Shown: one piece after another, positions 1 to 64,000 of the stretch
Layout: each line of letters begins with the position of its first letter
How positions within the stretch are numbered: the first letter of the stretch is position 1
Position numbers and translations under genes: made by a program
Source: Mobula birostris
Lineage: Eukaryota
Reading direction: 5' to 3'
Length of the DNA: 64,000 nt
Assembly: GCF_030028105.1 (NCBI RefSeq)
Contig: NC_092382.1
Location: forward strand, 103,995,586-104,059,585
Notes under the pieces: generated by a model
Seen by the model: the letters and a program-made list of their open reading frames with translations, nothing else
The model's database searches: none
Told to the model about the DNA's origin: nothing

Positions 1-109
1 GATTGATGTTTGGGATTGATTTGGGAGGCGAATGACCCAGTGGGGAGTGTTGAGGCGGGTGCTTGGCGGAATTTCCCCATGATATATACGAGCCAATATA
101 AGGGAACGT

Positions 110-540
110 TACCTAGAGTGTGTGGAGGGAGTTTCACTCTGTGTCTGACCATCACATTGTGTGGTAGGGCGCTGCGGAGGAGGCTTCACTCTGTGTCTGA
201 ACACGGGACTCTATGATGAGACGGGGTGGAGGAAGTTTCACTCTCTGTCTGACCCCGGCTGTGTGTGGTGGGATGGTGTGGAGGGAGACTCACTCTGTGA
301 ACGACCCCGAGAGTGTGTGATGAGACAGTGTGGAGGGAGCTTCACGCTATGTCTGACACCGGGAGGGCATGATGGGACGGTGTAGAGAGAAATTCACTCT
401 GGGTATGACCCCGGGATTGTCTGATGGGACGGTGTGGACAGAGCCTGACTTTGTGTCTCACAACGGTAGAGTGTGATGGGACGGTGTGGAGGGAGCTTCA
501 CTCTGTGTCTAACCCTATCAGTGTGTGGTGGGTCGGTGCT
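110..540 (+). repeat. 52-bp satellite array (consensus GTGTGTGATGGGACGGTGTGGAGGGAGATTCACTCTGTGTCTGACCCCGGGA), degenerate
   Basis: Tandem units visible directly. The 52-bp period was measured at 2941/2993 and 61801/61853. Confidence 0.9.
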
Positions 541-1088
541 GTTCCGAACCCGCAGGTTTCGTTTACTGTGGACTGTCGCTTTAAGAGCGCCTGAGGGAGG
601 CGGGACTATGACGCCAGTCAGAGGATGCTATGGTTTGGGCAGATTAAACACAGTGAGAGAGAGAGAGACCTTCAATCGTAGTAGAGAGAGGGAGAGACTG
701 CGGAAGCCGGTATCTTCAGCTTGTCGCAATTGTGGCTTGGAAATCTCCTGTGCCCAGAAGTGTGTTTTAAACATCGGCAAACAGTGCACAACGAATGTGT
801 GACTGTCACTTCGTACAACACATAGGAGGAGATTTTGGATTATCCTCTGGGACCACTTTGTAACCCCTGCCTGTGTATGCTGTGTGGTAACCTCTGCAAG
901 ACGATAGTCCCGTGACACTCAAGACTCTAAGCTCTTGTTCCCCGCCACCCCCCACAAAACTCAATGGTTATATTCACGCACATATCTACACATAACGCCG
1001 TAACTTCTCTTTATCTTGGTTAAGTTACTATATTATAAGTAGTTACTAATAAAGATAGTGGGTTTAACATCAAAACCAGACTCGCACA
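540..1088 (+). mobile_element. Solo-LTR-like element
   Basis: Interrupts the satellite, begins TG and ends near CA, with AATAAA at ~1048. Shares CTGTGGACTGTC(G/A)CTTTAAG with a fragment at ~10007. Confidence 0.4.
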
Positions 1089-1089
1089 T

Positions 1090-1790
1090 TTCTAGGGATG
1101 TACGGTGTCGAGCATTCTGGCTTGTCGTATGGCCGCCTGGTGTGGAGGCTGCAACGCAGAGGGTCGCCATGGACCATAGAAGGTTCTAGACTCAGCCAGC
1201 TCCATCACGGACGCAACCCTCTCCTCCATCGTGGACATGTTGAAGAAGGAATGCCTCGGGAAGACCGCATCCATCAGCGAGGACCATCTCCCGCCGGGAA
1301 ATGCCCTGTGCTCATCGGTACCACCGGGGAGGGGTACAGGAGCCGGGAAACTCAACAATTTACAAGCAGTTGCTTCCCCTCCGACATCAGATTGCGAAAG
1401 CTCCCTGAACACTTAAACACTCCCTCGGTATTCAGCTTTTTGCAGTATTTATTAATTTTCCCAATTGTCGTGAGTTTTATCTCTTTGTACCGCGCTGAAG
1501 CCACGTTGTGGTTGTACAAAAGGTCGGTGAGGCCGCGCTGGGAGTTTGGTGTTCAGTTCTGGTCGCGCTGCTGTAGGAAAGATGTCACTGAGCTGGAAAG
1601 AGTGCAGAGGGAGATTTACGAGGATGGTGCCGGGACTCGAGGGTCTGAGTTATGGAGAGAGAGCAAGAAGGATGGGACTTCGTTCCTTGGACCGTAGGTA
1701 TGAAGCCAGGAGAGGCACATACAGGGTGAATGTGCACAGTCTTTTCCCCCCGGGTTGGTGAACTGAGGGCCAGTGCGCACAGAATTGAGG
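1090..1790 (+). mobile_element. Decayed Rex/Babar-like and CR1 LINE 3' fragments downstream of gene A
   Basis: Translates to SILAC..AAWCGGCN..SSIT (Rex/Babar-type C-terminus) and LYKRSVRPRWEFGVQFWS (CR1 ORF2 C-terminus). The same pair recurs at 25700-26440. Confidence 0.7.
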
Positions 1791-2739
1791 CGAGAGAGGG
1801 TGGAGGGAACCGAGAGAGGAGAGGCAGCGAATGGGGTCCGAGGGGCAGAGGAAGAGGGAGAAGGGGAATGAGCTGGGGAGAAGAAGGGCAGAGAGAGAAG
1901 AGGGGTGGAAAGTGGGAGTAAATGGGGGGAGAGCGGGGCCGGGAGGGGAGAAGAGTAGTCCAGATGGGGACAGGTGGATCAGTGGGGCAGAACAGGGATG
2001 CGTGTAGAGGAGGAAAATGGGGTAGGAGTGAGGTGCGGAGAGGGTGGGAGGGGATGAAAGGATGGGGGAGTGAGAGTGGTGTAGATTGAATGGGGAGAAT
2101 TGTGGAGCACTCATTTGATTAAATCCGGCTCCACGTGGTGTTGACAAAAACCTTGGATCTCTTCAGTAAATATCCGGGTATAAATGTGCAGACTTCTCGC
2201 AGATGAATCTGTGTCTACTGTTGCAACTGTAGATCCGTGACTCGAGTCGCACTTAGTGCAGACGGCCCTTCCATAGAGCATCTTGTAAAGAAGATTAGAA
2301 GCTACGTTCTAGCAAAGAGGGTTAGACTATTTCAACAGAGACAAAACAGATCCAGCAGACAACCGGAGACCGTCGCAAAATTAATCCCACTAACCTGCGC
2401 TCTCTCCACAGCCCATTGTCAGTCTCTAAACTAATCTTATGATACCGCGCTCTCGCCATAGTCCCGAGTATGTCACCGTATGAATTCCACTACACCGTTC
2501 TCCCCTACAGTCCCAAGTCAGCTCCCAAATTAATCGCACTGCACCGCCTTCTCCGACAACGCTGTGTCAGTCAACCAACTAATTCCACTGACCCAGACCA
2601 ACAACAGCCCAAAACTCACCTGTTTTCCCATTTTCCAATCCAGTACGTTGTGTATCGAGAGACACCACTGAAAACAAAATGCTGTGAAATTAAATCCCTT
2701 CATTAATGTTTAGAACCAGACTCTCTCAATGCCTGTCGA

Positions 2740-3715
2740 AGTGAAGGGACGGTACAGAGAGGAAATCACCCAGTGCCTGAGCCCGGGAGTGTGCGATGGG
2801 ACAGTGTGCAGGGAGCCTCACTCTGTGTCTGACCCCGGGAGTCTGTGATGGGACGGTGCGGAGGGTTCCTCACTCTGTGTGTGACCCCGGGAGTGTGTGA
2901 TGGGACAGTGTGCAGGGAGATTCACTCTGTGCCTGACCCCGGGAGTGTGTGATGGGACGGTGTGGAGTGAGTTTCACTCTGTGTCTGACCCCGGGAGTCT
3001 GTGATGGGACGGTGCGGAGGGTTCCTCACTCTGTGCCTGACCCCGGGAGCGTGTGATGGGACAGTGTGCAGGGAGATTCAGTCTGTGCCTGACCCCGGGA
3101 GTGTGTGATGGGACGGTAGGGAGAGAGATTCACTCTGTGTCTAACCACGGGAGTGTGTGATGGGACGGTGTGGAGTGAGTTTCATTCTGTGTCTAATCCC
3201 GGGAGTGTGTGATGGAACGGCGTTGAGTGAGCTTCTCGGTGACTGACCACAGGAGTGTGGACGGGACGGTGTGTAGGGAGCTTCACTCTGTGTCTAACCA
3301 CGGGAGTGTGTGATGGGACGGTGCGGAGGGTTCCTCACTTTGTGCCTGACCCCGGGAGTGTGTGATGGGACAGTGTGCAGGGAGATTCAGTCTGTGCCTG
3401 ACCCCGGGAGTGTGTGATGGGACAGTGTGGAGTGAGTTTCACTCTGTGTCTAATCCCGGGAGTGTGTGATGGAACGGCGTTGAGTGAGCTGCACGGTGAC
3501 TGACCACGGGAGTGTGGACGGAACGGTGTGTAGGGAGCTTCACTTTGTCTCTGATCCCAGTAGTGTTTGATGCAACAGTGTTGAGGGAGATTCACGGTCT
3601 CTGACCCCGGAAGTTTGTGACGGGACGTTGTGGAAGGAGCTTCACACTGTGTCTAATACGAGCAGTGTGTGGTGAGATGGTGTGAAGGAAACTCCACTGT
3701 GCGTCACACCCCGGG
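2740..3715 (+). repeat. 52-bp satellite array (intron between CTLD-1 and CTLD-2 exons of gene A)
   Basis: About 18 tandem units visible. Confidence 0.95.
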
Positions 3716-3939
3716 AGTTCTTGACTGTTGATCTCTCTTCCCACGGTAAAACATACCTTTTCCACGTTTGAATTTATTTCCAGGAGCCTTGCATCAAATT
3801 TTGAACAATGTTCCCTCGCTCCATCATAAGATTTTACGGACGTGGATATAAAATAACACCAGCCTTCCTTTTCGGTCCAGTACGGGGGACACGTTTGCTC
3901 TGAAACTCAAGAACAAGAAACAGTGAATCTTCCTCCAGT

Positions 3940-4325
3940 GATCCCGTTGCGCCGACTGGGATCAGAAGAAAGTCAATCTCCCTCCACACCGTCCGATTGC
4001 ACACTCCACAGGTCAAACACAGAATGAATCTCCCAGCGCATCGTCCCATCACACACTTCCGGGATCAGACACAGAGTGAATTTCCCTCCACACCGTTCCA
4101 TCACACACTCCCGCGGTCAGACACAGAGTGAGTCTCCCTCCACACCGTCCCATCACACACTCTCGGGGTCAGACACAGAGTGAAGCTCCCTCCACACCGT
4201 CCCATCACACATTCCCAGGGTCAGACACAGAGTGAAGCTCCCTCTACACCGTCCCATCACACACGTCTGGGGTCAGGCACAGAGTGAAGCTCCCTCCAGA
4301 CCGTCCCATCACACTCTCCCGTGGC
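3940..4325 (-). repeat. 52-bp satellite array, opposite orientation
   Basis: CACACCGTCCCATCACACACTCCCGGGGTCAGACACAGAGTGAA units. Confidence 0.95.
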
Positions 4326-4804
4326 AAGAGATGGAGTAAAGCTCTCCACCTTCTCCCTCCCCTTCTCTCAACCCCCTGTGAAGAGGAACAGAGGAACGGA
4401 AGGCTGTCGTCTCACCTCTTCTCCTACTTAGGTATTGGCAAATCTGATTTTTGGTTTCGGTGATGGCTCTGTACTTCGTTTCTAGCTGATTGCATTCATG
4501 GCGGAGATCGGTGTGTGTTTGATTCAGCTCTGAGAGTTCGGAGTTGAGGATGGTAATGTTATTTTCGAGTTTGGATAGGTTGTTGTTGAGGGCGGAAATA
4601 CTCTTCAGACAGTTTCTCTGGGAGAAATCCAGGTGGGAATTCTCAGATGTCCTGGATTTAAGGGTTGAGTTCAGCTCATGGACTTGCTGTTGATACTGGC
4701 GTTGGGTCCTGTTCATCTCCTGGTGTTGTTCCCAAAGTCTCCGGTAGTTTCGGTCGGAGGTGATCACAGACTGACGAGTCTGTGATACTGAGAGTGATAG
4801 TAAG

Positions 4805-5870
4805 GGGTGTGTCAGTGACACGGTGTGAGGTGTGTCGGTGTCACAGTGAATTGTGTGTCTGTGTCAGATGAGGGTAGATTTTGTGTCACAGTGAGAAGCG
4901 TATCTGTGACAAGGTCCGAGGAGTGTCGCTTTCACGGTGTGGGGGTCATACTGAGGTGCGTGTCGGTGTCATAGTGACGGGCGTGTCTGTGTCACAGTGA
5001 GGGCTGTGTGGGTGCTACAGTAAGCGGTGTGTGGGTGTCACAGTGAGGGGCCTGTCGGTGTCACAGTGAGGGCCTGTCTGTGACACGGTATAGGGAGTGT
5101 CAGAGTCAGAGTGAGGGGTGTGTGGCTGTCACAGTGATAGGCCTCTCTATGGCACAGTTTGTTGAATGTTGGTGTCACAATGAGAGTCCTGTCGGTGTCA
5201 AGGTGAGTGGTCTATCGGTATCACAGTGAGGGGCTTGACTGTGTCACGGTGTGGAGAGTGGCGCTGTCACGCAGAGGGGTGTATCAGTGTCACGGAGAGG
5301 TTTGTGTCGATGTCACAGTGATGGGTGTGTTGCTGTCACAGAGAGGGTTTGTCGGTGTCACGCAGAGGGGTGCGTCAGTGTTACAGTGAGGACTGTGTCG
5401 GTGTCACAGTGAGCGGTGTATCAGGGTGACGGAGAGGGTAGTGTTGGTGTCACAGTGAACGGAGTGTCAGTGTTTCGGTGTGGGGTGTGTAAGTGTCAAG
5501 GTGAAGAGAGCGTCGAAGTCACAGAGTGAGGGAGTGTCGGTGTCACAGTGATGTAGGGTGTCCGTGACACGGTGAAAGGCGTGACGATGTCACGGTGTGG
5601 GGCCTCTGGGTGTCACAGTGAGGGTCGTGACGATGTCCCTGTGAGAGGAGTGTCAGTGTAACGGTGTGGGGTGAATAAGTGTCACGGTGAGGGGGGTGTT
5701 GGTGTAATGGTGTGGGCTGGACGGTGTCACGGTGCAGGGTGTGTCGGTGTCACAGTGTGGAGAATGTTGTTGTCACGGAGAGGGAAGTGTCGGTGTCAGG
5801 GAGCTGTGTCGGTGTCACGGTGAGGGTTTTTTCGGTTTTACGGTGAGTCTACTGTCGTGCACCGTGTGCC
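4805..5870 (+). repeat. ~21-22-bp degenerate minisatellite (GTGTCGGTGTCACAGTGAGGG) upstream of the neck exon
   Basis: Dozens of GTGTCAC(A/G)GTG units. A homologous array sits in the same intron of gene B (43310-44355). Confidence 0.85.
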
Positions 5871-5907
5871 GGTACTGTTATAATAATGATAAGTGTCTTC
5901 TCTATGC

Positions 5908-6383
5908 TACCGTCCCATCACACACTCCCGGTGTCAGACACAGAATGAAACTCCCTCCTTCCGTCCTATATCACACTCCCAGGGTCAGACACAAAGTGAA
6001 TCTCCCTCCACACCGTCCCCTTAAACAAACCCGGGATCAGGCATCGAGTGAAATTCCCTCCCTCCATCCTATCCCGCCCTCCTGGCATCAGACACAGAGT
6101 GAAGCCCCCTCCACACCGTCCCATCACACACTCCCGGGGCCGGAAACAGAGTGAATCTCCCACCACACCGTCCGACCCACACACTCCCGAGGTCAGACAC
6201 AGAGTGAAGCTCCCTCCACAACGTCCGATCACACACTCCCGGGGTCAGACACAGAGTGAATCTCCCTCCACACCGTCCCATCACACACTCCCGGGGTCGG
6301 ACACAGAGTGAATCTGCCACCACACCGTCCGACCCACACTCCCGGGAGTTAGACACAGAGTGAATCTCCCTCCACACCGTCCT
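5908..6383 (-). repeat. 52-bp satellite array
   Basis: Tandem units visible. Confidence 0.9.
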
Positions 6384-6399
6384 GTTGTTTCACCTTCTT

Positions 6400-7885
6400 T
6401 GTCAATGAAAAGTATACTTTTCTAGGGGTGAAGGGTCATAGTTTTAAGGTGCTTGGAAGATGGTACAAGGGGTTGTCGGAGGTATGTTTTTCGCACAGAG
6501 TGTGGTGGGTTGCCACAGAGCGAGAGTACACTTCCATCGATGGTGGTCGATGCGGAATCAATGGGGTCTTTTAAGACACTCTTAGATGGGAACTTTTTTC
6601 TATGGTTTTGTTAATGGACTTGACCCCGACTCCTACTTTCCACACAGCCATCTGTACCACAAAATCATTGACAAGCAATGTGATAAGTTGCAGTCCCAAT
6701 ACTGACTCCGTGACGAACACCACTAGTCACTGGCAGCCAACTAGAGAACGCCCCTTACATTCCCATTGGCTGCCTCCTGCCTGCCAGTCATTCCTTTAGA
6801 CATGCCGGTGTCATTCCTGTAACGCCATCGGGTTTTAGCTTGTTAAGCAGCCTCAGGCATGGCGCTTTATCAAATGCCTTCTGGATTGCCAGTCAATGAT
6901 ATCAGCTGCCTGTGCTTTGTCCAATCTGCTGGTTACTTCCTCAAATAACTCTAACAGATTTGTCAGGCAAGATTTTCCATGACAGAAACCAAGCTGACTT
7001 TGACTTATTTTGTCATTAGTCACCAAGTGCCTCACAACCTCAAATTTATTAATAGACTCCGACACTCCCTCAAACACTGACTTCAGGCTAACTGGCTAAT
7101 AATTTCCTTTCTTTGGCCTTCCTCATTTCTTAAAGTGTGCAGTGACATTTGCAATCTTCCAGTCCTCCGGACCATGCCAGAATCAAGTGATTTTTGAAAG
7201 ATCGTGACCAATGAATCCGTTATCTCTTCAGCAACCTCTCTCAGTACTCTGGGATGCAGTCCATCTGGCCCAGGTGACTTATCCACCTGAAGACCTTTGA
7301 GTTTGCCAGGTACTTTTTTTTTCCGTTGTAATCGCAACGGCACTCACTCCTGCACCCTGACACTCACGGACCACTGGTATAGTGCTAGTGTCTTCGACAG
7401 TGAAGACTGATGGAAAGTACCCATTAAGTTCATCTGTCATTTCTTTGTCGCCCATTACTACCTCACCACTCTCATTTTCCAGAGGTTCAATATTAACTCG
7501 GAACTCCCCATTACTCTTCATACATTTTGTTTTAAGTGTTAGTATCCTGCTTTATGTTATTGGCTTGTTTGCCCTCATATTCCATCTTTTTCCTTCTTAT
7601 CGTTTTTTAGTTGCCTTTTGTTGGATTTTAAAAGTGCAACAATCATCCACCTTCCCACTTACTTATGCTACCTTCTATGCCTTTTCCTTGGCTTTTATGC
7701 AGTCCTTAATTTCCTTTGTCAGCCACGGTTGCCTACACCAGCCATCTGAGAACAACTGCTTCTGTGGGACATATCTATCCTGCGCCTTATGAAATATTCC
7801 CGAAATTCAGCCATCTCTGCTCTGCCGTCATCCCCGCCAGTATCCTCCTGCAATCCGCCTGGGCAGGCTCCTCTCTCATGCCTCT
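6400..7885 (-). mobile_element. CR1 LINE fragments (short + strand 3' piece 6400-6590, then minus-strand RT-region piece)
   Basis: ORF track gives [28 protein letters not shown] and KSPGPDGLHPRVLREVAEEI, typical of CR1 ORF2. Frameshifted. Confidence 0.9.
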
Positions 7886-8248
7886 GACGGACACCACACT
7901 AAGCGCAGTCTCCCATTCTTTTCCCGCAGCGTAGTGTAGGTCACCACACTAGTCCCACTGTCCCACTCTCCACCTCACACCCTGTATCAGTCAGAAGAAT
8001 AATCGCACTGCCGCACTATCTCCCCGCAGCCCCATCTCAGTCCCAAAAGAAATGACATCGTCCCGCTCTCTCCCCAGAACCCTGAATCAGTCCCCATACT
8101 AATCACCTTGCCCACTCTCCCGGTCGAGCCCCAAGTCAGTCCCCAAACTACTCGCACTGCCCATGCCCTCACCACAGCACCCTGTAAGACTCCAAACTGA
8201 ACCCACTGCCCCCCACTCCACACAGCCGTCAGTCACTGAGAACCTCAC

Positions 8249-8309
8249 ATGCATAGGCATTTTCCAATCCATTTACGTCAGCTTCCATCTAAGTTTTGGA
8301 AACAAGATC
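8249..8309 (-). pseudogene. Pseudo CTLD-2 exon
   Basis: cag|GATCTTGTTTCC..TGGATTGGAAAATGC..|gtgag. Carries the WIGKC motif but has a stop and a frameshift. Flanked by the same intron repeats as intact CTLD-2 exons. Confidence 0.7.
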
Positions 8310-8359
8310 CTGGTAAATACATTTTCTTTCGTTACCACTCTGCATGGAACGTTATCGTT

Positions 8360-9290
8360 GGACCCTGGAAGTGTATAATGCAATAGGGCGGAGGGAACTT
8401 CACACTACTTCTACCCGGTGGTGTGTGATGGGGTAGTGTGGAGGGAGATTCACTCTGTGTCTGACCCCAGCAGTGTGTGATGGGACGGAGTGGAGGGAGC
8501 TTCACTCTGTGTCTGAACCCGGTGGTATGTGATGGGACGGTGTGGAGGGAGATTCACTCTGTGTCTGACGCCGGGAGTGTGTGATGGGACGGTGTGGAGG
8601 GAGTTTCAATCTATGTCTCTCCCGGGAGTGTACGATGAGGCGGTCTGTAGCGAGCATCACTCTGTGTATGATCCCGGGAGCTTGTACTGCGACGGTGTAG
8701 AGGGCGATTCACTCTGCGCCCGAGCCCAGGGTTGTGTCATGGGAGGAGTGTGGAAGCTTCACTCTGCATGACCCGTTGAGTGTGTAATGGGACGGTGTGG
8801 AGGGAGATTCACTCTGTGCCTGACCCTGGGAGTGTGTGACGGGACGCTGTGGAGGGAGCTTTACTATTTGTCTGATCCCGGGAGTGTGTGATGGGACCGT
8901 GTGGAGGGAGCGTTACTATTTATTTGACAGCGCAGGTGTGTGATGGGAAATTGTGGAGGGAGTTTCTCTGTCACGCCTCGTGGGTGTGCGATGGGACGAT
9001 ATGGAGGGAGCTTTACTATTTGTCTGATCCCGGGAGTGTGTGATGGGACGCTGTGGAGGGAGCGTTACTATATATCTGACAGCGCAAGTGTGTGATGGGA
9101 AAGTGTGGAGGGAGTTTCTCTGTCACGCCTCGTGGGTGTGCGATGGGACGATATGGAGGGAACGTGACTCTATATGAACCATGAAGTTTATGATGGGACG
9201 GTGTGGAACGAGTGTCACTTTCTGCCTCACCCCGGGAGTGTGTGATGGGACGGTGTGGAGGGAGGATCGCTCTGTCAGGCCCCGGGCAGT
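8360..9290 (+). repeat. 52-bp satellite array
   Basis: Tandem units visible. Confidence 0.9.
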
Positions 9291-9322
9291 TTGCGGACAT
9301 CCTCACGTGGTATGGCACATAC

Positions 9323-9465
9323 CTTTTCCTCGATTGAGTTCATTTCCAGCAGCTTTCAACCGCACTTCGAATATCTTTGCTTCGCTCCAGCGTGAGATTT
9401 TGCCACCGTCGATATGAAATAACAAGCGCCTCTCCTGTTGACCCACCCCTGGAAACACATCTGTT
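9323..9465 (-). pseudogene. Pseudo CTLD-1 exon
   Basis: 143-nt GT-AG exon EQMCFQGWVNRRGACYFISTVAKSHAGAKQRYSKCG*KLLEMNSIEEK, with an in-frame TGA and the conserved Cys replaced by Tyr. Confidence 0.85.
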
Positions 9466-9749
9466 CTGTAAATGGGGAACAGAGAACAGTGAGTGACGAT
9501 ATTGGGTTTTGCTGACCGAGAAACTTTGAACCCACAGGGAGTCTTCATGTTGTTTCTGATATAAATAGTCGCCAGTACACTCACGAAAGGGAGATTACCC
9601 TGTAGCCATCCAGTTTTCGCAGAATCGCTCACTATAGACAACTGGCCTAATGATTTACACACTAAGTTCAGGAACAGCTTTTACCCCTCAACCATCAGGA
9701 ATGAGGTCAGGAGCCTCGGGACTCACACCACCATGCTCAGGAACTGTTA

Positions 9750-9909
9750 CTGGGGGAGATTCAGAAGGCAGTTCTCGGAAGTCCTGGATTCCAGGGTTGA
9801 GTTCACCTCATGAATCTGTTGACGATATAGGCGCTGGGTCCTGTTCGCCTCCTGACGTTGTTCGCAATGTTTCATTCACAGATGATCATAGACTGACGAG
9901 TCTGTAACA
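9750..9909 (-). pseudogene. Partial pseudo neck exon
   Basis: cag|..LQTRQSMII..EQRQEANRTQRLYRQQIHEVNSTLESRTSEN, homologous to the gene A neck. Contains a stop and is truncated by a LINE-derived repeat. Confidence 0.8.
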
Positions 9910-10228
9910 CTGAGAGTGACGGTCAGGGGGCGTGTCAGTGGCACCGTGTTGGTGGGGGCGGGCGTTTCAGATTGTGGTGTGTTATCTACCTCTAGGGTTC
10001 ATATTGTCTGTGGACTGTCACTTTAAGGAGAAAGAGGGAACCGAGACTGACTGTTTGGCTCTGTGTTAATTTCTACTGTCTGCAGAATTACCTCGTTGCT
10101 GTGGTGACCAGCTCGTGTTATGTTTTCTCTGCAGCGTGTTTACTTTTTTACAAGGACAGTTGCAGACAGAGAGAAACACATATTCAGACTCAAGATGGGT
10201 TCCATTAATTAAAGACAACAGTGAGGAT

Positions 10229-10628
10229 CTTCCGGTGACGTCATCGTCCAAAATGGCAGCTTGAATGAACAGCTACTCCGGAAAAAAAACGCATATATTG
10301 CCGCGTTCATTTATCAAATATAAGATCTTCCAAAAATATCTGAATTGATAAAGGGGGCAAGAATGGGGAAAAGAAATGGAGATAAAAAAGGAATCAGTGC
10401 GGAGCCTATGGACGGGAGAGGTACAACACGTGTCTCTCCTACTCGAACGCGTGCTCGCCAGGCTGACGATGGGCCTCGTTCAGGTGAAGCGGCGAACATG
10501 ATAAAACCTCTGGAAGAGATACGGGGATTACAAAGAGATATAAACGAGCAACTCAGTGATATCAAGTCACAGCTTGACACCGTCAATCAAAAAATAGCGG
10601 TGCCCGAGACTCGAATTGAGAAGGTGAT
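10229..10628 (+). mobile_element. L1/Tx1-like LINE 5' end with ORF1 N-terminal coiled coil
   Basis: CTTCCGGT..AAAATGGCAGC-type 5' end. ORF 10345-10632 (MGKRNGDKK..LEEIRGLQRDINEQLSDIKSQLD) is truncated by satellite. Confidence 0.6.
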
Positions 10629-12280
10629 GTGATGGTGTGCAGGGAGCTTCACTCTGCGGCTGAGTCCGGCGATGTGTCATGAGACGGCGTGGAGGGAGCT
10701 TCACTGCGTATGGCCCGGTGAGTGTGTAATGGGACGGTGGGGAGGGAACTTCACTCCGTATGACCCGGTGAGTGTGTAATGGGACGGTGGGGAGGGAGCT
10801 TCACTCACTTCTGACACCGGCAGTATGTGATGGGGCGATGTGTAGCAGCTTCAATCTGAGTCTGATCCAGGTATGTGTGATGGGACGGTGTGGAGGAAGC
10901 TTCACTCTGTATGACACCGGGAGTGTGTGATGAGACGGTGTAGAGGGAGCTTCACTCTGCGTTTCACTCCGGGAGTGTGTGATGGGACGGTGTGGAGGGG
11001 GCTTCACTCTGTGTCTGATCCCGTAATATTGCGATGGGACAGTGTGGAGGGATTTCCACTCTGTGTCTTTTTCCCGGGATGGTGTGATGCGACAGTGGGG
11101 AGGGAGCTTGACTAGTTGTCTGTCCCCGGGAGTATGTTACAGGACGGTGTAGAGGGAACTCATTCACTGTCTGATCCGGCAGTGTTTGATGCGACGACGT
11201 GCAGTAGCTTCATTCTGTGTCTGATCCCAGGATGTGTGATGGGACGGTGTGGGCGGAGTTTCACTCTTTATAACACCGGGAGTGTGCGATGGGATGGTGT
11301 GGAGGGAGATTCACTCTGTGTCTGACCCCGCGAGTGTGTGATGGGACGGTGTGGGCGGAATTTCACTCTTTATGACACTGGGAGTGTGTGATGTGACGGT
11401 GTGGAGGGAGCTTCAGTCTGTATTGCCACGGGAATGTGTGATGGAGCGGTGTTCAGGGAGCTTCACTCTGTGTCTGACCACGGGGGTTTGCGATAGGACA
11501 GTGTGGAGGGATTTCCACTCTGTGTCTTTTTTTTTTTTTCCCGGGATGTTGTGGTGGGACGGTGTGAAGGGAGCTTCACAATTTGTCTGACCCCTGGAGT
11601 GTGTGATTCGTTGGTGTGGGGCAGCTTCACTCTGTTTTTGACCCTGTGATTGTGCGATCGGACTGTGTGAAAAAAAAAAAAAGCTTCACTCTGTGTCTGT
11701 CCCTGGCAGTGTGTGATGGGTGAGTGTGTGGGGAGATATAATCTGTGTCTGACCTCGGCAGTCTCCGGTGGGACGGAATAGTGGGAGCTTCACTCTGTGT
11801 CTGATCCTGTGATTGTGCGATGGAACTGTGTGGAAAAAAAAAAGTTTCACTCTGTGTCTGTCCCTGGCAGTGTGTGGTGGGTGAGTGTGTGGGGAGATAT
11901 ACTCTGTGTCTGACCCCGGCAGTCTCTGCTGGGACGGAATAGTGGGAGCTTCACTCTGTGTCTGATCCCAGAAGTGTGTAATGGGTCGGTGTAGAGGGGG
12001 CTTAACTCTGTGTCTGATCCCGTGATTGTGCGATGGGACGGTGTGGAGGGAGCTTCCCTCTCTGTTTGACCCTGGGAGGGTGTGATGGGACGGTGTAGAG
12101 GGAGCTTTACTCTGTGTCCGACCCCGGGTGTATGCAATGGGACGGTATGGCGGGAGCTTCACTCTGAGTGACCCCTGAAGCGTGTGATAGGACGTTGTGG
12201 AGGGAGCTGCACTAGTGTCTGGCCCCGGGAGCGTGTGAAGGGACGTTTTGGAGGGAACTTCACTCTGTCAGGCCCCGGGC
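10628..12280 (+). repeat. 52-bp satellite array (degenerate, with an internal ~160-bp duplication)
   Basis: Tandem units visible. Confidence 0.9.
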
Positions 12281-12315
12281 AGATTGTGGCCATCCTCACG
12301 TGGTCTGTCACATAC

Positions 12316-12457
12316 CTCTTCCTCGATTGAGCTAATTTCCAGCAGTTTTGAGCCACCCTTCGAACAATTTATCTTCGCTCCAGCGTGAGATTTTGCCACC
12401 GTGATATGAAATAACAAGCGCCTCTCCTGCTGACCCATCCCTGTCAGCACGTCAATT
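12316..12457 (-). pseudogene. Pseudo CTLD-1 exon (duplicate of 9323-9465)
   Basis: ELTC*QGWVSRRGACYFIS(frameshift)VAKSHAGAKINCSKGGSKLLEISSIEEE. Flanks 12260-12700 align with 9270-9720. Confidence 0.85.
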
Positions 12458-12654
12458 CTGTAAATGGGGAGCAGAGAACAGTGAGTGACGATATTGGGTT
12501 TTGCTGACAGTGAAACTGTGTCCCCACAGGGACCCTTCATGTCGTATCCGATATAAATAGTTACGAGTATATTCAGGGAAGGCAAATTTACCCTGCAACT
12601 ATCCATTTTTCGCAGACTTGTTCACTATAGATAATTGGCCTCATGATTTACACT

Positions 12655-12980
12655 CAATGTTATGGAACAGTTGTTGCCCCTCAACCATCAGGAAGAAGGT
12701 CCAGGAGCCTCAGGAGTCTCACAACCAGTTTCAAGAAGATATACTATCCCTCAACGATCTGAAGGGTGGTACAGGAGCCTCAGGACTCACACCACCGGGT
12801 TCAGGGACAGTTATTACCCAACAAAAATCAGGAAGAAGGTACAGGAGCCTCAGAGCCCTACACTACCAGGTTCTGGAAAATTATTACCACTCAACCATCA
12901 GGATGGGTGTCTAGGAGCCTCAGGACTCAGACATCCAGGTTTCCTAACGGTTGCTACCCCTGAACCATCATGAAGGAGGT
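12655..12980 (+). repeat. ~69-bp tandem repeat derived from a Rex/Babar-like LINE 3' end
   Basis: About five units of CCTCAACCATCAGGAAGAAGGTACAGGAGCCTCAGGACTCACACCACC... A composite of the units reads SGRRYRSLRTHTTRFRNSYYPSTIR. Confidence 0.65.
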
Positions 12981-12996
12981 AAAAAAGGCTGAGGTC

Positions 12997-13052
12997 TCAG
13001 GCGGTCACCCATCCAAGTACTGACCAGGCCTGAGCCTGCTTAGCTTCGGAGC
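12997..13052 (-). rRNA. 5S rRNA fragment (pseudogene or 5S-derived piece)
   Basis: Reverse complement GAAGCTAAGCAGGCTCAGGCCTGGTCAGTACTTGGATGGGTGACCGCCTG matches the vertebrate 5S internal control region. A T6 run follows. Confidence 0.8.
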
Positions 13053-13059
13053 AGAGGGA

Positions 13060-13945
13060 GCTGGGGTTACATGTCCACTTACTTTTATGGGTACTGTAAT
13101 GGGGACCCACAACTCACAGGGAGGAAGAGCTATCCCCCACGGACTGATGTTTCCTCTAGCTGAACCCAGGTTCATCTAGAGACCCCAGCCTTGGAATCAC
13201 ACCTTCGTGGCATTTTGTATTATTATTCGCGATTCTTGGTTCTAATTTGTTCAGGCAGTAGATCGATTAAGCTTTATTCTGCTAATTTCAATGATATATT
13301 GACAGATGAATACACATGGCTAATGACAAAGTACAATTCATTTCTTTTAATGTCACTGGACTGTCAAATCCAATCAAACGCTGCAAAATTCTATCTAAAA
13401 TGAATAAAAAAGAACAAGCCCATGTACTATATTTACAGGAAGCTCACTTCAGTGATAAATAGCATGGAAAACGAAAAAGAATGGGCTTCACTAATTTGTT
13501 TTTCTCCTCATATAAATCAGGACATGAGAGAGGGGTTGTTATTCTTAGCTCAAGCAAGCTAAATTTCGAAAAAGTATCCGAAATGGAATATAAGGAGGGC
13601 AGATATATTCTGGTAAGGGGGAATATAGATGGGAATTCAGATACCCCGTTGAATATAAAAGCGCACCCAGGAAGTGGCAATTCGTTTCTTTCATAAAATT
13701 ACTAATATATTGGAATGGAAACAGAGGGTCTCCTGATATGTGGAGGAGGCGTAGATCTACAATTACACCCAAATTTAGATTCTTCCGATAGAAAAGCCTA
13801 TGATACAAAATCCTAACATAAGAAAGTTAATACACTTTTTGAGAAAGTTGGCTTAATAGATATATGGTGGGACCTTTCCCCGACAAAAGGGATTACATTC
13901 AATATTCTGTCCCACTTTTTGTATATACAAGTACAGACTACTTAA
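13060..13945 (+). mobile_element. L1/Tx1-like LINE ORF2 endonuclease (APE) fragment, decayed
   Basis: From 13316: MANDKVQFISFNVTGLSNPIKRCKILSKM..VLYLQEAH..GHERGVVIL..EGRYILVRG, with stops and frameshifts. Confidence 0.85.
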
Positions 13946-13954
13946 TGTGTCAGT

Positions 13955-14170
13955 GCGTGGCCAAGTGGTTGAGGCGTCGGTCTAGTGAACTGAAGGTCGC
14001 TGGTTCGATCCTCAGCTGTGGCAGCCTGTTGTGTCTTTGAGCAAGGCACTTAACCACACGGTGCTCTGCGACGACACCGGTGCCAAGCTGTATCGGCCCT
14101 ATTGCCCTTCCCTTGGACAACATCGGTGGCGTGGAGAGCGGAGGCTTGCAGCATGGACAACTGCCGGCTG
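13955..14170 (+). mobile_element. tRNA-derived SINE
   Basis: A box TGGCCAAGTGG and B box GGTTCGATCC, followed by a GTGTCTTTGAGCAAGGCACTTAAC core. Confidence 0.7.
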
Positions 14171-15042
14171 TCTTTGTTAGGAGAAAATTAGAATTCGAAC
14201 TTTTGACCCGCAATTTGACTGTAAGAAAAGGTGGGGCCCGTTACTATCATTTGATTTGAGTTAATTAAGATGATACCCTTCTGTTTCTTGTGTAATCGGA
14301 TTCTGTTGGTGGATTGATTTTTTGTTCATTTATGGAAGCGTGTATGGCGTACAGCTCCGGGATTGTGCTACCAAAGATTTTTTTAAATGTTTTTTCGGTC
14401 AGTGTTTTTTTTTATTTTTGGTTTAGTTAGCAGGGGTTCCAAAAAATATATTATTAGCATTTTTCCCTCTTATTATTGGTATACTGTTTAGCTTGGTTAA
14501 TTAGTTATCTGATAGTTTAACTCTTATTGTATATATTGATATGTTGATTTGACTATTGTACTGTGTTTTTGTTGATTTTAAATAATAATTAATCAAAAGA
14601 CTTATAAATGAATAAATAAACAATTAGAGAGTAAGAGCATGTATTTGGGGTGTGTACCTTAAGAGTAGGAAAATAGATAAATATTTAATGAATATACTGC
14701 TGGTGGTTGGGAAAAAAAAAAGACCATTAACAGGAAATCGTTATCACAGGAAGCCCAACTTTAAATGTATTGATGGAAATTACAATGGACATTTACAAAA
14801 TGGGGAAGCATCTGTTAATCATAAGTTGGAACAATATGATACATACTGGGGAAAATGGTTTAACTACATAACACCTCATAGGCCTGATTTTATTCTCAGA
14901 AGTGAATTAATATGTTGTAATAAAAATGATCACTCCGTACTTGCAGTTAGCTTTCTTCTTTCACTTGTTCTTTCTCTCCTTTCCTTTCGATAAGTGTATA
15001 CCTCAGATAAATATTATTTGGAGATTTATGACAAATATGATT

Positions 15043-15600
15043 GTTGTTGTTCGTCCATCGTACGTCGATGAGGACCTCGACACCATTATTGATGATGTCG
15101 AGACTAGCTCGTCACTTTGATTTAAGTGAGGGAGAGTTGCGCAACGTCAGCCACAGTCTCTCTTCCCAATTCCCATCTGGATCCAGTGGCAAGACAGAGT
15201 CGAGACGGCTGGAGATGGGACTAGGCGCAGTGGATGACAAGGACGTCTTCTGTGTCTTGTTCTGCTCTACACGTTCCACGACCCTTGCAGAGACCGCCTT
15301 CTTGACCGTTGGACCTTCCATTGGTCTCGTCCACTCAATCCGCCGGAGTCTGTCTTCACATGCTGGGATAGACAGCTCCCTATCTCACCGAGGGTTTCAG
15401 ACCCGTCGGCTACCCTCACCTGGTTTAGCCAGCTTGTCGAAGCCCGGAGTGTGGCTGTTGTCGCATGCAAACAGCTACGGGGAGCCACAGGTGAGAGCTG
15501 AGTGCCAGGTGGGGACCAAAGGTGGACTAACCGCCTTGAAAAGGACGCGACATGTTTCCCCACCGGAGGTGCTACCCCTCCCTGACACCCCATACACCCC
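15043..15600 (-). mobile_element. Non-autonomous RTE-like retroelement with 12-bp target-site duplication
   Basis: Flanked by ACAAATATGATT at 15031-15042 and 15601-15612, with a (CAA)n tail on the minus strand. The family assignment is inference. Confidence 0.6.
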
Positions 15601-15622
15601 ACAAATATGATTACATGATATA

Positions 15623-17225
15623 CAAATCCCATTTCCAGAAAAGTTGGGATATTTTCCAAAATGCAATAATAAACAAAAATCTGTGATATGTTAATTCACG
15701 CGAACATTTATTTAACTAAAAAAAAGTACAAAGAAAAGATTTTCAATAGTTTTACTGACCAACTTACTTGTAATTTGTAAACATACACAAATTTAGAATT
15801 TAATGGCTGCAACAAACTCAACAAAAGTTGGGACAGAGGCATGTTTACCATTGTGTTACAGCACTTTTTTTCTTTTAATAACACTTTTTAATCGTTTTGG
15901 AACTGAGGATACTAATTGTAGTAGATTTGCAATTGGAAATTTTGTCCATTCTTGCTTGATATAAGACTTCAGCAGCTCAACAGTCCGTGGTCTCCGTTGT
16001 CTGATTCTCCTTTTCATGATGCGCCATACATTTTCAATAGGAGATAGATCTGGACTGGCAGCAGGCCGGTCAAGCACACGCACTCTTGTCTACAAGGCCA
16101 CGCTGTTATAGCCCGTGCCGAATGTGGTCTGGCATTGTCCTGGTGAAATAAGCATGGATGTCCCGGATGATACGTCGCCTTGATGGTAACGTACGTGTCC
16201 CTAAAATCCTAATATACGCCTCAGAGTCAATGGTACCTTCACATACATGCAACTCACCCATCCGTGGGCACTTATGCACCCCCATACCATCACAGATGCT
16301 GGCTTTTGCGCATTTCGCTGATAATAATCTGGATGGTCGTTTTCAACTTTGGCGCGGAGAACTCGACGCCCGTTTTTTCCGAAAACTAGCTGGAATGTGG
16401 ACTCATCTGACCACAGCACACGTTTCTACAGTCTTTCGGTCCATCTGAGATGAGCTCGGGCCCAGAGAACTCGCCAGCATTTCTGCATAGAGTTGATGTT
16501 TGGCTTCCTCCTTGCGTAATACAGTTTCAAGTTGCATTTCTGGATGCAGCGACGGACTGTGTTGAGTGACAATTGTTTTCCGAAGTACTCCCGAGCCCAG
16601 GTGGCTATAATTGTCACAGTAGCATGACGGTTTCTTAGGCAGTGCCGCCTGAGGGCTCGAAGATCACGCGGATTCAACAGTGGTTTCCGACCTTGCCCTT
16701 TACGCACTGAGATGTCTCTGAATTCTCTGAATCTGTTCACAATATTATGTACTGTAGATGTTGAAAGACCAAAATTCTCTTCAATCTTGCGTTGAGAAAT
16801 GTTCCTTTTGAACTGACTAACAAGTCTCTCAGGAATTTTGGCACAAAGGGGTGAGCCACGACCCATCCTTGCTTGCAAAGACTGAGCCTTTGATTGACGC
16901 TACTTTTATACCCAGTCATGATACCTCACCTGCTACCAATTAGCCTGTTTAATGTGGAGTCCTCCAATCCGGTGTTACTTGAATATTCTGTGCATTTCCA
17001 ATCTTATTTTGACCCTGTCTCAACTTCTGTTGAGTGTGTTGCAACCATCAAATTCTAAATGTGTGTATATTTACAAAATACAATTAAGTTGGTCAGTAAA
17101 ACTATTAACAATCTTTCCTTTGAACTTTTGTCAGTTAAATAAAGGTTCACGTGAATTAACATATCACAGATGTTTGTTTTTATTGCATTTTGGAATTATC
17201 CAAACTTTTCTGGAAATAGAGTTTG
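15623..17225 (-). mobile_element. Full-length Tc1-family DNA transposon (IR/DR type) with disrupted transposase
   Basis: ~210-bp terminal inverted repeats with internal AAAAGTTGGGA direct repeats and TA flanks. The transposase is split over ORFs 16426-16878 (HTH, GRKP), 16201-16419 (WSDES) and 15856-16083 (SPDLSPIENVW). Confidence 0.95.
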
Positions 17226-17296
17226 TATATGTACAGTATTTGAAATATATCTTATGGAAACGTTTGATGATGAAGTTCTATATAAAAAATACAAAA

Positions 17297-17847
17297 AGTG
17301 CTGAAGATGAAAAAAGAATGGCTTCTACAACAGGAGGATGATCCTAAACACACCTCAAAATCCGCAACGGACTACTTCAAGAGGCGCACGATGAAGGATT
17401 TACCATGGCTTTTACAGTCCACCGAACTAAACATCATCCAAAATCTGTGGATAGACCTCAAAAGAGCAATGCATACAAGACGGCCCAAGAATTTCACAGA
17501 ACTAGAAACCTTTTGCAATGTAGAATGGGCAAAAATCCCCCAAACAAGAATTGAAAGACTTTTAGCTGCCTACAGAATGCGTTTAGACGCTACCACACTT
17601 GCCAAAGCGCCTGTTACAAAGTACTGACCATACAGGGTGCCCAAACGTTTGCTTCGGGCCCTCTTCCTTTCTGTTATTTTGAAACATTAAAATATGGAAT
17701 TAAAAAAAGTAATCTTGCTTAAAATATTAAAGAAATGTGGCATCTTTAACATGATGCCTTTTGGAAATCAGGTCATCTTTTACTCGGTTATCTATTCACA
17801 GTAACAGAAATTTTGAGCAGGGATGCCCAAACTTTTGCATGCCGCTG
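17297..17847 (+). mobile_element. 3' part of a second Tc1-family transposon
   Basis: ORF 17298-17627 (QQEDDPKHTSK..STELNIIQNLW..TKY). Ends ..CAAACTTTTGCATGCCGCTG|TA. The same end recurs at 36367-36630. Confidence 0.85.
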
Positions 17848-18064
17848 TATATGCATCAGGACCTCCGGCTGCTCACTCACCCACTTAAGAATCATTGAGA
17901 AGGAATGGTGTGCTGAGAGAAGAGGAAGGAAGGGGAGGAGAGTGGAGGCGACAGAACGGCTGTTCAGCTTGCAGCCGTTGGAGCAGAACGTGTGAGTCGC
18001 CATTTTCTTCCACCCTGTTTCTGACTGGAAGCTGTTTAAACACCAAAATCCCCTAACTATGACT

Positions 18065-18440
18065 TTGAATCAGACACAGAGTAAATCTCCCTCCACACCG
18101 ACCCATCGCACACACCCGGAGTAAGACACAGAATTAAGCTCCCTCCACACGGTCCCATCACACACTCCCGGGGTCAGGCACTGAATGAAGCTCCCTCCAC
18201 ACCGTCCCATCACACACTCCCGGGCTCAGACATAGTGTGAAGCTCCCTCCACACTGTACCATCACACGTTCCCAGGTGTCGGATACAGAGCGCAGCTCTC
18301 TCCTCACCATCCGAAAATCCACTCCCTTGTTTACACAAACAGTGAAGCTCACAACATATTGTCCCATCACTCTCCCGCGGTCAGATATTTGAAGTACACC
18401 CGCACCATCGCAGCACACTCTGCTGGTATCAGAAAATGTG
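18065..18440 (-). repeat. 52-bp satellite array
   Basis: Tandem units visible. Confidence 0.85.
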
Positions 18441-18475
18441 CGCAGTTCCCACCCGCCGCCGCTCTCCCCACTCAC

Positions 18476-18720
18476 CAATACCCAGCGCTTCGGCGTTCCA
18501 GTAGTCTCGAACTGTGTGTGTCTCTCGGAAATGGTGTCTGTGTGTGTGTGACCGGATGGTGTGCTGCGTGAACGGGAAGGGGAAGGAAGGGGAGGAGAGA
18601 GGAGGCCAGGGAAGGGGTTGTGAGATTGCAGATACTGATGCAAATGGTGTGGAACCACGTGACCGGCCTGTGCATGCAGAGCTTGGAGAGGCTCAGAGCC
18701 TGGCGATAGATATTCGGTGG
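18476..18720 (-). promoter_or_regulatory. Putative promoter and non-coding leader exon of a lectin-receptor unit (copy 1)
   Basis: Aligns with 51630-51843 and 24123-24365. Ends GAGACTACTGGAACGCCGAAGCGCTGGGTATTG|gtgag. Contains octamer ATGCAAAT (18638-18645) and CACGTGGTT. Confidence 0.5.
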
Positions 18721-19196
18721 AAGGGAGAAGTGTATCACCACACGTCATTTCTCCCTCAGACTTCCCACAATTGCCGCTGAACACAGAAAGGGAGGCGCGT
18801 GGGACGGATTGAAGGGTTTTACTGGATGGATCGTGTCATGGCGACGGAGTGGGCGGTAAGGAAGGTAGGGAATGTGTGCAGGAGAGGCAATGGGTCACGG
18901 AGTATGGTACGTTTAAAGGAAGGGAGGAGTGACGGAGACGGGAGTAGTGTAGTGCAGGGAGTATGTGAGGGGGACGAGGAGTAGTGCAGAAGAGGGAGAG
19001 TTGGACAGATTCCGGGTGGGGGGTGTTTGCCGAGGGAGGGTTCTATGCATACAGGGAGGAGGGTTTCCGTATGACTGTGAATGGCCTGACTCTGGGTCAG
19101 TATCTCTCAGTGGTGAGGTTCTGCTACGGTGCAACGTCTCGTTGTGTCGGTGTCACGATGCGGGCGTGTTCGTGTCACGACGGGGGAGGGGGGAGG

Positions 19197-21945
19197 GGTG
19201 ATGAACTGAGAGCTTGGATACATACATGGAATTGTGACGTAGTGGCCATTACCGAGCCTCGGCTGGCACCAGGGCAGGAATGGGTTCTCAATATCCCTGG
19301 ATTTCAGTGCTTTTAACAGGATGGGGGAGGGGCGCGGGGATTGAAGAGGAGGAGGGGTAACATTACTGGTCGGGATACCACTACAGCTACAGGAAGGGTG
19401 GGTAATAGAGCACGATCCTCTTTTGAGTCAGTATGAGTGGAACTCAGGAACAGGAAGGGAGCAGTTACTCTATTGGGAGTATTCTATAGGCTCCCTGTTA
19501 GCAGCAGAGATACCGCGGAGCAGATTGGGAGACAGATTTTGGGAAGGTGCAAAAATAACAGGGATTTTACCTTGTGTGTCTTTCACTTCCCGAATATTTG
19601 TTTGGCACCTGGTTAGTTCCAATGTTTAGACGGGGCAGAGTTTGTTGAGTGTGTCCAGGACGGATTCCTCTCACAGTATGTCGACAGCCCGACTCGGGTG
19701 AATACCGTACTAGATCTAGTACTAGGTAACGAACCGGGTCTGGTCACAGATCTCTCAGTGGGTGAGCATCTGGCGGACAGTGAGCACCGCTCGAGGCCTT
19801 TAAAATAATCATGGAAAAAGATAGAATCACAGAGGGCAGGAAAAATCTTAATTGGGGAAGGGCACATTATGAGGCGATAAGGCTAATCCTTGAGGCTGTG
19901 AATTAGGATGATATTTTTGCAGGAAAATGTACGATGGACACGTGGTCGATGTTTAGGGATCTCTTTCAGGATGTTAAGAACAAATTTGTCCCGGTGAGGA
20001 AGATAAAGAGTGGTAGGGTGAAGGAACCATGGGTGACAAGTGAGGTGGAAAATCTAGTCAGGTGGAAGAAGGCAGCATACATGAGGCTTAGGAAGCAAAG
20101 CTTAGATGAGTCTATTGAGGAATATACGGTAGCATTAAAGGAGCTGAAGAAGGGGCTGAGGAGAGCAAGAAGGGGGCATGAGAAGGCCTTGGCGAGTACG
20201 GTAAAGGAAAACCCAAAGGCATTCTTCAATGATGTGAAGACCAAAGGGATGTCAGGAGTGAAGGTAGGACCGCTGAGGGATAAAAGTGTGAAATATACCT
20301 GCAGGCTGTGGAATTGAGCGAGGTCCTCAATGAATACTTTTCTTCGGTATTCACCAATTAGAGGGAACTTGATGACGGTGAGGACAATATGAGTGAGGTT
20401 GATGTTTCGCAGCATGTTGATATTAAGGGAGAAGAGGTGTTGGAGTTGTTAAAATACTTTAGGACGTATAAGCTACCGGGGACTGACGGACTATTCCACA
20501 GACTGCTCCACGAGGCGAGGGAAGATATTTCTGAGGCTCTGGCTAGGATCTTTGTGTCCTCGTTGTCCACAGAAATGGTACCGGAGGATTGGAGGGATGC
20601 GAATGTTGTCCCCTTTTACTAAAAATTTAGCAGGGATATTCGGAGTAATTATAGAGCAGTGAGCCTTATGTCTGTGGTAGGAAGCTGTTGGAAAAGATCC
20701 TTAGAGTCAGGACCTATAGGTCTGGTAGAGTCCTTTGAGCAGGTGTAAAGGCAAGCAGAGGAGGGGAGAGGATGTGATATACATGGACTTTAGTAAGGCA
20801 TTTCACAAGTTTCCACGCGGTAGGCTTATTCAGAAAGTCAGAAGGCATGGGTTTAGGGAAGGTTTGGCCAAGCGGATACAGAATTTTCTTGCATGCACAA
20901 GGTAGAGGGTCGCTGTGCATGGAGTGCATTCCGATTGGAGGTTTGTGACTAGTAGTGTCCCAAAAGGTTCGGTTCTGGGACCTCTACTTTTCGTGATTTT
21001 AATTAACGACCTGGATGTGGGGGTAGAAGGGAGGGTTGGCAATCTTGCAGACGGCACAACAGGTTGGTGGTGCTGTGGATAGTGTAGTGGATTGACGAAG
21101 ATTGCAGAAAGAAATTGATAGAATGCAGAAGTGGGCTAAGAAGTGGCAGATGGAGTTCAACCCAGAGAAGTGTGCGGTGGTGCACTTTGGAAGGACAAAC
21201 TTCAAGATACAGTACAAAGTAAATGGAAGGATACTTGGTTTTGTGGACGAGCAGAAGGATCTAGGGGAACATGTACACAGATCCCTGAAAGATGTCTCAC
21301 AGGTAGATAGGGTAGTTAAGAAAGCTTATAGAGTGTTTTATTTAATCAGTCGAGGGATAGTGTTTAGGAGTCATGGGGTAATAATGCAGTTCTATAAAAC
21401 TCTGGTGAGGCCACACTTGGAGTACTGTGTCCAGTACTGAACGCCTCACGATAGGCGGGATATGGAGGCAATGGAAAGGGTGCAGAGTTGATTTACCAGG
21501 ATGCTGCCTGGTTTAGAAAGTATGTATTATGATCAGAGATTAAGGGAGCCAGGGGTTTACTCTTTGGAGAGAAGGGCGATGAATGGTGACATATTAGAGG
21601 TATATAAGGTATTAAGAGGAATAGGTGGAGTGGACAACCAGCGCATCTTCCCCAGTCCACCACTGCTCAATAAAAGAGGACATGCTTTAAGGTAAGGGGT
21701 GGGAAGTTGAAGGACGATATTAGTGGTAGTTTTTTTTTACTCACAGAGTGGCTGGTTTAAGTAATGCACTGCCTGAGTCAGCGTGGAGACAAATACACTA
21801 GTGAAATTTAAGAGACTGCTAGACAGGTATATGGAGGAATTTAATGCGGGGGCTTATATGGGAGGTAGGGTTTAAGGGTCGGCACAACGTTGTGGGCTGA
21901 AGGGCCTGTACTGTGCTGTACTATTCTATGTTCTATGTTCTATGA
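19197..21945 (+). mobile_element. CR1 LINE ORF2 (EN+RT), decayed, with 3' tail
   Basis: DELRAWIHTWNCDVVAITE, VKEPWVTSEV, WQMEFNPEKC and LVRPHLEYCVQ motifs. Ends (TTCTATG)3. Confidence 0.95.
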
Positions 21946-22159
21946 AAACGGAATACTATGAGCTGTTTTTCAGCATCAGTCTAAAGGCGGTGTCCGTGTC
22001 ACAGTGAGGTCCGTGTGTCTCGATCACCACCTATACCGTCTGTTAAGTGGTGATTCCCTCTGTTTATCAATGCATCTTCAATACCCCTGATCTCCCCACC
22101 CCCCGTTTTTTTCCCATCAGGTGAGCTCAAATCTCTCTCTGCTCTTTCTACAGAGTAGA

Positions 22160-24110
22160 AAACTTTAATCACAGAACAGAACAGATCATTCGGCCCAAAG
22201 ATTGTGATGTACCATTTTAACTGAATACCTTCTGCCTGCACAGCGTCCGTCTCCCTGAAATCCCTGCTCACCCACGAGACTGTTAAAGAGTCAGTTTTAA
22301 GCCTCTGTGGATCTCCCTCCACTACCAGCACTGGGAGCACCTTCCAATCACCCAGCAGTCTCTGTGAAAACAAAAATCTTGCCAAACTTATCTCCTTTGA
22401 ACCCACCCCCTCTCGTCTTAGTCTGAGTCATCTAGCATTAGGCATGTGCACCCTGAAGGTAAATGTACACGCTGTCTGGTCTATTTGCGTCTCATTGTGA
22501 TGTAAACCTCAATACGAAACTGAACCCGAGGTCAGACCTATGCTCTTCTCTAATAACGACGTATCCAATGGTATTACCAGCACTAGATGCAAAGCAGTGC
22601 AAAGCATAAATTTCTGTCCCCTGCCTTGTCCCATTCCGGAGGATGAGATCAAGTATTGCACTCTCTCGTTGTGACTTCATACGCACTGATTAAGGAAACC
22701 TTCTTGAAAACATTTGACAAAATAACCCACTGGTTCTTTCACAGTATGAGGATCACAGTCAATCCCTAGAATGTTAAAAACACCCAATGGACGAGTTCTT
22801 CAGTCTGTCCGAACTGAGCACCGCCATGATGTTTTCTCCAACAAGTAAAGCAGCCCCTCAGCCTAAATTATATATGCTTCAGCACGGCTCTAAACAGCGG
22901 TAAACTGGAGGGCTGAGTTAACAGACCTGCCCCTCCTGCACTCAAGTCTTACTGATGGCTAAACGATCGTGGTTCCAGGCGTTGATCCCGGCCCTGAGCT
23001 CATCTGCCTTGCGTGCAATGCTTCCTGTATTGAGACGTAGGCCGCTCAGAACACGAGTCACGGCAGGCTTAACCTTTTGCTGTCTGACGTTGTTGAGCTT
23101 TGACCAACATCTGTCCCATCTGACTCCACCATCTGTGATGCCATTCTGGTTTTTCATCCCCTGCAGCTTCACACCGACCCCTTTCTAATGGCAAACCCTC
23201 CCACTGGGATATTAGTTCCGCTGCAGTTCAGTTCAGGAAACCGTGGAGCTGCACAACGTGGGGGTGATGCGTCGCGGCCTCCGGACCTGAGTCTGTGCTG
23301 CCCCCCAGTGTTCGTTCGACAGATGACAAGCTCTGTTTTGGTAGATTGCCTCGATTTCGGAGTCAAATTACGTAGGGCCNNNNNNNNNNNNNNNNNNNNN
23401 NNNNNNNNNNNNNNNNNNNNNNNNNNNNNNNNNNNNNNNNNNNNNNNNNNNNNNNNNNNNNNNNNNNNNNNNNNNNNNNNNNNNNNNNNNNNNNNNNNNN
23501 NNNNNNNNNNNNNNNNNNNNNNNNNNNNNNNNNNNNNNNNNNNNNNNNNNNNNNNNNNNNNNNNNNGGAATGTATTTACCTGATCTCCTACATGTCCTTT
23601 CAATCTTTCTTTTTTTTAAATTCTATATTATTTGTGATTTATGATTTGTGCCGTGTACGACTCTTGGTATTATGTTTTGCTGCTTTGTCCTGGCTATATT
23701 CATGGTTATTCATGTATAAAAGAAATACAATTAAACAGAAATTGAATTGAATGAAATGCAATGAAATGAAACCGTCTCGTCCTGTAGAGGTCGCACCATC
23801 CTTGGAAGAGAGCCCAATGATCCACAAATCTGAAGCCCTCGTTCCGACAGCAACTCTTTAGCCCCATGATAAAATAAATTGTGTTTCTATTTCTGCAACA
23901 CCTGGACATACATAACTGTACTGAACCGCCTCCCTCTTTCTACTGGTATTACTGATACCCATAATGACCACTTACCATCGAGTAATCTCGCTCTCGTTCA
24001 CAGAATCACTTTCTCTGTTCCCGTAACAAAGAAAACCCCATTCGCTACAGCTCGTCACATTTTCACCTTCCGACTCCCTATTCCCTTCTGAGAGACAGAA
24101 CCACACTCAG
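22160..24110 (-). mobile_element. Decayed CR1 fragments (3' end, EN region, ORF1 esterase) spanning the assembly gap
   Basis: LNTGSIARKADELRAGINAWNHD and GFRFVDHWALFQG motifs on the minus strand. Confidence 0.75.
23380..23566. other. Assembly gap (187 N)
   Basis: Run of N. Confidence 1.
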
Positions 24111-24122
24111 TGCCAGAGACAC

Positions 24123-24365
24123 CAATCCTCAGCACTCCGCCGTTCTAATAGTCTTGAATTGTGACTCGGAGATTGCCCGTGTGTTTGTGTTCAGATGATG
24201 TGCAGGGAAGAGGAGAGAATGGGAAGACGGGCAGGGTGGTGTTAGTGGGAGCAGGGACGTGGTGGTGAGACAGTAGTCACTGGGAGGAAGCACCGTCGAA
24301 CCAAACGAGCGGCCTGTCCACACCGAACAGCGAAGAGGCGAGGAACCGAGAGATCGACATCCGAT
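24123..24365 (-). promoter_or_regulatory. Putative promoter/leader segment (copy 2, degenerate donor)
   Basis: Minus strand ..CACAATTCAAGACTATTAGAACGGCGGAGTGCTGAGGATTG|gtgtc aligns with 51810-51848 and 18476-18510. Confidence 0.45.
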
Positions 24366-25179
24366 TCCGGGGGCGGGGAGGGTGGGTGTGGTTGATGTAA
24401 CACCACACGTCACCGCTCCCCCTTGTCCCCACAATCATAGGTACTCAGAGAGGGAGGAGTGTAGAAGACGGAAAGTGTTGATGGAAACGTTGAGGGCTGC
24501 CGGAAATGGAGTGGGTCAGGGAGACGAGGAGAATGAGTTGGGGAAGGAAGAGATAGCGTAGACGACGAGGAGTGTAGGGGACGGATCGGTGATGGAGACG
24601 GGTTGTGTTGAAGCGGAAGATGATGACGGAAACGGGGCGGGGTGTATGGGGATGTCGTAGCTGCCGATGACGAGGTTGGCCGCTGGGGAAAGAGGATTGA
24701 CAACGAGGGGAATTGTAGCGCACGAAGAGACTGCTGGAGACAGGGAAGGGTGAAGTGACTCCTGGTGGCGACAGAGACTGGCGGTGTGTAGAAGAGCGAG
24801 AGTGTCATGGCGACGGGCAAGGGTGAAGGGATGAGAAGGTTGACTAGACCGGAGAGTGGTGCAGAGGAGAGAGGGATTGATAGAGACTGTGGAGGGGGAG
24901 AGCAGGGGATGAAGGAGTGTCTGACACGGGTAGCGGTGCAGAGGAGTGAGTGAGTCAGAGAGGTGGGGTGAATTTTACCTGTCGGATGGGGTGACGTAAA
25001 GCGGTTATGCTGTCGGGGTGGGAGGAGATGACGGAGGCGTGGAGGGATGCAGGTGAGTACGTACACGAGTTGGGAAGTCACATTGCAGTTGAACAAGACG
25101 TCGGCGAGGGACACATTGTTCGGCACAGCTCGCCCCCTTCTCTTCTGTGACCTCTGTTCGAAGTTAGATGTACGAATCA

Positions 25180-26445
25180 TCCTTTAGGTTGGTAAACCCT
25201 CGCAAGGCATCAGGTTCCGAAGGTGTATCCGGTAGGACACTGAAAACATTTGTCGATCAACAGGCTGGATTGTCCACGGAGTCAGTAGTGAGGAAGGAAA
25301 TGCAAAGGCAGCACTCAATTCCAGAGCAAGAATTTAATTTTACGGCACTGATGAGACCTTATTTGGAGAAATGTGAGCAGATTTCCGCCTCTTACATAAT
25401 CCAGCCAGATGTGCTTACATTGGAGAGGGTTGATAAACGGTTCCGGACAAGGATGTCAGCACCTCAGTGGATCTATCTTGGGCCCAACATATTCATGCAA
25501 AAAATAAGGTGTCAAGAGGCCATTCCCCGGAGTGTGGTCAGCTGCTGCTTTCCCTTTAAGCCTCAGACGGCCAATTATTGCCTGTAACATACCTTAACCG
25601 AATGTCTGCAGTTAAAGGCCTGCGCACCATCCCAAACATCCATAGCTCTCTCCGTACAGAAGGGATTACAACGTCAGGAGTTTGAGAAGATTTGGTCTCT
25701 CATTGAAAACTCGCAAATGATCGCTGGGAGCATTCTGGCTTGTCGCATCGCCGCCTGGTGTGGAGGCTGCAACGCACAAGGTCGCCAGAGGCGGCAGTGG
25801 AGAGTAAACTCAACCAGCTCCATCACGAGCACAACAGTCCCCAGCATCGAGGACATCCTCAAGATGCGATACCTGGAGAGGGCGGCATCCATCAATGAGG
25901 CCGAGCACCCCGGGACAAGCTCCCTGCTCATTACTACCAGCCGAGCGGGGAAGAGGCACAGGAGTCTGAAATCTCACGGATTCAGGAACCCCTTTTCACC
26001 CTGCTCCATCATAATCTTGAATGGATGAGCACCAACTCGACATTATTAGCGGTAATTAGCGTCTTTTTTTTGTTTTACATTTTACAAACCTTGTACATTA
26101 ATCTTACAAGTTTGAACCCCACTGATCCTTCAAAAAATCAAATCTCATGTGGTACACGTCACAGAATATATAAAAACAGACCGTGAATCCAGTGGAAAAC
26201 ACGCGATACAGGTGGACAGACACCTGACACGCTGACCGTCATCAGTCAGGACACTGAGTACGGGAGTCGGAGGTCACGTTGCAGTTGTACAAGACGTCGG
26301 TCAGGCCGCACTTGGAGTACGGTGTTCAGTTTGGGTCGCCCTGCTGTACAGAAAGATGCCACTGAGCTGGAAAGACTGTAGAGGGAGATTTCCGAGGATG
26401 CTGCCGGGACACGAGGGACTGAGTTATGGAAGCGAATAGGTGCAC
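25180..26445 (+). mobile_element. Decayed Rex/Babar-like and CR1 fragments
   Basis: GSILACRIAAWCGGCNAQ..SIEDI and [16 protein letters not shown]. Homologous to 1090-1790. Confidence 0.7.
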
Positions 26446-26478
26446 TCTATTTCCCCAGGGATGGGGGTATTGAGAACA

Positions 26479-27052
26479 TTAGGGCACAAGATTGAGTTGA
26501 GAGTAGCTGAAAAGAAAAAAGGTAGAGAGAGAGGGAGTAGCTAAACCAAAGAATGGAATGGGGAGGGAGGGGTAGAGAGGGAGTAGAGAAATACGGGAGA
26601 GAATGTGAAGAGATGGGAGAAGAGTTGTGGGGAAAGGAGCCAGAAAGCGAGGAGAAATAAAATGGAGATGCAATAGGTGAGGTGGGAGGGGAGGAAGATG
26701 AGAGAGAGGGTTTAGAGGGACGACGGTAAAGGGATAGAGGAATGTCGAGTAAGAGTGCGATAGAAGGAAATAAGAGAGTTGGGTTGGGGCGAGGGACAGA
26801 GAGGAAGCAGTACTGAGAGTCGGGAACAGAGATCGGCGAGAAAGAGGATGTTCCCATTTGATTGAAGTCGGCCCCTTGGGCTGTTGACAGAGGTCCGGTA
26901 TCATACCAGGAATATCAGGGTACAAAGGTGCAGGCTTCTCACAGATGAAACGGTGTTGATCATTACTGCAACTCTGAAACCAACCGGGTTTCCATTCACT
27001 GCATTCGAACTTTCCAGCGTTCATTTTGTACACGACACCAGAGGCCACTTTC
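26479..27052 (-). CDS. Orphan terminal CTLD exon (possible alternative last exon of gene B, or remnant of a deleted gene)
   Basis: cag|G AAA GTG.. reads KVASGVVYKMNAGKFECSEWKPGWFQSCSNDQHRFICEKPAPLYPDIPGMIPDLCQQPKGPTSIK. The paralogous stop is TGG here (26854-26856), so the frame runs on to 26479. No CTLD-2 exon of its own is seen upstream. Confidence 0.6.
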
Positions 27053-27074
27053 CTGTCAATGAGGGGTAAACATC

Positions 27075-28290
27075 TTCAAAACGGACAACCCTCTGTCAGT
27101 CCCCAAAATCACTGAACACTCCCTTACCGTTGACCTATGGCAGACCCCAAAATCTCCGACTACTCCAACGTCCCAGCACAGTCCTGTGTCAGTCTCCAGG
27201 AAACTCCCACTGACCCTCTCTCTCCCTTCAGCCCTGCTTCAGTCCCCATATTAATCCCTTGCCCCAGCCTGTCTCCACAGACCGGTGTCAGACACCAGAA
27301 TAATCACAGTACCAGTATAATCACACACCCTTACGGTTGACCTGTGGCAGACCCCAAAATCTCCGACAACTCTAATGTCCCAGCACAGTCCTGTGTCAGT
27401 CTCCAGAAAACTCTCACTGACCCACTTTCTCCCTGCAGACCTGCATCAGTCCCCAAAGTAGTGCCTTGCCCCACCCTGTCCCCAGAGACCGGTGTCAGAC
27501 ACCAGGATGATCACAGTACCCGACCTTCTCCCGACGGTCCCGTGCCGTTCCCCAAAATATCCGTACAGCGCCACTCTCTTCCCAAGGCCCTATGTCAGTC
27601 CCCAAAATACTCCCACTGTCTCACTGTCTACCACAGGCCTGCTTTATATCGTAAAATAGTCAGACTTCCCATTCTCACCCCACAGATTTGTGTAAATCCC
27701 CAAAGTACACCCACTGCCTCACTCTCTCCGCACAGCCCAGTGTCGTTCCCCAAAATACTCGCACTTCCCACTCTCACCGCACAGACGTGTGCCAGTCCCC
27801 GACATAATCCCACTGCCCAACCATCTCCCTATAGACCTGTCAGAAACCAACACACTCCCACTTCCCACTCTTTTCCCACAGACCTCTGTCAATGCCCAAA
27901 TCAATCCCACTGATAAATTCTGTCTCCACAGATCTGTGTCAGTCCTAAAGTATTCCCACTACCTTACCCTCCCCCACAACCGGTGTCAGTTCCCAAAAGA
28001 GCTCCGCATCTCCACCCTCTCCCCACGGCCCAGTGCCTGTCACCAAAATAATCTCACTGCCCAACTTTCTACATACAGATTTCTGTTATCACCAAAACAC
28101 TCCCGCTTACCACTGTCTTCCCACAGTCCACGTCAGTCCCCAAATTCATTCAACGACACACACTCCACCGACAGCCTGTGTCGGGTCCCAAAATAATGCA
28201 ATTGCCCACTCTTCCACCAGAGACCTGTGTCTCCCAAATTAATCTCAGTACCGCATTCCATCTACACGGTGTTACACTGACACATCTCCT
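27075..28290 (+). repeat. ~40-45-bp degenerate minisatellite typical of the last intron (CCCCACAGACCTGTGTCAGTCCCCAAAAT..), including a 207-bp tandem duplication at 27119/27326
   Basis: The same repeat occupies the last intron of genes A, B and C. Confidence 0.8.
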
Positions 28291-28304
28291 CCCAACAGAC
28301 CTCT

Positions 28305-29610
28305 TGTTGCAAAGGTGGGCGTTCATGGCGGACCCAAATGCAAGACACAGACACTGAAGTACTAGGAATAGGACCTGACTAGAGTAGGGACGTGACAGGG
28401 TGCAGACACGGAGCAGGGACAAGAGTGCAGATTTGGGCTAAGACAGGGACAAAACAGGGAACCCGGATAACGAACTGTGCACTAGGAGACTGGGCTTAGG
28501 CTCCGAGTTAAAGCCTGGACAAGGACACAGAACCCGGGACTTGCCGCGGGCTCGGGCCCCTGAACTGGGCAAGGACATGACATGACTGCAGGACACAGGC
28601 TGGGGTCTTGAAACTGAGCTAGGAGACAGACTGGGGTCTTGAGGCCTGAGCTTGGAGACAGGCTGGGGTCTTGAGGCTTGAGATTGGAGATAGGTTGGGG
28701 TCTTGAGGCCTGAGCTTGGAGACAGGCTGGGGTTTTGAGGCTTCAGCTTGGAGAGAGGCTTGAGCCCTGAGGCCTGAGCTTGGAGACAGGCTGGGGTCTT
28801 GAGGCCTGAGCTTGGAGACAGGCTGGGGACTTGAGGCCTGAGCTTGGAGACAGGCTGGGGACTTGAGGCCTGAGCTTGGAGACAGGCTGGGTTCTTCAGG
28901 CCTGAGCTTGGAGACAGGCTGCGGTCTTGAGGCCTGAGCTTGGAGACAGGCTGGGGTCTTCAGGCCTGAGCTTGGAGACAGGCTGGGGTCTTGAGGCCTG
29001 AGCTTGGAGACAGGCTGGGGCACTGAGGCCTGAGCTTGGAGACAGGCTGGGGTCTTGAGGCCTGAGCTTGGAGACAGGCTTGGGGTCTTGAGGCCTAAGC
29101 TTGGAGACAGGCTGGGGTCTTGAGGCTTGAGATTGGAGATAGGTTGGGGTCTTGGGTCTTGATGCTGGAGGCTGCAGCCTGGGGTCCTGAGTCTTGGAAT
29201 GTGGAGGTCGCTAACTCGGAGGCCACAGCTCGGAGACAGACTGGGAACTGTACATCAACATAGAGCCTGGAATTATCCTCCGAAAAGCCGGGGATCATCT
29301 TTAACACGACACTAACATGAGACAGGACAGTACACAGACTTAGAGCTGGGACTTATTCCTAGACAAGCCGGGACTCAAATTTATCTCCACACCAATGTGG
29401 AACAGGTCCATCCGTAAGTTAACTGTAGAACGGCCGGAGTTACCTAACAGAGGCAAAGCCAAGACAAGACAAGACCGGAAAACAACACCCCACCCCGCCC
29501 CCCACGCATGGCAACGGCAGAATGCCTCACTTACCCCACGAAAGCGAGGACAAGACAAGACAGATCTCCCTGTCGCGCACGTCAGAACTGCCTGACTTAC
29601 CCCAGTCCGA
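28305..29610 (-). mobile_element. LTR-like element containing a 32-bp minisatellite
   Basis: Minus-strand end TGCATTTGGGTCC..TGCAACA resembles fish Gypsy LTR termini (inference). The far boundary is approximate. Confidence 0.45.
28596..29155 (+). repeat. 32-bp minisatellite GGCTGGGGTCTTGAGGCCTGAGCTTGGAGACA, ~17 copies
   Basis: Near-perfect tandem copies. Confidence 0.95.
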
Positions 29611-30407
29611 CGGGCACATCCCTCCCTACCATCGAGGACATTTAAAAGAGGCGATGCCTCGAGAAGGCGCCGTCCATCACTGAGGACCCTCCCCACTCGG
29701 GGAAACTCTCTGCTCGTTACTACCATCGGGGAGGAGTCACATGAGTGTAAACACCCACACACAACATCCAGGAACCAGCTTCTGCCCCTGCGCCGTCCCA
29801 TCTTTGAACGCAAGAACATTTTTGCTGTGTTTATTAAAATTTGTAATTTACATTAATTGTGCATCATTGTGGGATAGAGATGCTGCCAAAGAACATAATC
29901 CAGGCTGCAATTTTTTTTCAGATAATAAATCAAATTGCGATTCCGGTGGAAAACATCCGATACTGGTGGACAGGACACCTGGCACGCTGGTCTTTACCAG
30001 GTAGGGCACTGAGGGAGACGGAGGGTTTTGAGAGGACGGGGACGGAAGGGAGAGAGAGCTGTAGGGGTGGGGAGAAAGTGAGAGAGAGTTGGCAGAGGAA
30101 GAGTAGAAAGAGCGAGCGGAGAAAGGGCGAGGCAAAAGAGGGTGCACGGAAAGGTAGAGGGAGTGGAGAAGTGTGGGACGGGGTTGGAATAGCGAGAACG
30201 CAGGGGACCGAAGGGGACTGACATCTGTTGGTGTGTGGTGGGGAGAATCTAGTAGGACGAAGAGGTAGAGAGCGTGAGGAGGGAGTTTGAGAGGGTGGAG
30301 GCGTGATAGTTGACGAAGAGAGAATTGGGAAGTAGAGGGTTGGATACTTGATTCAAATCGGCCCCACTGGCACAGACGGCACATGATTAAGTTGATAGTG
30401 GGTGAAA

Positions 30408-30409
<2 letters not shown>

Positions 30410-30477
<68 letters not shown>
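30410..30477 (+). repeat. (GA)n microsatellite just 3' of the gene B stop codon
   Basis: Direct observation. Confidence 0.95.
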
Positions 30478-30479
<2 letters not shown>

Positions 30480-30532
30480 TCAGGGAGACGGAGGGTTCAG
30501 ATAGAACGGGAAGAGGGGAGTTGGTCAGTAGG

Positions 30533-30731
30533 TTACTTGATTTCTGTCGCCTCCATTGGATGTTGACAGAGATCCTGAGTATGTTCAGGAATATGCGGGA
30601 ACAAAACTGCCGACTTCTCGCAGATGAAACGCCGAGCATGATTGCAAGAACTCTTCGCTGGGTACGAGTGGCAGTCTCTGCAGTCTGACGTCCCCGAGGA
30701 CACCTTGTACAGAAGATCCCAGTCTACATTC
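30533..30731 (-). CDS. Gene B exon 9 (CTLD C-terminal half and tail)
   Basis: [65 protein letters not shown]. Confidence 0.9.
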
Positions 30732-33700
30732 CTGTCCAAGACGGTTAACAATTTTAACAGAGACAAAGCAGCTCCAGCAGAGAACCCGAGGCGAGACAGT
30801 CTACAAGCTAAGCCCATGAAATCAATCTCTTCTAACAGCCTGTGCCAGTCCCCAAACTGATCCCACTCATCCACTCTCTCCCCACAGCTCCGTGCCAGTA
30901 CCCAGACAGACACAATGGTCCAAATGTCTCCCCACAATCCCGTGTCAGTTCCCAAACTAATCGTGCAGACCGAATGTCACCCCACAGACCCATGTCTCCC
31001 CAAACTAATCGCACCGTACCGCTTTCTCGCCACAGTCTTCTGTCAGTCCCCATACAAATCGAACAGGACCACGCTCTCCCTTCAGATCTCTTTCATTCCC
31101 CGTACAAACCCCACTGTCCCACCGTCTCCCCACAGACTTATGGCTGTCCTGAGATGAATCCCTCTCGTCCACACTCTTGCATCATCCCTGTGTCGGTCCC
31201 AGAATAATCCTGTTTCCCCTCACTATACCCAGAGCATCGTGTCAGTCTCCGAACATATCGCAGTACACGGCGCACTCACTATAAACTCTGGTCCGCTCCC
31301 AGACTTGTACAACTGGCACCCTCTCTCCCACATCCGTGCGTGAGTTTGCAAACCAGTCCCATTAGCGCCCTGTATCGGCCTCCAAACTAATCCAGTTGTC
31401 CTACTCTCGCCCCTCAGATCTATGTCATTCACCAAACAAATGCCGCTGTTAATCCCTCTCCTCACAGCCCGGCGACTATCTCCAAAATAATCCCACTCCA
31501 CCGCGCTTTCCTCACCGATATGCGTCAGTACAAAAAATGAGATAATTCCTGTGTCCTGAGCTCTCCACAGTGCCCCCAGGCAGTTTCCGAATTATCTCCA
31601 CTGCCCGGACATTCCCCGACAGACACGTGTCGGACTTAAAATGTCCTCATTGTACCACACTCTCCTGAGAACCATGTATAGTTTCATCGTAAACTAATCC
31701 CACTTTCTCCCGTCAGGGTTATGTCAATACCCAACTCTCACACCACAGAGTAATCCAAATCTCACCCGTCTTCGCATTTTCCAATCCAGTATGCACTGTT
31801 TCGGTACACAAGTTTGTCGGATACAAAGCTCTGTGAAATTAAATTTATTTGATTAATGCCAAGAATCGAAAAGTATGTACGGAGTTTCTCTCAGTTGATT
31901 ACAACATGAACCTGTGATTGGACGGTGTGGAGGGAGCTTCACTGTTTGCCATATCCTGTGAATGTATCATGGGACGGTGTGTAGGAAGATTCACTCTGTG
32001 TCTGACCCCGAGAAAGTGTGCTAGGAGTGTACTGTGGGAGTAACTCCGTGGCTGAACCCGGGGGAGTGTTGGGACGATGTGGAGGGAGATTCACTCTGTG
32101 TCTGACCCCGGGAGTGTGTGATGGGACGGTGTGGAGGGAGATTCACTATGTGCCATATCCATGAATGTGTCATGGGGCGCTGTGTAGGAACATTCACTCT
32201 GTGTTCGAATCCGGGAGTGTGTGATGGGACAGTGTGGAGGGAGCTTAACTCTGTGTCTGACCCCGAGAATGTGTACTAAGAGTGTATTCTGGGAGTAACT
32301 CTGTGGTTGAACCCGGGGGAGTGATGGGACGGTGTGGAGGGAGATAACTCTATGTCTGAACCCGAGAATGTGTCCTGGGAGTGTAGTATGGGTGTCACTC
32401 TGTGTGTCACCCCGGAAGTGTCTGATGATTCTTGTGAGATCTTCTTGTGATGTGACACATACCGCTTCATCTCTTGAATTGATTTCAAGCAGCCTTGCAT
32501 CACGGTTTGAACATTCTTGCATCGCTGTTGGGAAAAATGTTTCAGACGTGGATACGAAATAACACCGGTCTTTATTTGTGATCCAGTCCTTGGAACACGT
32601 ATGCTCTGGAAATAGGAATAAGAAGTAGTGAATATCACCCCACACCGTCCAATCACGCACATCGGGGTGAGAGATAGAGTGAATCTCCCTCCATTCCGTC
32701 CCAACCAACACCACACGGGATCAGACCCTTCGACCGTCATCAATGATGCCCTCACCCGCAGCTCCTGCATTCCCGGACTTCAGCCCTCACCCCATCCTCC
32801 CGTCACCACAACAGGGACAGAGACCCCCTTGTCTTCACCGTCCACCCCACCAGACTCCGGATCCAGCACCTTATCCTCCGCAACTTCAGCCAAATTCAAC
32901 AGGACCCACCAGGAAACACATCTTTCACTCTCTACTCCTCTCCGCTTTCCGAAGGGATCGTTCCTTCGGCGACTCCCTAGTCTACACGTCCCTCCCCACG
33001 GAGCAGGTCCTGAAAAGTGAGTATAGAGACCTTGGTCGGAAGTTAAACAGCAGGACCTCCAGGGTGGGTGGTAATCTCAGGATTGCCACCTGTGCCACGT
33101 GCCAGTGACGGTAAGAATAGGATGCTCTGGCGGATAGACACGTGGCTGAGAACTGGTGTAGGGGGCAGAGTTTCAGATTTCAGGATCTTTGGGACCATTT
33201 CTGCGGCAGGTGTGACCTGTACAAGAGTGACGGGTACACCTGAACTACAGGGGAGCCAATATTCTTGCTGGGAAATTTGTCTGTACTATTGTGGAGGGTT
33301 TAAACTAAATCTGCAGGGGGATGGGGTTGGTAACCAGAGTGCCAGAGCAGATAGCGGAGCGGGGGTGAAAATAATTGGTGTTAAAAGTTCATGGAAAGTC
33401 ACAAACAGAAGGGTTATGTGTGGTTGTAATAATCATCTGATGTGTTCTCTATTTCAAAGCGAGAAGTATCCTGGGGAAGGCTGACGAGCTGAGGGCGTGG
33501 ATTGACACATGGAATTACGACATAATATCAATTAGTGAAACTTGGCTACAGCAGGGGCAGGACTGGCAGCTTAATGTTCCAGCGTTCCGATGTTTCAGAC
33601 GTGATAGAGGCAGAGGAATGAAGGGAAGCGGGTGTGGCATTGCTGGTCAGGGAAAATCTCACAGCAGTGCTCAGTCAGGGCAGATCAGAGGGCTTGTCTT

Positions 33701-36700
33701 CCGAGACCTTATGGGTGGAGCTGAAAGACAGGAAAAGTATGACCATTTTAATGGGGTTGTATTATAGACCACCCAATAGTCAGCGAGAATGGGAGGAGCA
33801 AATCTCCAAAGAGATAGCAGACAACTGCAAGAAACATGAAGTTGTGATAGACGGGGATTTTAGTTTTCCACATACTGATTGTGAGTCCCATACTGTTAAA
33901 GGTCTAGACGGGTTAGAGCTTGTAAAATGCGTTCAGAAAGGTTTTCTAAATCAATATTTAGAGCTACCAACCAGAGACGATATAATATTAGATCTCCTAT
34001 TTGGAAACGAGTTAGTACAGGTGACGGAAGTGTGTGTAGGGGAACACTTTGATTCCACTGTTCATAACACTATTAGTTTCAATTTGACCATGGATAAAGA
34101 TACCTCTGGTCCTCGGGTTGAGGTTCTAAACTGGAAAAAGGCCAAATTTGAAGAAATGAGAAAGGATCTAAAAAGCGTGGATGGGACAGGTTGTTCGCTG
34201 GCAAGGATATGATTGATACGTGAGAGGCCTTCAAAGGTGACATTTTGAGAGTGCAGAGTTGAATTTCCCTGTAAGGATTAAAGGAAAAGTGAGTAAGAGT
34301 AAGGAAGCTAGGTTCTCGAGGAATATTGGAACACTGATAAAGAAGGAGAGAAGATGTTTTACATGTATAGGAAACAGGGAGTAAATAAGGTGCTTGAGTA
34401 ATATAAACAAGTGAAAAAGTACTTAACAAAGAAATCGGGAGGGCTAGAGGAAGACGGGGTTGCTTTGACAGTCAAGGTGAAGGATAATCCGAAGAATTTC
34501 CGCAGGTTTATTAAGAGCAAGAGGAGAGTAAGGGATAAAATTGGTCCTAATGAAGATCAGAGTGGTCGGCTATGTATGAAACCAGACGAAATAGGGGAGA
34601 TTTTATTTTATTTTATTTTATTCTTTTTGTGTGTCGTTATGTACTAAGGAAACTGGCATGGAGTCAATAGAAATCGGGCAAACAACAAATGAGGCCACGG
34701 AACCGATACAAATTCAAGAGGAAGAGGTGCTTGCAATCTTGAGGTATATATCCCCAGAGCCTGACAGGGTATTCCCTTGGACCTTAAATGAGACTAGTGT
34801 TGTAATTGCAGGGGCCCTGTCAGATATATTTAAAATGTCGTTACCGACAGGTGAAGTGCCGGAGGATTGGAGGATAGCTCATGCTGTTCCCTAGTTTAAT
34901 CGAGGCTCAGAAAGTAATCCCGGAAATTATAGGCTGTTAGTTTTGACATCATTAGGAGATAAATTATTGGAAAGAGGTCTAAGAGACAGGATCTACAAGT
35001 ATTTGGATAGACAGGGACTTATTAGGGAGAGTCAACATGGGGTTGTGCGTGGAACGTCATGTTTAACAAATCTATTAGAGTTTTTCGAGGAGGTTACCAG
35101 GAGGGTGGGTGTAGGAAACGCAGTGGATGTTGTCTATAGGGATTTCAGTAAGGCCTTTGACAAGGTCCCGCATGGGACGTTAGTCAGGAAGAGTCAGTCG
35201 CTAGCTATACATGCAGAGGCAGTAAAATGGATTAGACGTTGCTTCAATGAGAGAAACCAGAGGGTGGTAGTGGAGGATTGCTTCTCTGAGTGGAGGCCTG
35301 TGACTGGTGGTGTGCCACAGGGATCAGTGCTGGGTCCATTTATATTTGTCATCTGTATCAATGGCTGGATGATAATGTGATATGTTGGATCAGCAAATTT
35401 GCTGATCATACCAAGTGTGGAGGAGTAGTGGACAGTGACGAAGCTTTTCCAAGCTTGCAGAGGGATTTTGACCAGCTGGAAAATGGGCTGAAAAATGGCA
35501 AATGGAGGTTAACACAGATAAGTGTGAGGTATTACACTCTGGAAGGACACACCAAGGTAGAAGATAGAAGGTAAATGGTTGGGCACTGAGGAGTGCGGTG
35601 GAACAGAGGGGTCTGAGAACGCAGATGCAAAATTCTCTAAAAGGGGCGTCACAGGCAGATCGTGTCGTAAAGACAGCTTCTGGAACATCGTGTTATAAAT
35701 CAAAGTATTGACAGAGGATTGGAATGCTATGGAGCGGTTGTACAAGACATTGGTGAGGCCGAATTTGGAGTATTGTTTGCTGTTTTGCTCACCTAATTAC
35801 AGAAAGGATATTAACATGGTTCCAATATGCAGAGAAGGTTTACAAGGATGTTGCGGGGACTTGAGAAACTCAGTCACAGAGAGAGGTTGTAAAGGGCAGA
35901 ACTTGATTTCCTGGAGCGTAGAAGAATGAGGGGGGATTTGAAAGAGGTGCATACAATTGTGGTGTATATATATCCATGTATCTTAATTATGACGGGTTAT
36001 GATGGGTATTGGTTGGGTGAATGCAAACATGCTCTTTTTTTCTACAGAGGCAAGGGGAGATAAAAAAAATAAAATAGAGAAGACATGAGTTAAGGGTGAA
36101 GGGGGGAAATTTCAAAGAGAATATTAGGGGTCGGTGGCTTCTTCACTCATAGAGAGGTAGGAGTGCGGAATGAGCAGCCAGATAAAGTGGTAAATGCGGG
36201 CTCATATTTAACATTGAAGCAAATCTTGCACAGGTACAATGATGAGAGGTGAGGTGTATTGAGGGATATGGTCCAGGCGCAGGTTAGTGGGACCACACCA
36301 AAAATGATTTGGCACAGCCAAGAAGAGCCAGAAGGCCTGTTTCTGTGCTGTAATGTTTTTATGGTTTCCACAAGCTGTGATTCTTCCCAAAGGTTGTGTT
36401 ACTAAGTACTGACATGCAGGGTGTCCATATTTTTTCTTCATGCCTTTTCATTGTTTGCTATTTTGGAACGTAAAAGATGGAAATAAAAAAGTTCTCTTGC
36501 CTAAAATATTAAAGAAAACTGTCATCTTTAACTTTATGTTTTTTGGAAATCAGTTCATCTTTTACTCGTTTAGCTATTCACAGTAAAAGAAATTTTGATC
36601 AGGGAATCCCAAATGGTTGCATGCCACTGCAGTGTGAAACTCCCTCCGCACCATGCCGTCACACGCTCCCGGGGTCAGACACTGTATGAAGCTCCCTCCA

Positions 36701-39700
36701 CACGTCCCATCCCACACTCCCGGGGTCGGGCACAGAGTGAAATTCCCTCCACACCATTCCATCAAACCCTCCCGTGGTCAGCCAGAAAATGAAGCTTCCT
36801 CTGAATAGTCCACTGTCGCATCACACGCTCTTGCGGACAAACACAGAGTGAAGCTCCATCAGCACCGTCCCATCACACACCCGGGAACAGGCACAGAATG
36901 AAAATACCTCAGCAAAGCTCATCACACACACGGGAACAGACAGGGAATGAAACTCCCCTCAGCACCGTTCCATCACGGTCTCACAGAGTCAGGCATCGCG
37001 TGATGCTTCTTTCACACCGTCCCGTCACCGAATACAGATTTCAAAAACCCAGCAAAGATCCCTGTACAAAATCCTGGGGTCAGACATAGAATGAAGCTCC
37101 CTCCACGCCGTCCCATCACACATTCCCGGGGTCAAACACAGAGTGACGTTTTCTCCACACCCTTCTACCATGAAACAGAAGGATGAGGCACAGAGTTAAG
37201 CTAGCCTCACAGTGTCCATTCGCACACCGCAGGGAAGTGGTACGGTGTAGCTCCTTCAGCACCATCCGACTACCGACAGCCGAAGAAAGACATGAAGAAA
37301 GCTCTTGCCCACTCTCTTGCCCAGAAATGGTGTAAGGCTCCTTCACCAGCGTCTCATCACACTTTCCCCGAATCAGACACAGAGTGAAGCTCCCTCGACA
37401 CCGTGCTGAAGGCGAGCTACACTCCAAGTGAGGTAAGGCAGGGTAAGTTCCTTTAAAAGTAGAACGGTATGCAGCGGTATTTTATTTGGAGCAAGGAAGG
37501 CGGCGAGGCTGTAGCGTATTGGGTAGGTCATGACAGCTCAGATCGGCCCCATGGTTTGTTCACCTGCATGTGCGAAATCAGGCACTTCCACTATCCCTGA
37601 CGACTATGTGTGCAGGAAATGTGTCCAGCTGCGGATTCTGGCAGACCGCATTGAACGGCTGGAGCTGCGATTAGATTTATACTGGAGCATCCGCGTTGCT
37701 GAGGAAGTCGTGAATAGCACGTTCAGTGAGTTGGTCACACCGCAAGTAAAGGCTACACAGGCAGAAAGGGAATGGGTGGCCGCTAGACAGCGTAGCAGTA
37801 GGCAGCTAGTGCAGGAGTTCCCTGAGGTCATCTCTCTCCTAAACAAATATACTGTTTTGGATACTGTTGGGAGAGATGTCTCATCAGGGGGAGTTAGCAG
37901 CAGCCGAGTTCATGGCACCATGGGTGGCTCTGCTGCACAGGAGGTGAAGGAAAATGAGTGGGAGAGCTATAGTTATAGGGGACTCGATTGTAAGGGGAAT
38001 AGATAGGCGTTTCTGCGGGAGCAAACGAGACTCCAGGAGGGTATGTTGCCTCCCTGGTGCAGGGGTCAAGGATGTCTCTCAGTGGCTGCAGGACATTTTG
38101 GAGTGGGAGGGTGAACAGCCAGTGGTGGTGGTGCACATAAGTACCAAGGAAAGAGGTAAAATAACGGGATGAAGTCCTAGAAGGTGAATTTAGGGAGTTA
38201 GGAGATAAACTAAAAAGCAGGACCACGAGGGTAATAATCTCTGGATTAGCAGCAGTGCCACGTGACACTCAGAGTAGAAATAGCAGGATATATCAGATAA
38301 ATACGTGGGTTGAAAATCGTGCAACGGGGAGGGATTCAATTTTCTGGGGCATTTGAACCTGTTCTAGAGGAGTTGACACCGGTACAAACAGGACGGTCTG
38401 CACCTGGGCTAGACTGGAACCAATGTCCTAAGGAGAGCGTTCGCTACTATTGTTAAGAAGGATTTAAACTAATGTGGCAGGGGAATGGGAACAAGTGCAG
38501 AGAGACAGAGGGGTGTAAAATGAGGGTAGAGCAAAAAGTAGTAAGGTGAAACGCAAAAGTGGCAGGCCGGCAAATTCAGGGTAAAAATCAAAAAGGACCA
38601 CTTTTCAACATAATTGTATAGGGGCTAAGAGTGTTGTAAAAGCAAGCCTGAAGGCTTTGTGTGTCAATGCAAGGAACATTCGTAACAAGGTGGGTGAATT
38701 GAATGTGCACATAGTTATTAATGAATATGCTGTAGTTGGGATCACAGAGACATGGCTCCTGTGTGACCAAGGATGGGAGCTCAACATTCAGGGATATTCA
38801 ATATTCAAGAGGGATAGACATGACAATTAATGAGGTCGGGTAGCATTGCTGGTTAGAGAGGAGATTAACGCATTAGAAAGGAAGGACATAAGCCGGGAGG
38901 ATGTGGAATCGATACGGGTAAAGCTGCATAACACTAAGGGACAGAGAACGCTGGTGGGAGTTGTGTACAGGCCACCTAACTGTAGTAATGAGGTTAGAGA
39001 TGGCATTAAACAGAAAATTAGAAATGCGTGCAATAAAGGAACAGCAGTTATAATGTGTGACTTGAATCTACATATAGATTGGGTGAACCAAATTGGTTAG
39101 TGTGCTGACGAAGAGGATTTCTTGGAATGTATGCCCGATGGTTTTCTGAATCAACATGTCCAGGAACCAACTAGAGAGCAGATAATTCTAGACCGGGTAC
39201 TGAGTAATGAGGAAGGGTTAGGTAGCAATCTTGTACTGCTAGGCCCATGCGTAAGGGTGATCATAATATAGTGGATTTCTTCATGAAGATGGAGAGTGAC
39301 ATATTTAATTCAGAAACAAAGGTTCTGAAATTAAGGGTAACTTTGAAGGTATGAAAAGTGAATTAGCGAAGATAGACTGGCAAATGATAATTAAAGGGTT
39401 GACGGAGGATATCCAACGGCAAGCATTCAAAGATCGCATGGAGGAACTACAACATTTGTTCATCCCAGTTTGGCACAAGAATAAACCAGGGAAGGTAGTG
39501 CACCTCTGGCTGACAGGGAAAATTAGGGATGGTATCAATTCCAAAGAAGAAACATACAAATTAGCCAGAAAAAAGCGGCACACCTGAGGACTGGGAGAAA
39601 TTCGGAGTCCGGCAGAGGTGGACAAATGACTTAATTAGGAAAGGCAAAAAAAGCTGATGAGAGAAAGATTGCAGGGAACCTAATAACTGACCTCAAAAGC

Positions 39701-42700
39701 TTTTATAGATATGTAAAAAGAAAAAAAAATAATTGGATAAGACAAATGCAGTTCTTAGAGTCAGAAACTGGTGAATTGTTCATGCGGAACCAGGACACGG
39801 CAGACCAATTGAATAACTACCTTGGTTCTGTCTTCACTAAGGAGGACATAAATAATCTTCCGGAAATATTAGTGGACCGAGGGTTCAGTGAGATGGAGGA
39901 ACTGAGGGAAAATACATGTTAGTAGGGAAGTGGTGTTGGATAAATTGAAGGGATTATAGGCAGATAAATCCCCAGGGCGAGATGGTCTGCATTCCAGAGT
40001 GCACCAAGAAGTAGCCCAAGAAATAGTGGATGCATTCGTGATAATTCTTCAAAACTCTTTAGATTCTGGATCAGTTCCTGAGGATTGGAGGGTGGCTAAC
40101 TTAACCCCGCTTAAAAAAAAAAAAAAGTGAGAGAGAAACCGGGGTATAATAGACCGGTTAGCCTGACATCGGTGGTGGGGAAAATGCTAGAGTCAGTTAT
40201 CAAAGATGTGATAACAGCAGATTTGGAAAGCGGTGAAATCATCGGAAAAAGTCAGCATGGATTTGTGAAAGGAAAATCATGTCTGACGAATCGCATAGAA
40301 TTTTTTGAGGATATAACTAGTAGAGTGGATAGGGGAGAAACAGTGGATGTGGTATATTTGGATTTTCAAAAGGCTTTTGACAAGGTCCCACACAGGAGAT
40401 TAGTGTGCAAACTTAAAGAACACGGTATTGGGGGTATGGTATTGATGTGGATAGAGAATTGGTTGGCAGACAGGAAGCAAAGAGTGGGAATAAACGAGAC
40501 GTTTTTCAGAATGGCAGGCAGTGACTAATGGGGTACCGCAAGGCTCAGTGCTGGGACCCCAGTTGTTTACAATATATATTAATGACTTAGTCGAGGGAAT
40601 TAAATGCAACATCTCCAAGTTTGCGGATGACACGAAGCTGGGTGGCAGTGTTAGCTGTGAGGAGGATGCTAAGAGGATGCACGGTGACTTGGATTGTTTG
40701 GGTGAGTGGGCAAATTCATGGCAGATGCAATTTGATGTGGATAAATGTGAGTTTATCCAGTTTGGTGGCAAGAACAGGAAAACCAATTATTTTCTGAATG
40801 GTGGCAGATTAGGATAACGGGAGGTGCAACGAGACCCCAGTGTTATTGTGCACCAGTCATTGAAAGTGGGCATGCAGGTACAGCAGGCAGTGAAAAGGCA
40901 AACGATTTGCTGGTATTCACATCAAGAGGATTCGAGTACAGGAGCAGGGTGTTTCTACTGCAGTTGCATAATTCCTTGGTGAGACCACCCCTGGAGTATT
41001 GTGTGCAGTTTTGGTCTCCTAATCTGAGGAAACACATCCTTGCCATGGAGGGAGTACAAAGAAGGTTCACCAGATTGATTCGTGGGATGGCAGGACTTTC
41101 ATATGATGAAAGACTGGATCGACTAGGCTTATAGTGGCTGGAATTTGGAAGATTGAAGGGGTCCTTATTGAAACATGCAAAATTCAGAAGAGATTGGACA
41201 GGCTAGATGCAGGAAGATTGTTCCAGATGTCGGGGAAGTCCAAAATGAGGGGTCACAGTTTAAGGATAAAGGTGAAACCTTTTAGGACCGAGATCAGGAA
41301 AAACTTCTTCACACAGACAGTGGTGAATCTGTGGAATTCTCTCTCACAGGAAACAGTTGAGGCCAGTTCATTGGCTATGTTTAAGAGGGAGTTAGATGTG
41401 GCCCTTGTGGCTAAGGGATTAGGGGGTATGGAGGGAAGGCTGCTACAGGGTTCTGAATTGGATGATCAGCCATGATCATACTGAATGGCGGTGCAGGCTC
41501 GAAGGGCCGAATGGCCTAATCCTGCACCTATTTTCTATGTTTCTATGTTTCTGTCTCCACGGACACATCACACACTCCAGGTGCCCGATGTGGAATGAAG
41601 CTCCCGTCCACACTGTCTCATGAGACACTCTTGGGGACAGACACATAGTGACGCTCCCTCCATACCGCCCCTCACACACACACCTTAGTTCGGAGAACAC
41701 AATTTATTTCCCTCCACAAAGTCCAGTCAGACACAGTGTGAATCTCTCTCTTCGTGGCACCGTCACACACTCTAGCGGTCAGACAGGGAAAGAAACTCCC
41801 TGAGCACACATAAAATTTCAGATTGAGAATGATTCTCCCCTCTACAGCTTCTCAACACACCACAGAGCAAAGTGTCAGACACAGAGTGAATCTCCCCCTT
41901 ATACGGTCCCGTCACACACTCCCGGATTCAGACACAGAATGAAGCTCCCTCCACACCGTCCCATCACACACTCTCGGGGTCAGAGATAGAGTGACTCTCC
42001 CTCCATAGTGTTCCGTCACACACTCCCGGGAGTCAGACACAGAGTGAAGCTCCCTGCACATGGTCCCATCACAGACTCCTGTGGTCAGTCACAGAGTAAA
42101 GTTCCCTTCACACCGTCCCATTACACCGTCTCGGGGTCACAGACAGAATGAATCTCCCACCACATGGTCCAATCCCACATCCCGAGTCTTACACAGTGTG
42201 ACTCTCCCTCCTTACGTCGCATCACATACTCCCTGGCGAGTCACAGAACGAAGCTCTTCCTGAACTGACCCACCACACCCCACTGTGTTCACACAAAGCG
42301 ACGTTCCACCCACACACTCCCATGGCACACTCACGGGGTCAGAATCTCTCCACAGCATCCAATCACACAATCTGGTGTCACATATAATAAACGTCCATCT
42401 GCACTGTCCCATCAAACACTCCCGGAGTCAGACACAGACGCTCTTTCTCTACGATCCCATTGAGACTGACACAGAGTGAAGCAACATCCGCTCCGTCCCA
42501 GCACACACTCCTGAATTCAGCACAGAGTGAAGCTTCCTCTGCACCGTCCCATCACTCACTTCCGGAATCACGCACAGAGTGAAGCCCCCTCTGCAACGTC
42601 CCATCACGCTGTCCCGGATTCAGATGAATCTTTCTCCACGGTGCCATAACGCCATGGATTCAGACATTGGGTGACGCTCTGTGGGCACTGTCCCATCACA

Positions 42701-45700
42701 CTATCCCACTGTCAGACATAGAGTGAAGCTGGATCCACACCCTCCCATCTGAGAGTCCCCGAGTCAGTCCTAGAGCGAAGCTGTAATGTTACGTCTCACA
42801 ATCCCGTGGTCAGACACAGAGTGAAACCACCTCCACAACGTCCCACCACACTCTCCTGGGTTCGGTGATAGAGTGCAACTTCCTCCGCGCAGCCCCATCA
42901 CACGATCACCGAGTCAGACACTGAGTGAATCTCCCTATATACCATCTCTTCACACACTCCCTATGTTAAGCACAGAGTGACGTTTCCGCTCACTGTGCCT
43001 GCCCCGTCATGAGGAGCGTGTTAAAGAGTGGATGATGCCTCACCTCTTCTGCTGGTCAACAATTCACAGATATGAGCCTTGGTTTCGTTGACAGATCTGA
43101 ACATCGTTTCCGTCTCAGTGAACTGGTGACGGAGATCAGTGTGAATTCGTTTGAGAATGGACAGATCAGAGTTGAGCGCAGAAAGATTCTTGAGACAGGT
43201 TCTCTGGGAGAGATTCAGGTGGGAAGTTAACTCATGGTAGTTTCGGTCAGACGTGATCATAGACTGACGAATCTGTGATACTGAGAGAGAAGGTGAAAGA
43301 TATTTATCGTTTACAGTGACACGTGAGTCACCGTCACGCTACCGAACGGGTCACAGAGAGTGATGTGTCAGTGTCACGGTGAAGGGTGTCACAGTGATGG
43401 ATGTGCTGGTGGCACAGTGAGAGAAGTCGGCGCCACCCTGCGGTGCGTGTCTGTGCCGCGCTGAGCGGTTTATAAATTTCCCGGTGAAGGTGTTACTGTT
43501 ACAATGGGGTCTGCATCAGTATCGTACGGGGCATGTTCGTGTTGCTGTGAGGTAAGTGACGGTGTCACTGTGATAGGTGTTTTTGTGCCCCGGCGAGAGT
43601 TGTGCCGGGTTACCGTGTCTCGATGTCACTGCGAGGGAAATGTCAGAGTGAGCGACCTGGTGTTGTCACGCTGGGTGGAGTATCTGTGTCATGGTGTTGG
43701 GTCTGCCGATCTCACAGAGAGGGGTGTGTCTGCGTCGACCTTGGAGACATGTCATGGCCACGATCGGTGTGACAGTGTCTCGCTGAGGTGTGTCGATGTC
43801 ACCGAGACTACTAGGTCGGGGACGCTGTGAAATTAAGTGTCGGCATCACGGTGACTGGTTTGCCTGTGTCACGGTGAGGTGCCTCAGTGAGCGGTGCCAC
43901 GGAGTTATTTTGAGGGCCGATACCGTATCGGTAATGGGCGTTGAAGTTGGTGTGAGTCTTTGTCACGATACCGAGCTGGACGGATCTCGTTGAGGAGCGT
44001 GTAGGTGTCTTGGTGTACGGTGCCTAACTGTCACGGTGAAGGACGTGTCGGTCTCACTGCGAGGTGAGTTTCGGTGTCGCCTAAGGGGAGTGTACCAGTT
44101 ACACTGTCAGGGTCAGGTCGATGTTCCAGTAAGGGGGACCATGTCTGTGTCACGATGTGGCTCGTGTCCCTGTCTCGGTTTGGAGTGCAACTGTGTCGAA
44201 TTGAAGTTTGCGTCCGTGCGACCGTGACAGGATTGTCTGGATGAGTCCTGAATGTGCTACGGTAAAGGCCGTGTCTTTGTCACGGTTAGCGGTGTGTCTG
44301 TGTTATGGTGAGGAGTTATTGTGTTGTTACGGTAAGGGGCGCGTCTGCGTCACTGTAGTGTTTTACAATAACAATTTGTTCCACTCTCTTTATTTGCGGT
44401 CTGACTCCACCCGGACCCCGTTCGGCTCACCGTGGATCGAGAGCCCGGCCACAATCACGGCAAGGATGCACGTAATGATGCAGAGTAAGTAGATCTTACG
44501 ATATGGTCTATTTCCGATGTACTCTTTCGGCTCCTGTTCGTGCGCACCTGTGGAGAGAGCACAAGACCATAAGATATAGGAGCAGAAGTAGGCTATTCGG
44601 CCTATTAAGTTTGCCTTTTCCTCATAACGTTTGAAGTTCGTTTCTCAGACAGAAAGCCGGTCACTAACGGTGTTCACCGGGGTCAAGGGTGGGACCAGTG
44701 ATCTTTATCAATTATATCGACGATTTGCGGTAGATTATATTGGTCGCGGTTGGTAAGCCTGCACACAACACTAACGTCGGTGCCGAGGTAAACAGTGAAG
44801 ACAGTTACCGCTTACACTGGGATTTCGATTACCTGGGGAAGGGGGCAGAGCAGTTGCAAATGTGATTTATTTTTCATAAGTGCGAGCTATCGTATTTCAG
44901 AAAGGAAAACAAGGGTACAACGTTCACAGTGTTCGGGAGAAACCCTGGCGTGTGTTGAATAACAGTGGGACAAAGGGCCCCACGTCCAACGTTCCTGGAG
45001 AGTGAAGTTACCGGTAGAGGGGTCGGTGAAGGTGTCTGACGTCCCGGCCTTCATCAATCAGGGCACGGAGTACAGGATTAAGGGGGTCACGTTGCAGTTG
45101 TACAAGACGTCGGTGAGGCCGCCCTTGGAGTACGGTGTTTAGTTTTGGTCGCCCTGCTATAGGAAATATATCAATGAGCTGGACAGATTGCAGAGGGATA
45201 TTTACGACGATATTGCCGGGGCTCGAGGGATTCAGTTACGGAGATAAGTCGAGCAGGTGGGGACTTTATTCCTTGCAGCGCAGGGGTGACCTTACAGGGG
45301 TGTATACAAACACGTGGGTACACAGAGAAGGTGAATGCGCACTGTAATTTTCTTTAATCTTGAGGAACCGTGGGCCGGAGCGCACATTTCTGAGATGATA
45401 GCAGAAAGAGATTTAAACTGGGACCCGAGTGACGATTTTGTTTTTACCCAGACGGCGGTCTGTCTATGGAACGAGCTGCCAGAGGAAGTGATGGATGCCG
45501 ATGCATTAGGACTTGAATTGTTGGGCGTATGGCACGTGACCACTTCAGAGTGACGTCATAACTGTGAACTCTGACCTCCTTGTGCAGTCACTGGCATTTC
45601 GGCGGGTGCCGAGGTAATGGGAGGATCCTCATAATCATCGATGAGAATGTCGTCTTTCCGAAGGTTCAGCATTGAATAGATGGATGTGACACCGTCTGGG

Positions 45701-48700
45701 AAGAAAGAAAGAGAATGTGAGAGACAGAGAAATAGAAGGAGGAGGAATGGTTACTTCGAGTGCCAGGATTTAGATGTTTCAGAAAGGACAGGGAGAGAGG
45801 CAAAAGAGGTGGGACTGTTGATCAGAGATAGTGTCACTGCTGCAGAAGAGCAGGAAGACAAGCAGGAATTGTTTATACCAAGGGGCTGGAGACTACCGAG
45901 ACGGTATATGAGGTGTTGCTCCTCCAAACTTGTCCCTACACCTCATCTCCTGCAAACATTCAGGGCCCCAAACAGTCCTTCCAGGTGAGACAACACTTCA
46001 CTTGTGAGTCTGTTGGGGTCGACTATTGAATCCGGTACTCCCGGTGCGACCTCATCTACATCGATGAAACCCGACGCAGATTGGGGGACCACTTCGTCGA
46101 GCACCTCCACTCCGTCCGCCACAACAGCTATGATCTCCCGGTAGCCACCCACTTCAACTCTGCTTCCCACTTCCATTCAGATATGTCCATATATGGCCTC
46201 CTCTACCTGTATGATGAGGCTAAACTCAGGTTGGAGGAGCAACACCTCATATACCGTCCAGGTAGTCTCCAGCCCCTTGGTATGAACATAGAATTCTCCG
46301 ACTTTCGGTAATTCCCTCCCCCTCCCTTCCTCTATCCCTATTTCACTCTACCCCGTCCCCCAGCTCCCTCATGGTTCCGCCTCCTTCTTCTACCACCCAT
46401 TTATTCAGGGCTATGAAGTCACTGCTTCCCCTCCCCCACCCCTTTATCTTTCAAGTTACTGGTCTTTCAACTGAAGCTACAAGCATTCTTCAAATCCTTC
46501 CCCATCTTTCATTCTTCAGTCCTGACGAAGGGTTCCGGTCCGAAACGTCGACTCATCGTTTCTGACTGACGCTGCCCGACCTGCTGAGTTCATCCAGCGT
46601 ACTGAAAGTGTTGCTTCAATAACTCTACAGGGAGTTTTTTTTTTTAATAGACGGCATGCTCTAAGATTGAATGGTTCAGATGGGAGAGAGTTCAGTAGGT
46701 GTGCTTAAAATGATTTCATTTAGAGTTCCTCAAAGAACTCTAAAGGCTTGATAGACATGACTTGCCTTTAACAAAACCATGTTGACTGTCCCTGATCAGA
46801 CCATGATTTTCTAAATGCCCAGAGATCCAATCTCTAAGAATCTTTTCCAAGACAGACGGAAAGCTCACTGGACTATAATTACCCGGACTGTCCCTACTAA
46901 CTTTTTTGAACAAGGTGTAAACATTCGCCTCCCTCCAATCCTCAGGTACCATTCACGTGGACACGAGGACATAAAGGTCCTCGCTCTGCCTAGGAAGGCA
47001 GTGGAGGCGAATTCTCTGGATTATTTCAAGAAAGATTTAGATCGAGCTGTTATAGGTCGCAGAGTCAAGGGATATAGGGAGAAGGCAGGAAAAGGGTACT
47101 GATTCTGGACGTTCAGCCATGATCACAGTGAATAGCGGTGCTGACTCGAAGGGATGAATGGCCTAATCCTGTACCTATTGTCTATTGTGTATTATCCCAC
47201 CCATCTACATTTGCATTCAGATCATTGTATATATCTCAAAGAGGAGATGTCCCAGTGGAAAGTCATAGATACAGATCACATCATAGGAGTAAAAGAGGTA
47301 AAAGAATAACTGAGCGCAGAGTAAAGTGTCACAGTTACAGAGAAAGTACAGTGCAGGCAGACATTAATATTCAAGGGGACACGACGTAGCAGACGGCGGT
47401 GTCTAGAGTACATTACCGTCATCGAGGACCATTGCATAGTCTGATAAAAGCGGGCACAAACTGCCTTTGTGCCTGGCCAGGCTTGTTTTGATATCTTCCC
47501 CCGATGTGGGAGAGTATGGGTTGGGCGGGGGTCTCGTAAGTACATTATCCTGGGTGGGTCGGAGTCTTTATTACGGAGGCTGCTTCAGCGATGCAGCGGG
47601 ATGTGTGGATGAAGGCCTTGAGGCTGCCTGATCTGCGCAATTCAAGCTGACTGAGAACAAAGTGCGATAAATGACAGATTGTCACTTGCTGGGAAGAGGA
47701 CAATCAATGGAGCAGAGACAATTAAAACGTGTTAAATGTCAGGAACTTTTGTTACCCCGATGGCAGTCAGTGAGTGGCACAAGCTGCCAGAGGTAGTGGC
47801 CGAGGCAGATGCATTAGAAACTTGGACACTTGGGAGTATGACACGTGACCCCTTCCGAATGGCGTCGGTACTGTGAACCCTGACCTGTTCGTGCAGTGAC
47901 TCGCAGCTCGCCGGAACTCGAGGCAATGGGAGGAACCTCATCCTCATCGATGACGGGTTCGTCTTTCCCAATGTTCAGCTCGGAGTAGGTGGAGGTCAGA
48001 CGGTCTGGGGAAGAAAGAGGAGAGAATGAGAGAGAGAGATTTAGAAGGAGGACAGACCAGTAAAGCATGGTGGAGGAGTGAGGACAGAGAAACGGAGCAG
48101 CGATGCAGGAAGATAGAGTGCGGAAAGAGAGGGCTGAGTGGTAGATATTGAAGATGAGAGAGAGGTTCAAGTGAGGGGAAAGAGCCGAGGAGAAAGAGCA
48201 GGATAGTGAGGATGAAAAGGATGAATGAACTGGGCAGAGAGGAGTGAGCGATTTGAGTGATGGGTGAGAAGATGGGAGTGAATGGGGGAGAGAGAACGGT
48301 GACGGAAAGGGGAAAGACAGAGAGAGGGAGGGAGAAAAGGGAGAGAGATTATGCGTAGGGGAGTGGCAGGGGTGAAAACATCAGCGAAGGAGAAGGTGAG
48401 AGAGGGGGACTGAGGAAAGGGAAAATTGGGAAGCTCAAGGATGCAAAATAAAGGGAGAGAGACAGAAGGGGAGACAGGTTAAATAGAGAGGGTAATGAGA
48501 GAGGGGAGAGCGTGGGGGAGAGAGGGACGAGGAGAATACAGAGAGTGAGAAGGTGTGGAGGGGGCAGTTGCTCGGAAGATTGGGTCACAGCGAGAGGGTG
48601 TGAACGGGGAGATAGACTGAAACAGGAGGGAGAAAACGTGGCGGGGCGAAGTGAGCGAAGTGAGGGAAAGAGTGCGCGAGAAGAACGAGGGCGGTGGAGA

Positions 48701-49990
48701 AGGACAATATGAAAGAGAGTGTGGGAAAGGGGAGAATGGGGAAAGAGAGTTAGATAGAGGGGAAATGGCAACGGAGAGAGCGGGAGGCGTAGAAGGGTAG
48801 AAACAGTGATAAGGGTAGGGAAAGTGGAGAGAATGAGGGTAAGAGAAAGAATTAGTGGGCCAGAGAAGAAGAAAAGAAGGTGAGAGCGGATTAGCGTGTG
48901 AGAGATAGGGGGGAGAAAGAGGGAGGCAGGGGAGAGAGAGTAGAAAGGATGAGAGAGCAGGGTTAGAACGCGGAGAGTATTGTTCACATTTTATAGAGTT
49001 CCCCTTCCTCACTGCCTCTTTCTACTCTCCTCCCTCCTCGCCACTCCTCCCAAGGGGTTTCCTCCTTATTGGCCATGCCGCAGTACTCCCTGCTGTCGCA
49101 CCACGCCCCCCCCCCACCACACAGAGCCCCCTCCTCAGTGCCCCCCAATTTAATCCGCTCACACGGTTCTCCCACCACACCACAAATCCCGTGACGTTCT
49201 CTGCACCGATCCCACCCAGAGCAATCTTCTCATCACTTTCCACAGCCCTCCGTCTCTACCGCCCCGCCTCCTGCTCTGCCTTACCCCGCCCCTTCCCAGA
49301 GCGCTCCCCCCTCACCGACCATCCCACAGAGCTCGTATCTCATCGCGTCTCGCACGCATTGCCTCGGAATCATTCTCAAACAGGGAATCATTAGTGTCAA
49401 CTGCACCCGTGCCACGAGATTTCTCGACAGGAATGGACACATCGGCTGAACAGAGTCAAAACAACAAAGTGAAACTGACCTGCATCTGTCCGGGGAACGG
49501 AGAGGCCCCTGATATCCGGTTTCGCGTACGATACATCAGGTTCAGCTGGGAAAAGAACAGTGAGAGTCAGAAACAGGGTGAGGCTCCCGTCCCACGCTCC
49601 TATCACAAACTCCCGTGGTCAGACACAGAGTCAGGCTTCCTCCACCCCGTTCCATTCCCCACTCCCGCGGTCAGCAACAGAGTGAATCTCCCTCCACACC
49701 ATCCCATCACACAGACACGGGATGAGACACCGAGTGAAGCTCCCTCCCCACTGTCCCATTACACATTCCCAGAGCCAGAAACAGAGAGTCGCTCCCTCCA
49801 CCCGTCCCATCACACGCTCCGACTGTCAGACAAAGAGTGTTGCTCCCTCCACCCCGTCCCATTACACACTCCAGGGGACAGAAAGAGATTGAAACTCCCT
49901 CCTTCCCTCACGGCCTCACTCACTTCTCGATGGAAGCCGTAAGTCCGGTTTGACGAGCTGAACATTCGCATAAGTCTGGCTGTCTTCCAT
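30533..49990 (-). CDS. Gene B: intact type II transmembrane C-type lectin-like (NK-receptor-like) inhibitory receptor, 9 coding exons, 377 aa
   Basis: Exons 49990-49924, 49545-49480, 48004-47885, 45695-45576, 44547-44431, 43280-43044, 32605-32463, 31830-31766, 30731-30533. All introns are GT-AG with consistent phases, giving 1134 nt with no internal stop. Joining neck to CTLD across the 10.4-kb TE-filled intron is inferred from phase and from the absence of another intervening CTLD exon. Confidence 0.85.
30830..31745 (+). repeat. Last-intron degenerate minisatellite
   Basis: Same family as 27075-28290 and 62900-64000. Confidence 0.75.
31766..31830 (-). CDS. Gene B exon 8 (CTLD middle)
   Basis: cag|[22 protein letters not shown]|gtgag, 65 nt. 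Confidence 0.9.
31910..32430 (+). repeat. 52-bp satellite array
   Basis: Tandem units visible. Orientation flips at 32625-32725, beyond exon 7. Confidence 0.9.
32463..32605 (-). CDS. Gene B exon 7 (CTLD N-terminal)
   Basis: cag|[48 protein letters not shown]|gtatg, 143 nt. Confidence 0.92.
32725..32998 (+). mobile_element. Penelope-like element fragment
   Basis: [11 protein letters not shown].. and ..[16 protein letters not shown] motifs, typical of the Penelope RT/GIY-YIG linker. Confidence 0.6.
32999..36365 (+). mobile_element. CR1 LINE (end of ORF1 esterase plus ORF2), decayed
   Basis: [45 protein letters not shown] and [10 protein letters not shown] motifs, with many stops. Confidence 0.95.
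36367..36630 (+). mobile_element. Tc1 3' end fragment
   Basis: Aligns with 17590-17847. Confidence 0.7.
36630..37405 (-). repeat. Degenerate 52-bp satellite
   Basis: Tandem units visible. Confidence 0.8.
37405..41552 (+). mobile_element. Near full-length CR1 LINE (ORF1 zinc finger plus SGNH esterase; ORF2 EN+RT), inactivated
   Basis: [44 protein letters not shown] and [12 protein letters not shown] motifs. 3' tail (TTTCTATG)n. Multiple frameshifts. Confidence 0.95.
41555..43000 (-). repeat. Degenerate 52-bp satellite (gene B intron 6)
   Basis: Tandem units. Homologous in inverted orientation to 59360-60350. Confidence 0.85.
43044..43280 (-). CDS. Gene B exon 6 (coiled-coil neck)
   Basis: [79 protein letters not shown], 237 nt, phase 1-1. 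Confidence 0.9.
43310..44355 (+). repeat. Degenerate GTGTCAC(A/G)GTG minisatellite (gene B intron 5)
   Basis: Same family as 4805-5870. Confidence 0.75.
44431..44547 (-). CDS. Gene B exon 5 (transmembrane)
   Basis: [39 protein letters not shown], 117 nt. Basic residues precede an uncharged hydrophobic stretch, consistent with type II topology. Confidence 0.9.
44565..45510 (+). mobile_element. Old CR1 fragments in intron 4 (mirror copy on - strand at ~58375-59147)
   Basis: [16 protein letters not shown] and [16 protein letters not shown] motifs. Confidence 0.75.
45576..45695 (-). CDS. Gene B exon 4 (ITIM SIYSML)
   Basis: [40 protein letters not shown], 120 nt, phase 1-1. Confidence 0.85.
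45878..46620 (+). mobile_element. Penelope-like element 3' part (GIY-YIG)
   Basis: [54 protein letters not shown]. Has a short inverted piece at 45878-45930 and a CCTGACGAAGGGTTCCGGTCCGAAACGTCGAC end. Confidence 0.9.
46730..47190. mobile_element. CR1 RT fragment (-) and CR1 3' end (+); mirror copy at ~56685-57145
   Basis: [22 protein letters not shown] motif and a CAGCCATGATCA..TCGAAGGG..AATGGCCT 3' end. Confidence 0.8.
47885..48004 (-). CDS. Gene B exon 3 (ITIM STYSEL)
   Basis: [40 protein letters not shown], 120 nt, phase 1-1. Confidence 0.88.
49480..49545 (-). CDS. Gene B exon 2 (ITIM-like VSYAKP)
   Basis: [22 protein letters not shown], 66 nt, cag/gtcag boundaries. Confidence 0.8.
49924..49990 (-). 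CDS. Gene B exon 1 (start codon; QTYANV)
   Basis: ACAGC-ATG-G Kozak-like context, [22 protein letters not shown]|gtgagt. Confidence 0.85.
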
Positions 49991-50859
49991 GCTGTCTCGG
50001 ATTCCGTGCGTCTCTGAACTCAGCGAGGGGATGTATCCGATATCAGAGGCAGCCCCTGTTGACAGCGGAGTCAGACCGACAGGAACGAACACCAGATGAG
50101 CAGCTGATAAAGAGAGGAGCCGAGAGCAGGGGAGGAAGTGCTGGGGAAGAGGGAGATTGAGGGTGTGAGAGGCGGTGGTCTGGAGCGATGAGAGTGGCAG
50201 GGGGAAGAGTAGTGAGAATGGGGAGGTACACAGGGAGGGCAGAGTAAGGGGAGGTTAGGGCTTTGCGGAAAGAGAGACGTGGGATACAGGGGTCAGAAAG
50301 GGATGGCGGAATGAAAGAAGGGGAGGGCGAGAAGTGGGAGAGAATGGGGAGAGAATTTAAAGTAGCGAGTGAGTAAACAGAGGGCGAGCTAAAGGGGGAA
50401 AGCAGGAGAAAGAGAAACGAACAGGGAGGGGCGGAGGAAGAGGGTGGAGAGATGCAGGGAAGGGGCGATTGTAGGGGAAGGAATATGGAAGTTGGAAGGA
50501 TATAGGAAGAGAAGAAAGGAGACAGAAAACAATGGAAGAAGGGGAAGAGTGGGGGATGACGAGTGAAGAGGGAGGGAGAGACAGAGCGATATGTTGTCTC
50601 TCACGCAGAACCTTTATTGTCGGAGAGATTTACAACGAACACCAGCCCCCTCTCCCGCTAACCCCAACCTCCAGGTGATTCCTGGTTTGAGTGTCAGCGC
50701 TCCCATTGCTCTTCTTATCGCCGGGGCTTCAGATCGTCTGTGCTCTGGAAACCACGGCCCCGGGGCAAACCAGCAACACCCACCGAAGTTAGCAAGCGCC
50801 ACACCTCCCCCCCCCCCCCCGGAGGATACGTCAGAGCAATAGATTGCCATTTTAGATTG

Positions 50860-50985
50860 TGTAACACTTATGAAAGAAAGCGGACATTTTGATCTTGAAG
50901 GTCACAGGAAACCAGCGCAGGCTGATCGGTATCTGCGGTTTGAATCTCTTCACCCATTGGAAGATAAGCCGGGGGTTGTCAGTGT
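50860..50985 (+). mobile_element. Short Penelope RT fragment (mirror copy at ~52900-52990)
   Basis: HRKPAQADRYLRFESLHPLEDKPGVV. Confidence 0.5.
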
Positions 50986-51362
50986 CAGTGTTTCAGAGAA
51001 GTATTGAAAGATTGCTGCTGCACTGACTGAGCTATATACGCAGCAAGAAATAAAAATAGCAGGGACCTCAGCCCAACAGACGCAGTTCAGGAGCTCTCTC
51101 AAAAACCCTCCATCACCTCCTGTCAATCATGTTCTCCCTCTGCGTCCCTCACTCTTCCTTCACTATCTTACTATTTCTCTCCCTTGACTGCCTCCAACCT
51201 GCTTCAATTTCGCTCCTTTCTTCAGCTCTCCCATTTTCCTCTTACCCCTCTCCCTCCTGTGCCTTTCTATCTCAGTGCCCTCCTCATGAAGCCTTCTCTT
51301 TTTTCTCCCCACGCTTTCTACCCGACAAGAGAGATTCTACGTACCTTGTTCCTATTTTCCAG

Positions 51363-51438
51363 AGCAGGCGGTGTGGCGAAGCAGCATTTTTCACACCCAG
51401 ATTCAAAGCGTCTGGAAATAAATTCAAAAGTGGAAGAG
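51363..51438 (+). pseudogene. Internally deleted CTLD-1 exon remnant in the palindrome spacer
   Basis: ttccag|AGCAG..AKQHFSHPDSKRLEINSKVEE with the donor lost. Downstream GATATATCCACACC matches the gene C intron at ~61712. Confidence 0.7.
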
Positions 51439-51629
51439 TCCTTTGTCAGATACACAGAAGATATATCCACACCGGACTGAATATCCATCCACACTGTTCC
51501 ATCCCACACTCCCGTGATCAAACGCAGAGTGAAACTCCCTCCACACCGTCCCAGCACACACGCCCGGGGTCAGACACATGGTGAAGCCCCCTCCACACCT
51601 TTGGTGTCAGATCTGCTGTCTTTCACGCG

Positions 51630-51843
51630 ATATCGATCTCTCAGTTCTGAGCTTGCCTGTGTCTCTGTGTGCACAGGATTATCGTGTGGTTTCACATCAC
51701 TTCCTGCCAGTGCTGCAAACTCACCACCTATTCACAGCCCTACGTCTCCTCCCGCTCCCTCCTCAGTTCTACATTTGATCACAAACACAGATTATCTCTG
51801 AGACAGGCTCACAATTAGAGACTACAGGAACGCTGAAGTGATG
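51630..51843 (+). promoter_or_regulatory. Putative promoter and non-coding leader exon for gene C (copy 3)
   Basis: RUNX-type TGTGGTT (51685-51691) lies next to ETS-type ACTTCCTG (51699-51706). Strong donor G|gtgagt at 51844, candidate acceptor TTTTATCAG at 53766. Confidence 0.55.
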
Positions 51844-51945
51844 GTGAGTGCTGAGGTGGGAGAGAGGGAGTAAAGAGGGAGATACGTTCTGTTTCCGAAT
51901 CTGTTGGTGTATAATGGGACTGTGAGGAGGGAGCTTCACTCTGTA

Positions 51946-52077
51946 ACACTCACAACACGCTGGAGGAGCTCAGCAATTCGGGCAGCATCCGTGGAACGAT
52001 CAATCAACGTTTCGGGCCGGAACTCTTCCACGGGTGCTGCCCGACATGTCCAGTTCCTCCAGCGTGTTGTGAATGTT
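51946..52077. mobile_element. Short hairpin (MITE-like or Penelope-terminus-derived) element
   Basis: AACACTCACAACACGCTGGAGGA..GGGCAGCA pairs with TGCTGCCC..TCCTCCAGCGTGTTGTGAATGTT. Confidence 0.65.
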
Positions 52078-52114
52078 GTTTTCACCGCAGCATTGGCAGA
52101 TTATTTTGTGTTTA

Positions 52115-52577
52115 AACTTCACGCTGTGTTTGACCCCAGGTGTTTGTGATAAGACGGTGCGCGGGAGTTTCTCTCTGTTTCGGACCCTGTGGAGTCTGTG
52201 ACCGGACGGTGTAGAGAGAGTTTCACTCTGTGTCTGACCCCGGGAGTGTGTGATGGAACGGTGTGAGGGAGATTCACTCTGTGTCTGACCCCGGGAGTGT
52301 GTGATGGGACCGTGCGGAGGGAGATTCACTCTGAGTCTGACCCCGGGAGTGTGTGATGGGACGGTGTGGAGGGAGATTCACTCTGTGTCTGACCCCGGGA
52401 GTGTGTGATCGGACGGTGTGGAGGGAGATTCACTCTGTGTCTGACTCCGTGTGTGCGATGCGACGGTGTGGAGGGAACTTCACTCCCTGTCTGATCCTGA
52501 CGACTGTGAGATGCGATGGTCTGGAGGAAGTTGTACTTGTGTCTGACTCCGGGAGTGGTTGTTCGGACAGTGCCGAG

Positions 52578-52580
<3 letters not shown>
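52115..52580 (+). repeat. 52-bp satellite array, followed by (CT)n(CA)n at ~52578-52632
   Basis: Tandem units visible. Confidence 0.9.
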
Positions 52581-52632
<52 letters not shown>

Positions 52633-55600
52633 TTTCAGTGTGTCACTGTTCTGGAGAGCTGGAGAGAGGAGCGAAATTGAAGCAGGTTAGAGGCATTGAT
52701 GGGAAAGAAATAGGGAGATAGTGAGGGGAGAGTCAGGGACGCAGAGAGAGAAAATAATTGACAGAAGCTGATGGAGGATTTTGAGAGAGCTCCTGAACTC
52801 TGTCTGTTGGGCTGACGTCCCTGCTATTTTTATTTCTTGCTGTGTATATAGCTCAGTCAGTGCAGCAGCAAGCTTTCAATACTTCTCTGAAACACAGACA
52901 CTGACAACCCCCGGCTTATCTTCCAATGGGTGAAGAGATTCAAACCACAGATACCGATCAGCCTGCGCTCTTTTCCTGTGACCTTCAATATCTCAATCTA
53001 TGATTTCTTTCATAAGTGTTACACAATCTAAAATGGCAATCTATTGCTCTGACGTCTTCTCGGAGGGAGGGGCTCGCTTACTTCGGTGGGTGTTGCGTGT
53101 TTGTCCCGGGGCCGTGGTTTCTAGATCAGAGAGGGTCTGAAGCCCCGGCGATAAGCAAAGCAATGGGAGCGCTGACGCTCAAACCAGGAATCACCTGGAG
53201 GTTGGGGTTAGCGGGAGAGGGGGCTGGTGTTCGTTGTAAATCTCTCCGACAATAAAAGCTCTGCGTGAGAGACAACATACCCGTCCGTCTCTCCCTCCCT
53301 CTTCACTCGTCATCCTCCACTCTTCCCCTTCTTCCATTCTTTTCTCTCTTCTTTCTTCTCTTCCTATATCCTTCCACATTCCATATTCCTTCCCCCACAA
53401 TCGCCCCTTCCCTGCATCGCTCTTCCCTCTCTTCCTCCGCCCCTCCCTGTTCGTTTCTCTTTCTCCTGCTTTCCCCCTTTAGCTCGCCCTCTGTTTACTC
53501 ACTCGCTACAGTAAATTCTCTCCCCACATCTCCCACTTCTCGCCCTCCCCTTCTTTCATTCCGCCATCCCTTTCTGACCCCTGTATCCCACGTCTCTCTT
53601 TCCGCCAAGCCCTAACCTCCCCTCACTCTCCCCTCCCTGAGCATCTCCCCACTCTCACTACTCTTCCCCCTGCCACTCTCATCGCTCCAGACCACCGCCT
53701 CTCACACCCTCAATCTCCCTCTTCCCAGGCACTTCCTCCCCTGCTCTCGGCTGCTCTTTTTATCAGCTGCTCATCCGTTGTTTGTTTCTGTCGGCCTGAC
53801 TCCGCTGGGAACAGGGGCTTCCTCTGACAACGATCACATCCCCTCGCTGAGTTGAGAGACGCAAAGAATCCGAGACAGCATGGAAGACAGGCAAACTTAT
53901 GCGAATGTTCAGCTCGTCAAACCGGACTTACGGTTTCCATCGAGAAGTGAGTGAGGCCGTGACGGAAGGAGGGAGTTTCAATCTATTCTGTCCCCTGGAG
54001 TGTGTAATGGGACGGGGTGGAGGGAGCAACACTCTTTGTCTGACAGTCGGAGCGTGTGATTGGACGGGTGGAGGGAGCGACTCTCTGTTTCTGGCTCTGG
54101 GAATGTGTAATGGGACAGTGGGGAGGGAGCTTCACTCTGTGTCTCATCCCGTGTCTGTGTGTTGGCATGGTGTGGAGGGAGATTCACTCTGTTGCTGACT
54201 GCGGGAGTGGGGAATGGAACGGGGTGGAGGAAGCTTGACTCTGTGTCTAACCCCGGGAGTTTGTGATAGGAGCCTGGGTCGCGGCGTCACCCTGTTTCTG
54301 ACTCTCACTGTTCTTTTCCCAGCTGAACCTGATGTATCGTACGCGAAACCGAATATCAAAGGCCTCTCCGTTCCCCGGACAGATGCATGTCAGTTTCACT
54401 TTGTTGTTTTGACTCTGTTCAGCCAATGTGTCCATTCCTGTCGAGAAATCTCGTGGCACGGGCGCAGTTGACACTAATGATTCCCTGTTTGAGAATAATT
54501 CATAGGCAATGCGTGCGAGACGCGATGAGATACGAGCTCTGTGGGATGGTCGATGAGGGGGGAGCGCTCTAGGAAGGGGCGGGGTAAGGCAGAGCAGGAG
54601 GCGGGACGGTAGAGACGGAGGGCTGTGGAAAGTGATGAGAAGATTGCTCTGGGTGGGATCGGTGCAGAGAACGTCACGGGATTTGTGGTGTGGTGGGAGA
54701 ACCGTGTGAGGGGGTTAAATTGGGGTGCACTGAGGAGGGGGGTCTGTGTGGTGGGGGGGCGTGGTGCGACAGCAGGGAGTGCTGCGGCATGGCCAATAAG
54801 GAGGAAACCCCTTGGGAGGAGTGGCGAGGAGGGAGGAGAGTAGAAAGAGGCAGTGAGGAAGGGGAACTCTATAAAATGTGAACAATACTCTCCGCGTTCT
54901 AACCCTGCTCTCTCATCCTTTCTACTCTCTCTCCCCTGCCTCCCTCTTTCTCCCCCCTATCTCTCACACGCTAATCCGCTCTCACCTTCTTTTCTTCTTC
55001 TCTGGCCCACTAATTCTTTCTCTTACCCTCATTCTCTCCACTTTCCCTACCCTTATCACTGTTTCTACCCTTCTACGCCTCCCGCTCTCTCCGTTGCCAT
55101 TTCCCCTCTATCTAACTCTCTTTCCCCATTCTCCCCTTTCCCACACTCTCTTTCATATTGTCCTTCTCCACCGTCCTCGTTCTTCTCGCGCACTCTTTCC
55201 CTCACTCCGCTCACTTCGCCCCGCCACTTTTTCTCCCTCCTGTCTCAGTCTATCTCCCCGTTCACACCCTCTCGCTGTGACCCAATCTTCCGAGCAACTG
55301 CCCCCTCCACACCTTCTCACTCTCTGTATTCACCTCGTCCCTCTCTCCCCCACGCTGTCCCCTCTCTCTTTACCCTCTCTATTTAACCTGTCTCCCCTTC
55401 TGTCTCTCTCCCTTTATTTTGCACCCTTGAGCCTCCCAAGTTTCCCCTCCCTCAGTCCCCCTCTCTCACCTTCTCCTTCGCTGATGTTCTCACCCCTGCC
55501 TCTCCCCTACGCATAATCTCTCTCCCTTTTCTCCCTCCCTCTCTCTGTCTTCCCCTTTCCGTCACCGTTCTCTCTCCCCCATTCACTCCCATCTTCTCAC

Positions 55601-57264
55601 CCATCGCTCAAATCGCTCACTCCTCTCTGCCCAGTCCATTCATCCTTTTCATCCTCACTCTCCTGCTCTTTCTCCTCGGCTCTTTCCCCTCACTTGCACC
55701 TCTCTCTCATCTTCAATATCTACCACTCAGCCCTCTCTTTCCGCACTCTATCTTCCCGCATCGCTGCTCCGTTTCTAGGACCTCACCCCTCCACCATGCT
55801 TTACTGGTCTGTCCTCCTTCTAAATTTCCCTCTCTCATTCTCTCCTCTTTCTTCCCCAGACCGTCTGACCTCCACCCACTCCGAGCTGAACATTGGGAAA
55901 GACGAACACCTCATCGATGAGGATGAGGTTCCTCCCATTGCCTCGAGTTCCGGCGAGCTGCGAGTCACTGCACGAACAGGTCAGAGTTCACAGTACCGAC
56001 ACTGAAGAGGTCACGTGTCATACTCACAAGTGTCCAAGTTTCTAATGCATCTGCCTCGGCCACTACCTCTGGCAGCTTGTACCACTGACTGACCGCCATC
56101 GGGGTAACAAAAGTTTGTTACTCGGCTCCTGACATTTAACACGTTTTAATTGGCTCTGCTCCATTGATTGTCCTCTTCCCAGGAAGTGACAATCTGTCAT
56201 TTCAGGCACTTTGTTCTCAGTCAGCTTGAATCGCGCAGATCAGGCTGCCTCACCTCCAAGGCCTTCATCCACACATCCCGCTGCATCGCTGAAGCAGCCT
56301 CCGTAATAAAGACTCCGACCCACCCAGGATAATGTTCTTACGAGACCCCCTCCCAACCCATACTCTCCCACATCGGGGAAGATACGTAAACAAGCCTCGC
56401 CAGGCACAAAGGCAGTTTGTGCCCGCTTTTATCAGACTATACAGTGGTCCCCGATGACGGTAATGCACTCTAGACATCGCCGTCTGCTACGTCGTATCCC
56501 CTTGAATATTAATATCTGCCTGCACTGTACTTTCTCTGTAACTGTGACACTTTACTCTGCGCTCAGTTATTCTTTTACCTCTTTTACTCCTATGATGTGA
56601 TCTGTATCTATGACATTCCACTGGGACATCTCCTCTTTGAGATATATACAATGATCTGAATGCAAATGTAGATGGGTGGGATAATACACAATAGACAATA
56701 GGTACAGGATTAGGCCATTCATCCCTTCGAGTCAGCACCGCTATTCACTGTGATCATGGCTAAACGTCCAGAATCAGTACCCTTTTCCTGCCTTCTCCCC
56801 ATATCCCTTGACTCTGCTACCTTTAAGAGCTCGATCTAAATCTTTCTTGAAATAATCTAGAGAACTCGCCTCCACTGCCTTCCTAGGCAGAGCGAGGACC
56901 TTTATGTCCTCGTGTCCACGTGAATGGTACCTGAGGATTGGAGGGAGGCGAATGTTTACCCGTTGTTCAAAAATGTTAGTAGGGACAGTCCGGGTAATTA
57001 TAGTCCAGTGAGCTTTCCGTCTGTCTTGGAAAAGATTCTTAGAGATTGGATCTCTGGGCGTTTAGAAAATCATGGTCTAATCAGGGACAGTCAGCATGGT
57101 TTTGTGAACGGCAAGTCATGTCCATCAAGCCTTTAGAGTTCTTTGAGGAACTCTAAAAGAAATCATTTTAAGCACACCTACTGAACTCTCTCCCATCTGA
57201 ACCATTCAATCTTAGAGCGTGCCGTCTATAAAAAAAAAAAAAAAAAAAAACTCCCTGTAGAGTT

Positions 57265-58008
57265 ATTGAAGCAACACTTTCAGTACGCTGGATGAACTCA
57301 GCAGGTCGGGCAGCATCAGTCAGAAACGATGAGTCGACGTTTCGGACCGGAACCCTTCGTCAGGACTGAAGAATGAAAGATGGGGAAGGATTTGAAGAAT
57401 GCTTGTAGCTTCAGTTGAAAGACCAGTAACTTGAAAGATAAAGGGGTGGGGGAGGGGAAGCAGTGACTTCATAGCCCTGAATAAATGGGTGGTAGAAGAA
57501 GGAGGCGGAACCATGAGGGAGCTGGGGGACGGGGTAGAGTGAAATAAGGATAGAGGAAGGGAGGGGGAGGGAATTACTGAAAGTCGGAGAATTCTATGTT
57601 CATACCAAGGGGCTGGAGACTACCTGGACGGTATATGAGGTGTTGCTCCTCCAACCTGAGTTTAGCCTCATCATAGAGGTAGAGGAGGCCATATATGGAC
57701 ATATCTGAATGGAAGTGGGAAGCAGAGTTGAAGTGGGTGGCTACCGGGAGATCATAGCTGTTGTGGCGGACGGAGTGGAGGTGCTCGACGAAGTGGTCCC
57801 CCAATCTGCGTCGGGTTTCATCGATGTAGATGAGGTCGCACCGGGAGTACCGGATCCAATAGTCGACCCCAACAGACTCACAAGTGAAGTGTTGTCTCAC
57901 CTGGAAGGACTGTTTGGGGCCCTGAATGTTTGCAGGAGATGAGGTGTAGGGACAAGTTTGGAGGAGCAACACCTCATATACCGTCTCGGTAGTCTCCAGC
58001 CCCTTGGT
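57265..58008 (-). mobile_element. Penelope-like element (mirror copy of 45878-46620)
   Basis: ORF 57574-58014 GIY-YIG-like. Confidence 0.9.
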
Positions 58009-59359
58009 ATACACAATTCCTGCTTGTCTTCCTGCTCTTCTGCAGCTGTGACACTATCTCTGATCAACAGTCCCACCTCTTTTGCCTCTCTCCCTGTCCT
58101 TTCTGAAACATCTAAATCCTGGCACTCGAAGTAACCATTCCTCCTCCTTCTATTTCTCTGTCTCTCACATTCTCTTTCTTTCTTCCCAGACGGTGTCACA
58201 TCCATCTACTCAATGCTGAACCTTCGGAAAGACGACATTCTCATCGATGATTATGAGGATCCTCCCATTACCTCGGCACCCGCCGAAATGCCAGTGACTG
58301 CACAAGGAGGTCAGAGTTCACAGTTATGACGTCACTCTGAAGTGGTCACGTGCCATACGCCCAACAATTCAAGTCCTAATACATCGGCATCCATCACTTC
58401 CTCTGGCAGCTCGTTCCATAGACAGACCGCCGTCTGGGTAAAAACAAAATCGTCACTCGGGTCCCAGTTTAAATCTCTTTCTGCTATCATCTCAGACATG
58501 TGCGCTCCGGTCCACGGTTCCCCAAGATTAAAGAAAATTACAGTGCGCATTCACCTTCTCTGTGTACCCACGTGTTTGTATACACCCCTGTAAGGTCATC
58601 CCGCGCTCCAAGGAATAAAGTCCCCACCTGCTCGACTTATCTCCGTAACTGAATCCCTCGAGCCCCGGCAATATCTTCGTAAATCTCCCTCTGCAATCTG
58701 TCCAGCTCATTGATATATTTCCTATAGCAGGGCGACCAAAACTAAACACCGTACTCCAAGGGCGGCCTCACCGACGTCTTGTACAACTGCAACGTGACCC
58801 CCTTAATCCTGTACTCCGTGCCCTGATTGATGAAGGCCGGGACGTCAGACACCTTCACCGACCCCTCTACCGGTAACTTCACTCTCCAGGAACGTTGGAC
58901 GTGGGGCCCTTTGTCCCGCTGTTCTCCAACACACGCCAGGGTTTCTCCCGAACACTGTGAACGTTGTACCCTTGTTTTCCTTTCTGAAATACGATAGCTC
59001 GCACTTATGAGAAATAAATCGCATTTGCTACTGCTGTGCTCTCTTCCCCAGCTAATCGAGATCCCACTGTAAGCGGTAAGTGCCTTCACTGTTTACCTCG
59101 GCAACGACGTTCGTGTTGTCAGCAGGTTTACCAGCCGCGACTTATATAATCTTTCTGCGCTCAACTCTGATCTGTCCATTCTCAAACGAATTCACACTGA
59201 TCTCCGTCACCAGTTCACTGAGACGGAAACGATGTTCAGATCTGTCAACGAAACCAAGGCTCAAATCTGTGAATTGCTGACCAGCAGAAAAGGTGAGGCA
59301 GCATCCCCCTCTTTAACCCGCTCCTTATCACAGGACAGGAATAGAGAGAGGAAGCGTCA

Positions 59360-61525
59360 CTCTGTGCTTGACACCGGCAGTGTGTGAAGAGATGGTATGG
59401 AGGGAGAATTACTAAGTGTCTGATTCGGTGAGTGTGTGATGAGGCTGGGCGGCGGAAGTTTCACTGTATCACCGAACTCAGGAGAGCGTGAAGGGACGTT
59501 GTGCAGGTGGTTTCACTCTGTATCTGACCATGGAATTGTGAGACGTATTATTACAGCTTCACTCTATGCCAGACTCCGCGAATCTCTGATGTGACGGTAT
59601 GGATCCAGCCTTACTCTGTGTCTCACAGGCGGATCGTGTGATGGGAGAGGGCCCAGAGAGCTTCACCCCATGTCTGACCCCAGAAGTGTGTTATAGTACC
59701 GTGTGTTATGGTTTCACTCCGAGTCCGGGAGTCTGTGGCGGGACGTTGCTGAGAGGGCGTTCACTTTGCGTCTGAATCCGGCAGTGTGTGATGGGGTCGT
59801 GGCGAAAGAGCTTAAGTCTGTGTCTGACTCAAGGAATGAGCGATGGGACGGTACAGATGGGCATAGAGTGTGAATCCGGGACTGTCTGATGTGATACCGG
59901 ATTGTGTGATTGGATGTTCTGGAGGGAGTCTGATCACGTGAGTAAGCTATGGATAGTGTGGGCGGAACTTCACCTTGTTTGTGAACAGAAAGTTGTGATG
60001 GGACGGTTCAGAGAGAGCTTCACTCTGTGACTCGTCACGGACTGTGTGATAGGACGTTGTGGAGGGAGAATCACACTGTGTTAGAGTCGGGAGCGTATGA
60101 CGGGACCTCGTGGAGGCAGCTTCTCTCTGTGTCTGACACATTGCTCTGTGCTGTGTTGAGAAGCTGTAGAGAGAGAATCTCTCTCTCTCGCTTTCTCTGA
60201 CAGTTGTCGTGTGCGCTGAGGGCGTTTCCTTCGGTGTCTGACCGCTGGAGTGCCTGATAGGGCCGTGTAACGAGAGATTCACACACTGTCTGACCAAGGC
60301 TGTGTGTGATGAGACTTTGTGGAGGATTCTAAATTGTGTTCTCTGAACTAGATGAGTGTGATGGACGGTGTGGAGGGAGTTTCACTCTGTGTCTGACCAT
60401 GGCCGCGAGTGATGAGACGCTGTGGATGGAGTAACACCCAGAATCTCAACCCGGAAGAGTGTGACTGGACGGTGTGCAAGAAACTTCTCTCTGCAATGTT
60501 GTTCAGCTCTGTGTCTGATACCAGGGTTGTGTGATAGGACGGTGCGGTGGGAGCTTTCTCATATTCTGACCTCTGTGCTGTGTGATTTGACGGGGTAGAA
60601 GGAGCATCATACTGTGTCTGGCCACGGGAGTATGCGGTGGAATGGTGCCGAGAGTGTTTCATTTCCTATCTGATCACGGGCAGGTGTAATGGGGTAGTGT
60701 GGACGGAGGTTCAATCTGTGTTTGCCCGCAGGACGATGTGATGGGAGGTTGTGAAGGGTGCTTCACTCCATGTCTGACCCATGGAGTGTGCGATAGTGTG
60801 CTGGAGAGGAAGCTTCAGTCTGAGGTGGACGACGGTCGTGTGTCATGGGACAGTGCGGATGGAGCATCACTCTGTGTCTGACACTAGCAGAGTATGATGG
60901 GACCGTGAGGTAAGAGATTCACTCTACTTCTGTCCCCGAGAGCGTGTGACGAGACATTGTGGATGGAACCTAAATTTCTACCTGTCCCATCAGGAAATGT
61001 GTAATTGAATGGCCTGAAGGGATAGTCACTCAATAACGGACTCCGGGTGCCTGTGATGGGATGGTGCCGAAAAACATCATTGCGTGTCTCATCTCGGGAG
61101 TGTGTGACGGGACGGAGTGGATTGAAATTCTACGTGTGTCTGTCCCTCAGGAAGTCTGTGATAGGATGGTGGGAAGGAGCTTTGTTACTGACTCCTGGAG
61201 TTTATGATGGGACGGTGTTGAGGGAGCTAGACCTTGTGACGGGTCCCGCGAGTGTGGAACGGGGTGCCGTGAAGAGAGATTTAACTTGAGTCTGACAGCA
61301 GGAGAGTGTGATTCGACGGTGTGAGAGAGTGCGAATTTGAATCTGACTACGGGAATGCTTCATAGAAAGGTTTGGGGGAGGTTTGTCTCTGACCCCGGGG
61401 ACGGTGTGGAGGGGGATTCACTATGTTCTTGACATAAGGAGTGTGTGATGGGAAGGTGTGGAACGATTACTATTCTGAGTCTGTCTCCCGGCGGATGTCA
61501 TGGACAGGCGGAGGGAGATTCACTG
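59360..61525 (+). repeat. Degenerate 52-bp satellite upstream of gene C CTLD-1 exon
   Basis: Tandem units visible. Confidence 0.85.
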
Positions 61526-61719
61526 TTCGGTTTTCCGAATTTCCAGAGCAAGCATTTTCCCAGGACTGGATTAGAAATGAAGACCGGTGTTATTTCATAT
61601 CCACGATTGAAAGATCCTACGATGAGGCGAAGCAGCATTGTTGGAACTCTGATTCAAATCTTCTTGAAATAAATTCAACAGAGGAAGAGGTATGTATCTT
61701 ATCGACCGGAAGATATATC

Positions 61720-62770
61720 CACACCAGACTGACGCTCCCTCCTCACCGTCCCATCACACACACCCGGGATCAGGCACAGAGTGAATCTCCCTCCACACCG
61801 TCCCATCACACACTCCCGGGGTCAGACACAGAGTGAAACTCCCTCCGCACCGTCCCATCACACACTCCCGCGGTCAGACACAGGGTGAATCTCCCTCCAC
61901 ACCGTCCCATCACACACTCCCGGGGTCAGACACAGAGTGAAGCTCCCTCCACACCGTCCCATCACACACTCTCGGGGTCAGACACAGAGTGAATCTCCCT
62001 CCACACCGTCCCATCACACACTCCCGGGGTCAGGCACAGAGTGAATCTCCCTCCACACCGTCCATCACACACACCCGGGATCAGACACAGAGTGAAACTC
62101 CCTCCGCACCGTCCCATCACACACACCCGGGGTCAGAGACAGAGTGAATCTCCCTCCACATCGTCCATTCACACATTCCCGGGGTCAGAAACAGAGTGAA
62201 ACTCCATCCACACCGTCCCATCACACACTCCCGGAGTCAGATACAGAGTGAAGCTCCCTCCAGACCGTCCATTCACTCATTCCCGGGGTCAGACACAGTG
62301 TGAAGCTCCCTCCACACCGTCCATTCACTCATTCCCGGGGTCAAACGCAAAGTGAATCTCCCTCCATACCGATCCATCACACACTGCCTGGGTCAGGCAC
62401 AGAGTGATGATTCTTCCAGTAGTCCATTCACACACTCCCGGGGTCTGACACAAGGTGAATCTCCGTCCACACAGTCCCATCTGTCACTCCCGGGGTCAGA
62501 TACAGAGTGAAGTTCCCTCCACACTGTCCCATCACACATTCCGAGGTCAGATACAGAGTGAAGCTCCCTGCACACCGTCCCATCACACACTCCCGGGGTC
62601 AGACACAGAGTGAATCTCCCTCCACACCGTACCATCACACACTCCCGGGTCAGGTACAGAGCGAAGCTCCCTGCACACCGTCCCATCACACACTGCCGTG
62701 GTCAGACACAGAGCGAATCTCCTTCCACACCGTCCAGTCACACTCTCACGCGGTCAGACGTAATGTGACG
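61720..62770 (-). repeat. 52-bp satellite array downstream of gene C CTLD-1 exon, opposite orientation, highly homogeneous
   Basis: About 20 near-consensus units. Confidence 0.95.
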
Positions 62771-62899
62771 CTCTCTAAATTTTGCTCGAATTCAATCATT
62801 AATGATAGCAATTTAATTTCAAAGAATTTTGTTATCAAAGCTGTGCACGACCAACGCAGTTCATTCTGGATTGGAAAATGCAAAGCCGTGTGAGATTAG

Positions 62900-64000
62900 G
62901 GTTCATGCAACTGTTTAAGAAGAGAGTTGGTTGTGGGATTAGTCTGGGGATTGATACAGGCGGCGAGAAAGGAGTGGGCAGTGGGATTAGTTTCGGGACT
63001 GACACGGGTTGCGGCAGGGAGTGCGCAGGCTGACTAATCTGCCGACTGATAAGCTCTGTGAGGAGAGTGTGGGATTTTGTAGTATATTGGGACAAGGAAA
63101 GGTCTACGGGCAGAGAGTGCGGAAGTTCGATTTTTTGGGACTGCCGCAGGTTTGTGGCAAGGAAATGTGTCAGTGGGAGTATTTTGGGGATGGACACTGT
63201 AGGGAGGGAGTGTGGCACCGGGATTAATTTGGAAAACACAGATCTTTGCTGGGAGAGTGGGTGAGTTTGGGAACCGACACGGGCTGGTGGTTGAGTGTGC
63301 GCAGTTGAATTTATTTCGGGACTGACGTGGACTGTGGGATGATAATGGGAGTGGGAGTGCTTTTGGTCATTGTTACAGGTCTGTAGGGTGAATTTTGGGA
63401 AGTGGGGTTATTTTGGGGCTGGTACGGGGCTGTGGGGAGAGAGTGGGGCTGTGGGACTCTTTTGGAAACTAATACACGTTGTGGGAGACAGTGAGGCGGT
63501 GGGTGTACTTTGGGGACTGACACAGACCTGTGGGGAGAGAATTCCTCAGTGGGATTAGTTTGGGCATTGACAGAGGTCTGTGGGAAGAGAATGAGAAGTG
63601 CTTGTGTTTTGGTTCATGATACAGGTCTCTAAGAAGAAGGCTGGGAAGTGAAATTATTTCCGGAACGGGCCCGGGGCTGTGGGGAGAGGGTGGGAAGTGA
63701 GAGTATTTTGGGGTGTAAATCTCGCCTGTGGGGAGACCGTGAAGCAGTGGGAGTATTTTGGGGACTGACATGGGGCCTTGGGGAGAGAGTGGCGCTATGA
63801 TTGTATTTTCGTCCTGTGGGGAGACGGTGTGGTACTGGAATTTTTCTGGTGTCTGACACCGGTCTGTGGGCAGACCGTGGGGCATGGTTTTAATACGTAG
63901 ACTGACACATGGGTGCAGGCAGAGAGTGGGATGTGGGGAATTCTGGAAACTGACAGAGGGCTGTGCTGGGGAAATGGGGCAGTGGGAGATTTTGGGTTCT
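62900..64000 (-). repeat. Last-intron degenerate minisatellite of gene C
   Basis: Reverse complement of the 27075-28290 type repeat. Confidence 0.8.

Follow-up and report, generated by a model that had tools for sequence, protein, structure and literature searches.

The window studied here, a stretch of 64,000 nucleotides (G000:C17:103995586-104059585) from the 4.0-Gb genome of Mobula birostris, raises the question of how two head-to-head genes, B and C, came to carry near-identical ITIM tails on old, unrelated CTLD lineages. We consider it likely that recurrent gene conversion and crossover, both between the arms of a palindrome and between duplicated cassettes, produced this arrangement, in which gene C is a likely pseudogene. 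Coordinates are collected in Table 1; the exon count starts with the first coding exon, as in the original prediction.

The nine exons of gene B encode a protein of 377 amino acids that is identical to record P0002, labeled by NCBI as an uncharacterized Mobula birostris protein. It consists of an N-terminal tail, one TM segment, a neck, and a C-terminal CTLD. The whole protein scored 28.1 bits against Pfam Lectin_C (cutoff, 22.6); none of five single-exon pieces matched a lectin family, because the CTLD is distributed across three exons and reaches a score only when the protein is complete. There is a single hydrophobic segment (19-residue mean, 2.71) with a core free of charged residues, and the tail contains two matches, STYSEL and SIYSML, to the ITIM consensus, (S/I/V/L)xYxx(I/V/L). 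The best sequence matches of the CTLD among solved structures were CLEC9A, LOX-1, CLEC12A, and NKR-P1 (E values of 2e-9 to 1e-7). Gene B likely encodes a type II C-type-lectin-like receptor similar to those of the NK complex, with predicted inhibitory signaling. Like the mammalian NK-complex type II CTLD receptors, it would combine an ITIM tail, a single TM segment, a neck, and a three-exon CTLD; unlike them, it has a shortened second CTLD half. In three sequencing runs from one study that we guessed to be RNA, some contigs stop exactly at gene B exon edges (49924, 47885, 43281, and 31830); they differ from gene B at 1 to 6 positions, include one TM-to-neck joint, and are not assignable to gene B, so we did not count them as evidence. 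The neck-to-CTLD splice of gene B was absent from the contigs of these runs that were compared with gene B.

After masking of a 52-bp satellite, the inverted arms aligned at 96.5% (44732-49562 with 59152-54306) and 90.9% (49910-51231 with 53960-52653) on either side of a 1.4-kb spacer, and a separate block aligned at 94% (42998-43188 with 59339-59148). The tail exons and introns are 93 to 99% identical between the arms, and this near-identity takes in introns and repeat inserts; the promoter and exons 1 and 2 are just 93% identical. Identity is already lower before the deletion in gene C described below (91.6% over 44999-44735), and past the neck donor it falls stepwise, to 81% over 43043-42600 and then to 68%. 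The three CTLD exons of B and C are 74%, 74%, and 66% identical, and the intron pieces flanking them are 56 to 69% identical. The original prediction had described an inverted duplication, embedded repeats included, with strongly different CTLD exons, and all of this was borne out, as was the presence of both CTLD peptides that it quoted. Its near-identity from exon 1 through the neck was not borne out: the value is lower at exons 1 and 2, and in gene C, the TM exon, intron 5, and the start of the neck are deleted. The drop that it placed immediately after the neck donor proceeds in steps and does not reach background at once.

TABLE 1 Features of the window (positions counted from its first nucleotide) and related cassettes on the same contig
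Feature	Position	Strand	Remarks
Left arm of inverted repeat	44732..51231	.	
Right arm of inverted repeat	52653..59152	.	R-type promoter, tail exons
Spacer	51232..52652	.	CTLD-exon remnant 51369-51438, satellite; orientation relative to flanks varies among cassettes
L-type promoter-to-exon 2 module	49509..51247	-	71 fixed differences from R type (8 genes)
Gene B exon 1	49924..49990	-	ATG; imperfect ITIM-like QTYANV
Gene B exon 2 (tail)	49480..49545	-	
Gene B exon 3	47885..48004	-	ITIM STYSEL
Gene B exon 4	45576..45695	-	ITIM SIYSML; internal duplicate of exon 3, 75% identical
Recent B/C switch point, intron 4	44863..44972	.	First fixed B/C difference at 44863
Gene B exon 5	44431..44547	-	Uncharged TM segment; missing in gene C
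Gene B exon 6, neck	43044..43280	-	C-type patch 43237-43078, 22/22 diagnostic sites
Gene B intron 6	32606..43043	-	10.4 kb; 52-bp satellite and other repeats; older B/C boundary at ~42600
Gene B exon 7, CTLD 1	32463..32605	-	
Gene B exon 8, CTLD 2	31766..31830	-	
Gene B exon 9, CTLD 3 and stop	30533..30731	-	
Gene C exon 1	53880..53946	+	
Gene C exon 2	54323..54388	+	Last base before donor G>T
Gene C exon 3	55860..55979	+	ITIM tyrosine lost: STHSEL
Gene C exon 4	58190..58309	+	
Gene C deletion junction	59148..59152	+	5-nt AATCT microhomology; about 1.58 kb lost
Gene C neck-exon remnant	59148..59292	+	Without acceptor
Gene C exon 7, CTLD 1	61547..61689	+	C lineage
Gene C exon 8, CTLD 2	62825..62889	+	
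Cassette, B/B	102.07 Mb		Both genes intact
Cassette, B/B	108.07 Mb		Same 8-nt exon 4 deletion (frameshift) and same neck-donor loss in both arms
Cassette, B/C	107.93 Mb		C intact; B with stop in exon 9

In arm C, intron 4 is joined directly to sequence midway through the neck exon. Missing from this arm are the TM exon, intron 5, and roughly 92 nt at the start of the neck exon, including its acceptor, which amounts to a loss of 1583 and 1574 nt relative to two undeleted C-type genes, with AATCT on either side. The deleted state also occurs in the unplaced contigs C4310 (99.95% identical over 34.9 kb) and C848 (100% over 13.8 kb). The neck remnant yielded no in-frame CAG/TAG acceptor. A skip from exon 4 to exon 7 keeps the frame and would give a predicted product of 257 amino acids with no hydrophobic segment (maximum hydrophobicity, 0.96), which has neither the TM exon nor the spliceable neck of a type II receptor; exon 9, the last CTLD exon, lies about 110 nt past the window end. 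Because gene C has lost its TM exon and neck acceptor, the window holds a receptor and a likely pseudogene, with predicted loss of function, rather than the head-to-head receptor pair originally proposed. A cytosolic product of gene C is conceivable at most. The absence of the first CTLD cysteine from gene C was considered as a sign of decay and rejected; intact C-type genes and their clade also lack that cysteine, so its absence is no evidence of pseudogenization.

Identity is far from uniform along the two genes. Divergence between B and C falls into three strata, with dS values of 0.033 in the tail, 0.21 in the TM segment and neck, and 0.52 in the CTLD (dN, 0.37; dN/dS, <1). Among eight cassette genes, there are no fixed B/C differences from 51260 to 45000 and 15 in 44863-44741. 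The recent switch point is therefore in intron 4, not in intron 6 as the original prediction had it. Divergence between the two types is about 12% over the TM exon and intron 5 and 10% around the neck; it reaches 20% in the initial 440 nt of intron 6 and exceeds 30% in the satellite beyond. The boundary in intron 6, an intron of 10.4 kb in gene B and 2.3 kb in gene C, is the older one. We used 250 diagnostic sites to type gene B as the B or C allele. The C allele was present at 3 of 118 TM-region sites, at 7 of 16 just before the neck, at all 22 inside the neck exon, and at none of 91 after it. The steep fall in identity at the neck donor thus marks where gene B's short C-type patch ends. Since the patch reaches 5' of the gene C deletion, it would either be older than the deletion or derive from another C copy. 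Comparison with 12 relatives revealed no remnant of an older neck in intron 6 of gene B.

Genome searches with single exons returned 135 to 247 candidates each, 40 of them scored, and the scored matches on contig C17 fall between about 101.4 and 111.2 Mb. Among these matches, the same tail is found in three further head-to-head pairs, which together with that of the window make four cassettes within an extensive cluster of ray type II lectin-like receptor genes. The states of the four are such that none examined has an intact B together with an intact C. The B/B loci at 102.07 and 108.07 Mb are palindromes with arms of roughly 45 to 52 kb. At 110.58 Mb there is an intact C-type gene whose tail is more distant (exons 3 and 4 at 91% and 87%); at 80 to 82% identity to all others, this tail counts against our main explanation. 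As a separate observation, the opposite pattern occurs elsewhere in the cluster, where CTLD exons are 94 to 100% identical and TM and tail exons just 78 to 81%.

Variants private to pairs of tails point to the partners of exchange. Gene B shares 43 with the right arm of the 108.07-Mb cassette, 4 Mb away, and 2 with gene C of the window; two other nonpartner genes share 16, and the arms within the two B/B cassettes share 10 and 5. The excess of 43 over 2 indicates that exchange took place mostly between cassettes. By these counts, most tail identity is explained by recent cassette duplication and exchange between cassettes. Clear signs of exchange between arms come mainly from the B/B cassettes, as the shared variants suggest, and the evidence for direct B-C exchange in the window's tail is thin. 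The original prediction had offered arm-to-arm conversion or a recent duplication; sequence exchange stands, and the arms of the window do not appear to be its main source. Mosaic tracts also support exchange, namely, the C-type neck patch of gene B and, at 108.07 Mb, the presence in both arms of the same 8-nt frameshift and neck-donor loss.

The exon-by-exon phylogenies proposed originally were discordant between tail and CTLD, as expected for one ITIM tail on two CTLD lineages. In a CTLD tree of 29 loci, picked from the top search matches rather than at random and amounting to a small share of the family, B and C fell in different starred clades, and their union was rejected (p-AU, 7e-73); each has nearer CTLD relatives elsewhere (85 to 87% at exon 7). 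The two genes were intermingled in the 36-row tail-exon tree, in clades supported at 100/100 and 99/97, and formed sister clades in the TM tree (21 rows). The neck tree was weakly resolved (2 of 21 branches starred), included some mis-extracted neck exons, and was used as a hint alone. The TM segment and neck of gene B mostly group with relatives of other CTLD clades, and its closest CTLD relatives mostly carry a different TM segment and neck, which hints that gene B may be an old chimera joined in intron 6.

A second species, Mobula hypostoma, was compared at the protein level through two automatic protein models, P0008 (B type) and P0005 (C type). Their tails are 99% identical to each other and 85 to 88% identical to those of the four M. 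birostris cassette genes compared, which are themselves 94 to 99% alike. The CTLDs of the two species sort by type (B-B, 85%; C-C, 86 to 90%; B-C, 40 to 49%), as do the necks, window gene B excepted. The protein tail tree had no starred branch (support, 85/85 and 94/94). Tails that cluster by species on CTLDs that cluster by type are the hallmark of concerted evolution that continued once the species had separated, as opposed to one graft.

These comparisons bear on the simpler histories that could be imagined for the locus. A single recent inverted duplication or graft, which would have placed one tail on two CTLDs with a breakpoint in intron 6, agrees with the fall of homology to satellite background near 42600, and the discordant TM/neck and CTLD relatives of B would fit an old graft in that intron. 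This account, the second option of the original prediction, is nevertheless decidedly improbable, since three strata (dS of 0.03, 0.21, and 0.52) need more than one event, the recent boundary sits in intron 4, and the presence in M. hypostoma of both CTLD types with that species' own tail contradicts a graft as the sole cause. Purifying selection on the tails and diversifying selection on the CTLDs, with no exchange at all, could account for the high CTLD dN (0.37), but it is refuted by the 97 to 99% identity of tail introns and repeat inserts; the CTLD dS of 0.52 with dN/dS below 1 and the clustering of tails by species also speak against it, and we regard it as extremely improbable. A haplotype mis-join or collapsed repeat might have created the arms or the deletion, given that the region is a nest of 95 to 99% segmental duplicates with arms over 50 kb, that a run of N follows the last exon of gene C, from which contig C848 diverges, and that C4310 and C848 belong to the same assembly. 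Such an artifact is highly unlikely, because the arms differ by 1 to 7% in a patterned fashion, the deletion shows microhomology and is present in three contigs, and both the second B/C cassette and the second species repeat the pattern.

The 1.75 kb nearest the spacer requires separate consideration. Two types of it exist, L and R; across eight genes they are separated by 71 fixed differences, with none further out. This distinctness (93% identity) is unexplained by simple proximity and counts against our main explanation. The L type belongs to gene B in the window and to gene C at 107.93 Mb; with the B-to-C axis as reference, the spacer points in opposite directions in these two cassettes. 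The 102.07- and 108.07-Mb cassettes likewise have oppositely oriented spacers when compared against the left flank that they share beyond the palindrome. Such reversals would result from a single arm-to-arm crossover or from C ectodomains transferred separately to either arm, and both routes fit equally well. The reciprocal L+B/R+C and L+C/R+B arrangements, the persistence of the 71 differences, and the fact that the L-promoter gene is the intact one in both B/C cassettes could be read as a selected switch, in which a spacer flip, either segregating as a standing polymorphism or taking place in immune cells, assigns the L promoter and the tail to one ectodomain or the other. We find this distinctly unlikely: only two B/C cassettes are at hand, one B/B cassette retains an intact R gene and the other has both of its genes disrupted, the two overlapping unplaced contigs that cover the window cassette (C4310 and C848) have the same spacer orientation, and long inverted repeats can be expected to generate flips as a by-product (PMC9731477). 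The full proposal of an invertible switch is improbable; here, two promoters and a shared ITIM tail would flip between two ancient ectodomains, so that alleles or immune cells differ in the specificity placed on the stronger promoter, and selection would keep the tails interchangeable and the promoters distinct.

We infer instead that conversion and crossover homogenized the tails. Long, near-identical inverted 5' halves likely sustain both processes, and exchange between copies would homogenize and re-pair these halves, fading where old divergence and large insertions break homology, as in intron 6. A promoter-plus-tail module and an ectodomain module would then assort separately in the germ line. 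Because the 5' half of a gene for a type II protein encodes the cytoplasmic tail, head-to-head homogenization of 5' halves would automatically homogenize the signaling part. Selection is unnecessary for the pattern, although it may explain the resistance of the ectodomains and of the two promoters.

Several known systems follow a related logic. SIGLEC11 and SIGLEC16 are head-to-head genes whose upstream region and first exons have been repeatedly converted within each species (PMC5701461). Like B and C, they have a homogenized 5' end, a less similar region further out, and one partner that is often nonfunctional (PMC5701461); B and C are likewise head-to-head with 5' parts near-identical through the introns, and in the two-species protein comparison, the converted part sorts by species and the rest by gene. 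Unlike the ray genes, SIGLEC11/16 encode type I proteins in which the 5' part is the ligand-binding domain, whereas in the type II ray proteins it is the tail; Siglec-11 and -16 also signal oppositely, whereas B and C both have ITIM-type tails. Activating KIR and Ly49 receptors join a common signaling domain to different ligand-binding domains (PMC2213150). There, as in B/C, a signaling domain that clusters by species has been recombined onto different ligand-binding lineages, with discordant domain trees (PMC2213150); the differences are that an activating domain spread in tandem arrays in KIR/Ly49, as opposed to an ITIM tail in inverted cassettes with CTLDs about 45% identical in the ray. 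The original prediction had called the ray pattern the reverse of the mammalian one, a contrast that does not hold for these examples, given the shared signaling domains of KIR/Ly49 and the conversion of the same 5' end in SIGLEC11/16.

Merohomogenization, described in KLRC, KLRI, KLRB, Ly49, and PIR, includes inhibitory Ly49 genes whose exons 2 and 3 cluster apart from the lectin exons (PMC3210942), and it resembles B/C as concerted evolution of part of a type II CTLD receptor gene (PMC3210942). It is the ligand-binding domain of opposing pairs that is homogenized there, unlike in B/C, a direction seemingly taken elsewhere in the ray cluster. B and C do not resemble paired opposing receptors, since the intact B and C types both have an ITIM tail and an uncharged TM segment rather than opposite signaling parts, and their CTLDs are 40 to 49% identical rather than homogenized. 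In Saccharomyces flip/flop, homogenized gene-containing inverted repeats lead to recurrent reinversion of the segment between them (PMC9731477). Both orientations of the middle segment likewise exist in the ray, between paralogous cassettes of one assembly as opposed to among strains, and the ray flip, unlike the form of flip/flop described there, re-pairs a promoter and tail with an ectodomain. A whale shark genome paper reports no NK-cluster orthologues in cartilaginous fishes (PMC8455134). In a literature search covering few subscription journals, we found nothing on the ray cluster or on tail homogenization in shark or ray lectin receptors.

The logic of homogenization is already known; here, by way of type II topology, it affects the signaling half. 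B and C of the window itself are not a working receptor pair, being one receptor and one likely pseudogene. The cluster offers a clean example, from two species, of concerted evolution confined to part of a gene, here the signaling half, and promoter-tail and ectodomain modules re-pair within this cartilaginous-fish lectin-receptor cluster. Gene geometry and membrane topology can thereby decide which receptor domain homogenizes, with no special selective story.

The arms of the head-to-head lectin receptor pair, genes B and C, are least homogenised nearest the spacer between them, at 49509-51247 of the window and in the mirrored stretch of the right arm. This stretch is the promoter-to-exon 2 region, of which there are two types, L and R, one on either side of the spacer. 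In all four cassettes on the contig, each a head-to-head pair with near-identical ITIM tails (the window and 102.07, 107.93, and 108.07 Mb), L and R remain distinct at 93 to 94% identity. Two of these cassettes, the window and 107.93 Mb, pair the B and C lineages of lectin domain (CTLD); in both (n = 2), the gene with the L promoter, gene B in the window, is intact and the gene with the R promoter is broken.

The other two cassettes, which carry B-type CTLDs on both sides, lie in regions (102.03-102.13 and 108.03-108.12 Mb) that are giant palindromes with arms of ~45 to 52 kb and 93 to 99.5% identity. At 108.05-108.10 Mb, both arms have an exon 4 frameshift and loss of the neck donor, damage that either was spread by homogenisation or was copied by duplication.

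A run of N, representing either a gap or withheld sequence, lies just past the last exon of gene C. An unplaced contig of the same assembly, C848, matches identically up to this run and then continues into flanking sequence like that at other C-type genes, so C848 may represent the true continuation beyond gene C. Other family sequence in the window is listed below.

Other family sequence in the window
Feature	Window positions
Gene A (third CTLD lineage) and dispersed family exon remnants	2100-4800, 9323-9424, 12316-12416, 26840-27047, 51369-51438

Further family loci lie elsewhere on the contig. Two head-to-head units at 110.47 and 110.57 Mb are mirror images of each other; only exons 1 and 2 are seen of their partner genes, and one unit drives a C-type gene that is intact and has an intron of 14.6 kb. 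At 103.92-103.96 Mb, tandem-duplicated membrane anchor (TM) and neck exons, as well as an unrelated tail exon, precede a B-type ectodomain. In a further family member, protein record P0010, the CTLD is B-like and the tail is short and lacks any ITIM match; this protein is possibly a non-inhibitory counterpart.

When the genes at ~109.90 and 106.10 Mb were compared with those at 102.77, 106.99, 107.89, and 110.63 Mb, the CTLD exons were 94 to 100% identical, the TM and tail exons were only 78 to 81% identical, and neck lengths differed. This combination of alike CTLDs with diverged TM and tail exons is the mammal-like pattern, the reverse of that in genes B and C, within the same cluster.

What the first reader, a model, noticed from the sequence alone, without database searches (positions are those of the whole stretch)
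30533..49990. Intact multi-tyrosine inhibitory-type C-type lectin receptor hidden from the ORF track
Seen: nine GT-AG exons join into a 377-aa stop-free frame. The ~140-aa cytoplasmic tail carries QTYANV, VSYAKP, STYSEL and SIYSML (plus DDYEDP), followed by an uncharged TM, neck and CTLD. Known: STYSEL and SIYSML fit the ITIM consensus (S/I/V/L)xYxx(I/V/L), and mammalian NK-complex lectins (NKG2A, Ly49, KLRG1, CLEC12A) have shorter tails with one or two ITIMs. Inference: a lineage-expanded NK or leukocyte inhibitory receptor family in a cartilaginous fish, a group where NK receptors are poorly defined.
Basis: partly seen in the sequence, partly recalled or inferred. Interest (0 to 1): 0.72.

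Follow-up and report, generated by a model that had tools for sequence, protein, structure and literature searches.

The report
Paired lectin-like immune receptors of rays
This is an intact manta-ray gene for a cell-surface "brake" receptor; it belongs to a large, fast-changing family of brake-and-accelerator receptor pairs seen so far only in stingrays and devil rays, a group whose immune killer-cell receptors are unknown.

Summary
Confirmed. Nine GT-AG exons on the minus strand give a stop-free 377-aa type II protein, identical to an existing NCBI model ('uncharacterized protein', Mobula birostris), so it is spliced, not hidden. Only two of the five tail tyrosines are ITIMs; these sit in tandemly duplicated 120-nt exons. 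VSYAKP is a decayed ITIM; QTYANV is a YxN (Grb2-type) site. The gene belongs to a large family: 204 named 90%-identity clusters, all from four myliobatiform rays. 119 of 131 long-tailed members carry ITIMs. 19 others have tails of median 13 residues, no ITIM and an Arg at the outer end of the membrane helix. The lectin domains of the two types intermingle (up to 95% identical), the signature of paired receptors. The lectin domain is short, lacks Ca/sugar motifs and has extra invariant cysteines. It resembles group V (CLEC9A, NKR-P1, CD69, CD72) without being assignable to any. Tails are homogenised within species, and the window holds several broken copies. Inhibitory leukocyte receptor is likely; NK-cell expression, ligand and presence in sharks are untested. 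Ten literature searches found no description; two papers report no NK-complex lectin orthologues in cartilaginous fishes.

The parts
49924..49990 (-). Exon 1: start codon, residues 1-22, with QTYANV (Y7, 49978-49961), a YxN Grb2-SH2-type site (motif meaning recalled)
   Evidence: YxN present in 74 of 131 long tails; in-frame stop upstream of the ATG
49480..49545 (-). Exon 2: VSYAKP (Y29, 49534-49517), a decayed ITIM; relatives carry VSYVEL/VSYAEL/VSYAEV here
47885..48004 (-). Exon 3 (120 nt, phase 1-1): ITIM STYSEL (Y51, 47993-47976)
   Evidence: commonest family motif, 39 occurrences
45576..45695 (-). Exon 4 (120 nt, phase 1-1), tandem duplicate of exon 3: ITIM SIYSML (Y91, 45684-45667) and DDYEDP (Y106, 45639-45622)
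   Evidence: 88/120 nt identical to exon 3, with similarity extending into flanking intron (76% over 306 nt)
44431..44547 (-). Exon 5: membrane-proximal tail and uncharged transmembrane helix (about 144-162; Cys147, Cys151)
   Evidence: helix 139-169 in the AF2 model
43044..43280 (-). Exon 6: 79-aa helical neck with heptad pattern, three N-glycosylation sequons (186, 195, 228) and the invariant Cys235
   Evidence: helix 178-243; 14 of 23 a/d positions hydrophobic in the best register
32463..32605 (-). Exon 7: first part of the lectin-like domain (C246, C257, C274)
   Evidence: (CD69 E=5e-7)
31766..31830 (-). Exon 8 (only 65 nt): alpha2 to WIGKC; ends right after it, without the usual WxWxDG long-loop segment; family-invariant C309
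30533..30731 (-). Exon 9: end of the lectin-like domain (CxxC 329/332, C341, FICEK C349), C-terminal helix with C367, stop codon
29830..29835 (-). AATAAA about 700 nt past the stop; candidate poly(A) signal, the only AATAAA/ATTAAA in the 1.5 kb scanned
   Evidence: inference
53880..62887 (+). Head-to-head inverted paralogue, probably a pseudogene. Exons 1-4 copy the gene (11 of 373 nt differ; ITIM Tyr51 is His). The TM exon and the 5' part of the neck exon are missing: intron-4 sequence joins exon 6 at 59148. Exons 7-8 (61547-61689, 62825-62887) come from a different lectin-domain lineage.
   Evidence: 95.4% identity over 6530 nt
2111..4787 (-). 3' part (neck plus three lectin exons) of another paralogue; the last exon changes frame; no TM or tail exon found in the window
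   Evidence: matches P0227
9323..9950 (-). Broken neck and lectin exon remnants with stop codons
12316..12460 (-). Broken lectin exon 7 remnant (stop and frameshift)
26857..27052 (-). Orphan last lectin exon of another paralogue, open frame
51355..51447 (+). Short lectin exon 7 remnant between the two inverted copies

Best explanation
The gene encodes the inhibitory member of a paired family of type II C-type-lectin-like leukocyte receptors expanded in stingrays and devil rays. Shown from sequence: tail with two ITIMs, uncharged membrane helix, helical neck, and a compact lectin-like domain without Ca/sugar motifs. Inferred mechanism: the neck oligomerises (probably a dimer) and holds the domain away from the membrane. 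The domain binds a protein ligand, most likely a self marker or damage signal, through its two variable loops. A Src-family kinase then phosphorylates Y51 and Y91, which recruit SHP-1/SHP-2 and damp activation; Y7 (YxN) and Y106 (YxxP) may dock adaptors such as Grb2. Sister genes with near-identical ectodomains, a short tail and a membrane Arg would signal the other way through an ITAM adaptor such as FcR-gamma. The family evolves by duplication, decay and swapping of tail/TM exons between lectin-domain lineages, as expected under pressure from pathogens that exploit the inhibitory forms. The cell type is unknown; my rough split is myeloid 0.4, NK/cytotoxic lymphocyte 0.35, B cell 0.15, other 0.1.
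For: Intact frame identical to an independent NCBI model, with a colinear 377-aa counterpart in M. hypostoma (P0008). ITIMs in 119 of 131 long tails; 213 motifs against 17 expected. 19 of 204 clusters have a TM ending in W-R-I-H/Q-type sequence, a median tail of 13 aa and 0 ITIMs, in three of the four species. Their lectin domains are scattered among the ITIM types: 11 of 13 are closer to an ITIM-type than to another Arg-type, 2 tie, and identity reaches 95%; one clade is rejected at p-AU 1.5e-5. This matches the definition of paired receptors in PMC3533184 (passages). Tails group by species (121/124 and 123/124 within, 106-108/124 across) while lectin domains group by lineage (114/135 and 115/133 against 55-56/132); the window's inverted copy shows the same mosaic directly in DNA. 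No EPN/QPD/WND in 80 of 80 domains. Lectin fold confirmed. Variability peaks in two surface loops (2.9 and 2.8 bits against 0.9 in core strands). 39 of 41 M. birostris clusters lie on a contig of one length (112,019,601) and 7 of 7 M. hypostoma clusters on another.
Against: No expression, phosphorylation or binding data; the NCBI model is a prediction and I could not see its RNA support. For this protein alone two ITIM matches are not rare (5.3% of shuffles). The Arg lies at the very outer end of the helix and could be just a boundary residue. Family counts are 90%-identity clusters that include isoforms, partial models and visibly mis-joined models (8 with two uncharged TMs, 1 Arg-type plus uncharged, 16 without TM), so some inhibitory/activating pairs could be annotation chimeras. 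The ITIM-type pool (97) is much larger than the Arg-type pool (13), which favours nearest neighbours of ITIM type, and 13 of the 33 ITIM-type rows were hand-picked. No Arg-type TM exon was seen in the part of the window search that was printed (output limited to positions below about 19 kb); the family-wide exon map of the same call shows only one TM exon in the window, the gene's own.
Confidence: 0.75

Rival explanations
1. A myeloid receptor family of the Dectin-1-cluster or DCIR/DCAR kind (CLEC12A/12B, CLEC9A-like) that senses dead-cell or microbial ligands, unrelated to NK missing-self recognition. This is a narrower version of the best explanation.
For: CLEC9A is the best single-domain solved-structure match (1.8e-9; 2e-18; 1.1e-9). 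The CLEC12A ectodomain match extends into the neck (185-310). CLEC12A and CLEC5A are among the top folds (Z 13.2 and 13.0). Many NCBI names are OLR1-, CLEC12-, CLEC9A- or CLEC7A-like.
Against: Identities are only 20-30%. NKR-P1 and CD69 score nearly as well, and fold Z-scores tie within 1. The second half of the domain aligns poorly to all of them.
Confidence: 0.4
2. A variable NK/cytotoxic-lymphocyte receptor system analogous to Ly49 or NKR-P1, reading MHC class I or a lectin-like self ligand.
For: Paired architecture, clustering, birth-and-death and hypervariable loops. The domain-only ESM neighbours are KLRB1C- and KLRG1-named clusters (0.90-0.91). NKR-P1A/B rank high by sequence and fold. 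PMC10529500 (passage) reports an NK cluster in nurse shark spleen defined only by perforin and granzyme.
Against: Paired expansion is not specific to NK cells. No named shark, skate or chimaera member appeared, although NK-like cells exist in sharks. Synteny and expression are untested.
Confidence: 0.35
3. A CD72-like B-cell co-receptor family: ITIM plus Grb2-binding tyrosine, long coiled neck and shortened lectin domain.
For: CD72 has an ITIM binding SHP-1 and an ITIM-like motif binding Grb2 (PMC7168817 passages), and a shortened alpha2-beta3 region without a Ca site (PMC5110020 passages); both are mirrored here. CD72 (5b1r) aligns over 106 of 116 residues, Z 12.6, rmsd 3.0. Two M. hypostoma members are named CD72-like.
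Against: CD72 is not in the top 60 listed by sequence and ranks 9th by fold. Mammalian CD72 has no activating twin (recalled). The short loop could be convergent.
Confidence: 0.15
4. A mainly activating or dual-signal receptor: the tyrosines dock Grb2, Nck or PI3K-type adaptors more than phosphatases, as in multi-tyrosine group II lectins.
For: YxN in 74 of 131 tails and acidic YEDP in 13. ETYMNV is the second commonest tail tyrosine context (22 occurrences). Whole-protein ESM neighbours are CD209-like/ASGR-like clusters (0.92-0.93).
Against: ITIM-consensus sites are the most conserved and most duplicated element, and a separate Arg-type class exists to supply activation.
Confidence: 0.1
5. 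An unexpressed or non-immune recent duplicate whose frame is open only because it is young.
For: Every other family-derived segment in the window is broken or incomplete. No RNA evidence was seen.
Against: All 16 splice sites and the frame are intact across 19.5 kb, including a 10.4 kb intron with LINE remnants. A colinear counterpart with about 84% identity and no indels exists in another species. All family-invariant cysteines are kept.
Confidence: 0.07

Closest known systems
Dectin-1-cluster group V receptors (CLEC9A, CLEC12A/B, LOX-1)
   Same: Type II topology, helical neck, three-exon Ca-independent lectin-like domain; best sequence matches; CLEC12A carries an ITIM (recalled).
   Different: Domain about 16 residues shorter than CLEC9A over the aligned span (108 vs 124); WIGKC instead of WIGL; extra C309/C332/C367; about 142-aa exon-modular tail; dozens of paralogues with Arg-type twins.
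Rodent NKR-P1 (KLRB1) and Ly49 paired NK receptors; DCIR/DCAR
   Same: Clustered inhibitory (ITIM) and activating (short tail, TM Arg, ITAM adaptor) members with similar ectodomains (PMC3533184 passages); NKR-P1 high by sequence and fold.
   Different: No demonstrable orthology (20-26% identity); domain 13 residues shorter than NKR-P1A (108 vs 121); longer tail with several tyrosines; ligand and cell type unknown.
CD72
   Same: ITIM plus Grb2-type tyrosine, long helical neck, shortened alpha2-beta3 region, no Ca site.
   Different: Not among the top sequence matches; different extra cysteines; expanded paired family.
Teleost immune-related lectin-like receptors (zebrafish illr)
   Same: A fish family of lectin-like receptors resembling NK receptors, expressed in myeloid and lymphoid cells (PMC3319919 passage).
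   Different: No teleost sequence appeared among the listed hits; that illr are group II with few members is recalled, not tested.

Membership tests
C-type lectin-like domain superfamily | Pfam Lectin_C above cut-off and lectin fold | tested here: met
   28.1 bits vs 22.6; Z 15.5, rmsd 1.6, 95 aligned to BDCA-2; Z 14.0, rmsd 2.4, 100 aligned to LLT1
Ca-dependent sugar-binding lectins (group II: CD209, ASGR, CLEC4) | EPN or QPD plus WND calcium-site motifs | tested here: not met
   0 of 80 full domains carry EPN, QPD or WND; one has EPS
Group V NK-receptor-like lectins | Type II membrane protein with separate neck exon and a three-exon lectin domain | tested here: met
   exons 5, 6 and 7-9; expected exon layout recalled
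Group V NK-receptor-like lectins | Six canonical cysteines and no calcium site | tested here: met
   C246, C257, C274, C329, C341, C349 present in 86-100% of 154; pairing inferred from spacing, not observed
Group V NK-receptor-like lectins | WIGL motif followed by the WxWxDG long loop | tested here: not met
   WIGKC in 103 of 154, Cys at that position in all 154; domain 6-16 residues shorter than aligned group V domains
Group V NK-receptor-like lectins | Disulphide-linked dimer | not testable with these tools
Natural killer complex genes (KLR/CLEC cluster) | Synteny with NKC or MHC-paralogon markers | not testable with these tools
   the window holds only family members and repeats
Natural killer complex genes (KLR/CLEC cluster) | Orthology to a named member (Ly49, NKG2A, KLRG1, NKR-P1, CLEC12A, CLEC9A) | tested here: inconclusive
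   20-30% identity to several; fold scores tie
NK-cell receptors | Expression on NK cells | not testable with these tools
   no expression data
Paired receptors (PMC3533184 definition) | Inhibitory members with cytoplasmic ITIM | tested here: met
   119 of 131 long tails
Paired receptors (PMC3533184 definition) | Activating members with short tail and Arg/Lys in the TM | tested here: inconclusive
   19 of 204 have a short ITIM-free tail and a conserved Arg, but it lies at the outer edge of the helix and adaptor binding is untested
Paired receptors (PMC3533184 definition) | Closely similar ectodomains across the two types | tested here: met
   up to 95% identical lectin domains; p-AU 1.5e-5 against one Arg-type clade; rests on predicted gene models
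Paired receptors (PMC3533184 definition) | Gene cluster | tested here: met
   six family-derived segments in 64 kb; 39 of 41 M. birostris clusters on a contig of one length
Paired receptors (PMC3533184 definition) | Expression on overlapping immune cells | not testable with these tools
   no expression data
CD72 | ITIM plus Grb2-type tyrosine; short alpha2-beta3 region without Ca site | tested here: met
CD72 | Best reciprocal sequence or structure match | tested here: inconclusive
   Z 12.6, rank 9, within 1 of most of the top rows; not listed in the top 60 by sequence

The most novel reading that the evidence does not exclude
Rays carry an independently evolved Ly49/KIR-like variable NK receptor system. 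It is built on a compact, cysteine-stapled lectin domain not seen in bony vertebrates, and interchangeable ITIM exons and Arg-type membrane exons are shuffled onto diversifying ligand-binding domains that read MHC class I. It would be the first polygenic missing-self receptor family in cartilaginous fishes, with divergent shark counterparts still to be found.
Probability: 0.2. Interest if true: 0.85.

Novelty: new variant of a known kind. Interest (0 to 1): 0.6.

Why it matters
Two papers state that NK-complex lectin genes were not found in cartilaginous fishes: PMC8455134 (no orthologues of CD69/KLRC; passage) and PMC5002281 (none in elephant shark; passage). [quoted passage not shown] A large paired lectin-like receptor cluster in rays gives concrete candidates for how leukocytes of the oldest lineage with MHC and antibodies balance activation and inhibition, and makes the question testable (expression, MHC binding, adaptor use). 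The kind of system is familiar, since paired receptors have arisen repeatedly in vertebrates, and the gene model already sits unnamed in NCBI. The new elements are the family, its altered lectin domain and its exon-modular tails.

Tried and rejected
Single-exon Pfam scans found no lectin domain in any of the 9 exons; only the whole protein passes. Neck hits to Cas_Csn2, COMP, SPAM and dynamin are below cut-off coiled-coil noise. Searches for shark, skate or chimaera members found none among named, listed hits: 120 of 124, 104 of 104 and the top 120 of 304. The 184 unlisted rows were not seen, and the word filter misses distant relatives. So restriction to Myliobatiformes is suggested, not shown. 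CD72 orthology was considered and left unresolved. Snake-venom lectins and domain-swapped BDCA-2 rank high, probably because their long loop is swung out of the core (inference); no venom role is implied. Disulphide pairing among C309/C329/C332/C341 and C235/C367 could not be read because model coordinates are not returned. Ten literature searches showed no paper describing this family; the library lacks most subscription journals. Two of 24 'lectin' places in the PMC10751288 supplement were viewed (reedfish rows); the rest, and the supplements of the other papers, were not read.
Full report
OBSERVATION. The gene lies on the minus strand from 49990 to 30533. Nine exons of 67, 66, 120, 120, 117, 237, 143, 65 and 199 nt are separated by eight GT-AG introns (378 to 10,438 nt) and give 377 residues with a single terminal stop. 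The product has no differences from P0002, an NCBI model named 'uncharacterized protein [Mobula birostris]'. The window is therefore giant manta ray DNA or near-identical to it, and the gene is already predicted though unnamed. The ESM Atlas also holds the sequence letter for letter. I could not retrieve the accession or its RNA support.

ANATOMY. Residues 1 to about 143 are cytoplasmic and predicted disordered (pLDDT under 50). [quoted passage not shown] Pfam Lectin_C passes at 28.1 bits against 22.6. Of the five quoted tyrosines only Y51 (STYSEL) and Y91 (SIYSML) fit the ITIM consensus. They sit in two 120-nt phase-1 exons that are 88/120 identical, so the long tail arose by exon duplication. 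Y29 (VSYAKP) lies where relatives have VSYVEL, VSYAEL or VSYAEV, so it is a decayed ITIM. Y7 is a YxN site, present in 74 of 131 long tails, and Y106 an acidic YEDP site, present in 13 of 131; their reading as Grb2- and Nck/Crk-type docking sites is recalled knowledge. Two ITIM matches arise in 5.3% of shuffles of this tail alone, but the family has 213 against a shuffle mean of 17 and a maximum of 31.

THE FAMILY. Three searches returned only proteins of Mobula birostris, M. hypostoma, Hypanus sabinus and Hemitrygon akajei among the listed rows: 120 of 124, 104 of 104 and 120 of 304. Together they give 204 distinct named clusters at 90% identity (101 Hemitrygon, 55 Hypanus, 41 M. birostris, 7 M. 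hypostoma). These include isoforms and faulty models, so they are not gene counts. 39 of the 41 M. birostris clusters are on a contig of one length (112,019,601 bases) and all 7 M. hypostoma clusters on another, which suggests one cluster per genome. An exhaustive profile search listed 150 of 3339 unnamed representatives. Restriction to Myliobatiformes is thus suggested but not shown.

PAIRED TYPES. Of the 204 clusters, 157 have one membrane helix of the uncharged type; 131 of these have tails of 60 residues or more, 119 with at least one ITIM and 77 with two or more. 19 have a different membrane exon ending in W-R-I-H/Q, a median tail of 13 residues and no ITIM. 3 are partial Arg-type models, 9 have two membrane segments and 16 none. 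Among 154 distinct full lectin domains, 11 of 13 Arg-type proteins are closer to an ITIM-type than to another Arg-type protein and 2 tie, with identities up to 95%. In a 45-row tree (12 Arg-type, 13 hand-picked and 20 random ITIM-type) the label needs 11 changes, like shuffled labels, and one Arg-type clade is rejected at p-AU 1.5e-5. This is the pattern that defines paired receptors (PMC3533184, passages). The closest Arg-type relative of our protein is P0010 of the same species, 71% identical in the domain. Caveats: the Arg lies at the outer edge of the helix, the pools are unequal, and mis-joined models could mimic pairs.

MOSAIC EVOLUTION. Among four full-length Mobula proteins, tails group by species (121/124 within M. 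birostris, 123/124 within M. hypostoma, 106-108/124 across) while lectin domains group across species (114/135 and 115/133 against 55-56/132). The window shows this in DNA. An inverted copy at 52653-59152 is 95.4% identical to the gene's upstream region and exons 1-4. It has His in place of Tyr51, lacks the membrane exon and half the neck exon, and continues with lectin exons of the other lineage. Four more broken or orphan family segments lie at 2111-4787, 9323-12460, 26857-27052 and 51355-51447. This is birth-and-death evolution with exchange of 5' exons.

THE LECTIN DOMAIN. None of 80 full domains has EPN, QPD or WND, so calcium-dependent sugar binding is unlikely. WIGL is replaced by WIGKC (103 of 154; the Cys is in all 154). 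Exon 8 ends right after it, and the domain is 6-16 residues shorter than aligned group V domains. Besides six canonical cysteines, C309, C332 and C367 are 99-100% conserved and neck C235 is invariant in 79; their pairing is unresolved. Variation peaks in the alpha2-beta2 loop and the 333-344 loop (2.9 and 2.8 bits against 0.9 in core strands), the likely ligand face (inference). By sequence the best single-domain solved matches are CLEC9A, then NKR-P1, LOX-1, CD69 and DCIR. By fold, a relative's model (P0114, mean pLDDT 78.8) gives LLT1 Z 14.0 (rmsd 2.4, 100 aligned), CLEC12A 13.2, NKp80 13.2, ASGR1 13.1, CLEC5A 13.0 and CD72 12.6 (rmsd 3.0, 106 of 116 aligned); most of these tie. ESM features point to KLRB1/KLRG1-named clusters for the domain (0.90-0.91) and to CD209/ASGR-named clusters for the whole protein (0.92-0.93). 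It works like a group V paired receptor, but the WIGL/long-loop feature is not met and no orthology is shown, so I do not file it under any named mammalian family. CD72 shares the short alpha2-beta3 region (PMC5110020, passages) and the ITIM plus Grb2 motif pair (PMC7168817, passages) but is not the top match.

MECHANISM. Shown: topology, motifs, family structure, loss of the calcium site. Inferred: ligand binding by the variable loops, Src-family phosphorylation of Y51/Y91, recruitment of SHP-1/2 and damping of activation, with Arg-type twins coupling to an ITAM adaptor (confidence 0.75).

NOVELTY. [quoted passage not shown] PMC5002281 found no KLRG1, KLRB1 or CLEC2 in elephant shark (passage). 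[quoted passage not shown] PMC10529500 defines nurse shark NK cells without any lectin marker (passage). PMC3319919 mentions the zebrafish illr family (passage); passages of PMC4701786 and PMC8813856 added nothing specific. Ten searches showed no description of this family; the library lacks most subscription journals and unread supplements may bear on this.

VERDICT. A real, intact gene; a new variant of a known kind (paired lectin-like immune receptors) in a lineage where such receptors were reported missing. Interest 0.6. The most novel reading, a variable NK receptor system for MHC class I, has a probability of about 0.2.

Noticed in passing
window 33400-36350 and 38400-41560 (+ strand, inside intron 6): Two decayed LINE (CR1-like) remnants with reverse-transcriptase motifs at 35144, 35309, 40364, 40530 and 40620 account for most of the 10.4-kb intron; the family label is recalled.
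   Followed up: partly
window, many sites (e.g. 120-540, 2740-3720, 41870-43000, 52120-52570, 61720-62780): An approximately 52-bp tandem repeat fills introns of the gene and of its paralogues; it could promote the unequal crossing-over and exon exchange seen in the cluster (inference).
   Followed up: no
window 59148 (+) against 44732 and 43188 (-): The junction that removed the membrane exon from the inverted copy falls in a 5-base microhomology shared by intron 4 and exon 6.
   Followed up: partly
P0189, P0256, P0257: A long-branch subfamily present in Hypanus and both Mobula species, named CD72-like in M. hypostoma, with a shorter C-terminal segment; a candidate for the oldest branch and for tracing orthology.
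   Followed up: partly
P0012, P0090, P0145: Arg-type members that keep an exon-1 tyrosine or further tail exons (P0012 YMNM, P0090 YVNV; P0145 has an STYSEL exon), i.e. possible dual-signal receptors or mis-joined models.
   Followed up: no
P0152, P0153, P0155, P0157, P0145, P0228: Models in which the membrane exon joins the lectin exon directly, skipping the neck exon; the phases allow it, so neck-less isoforms may exist.
   Followed up: no
window 23380-23566: Assembly gap of 187 N.
   Followed up: no
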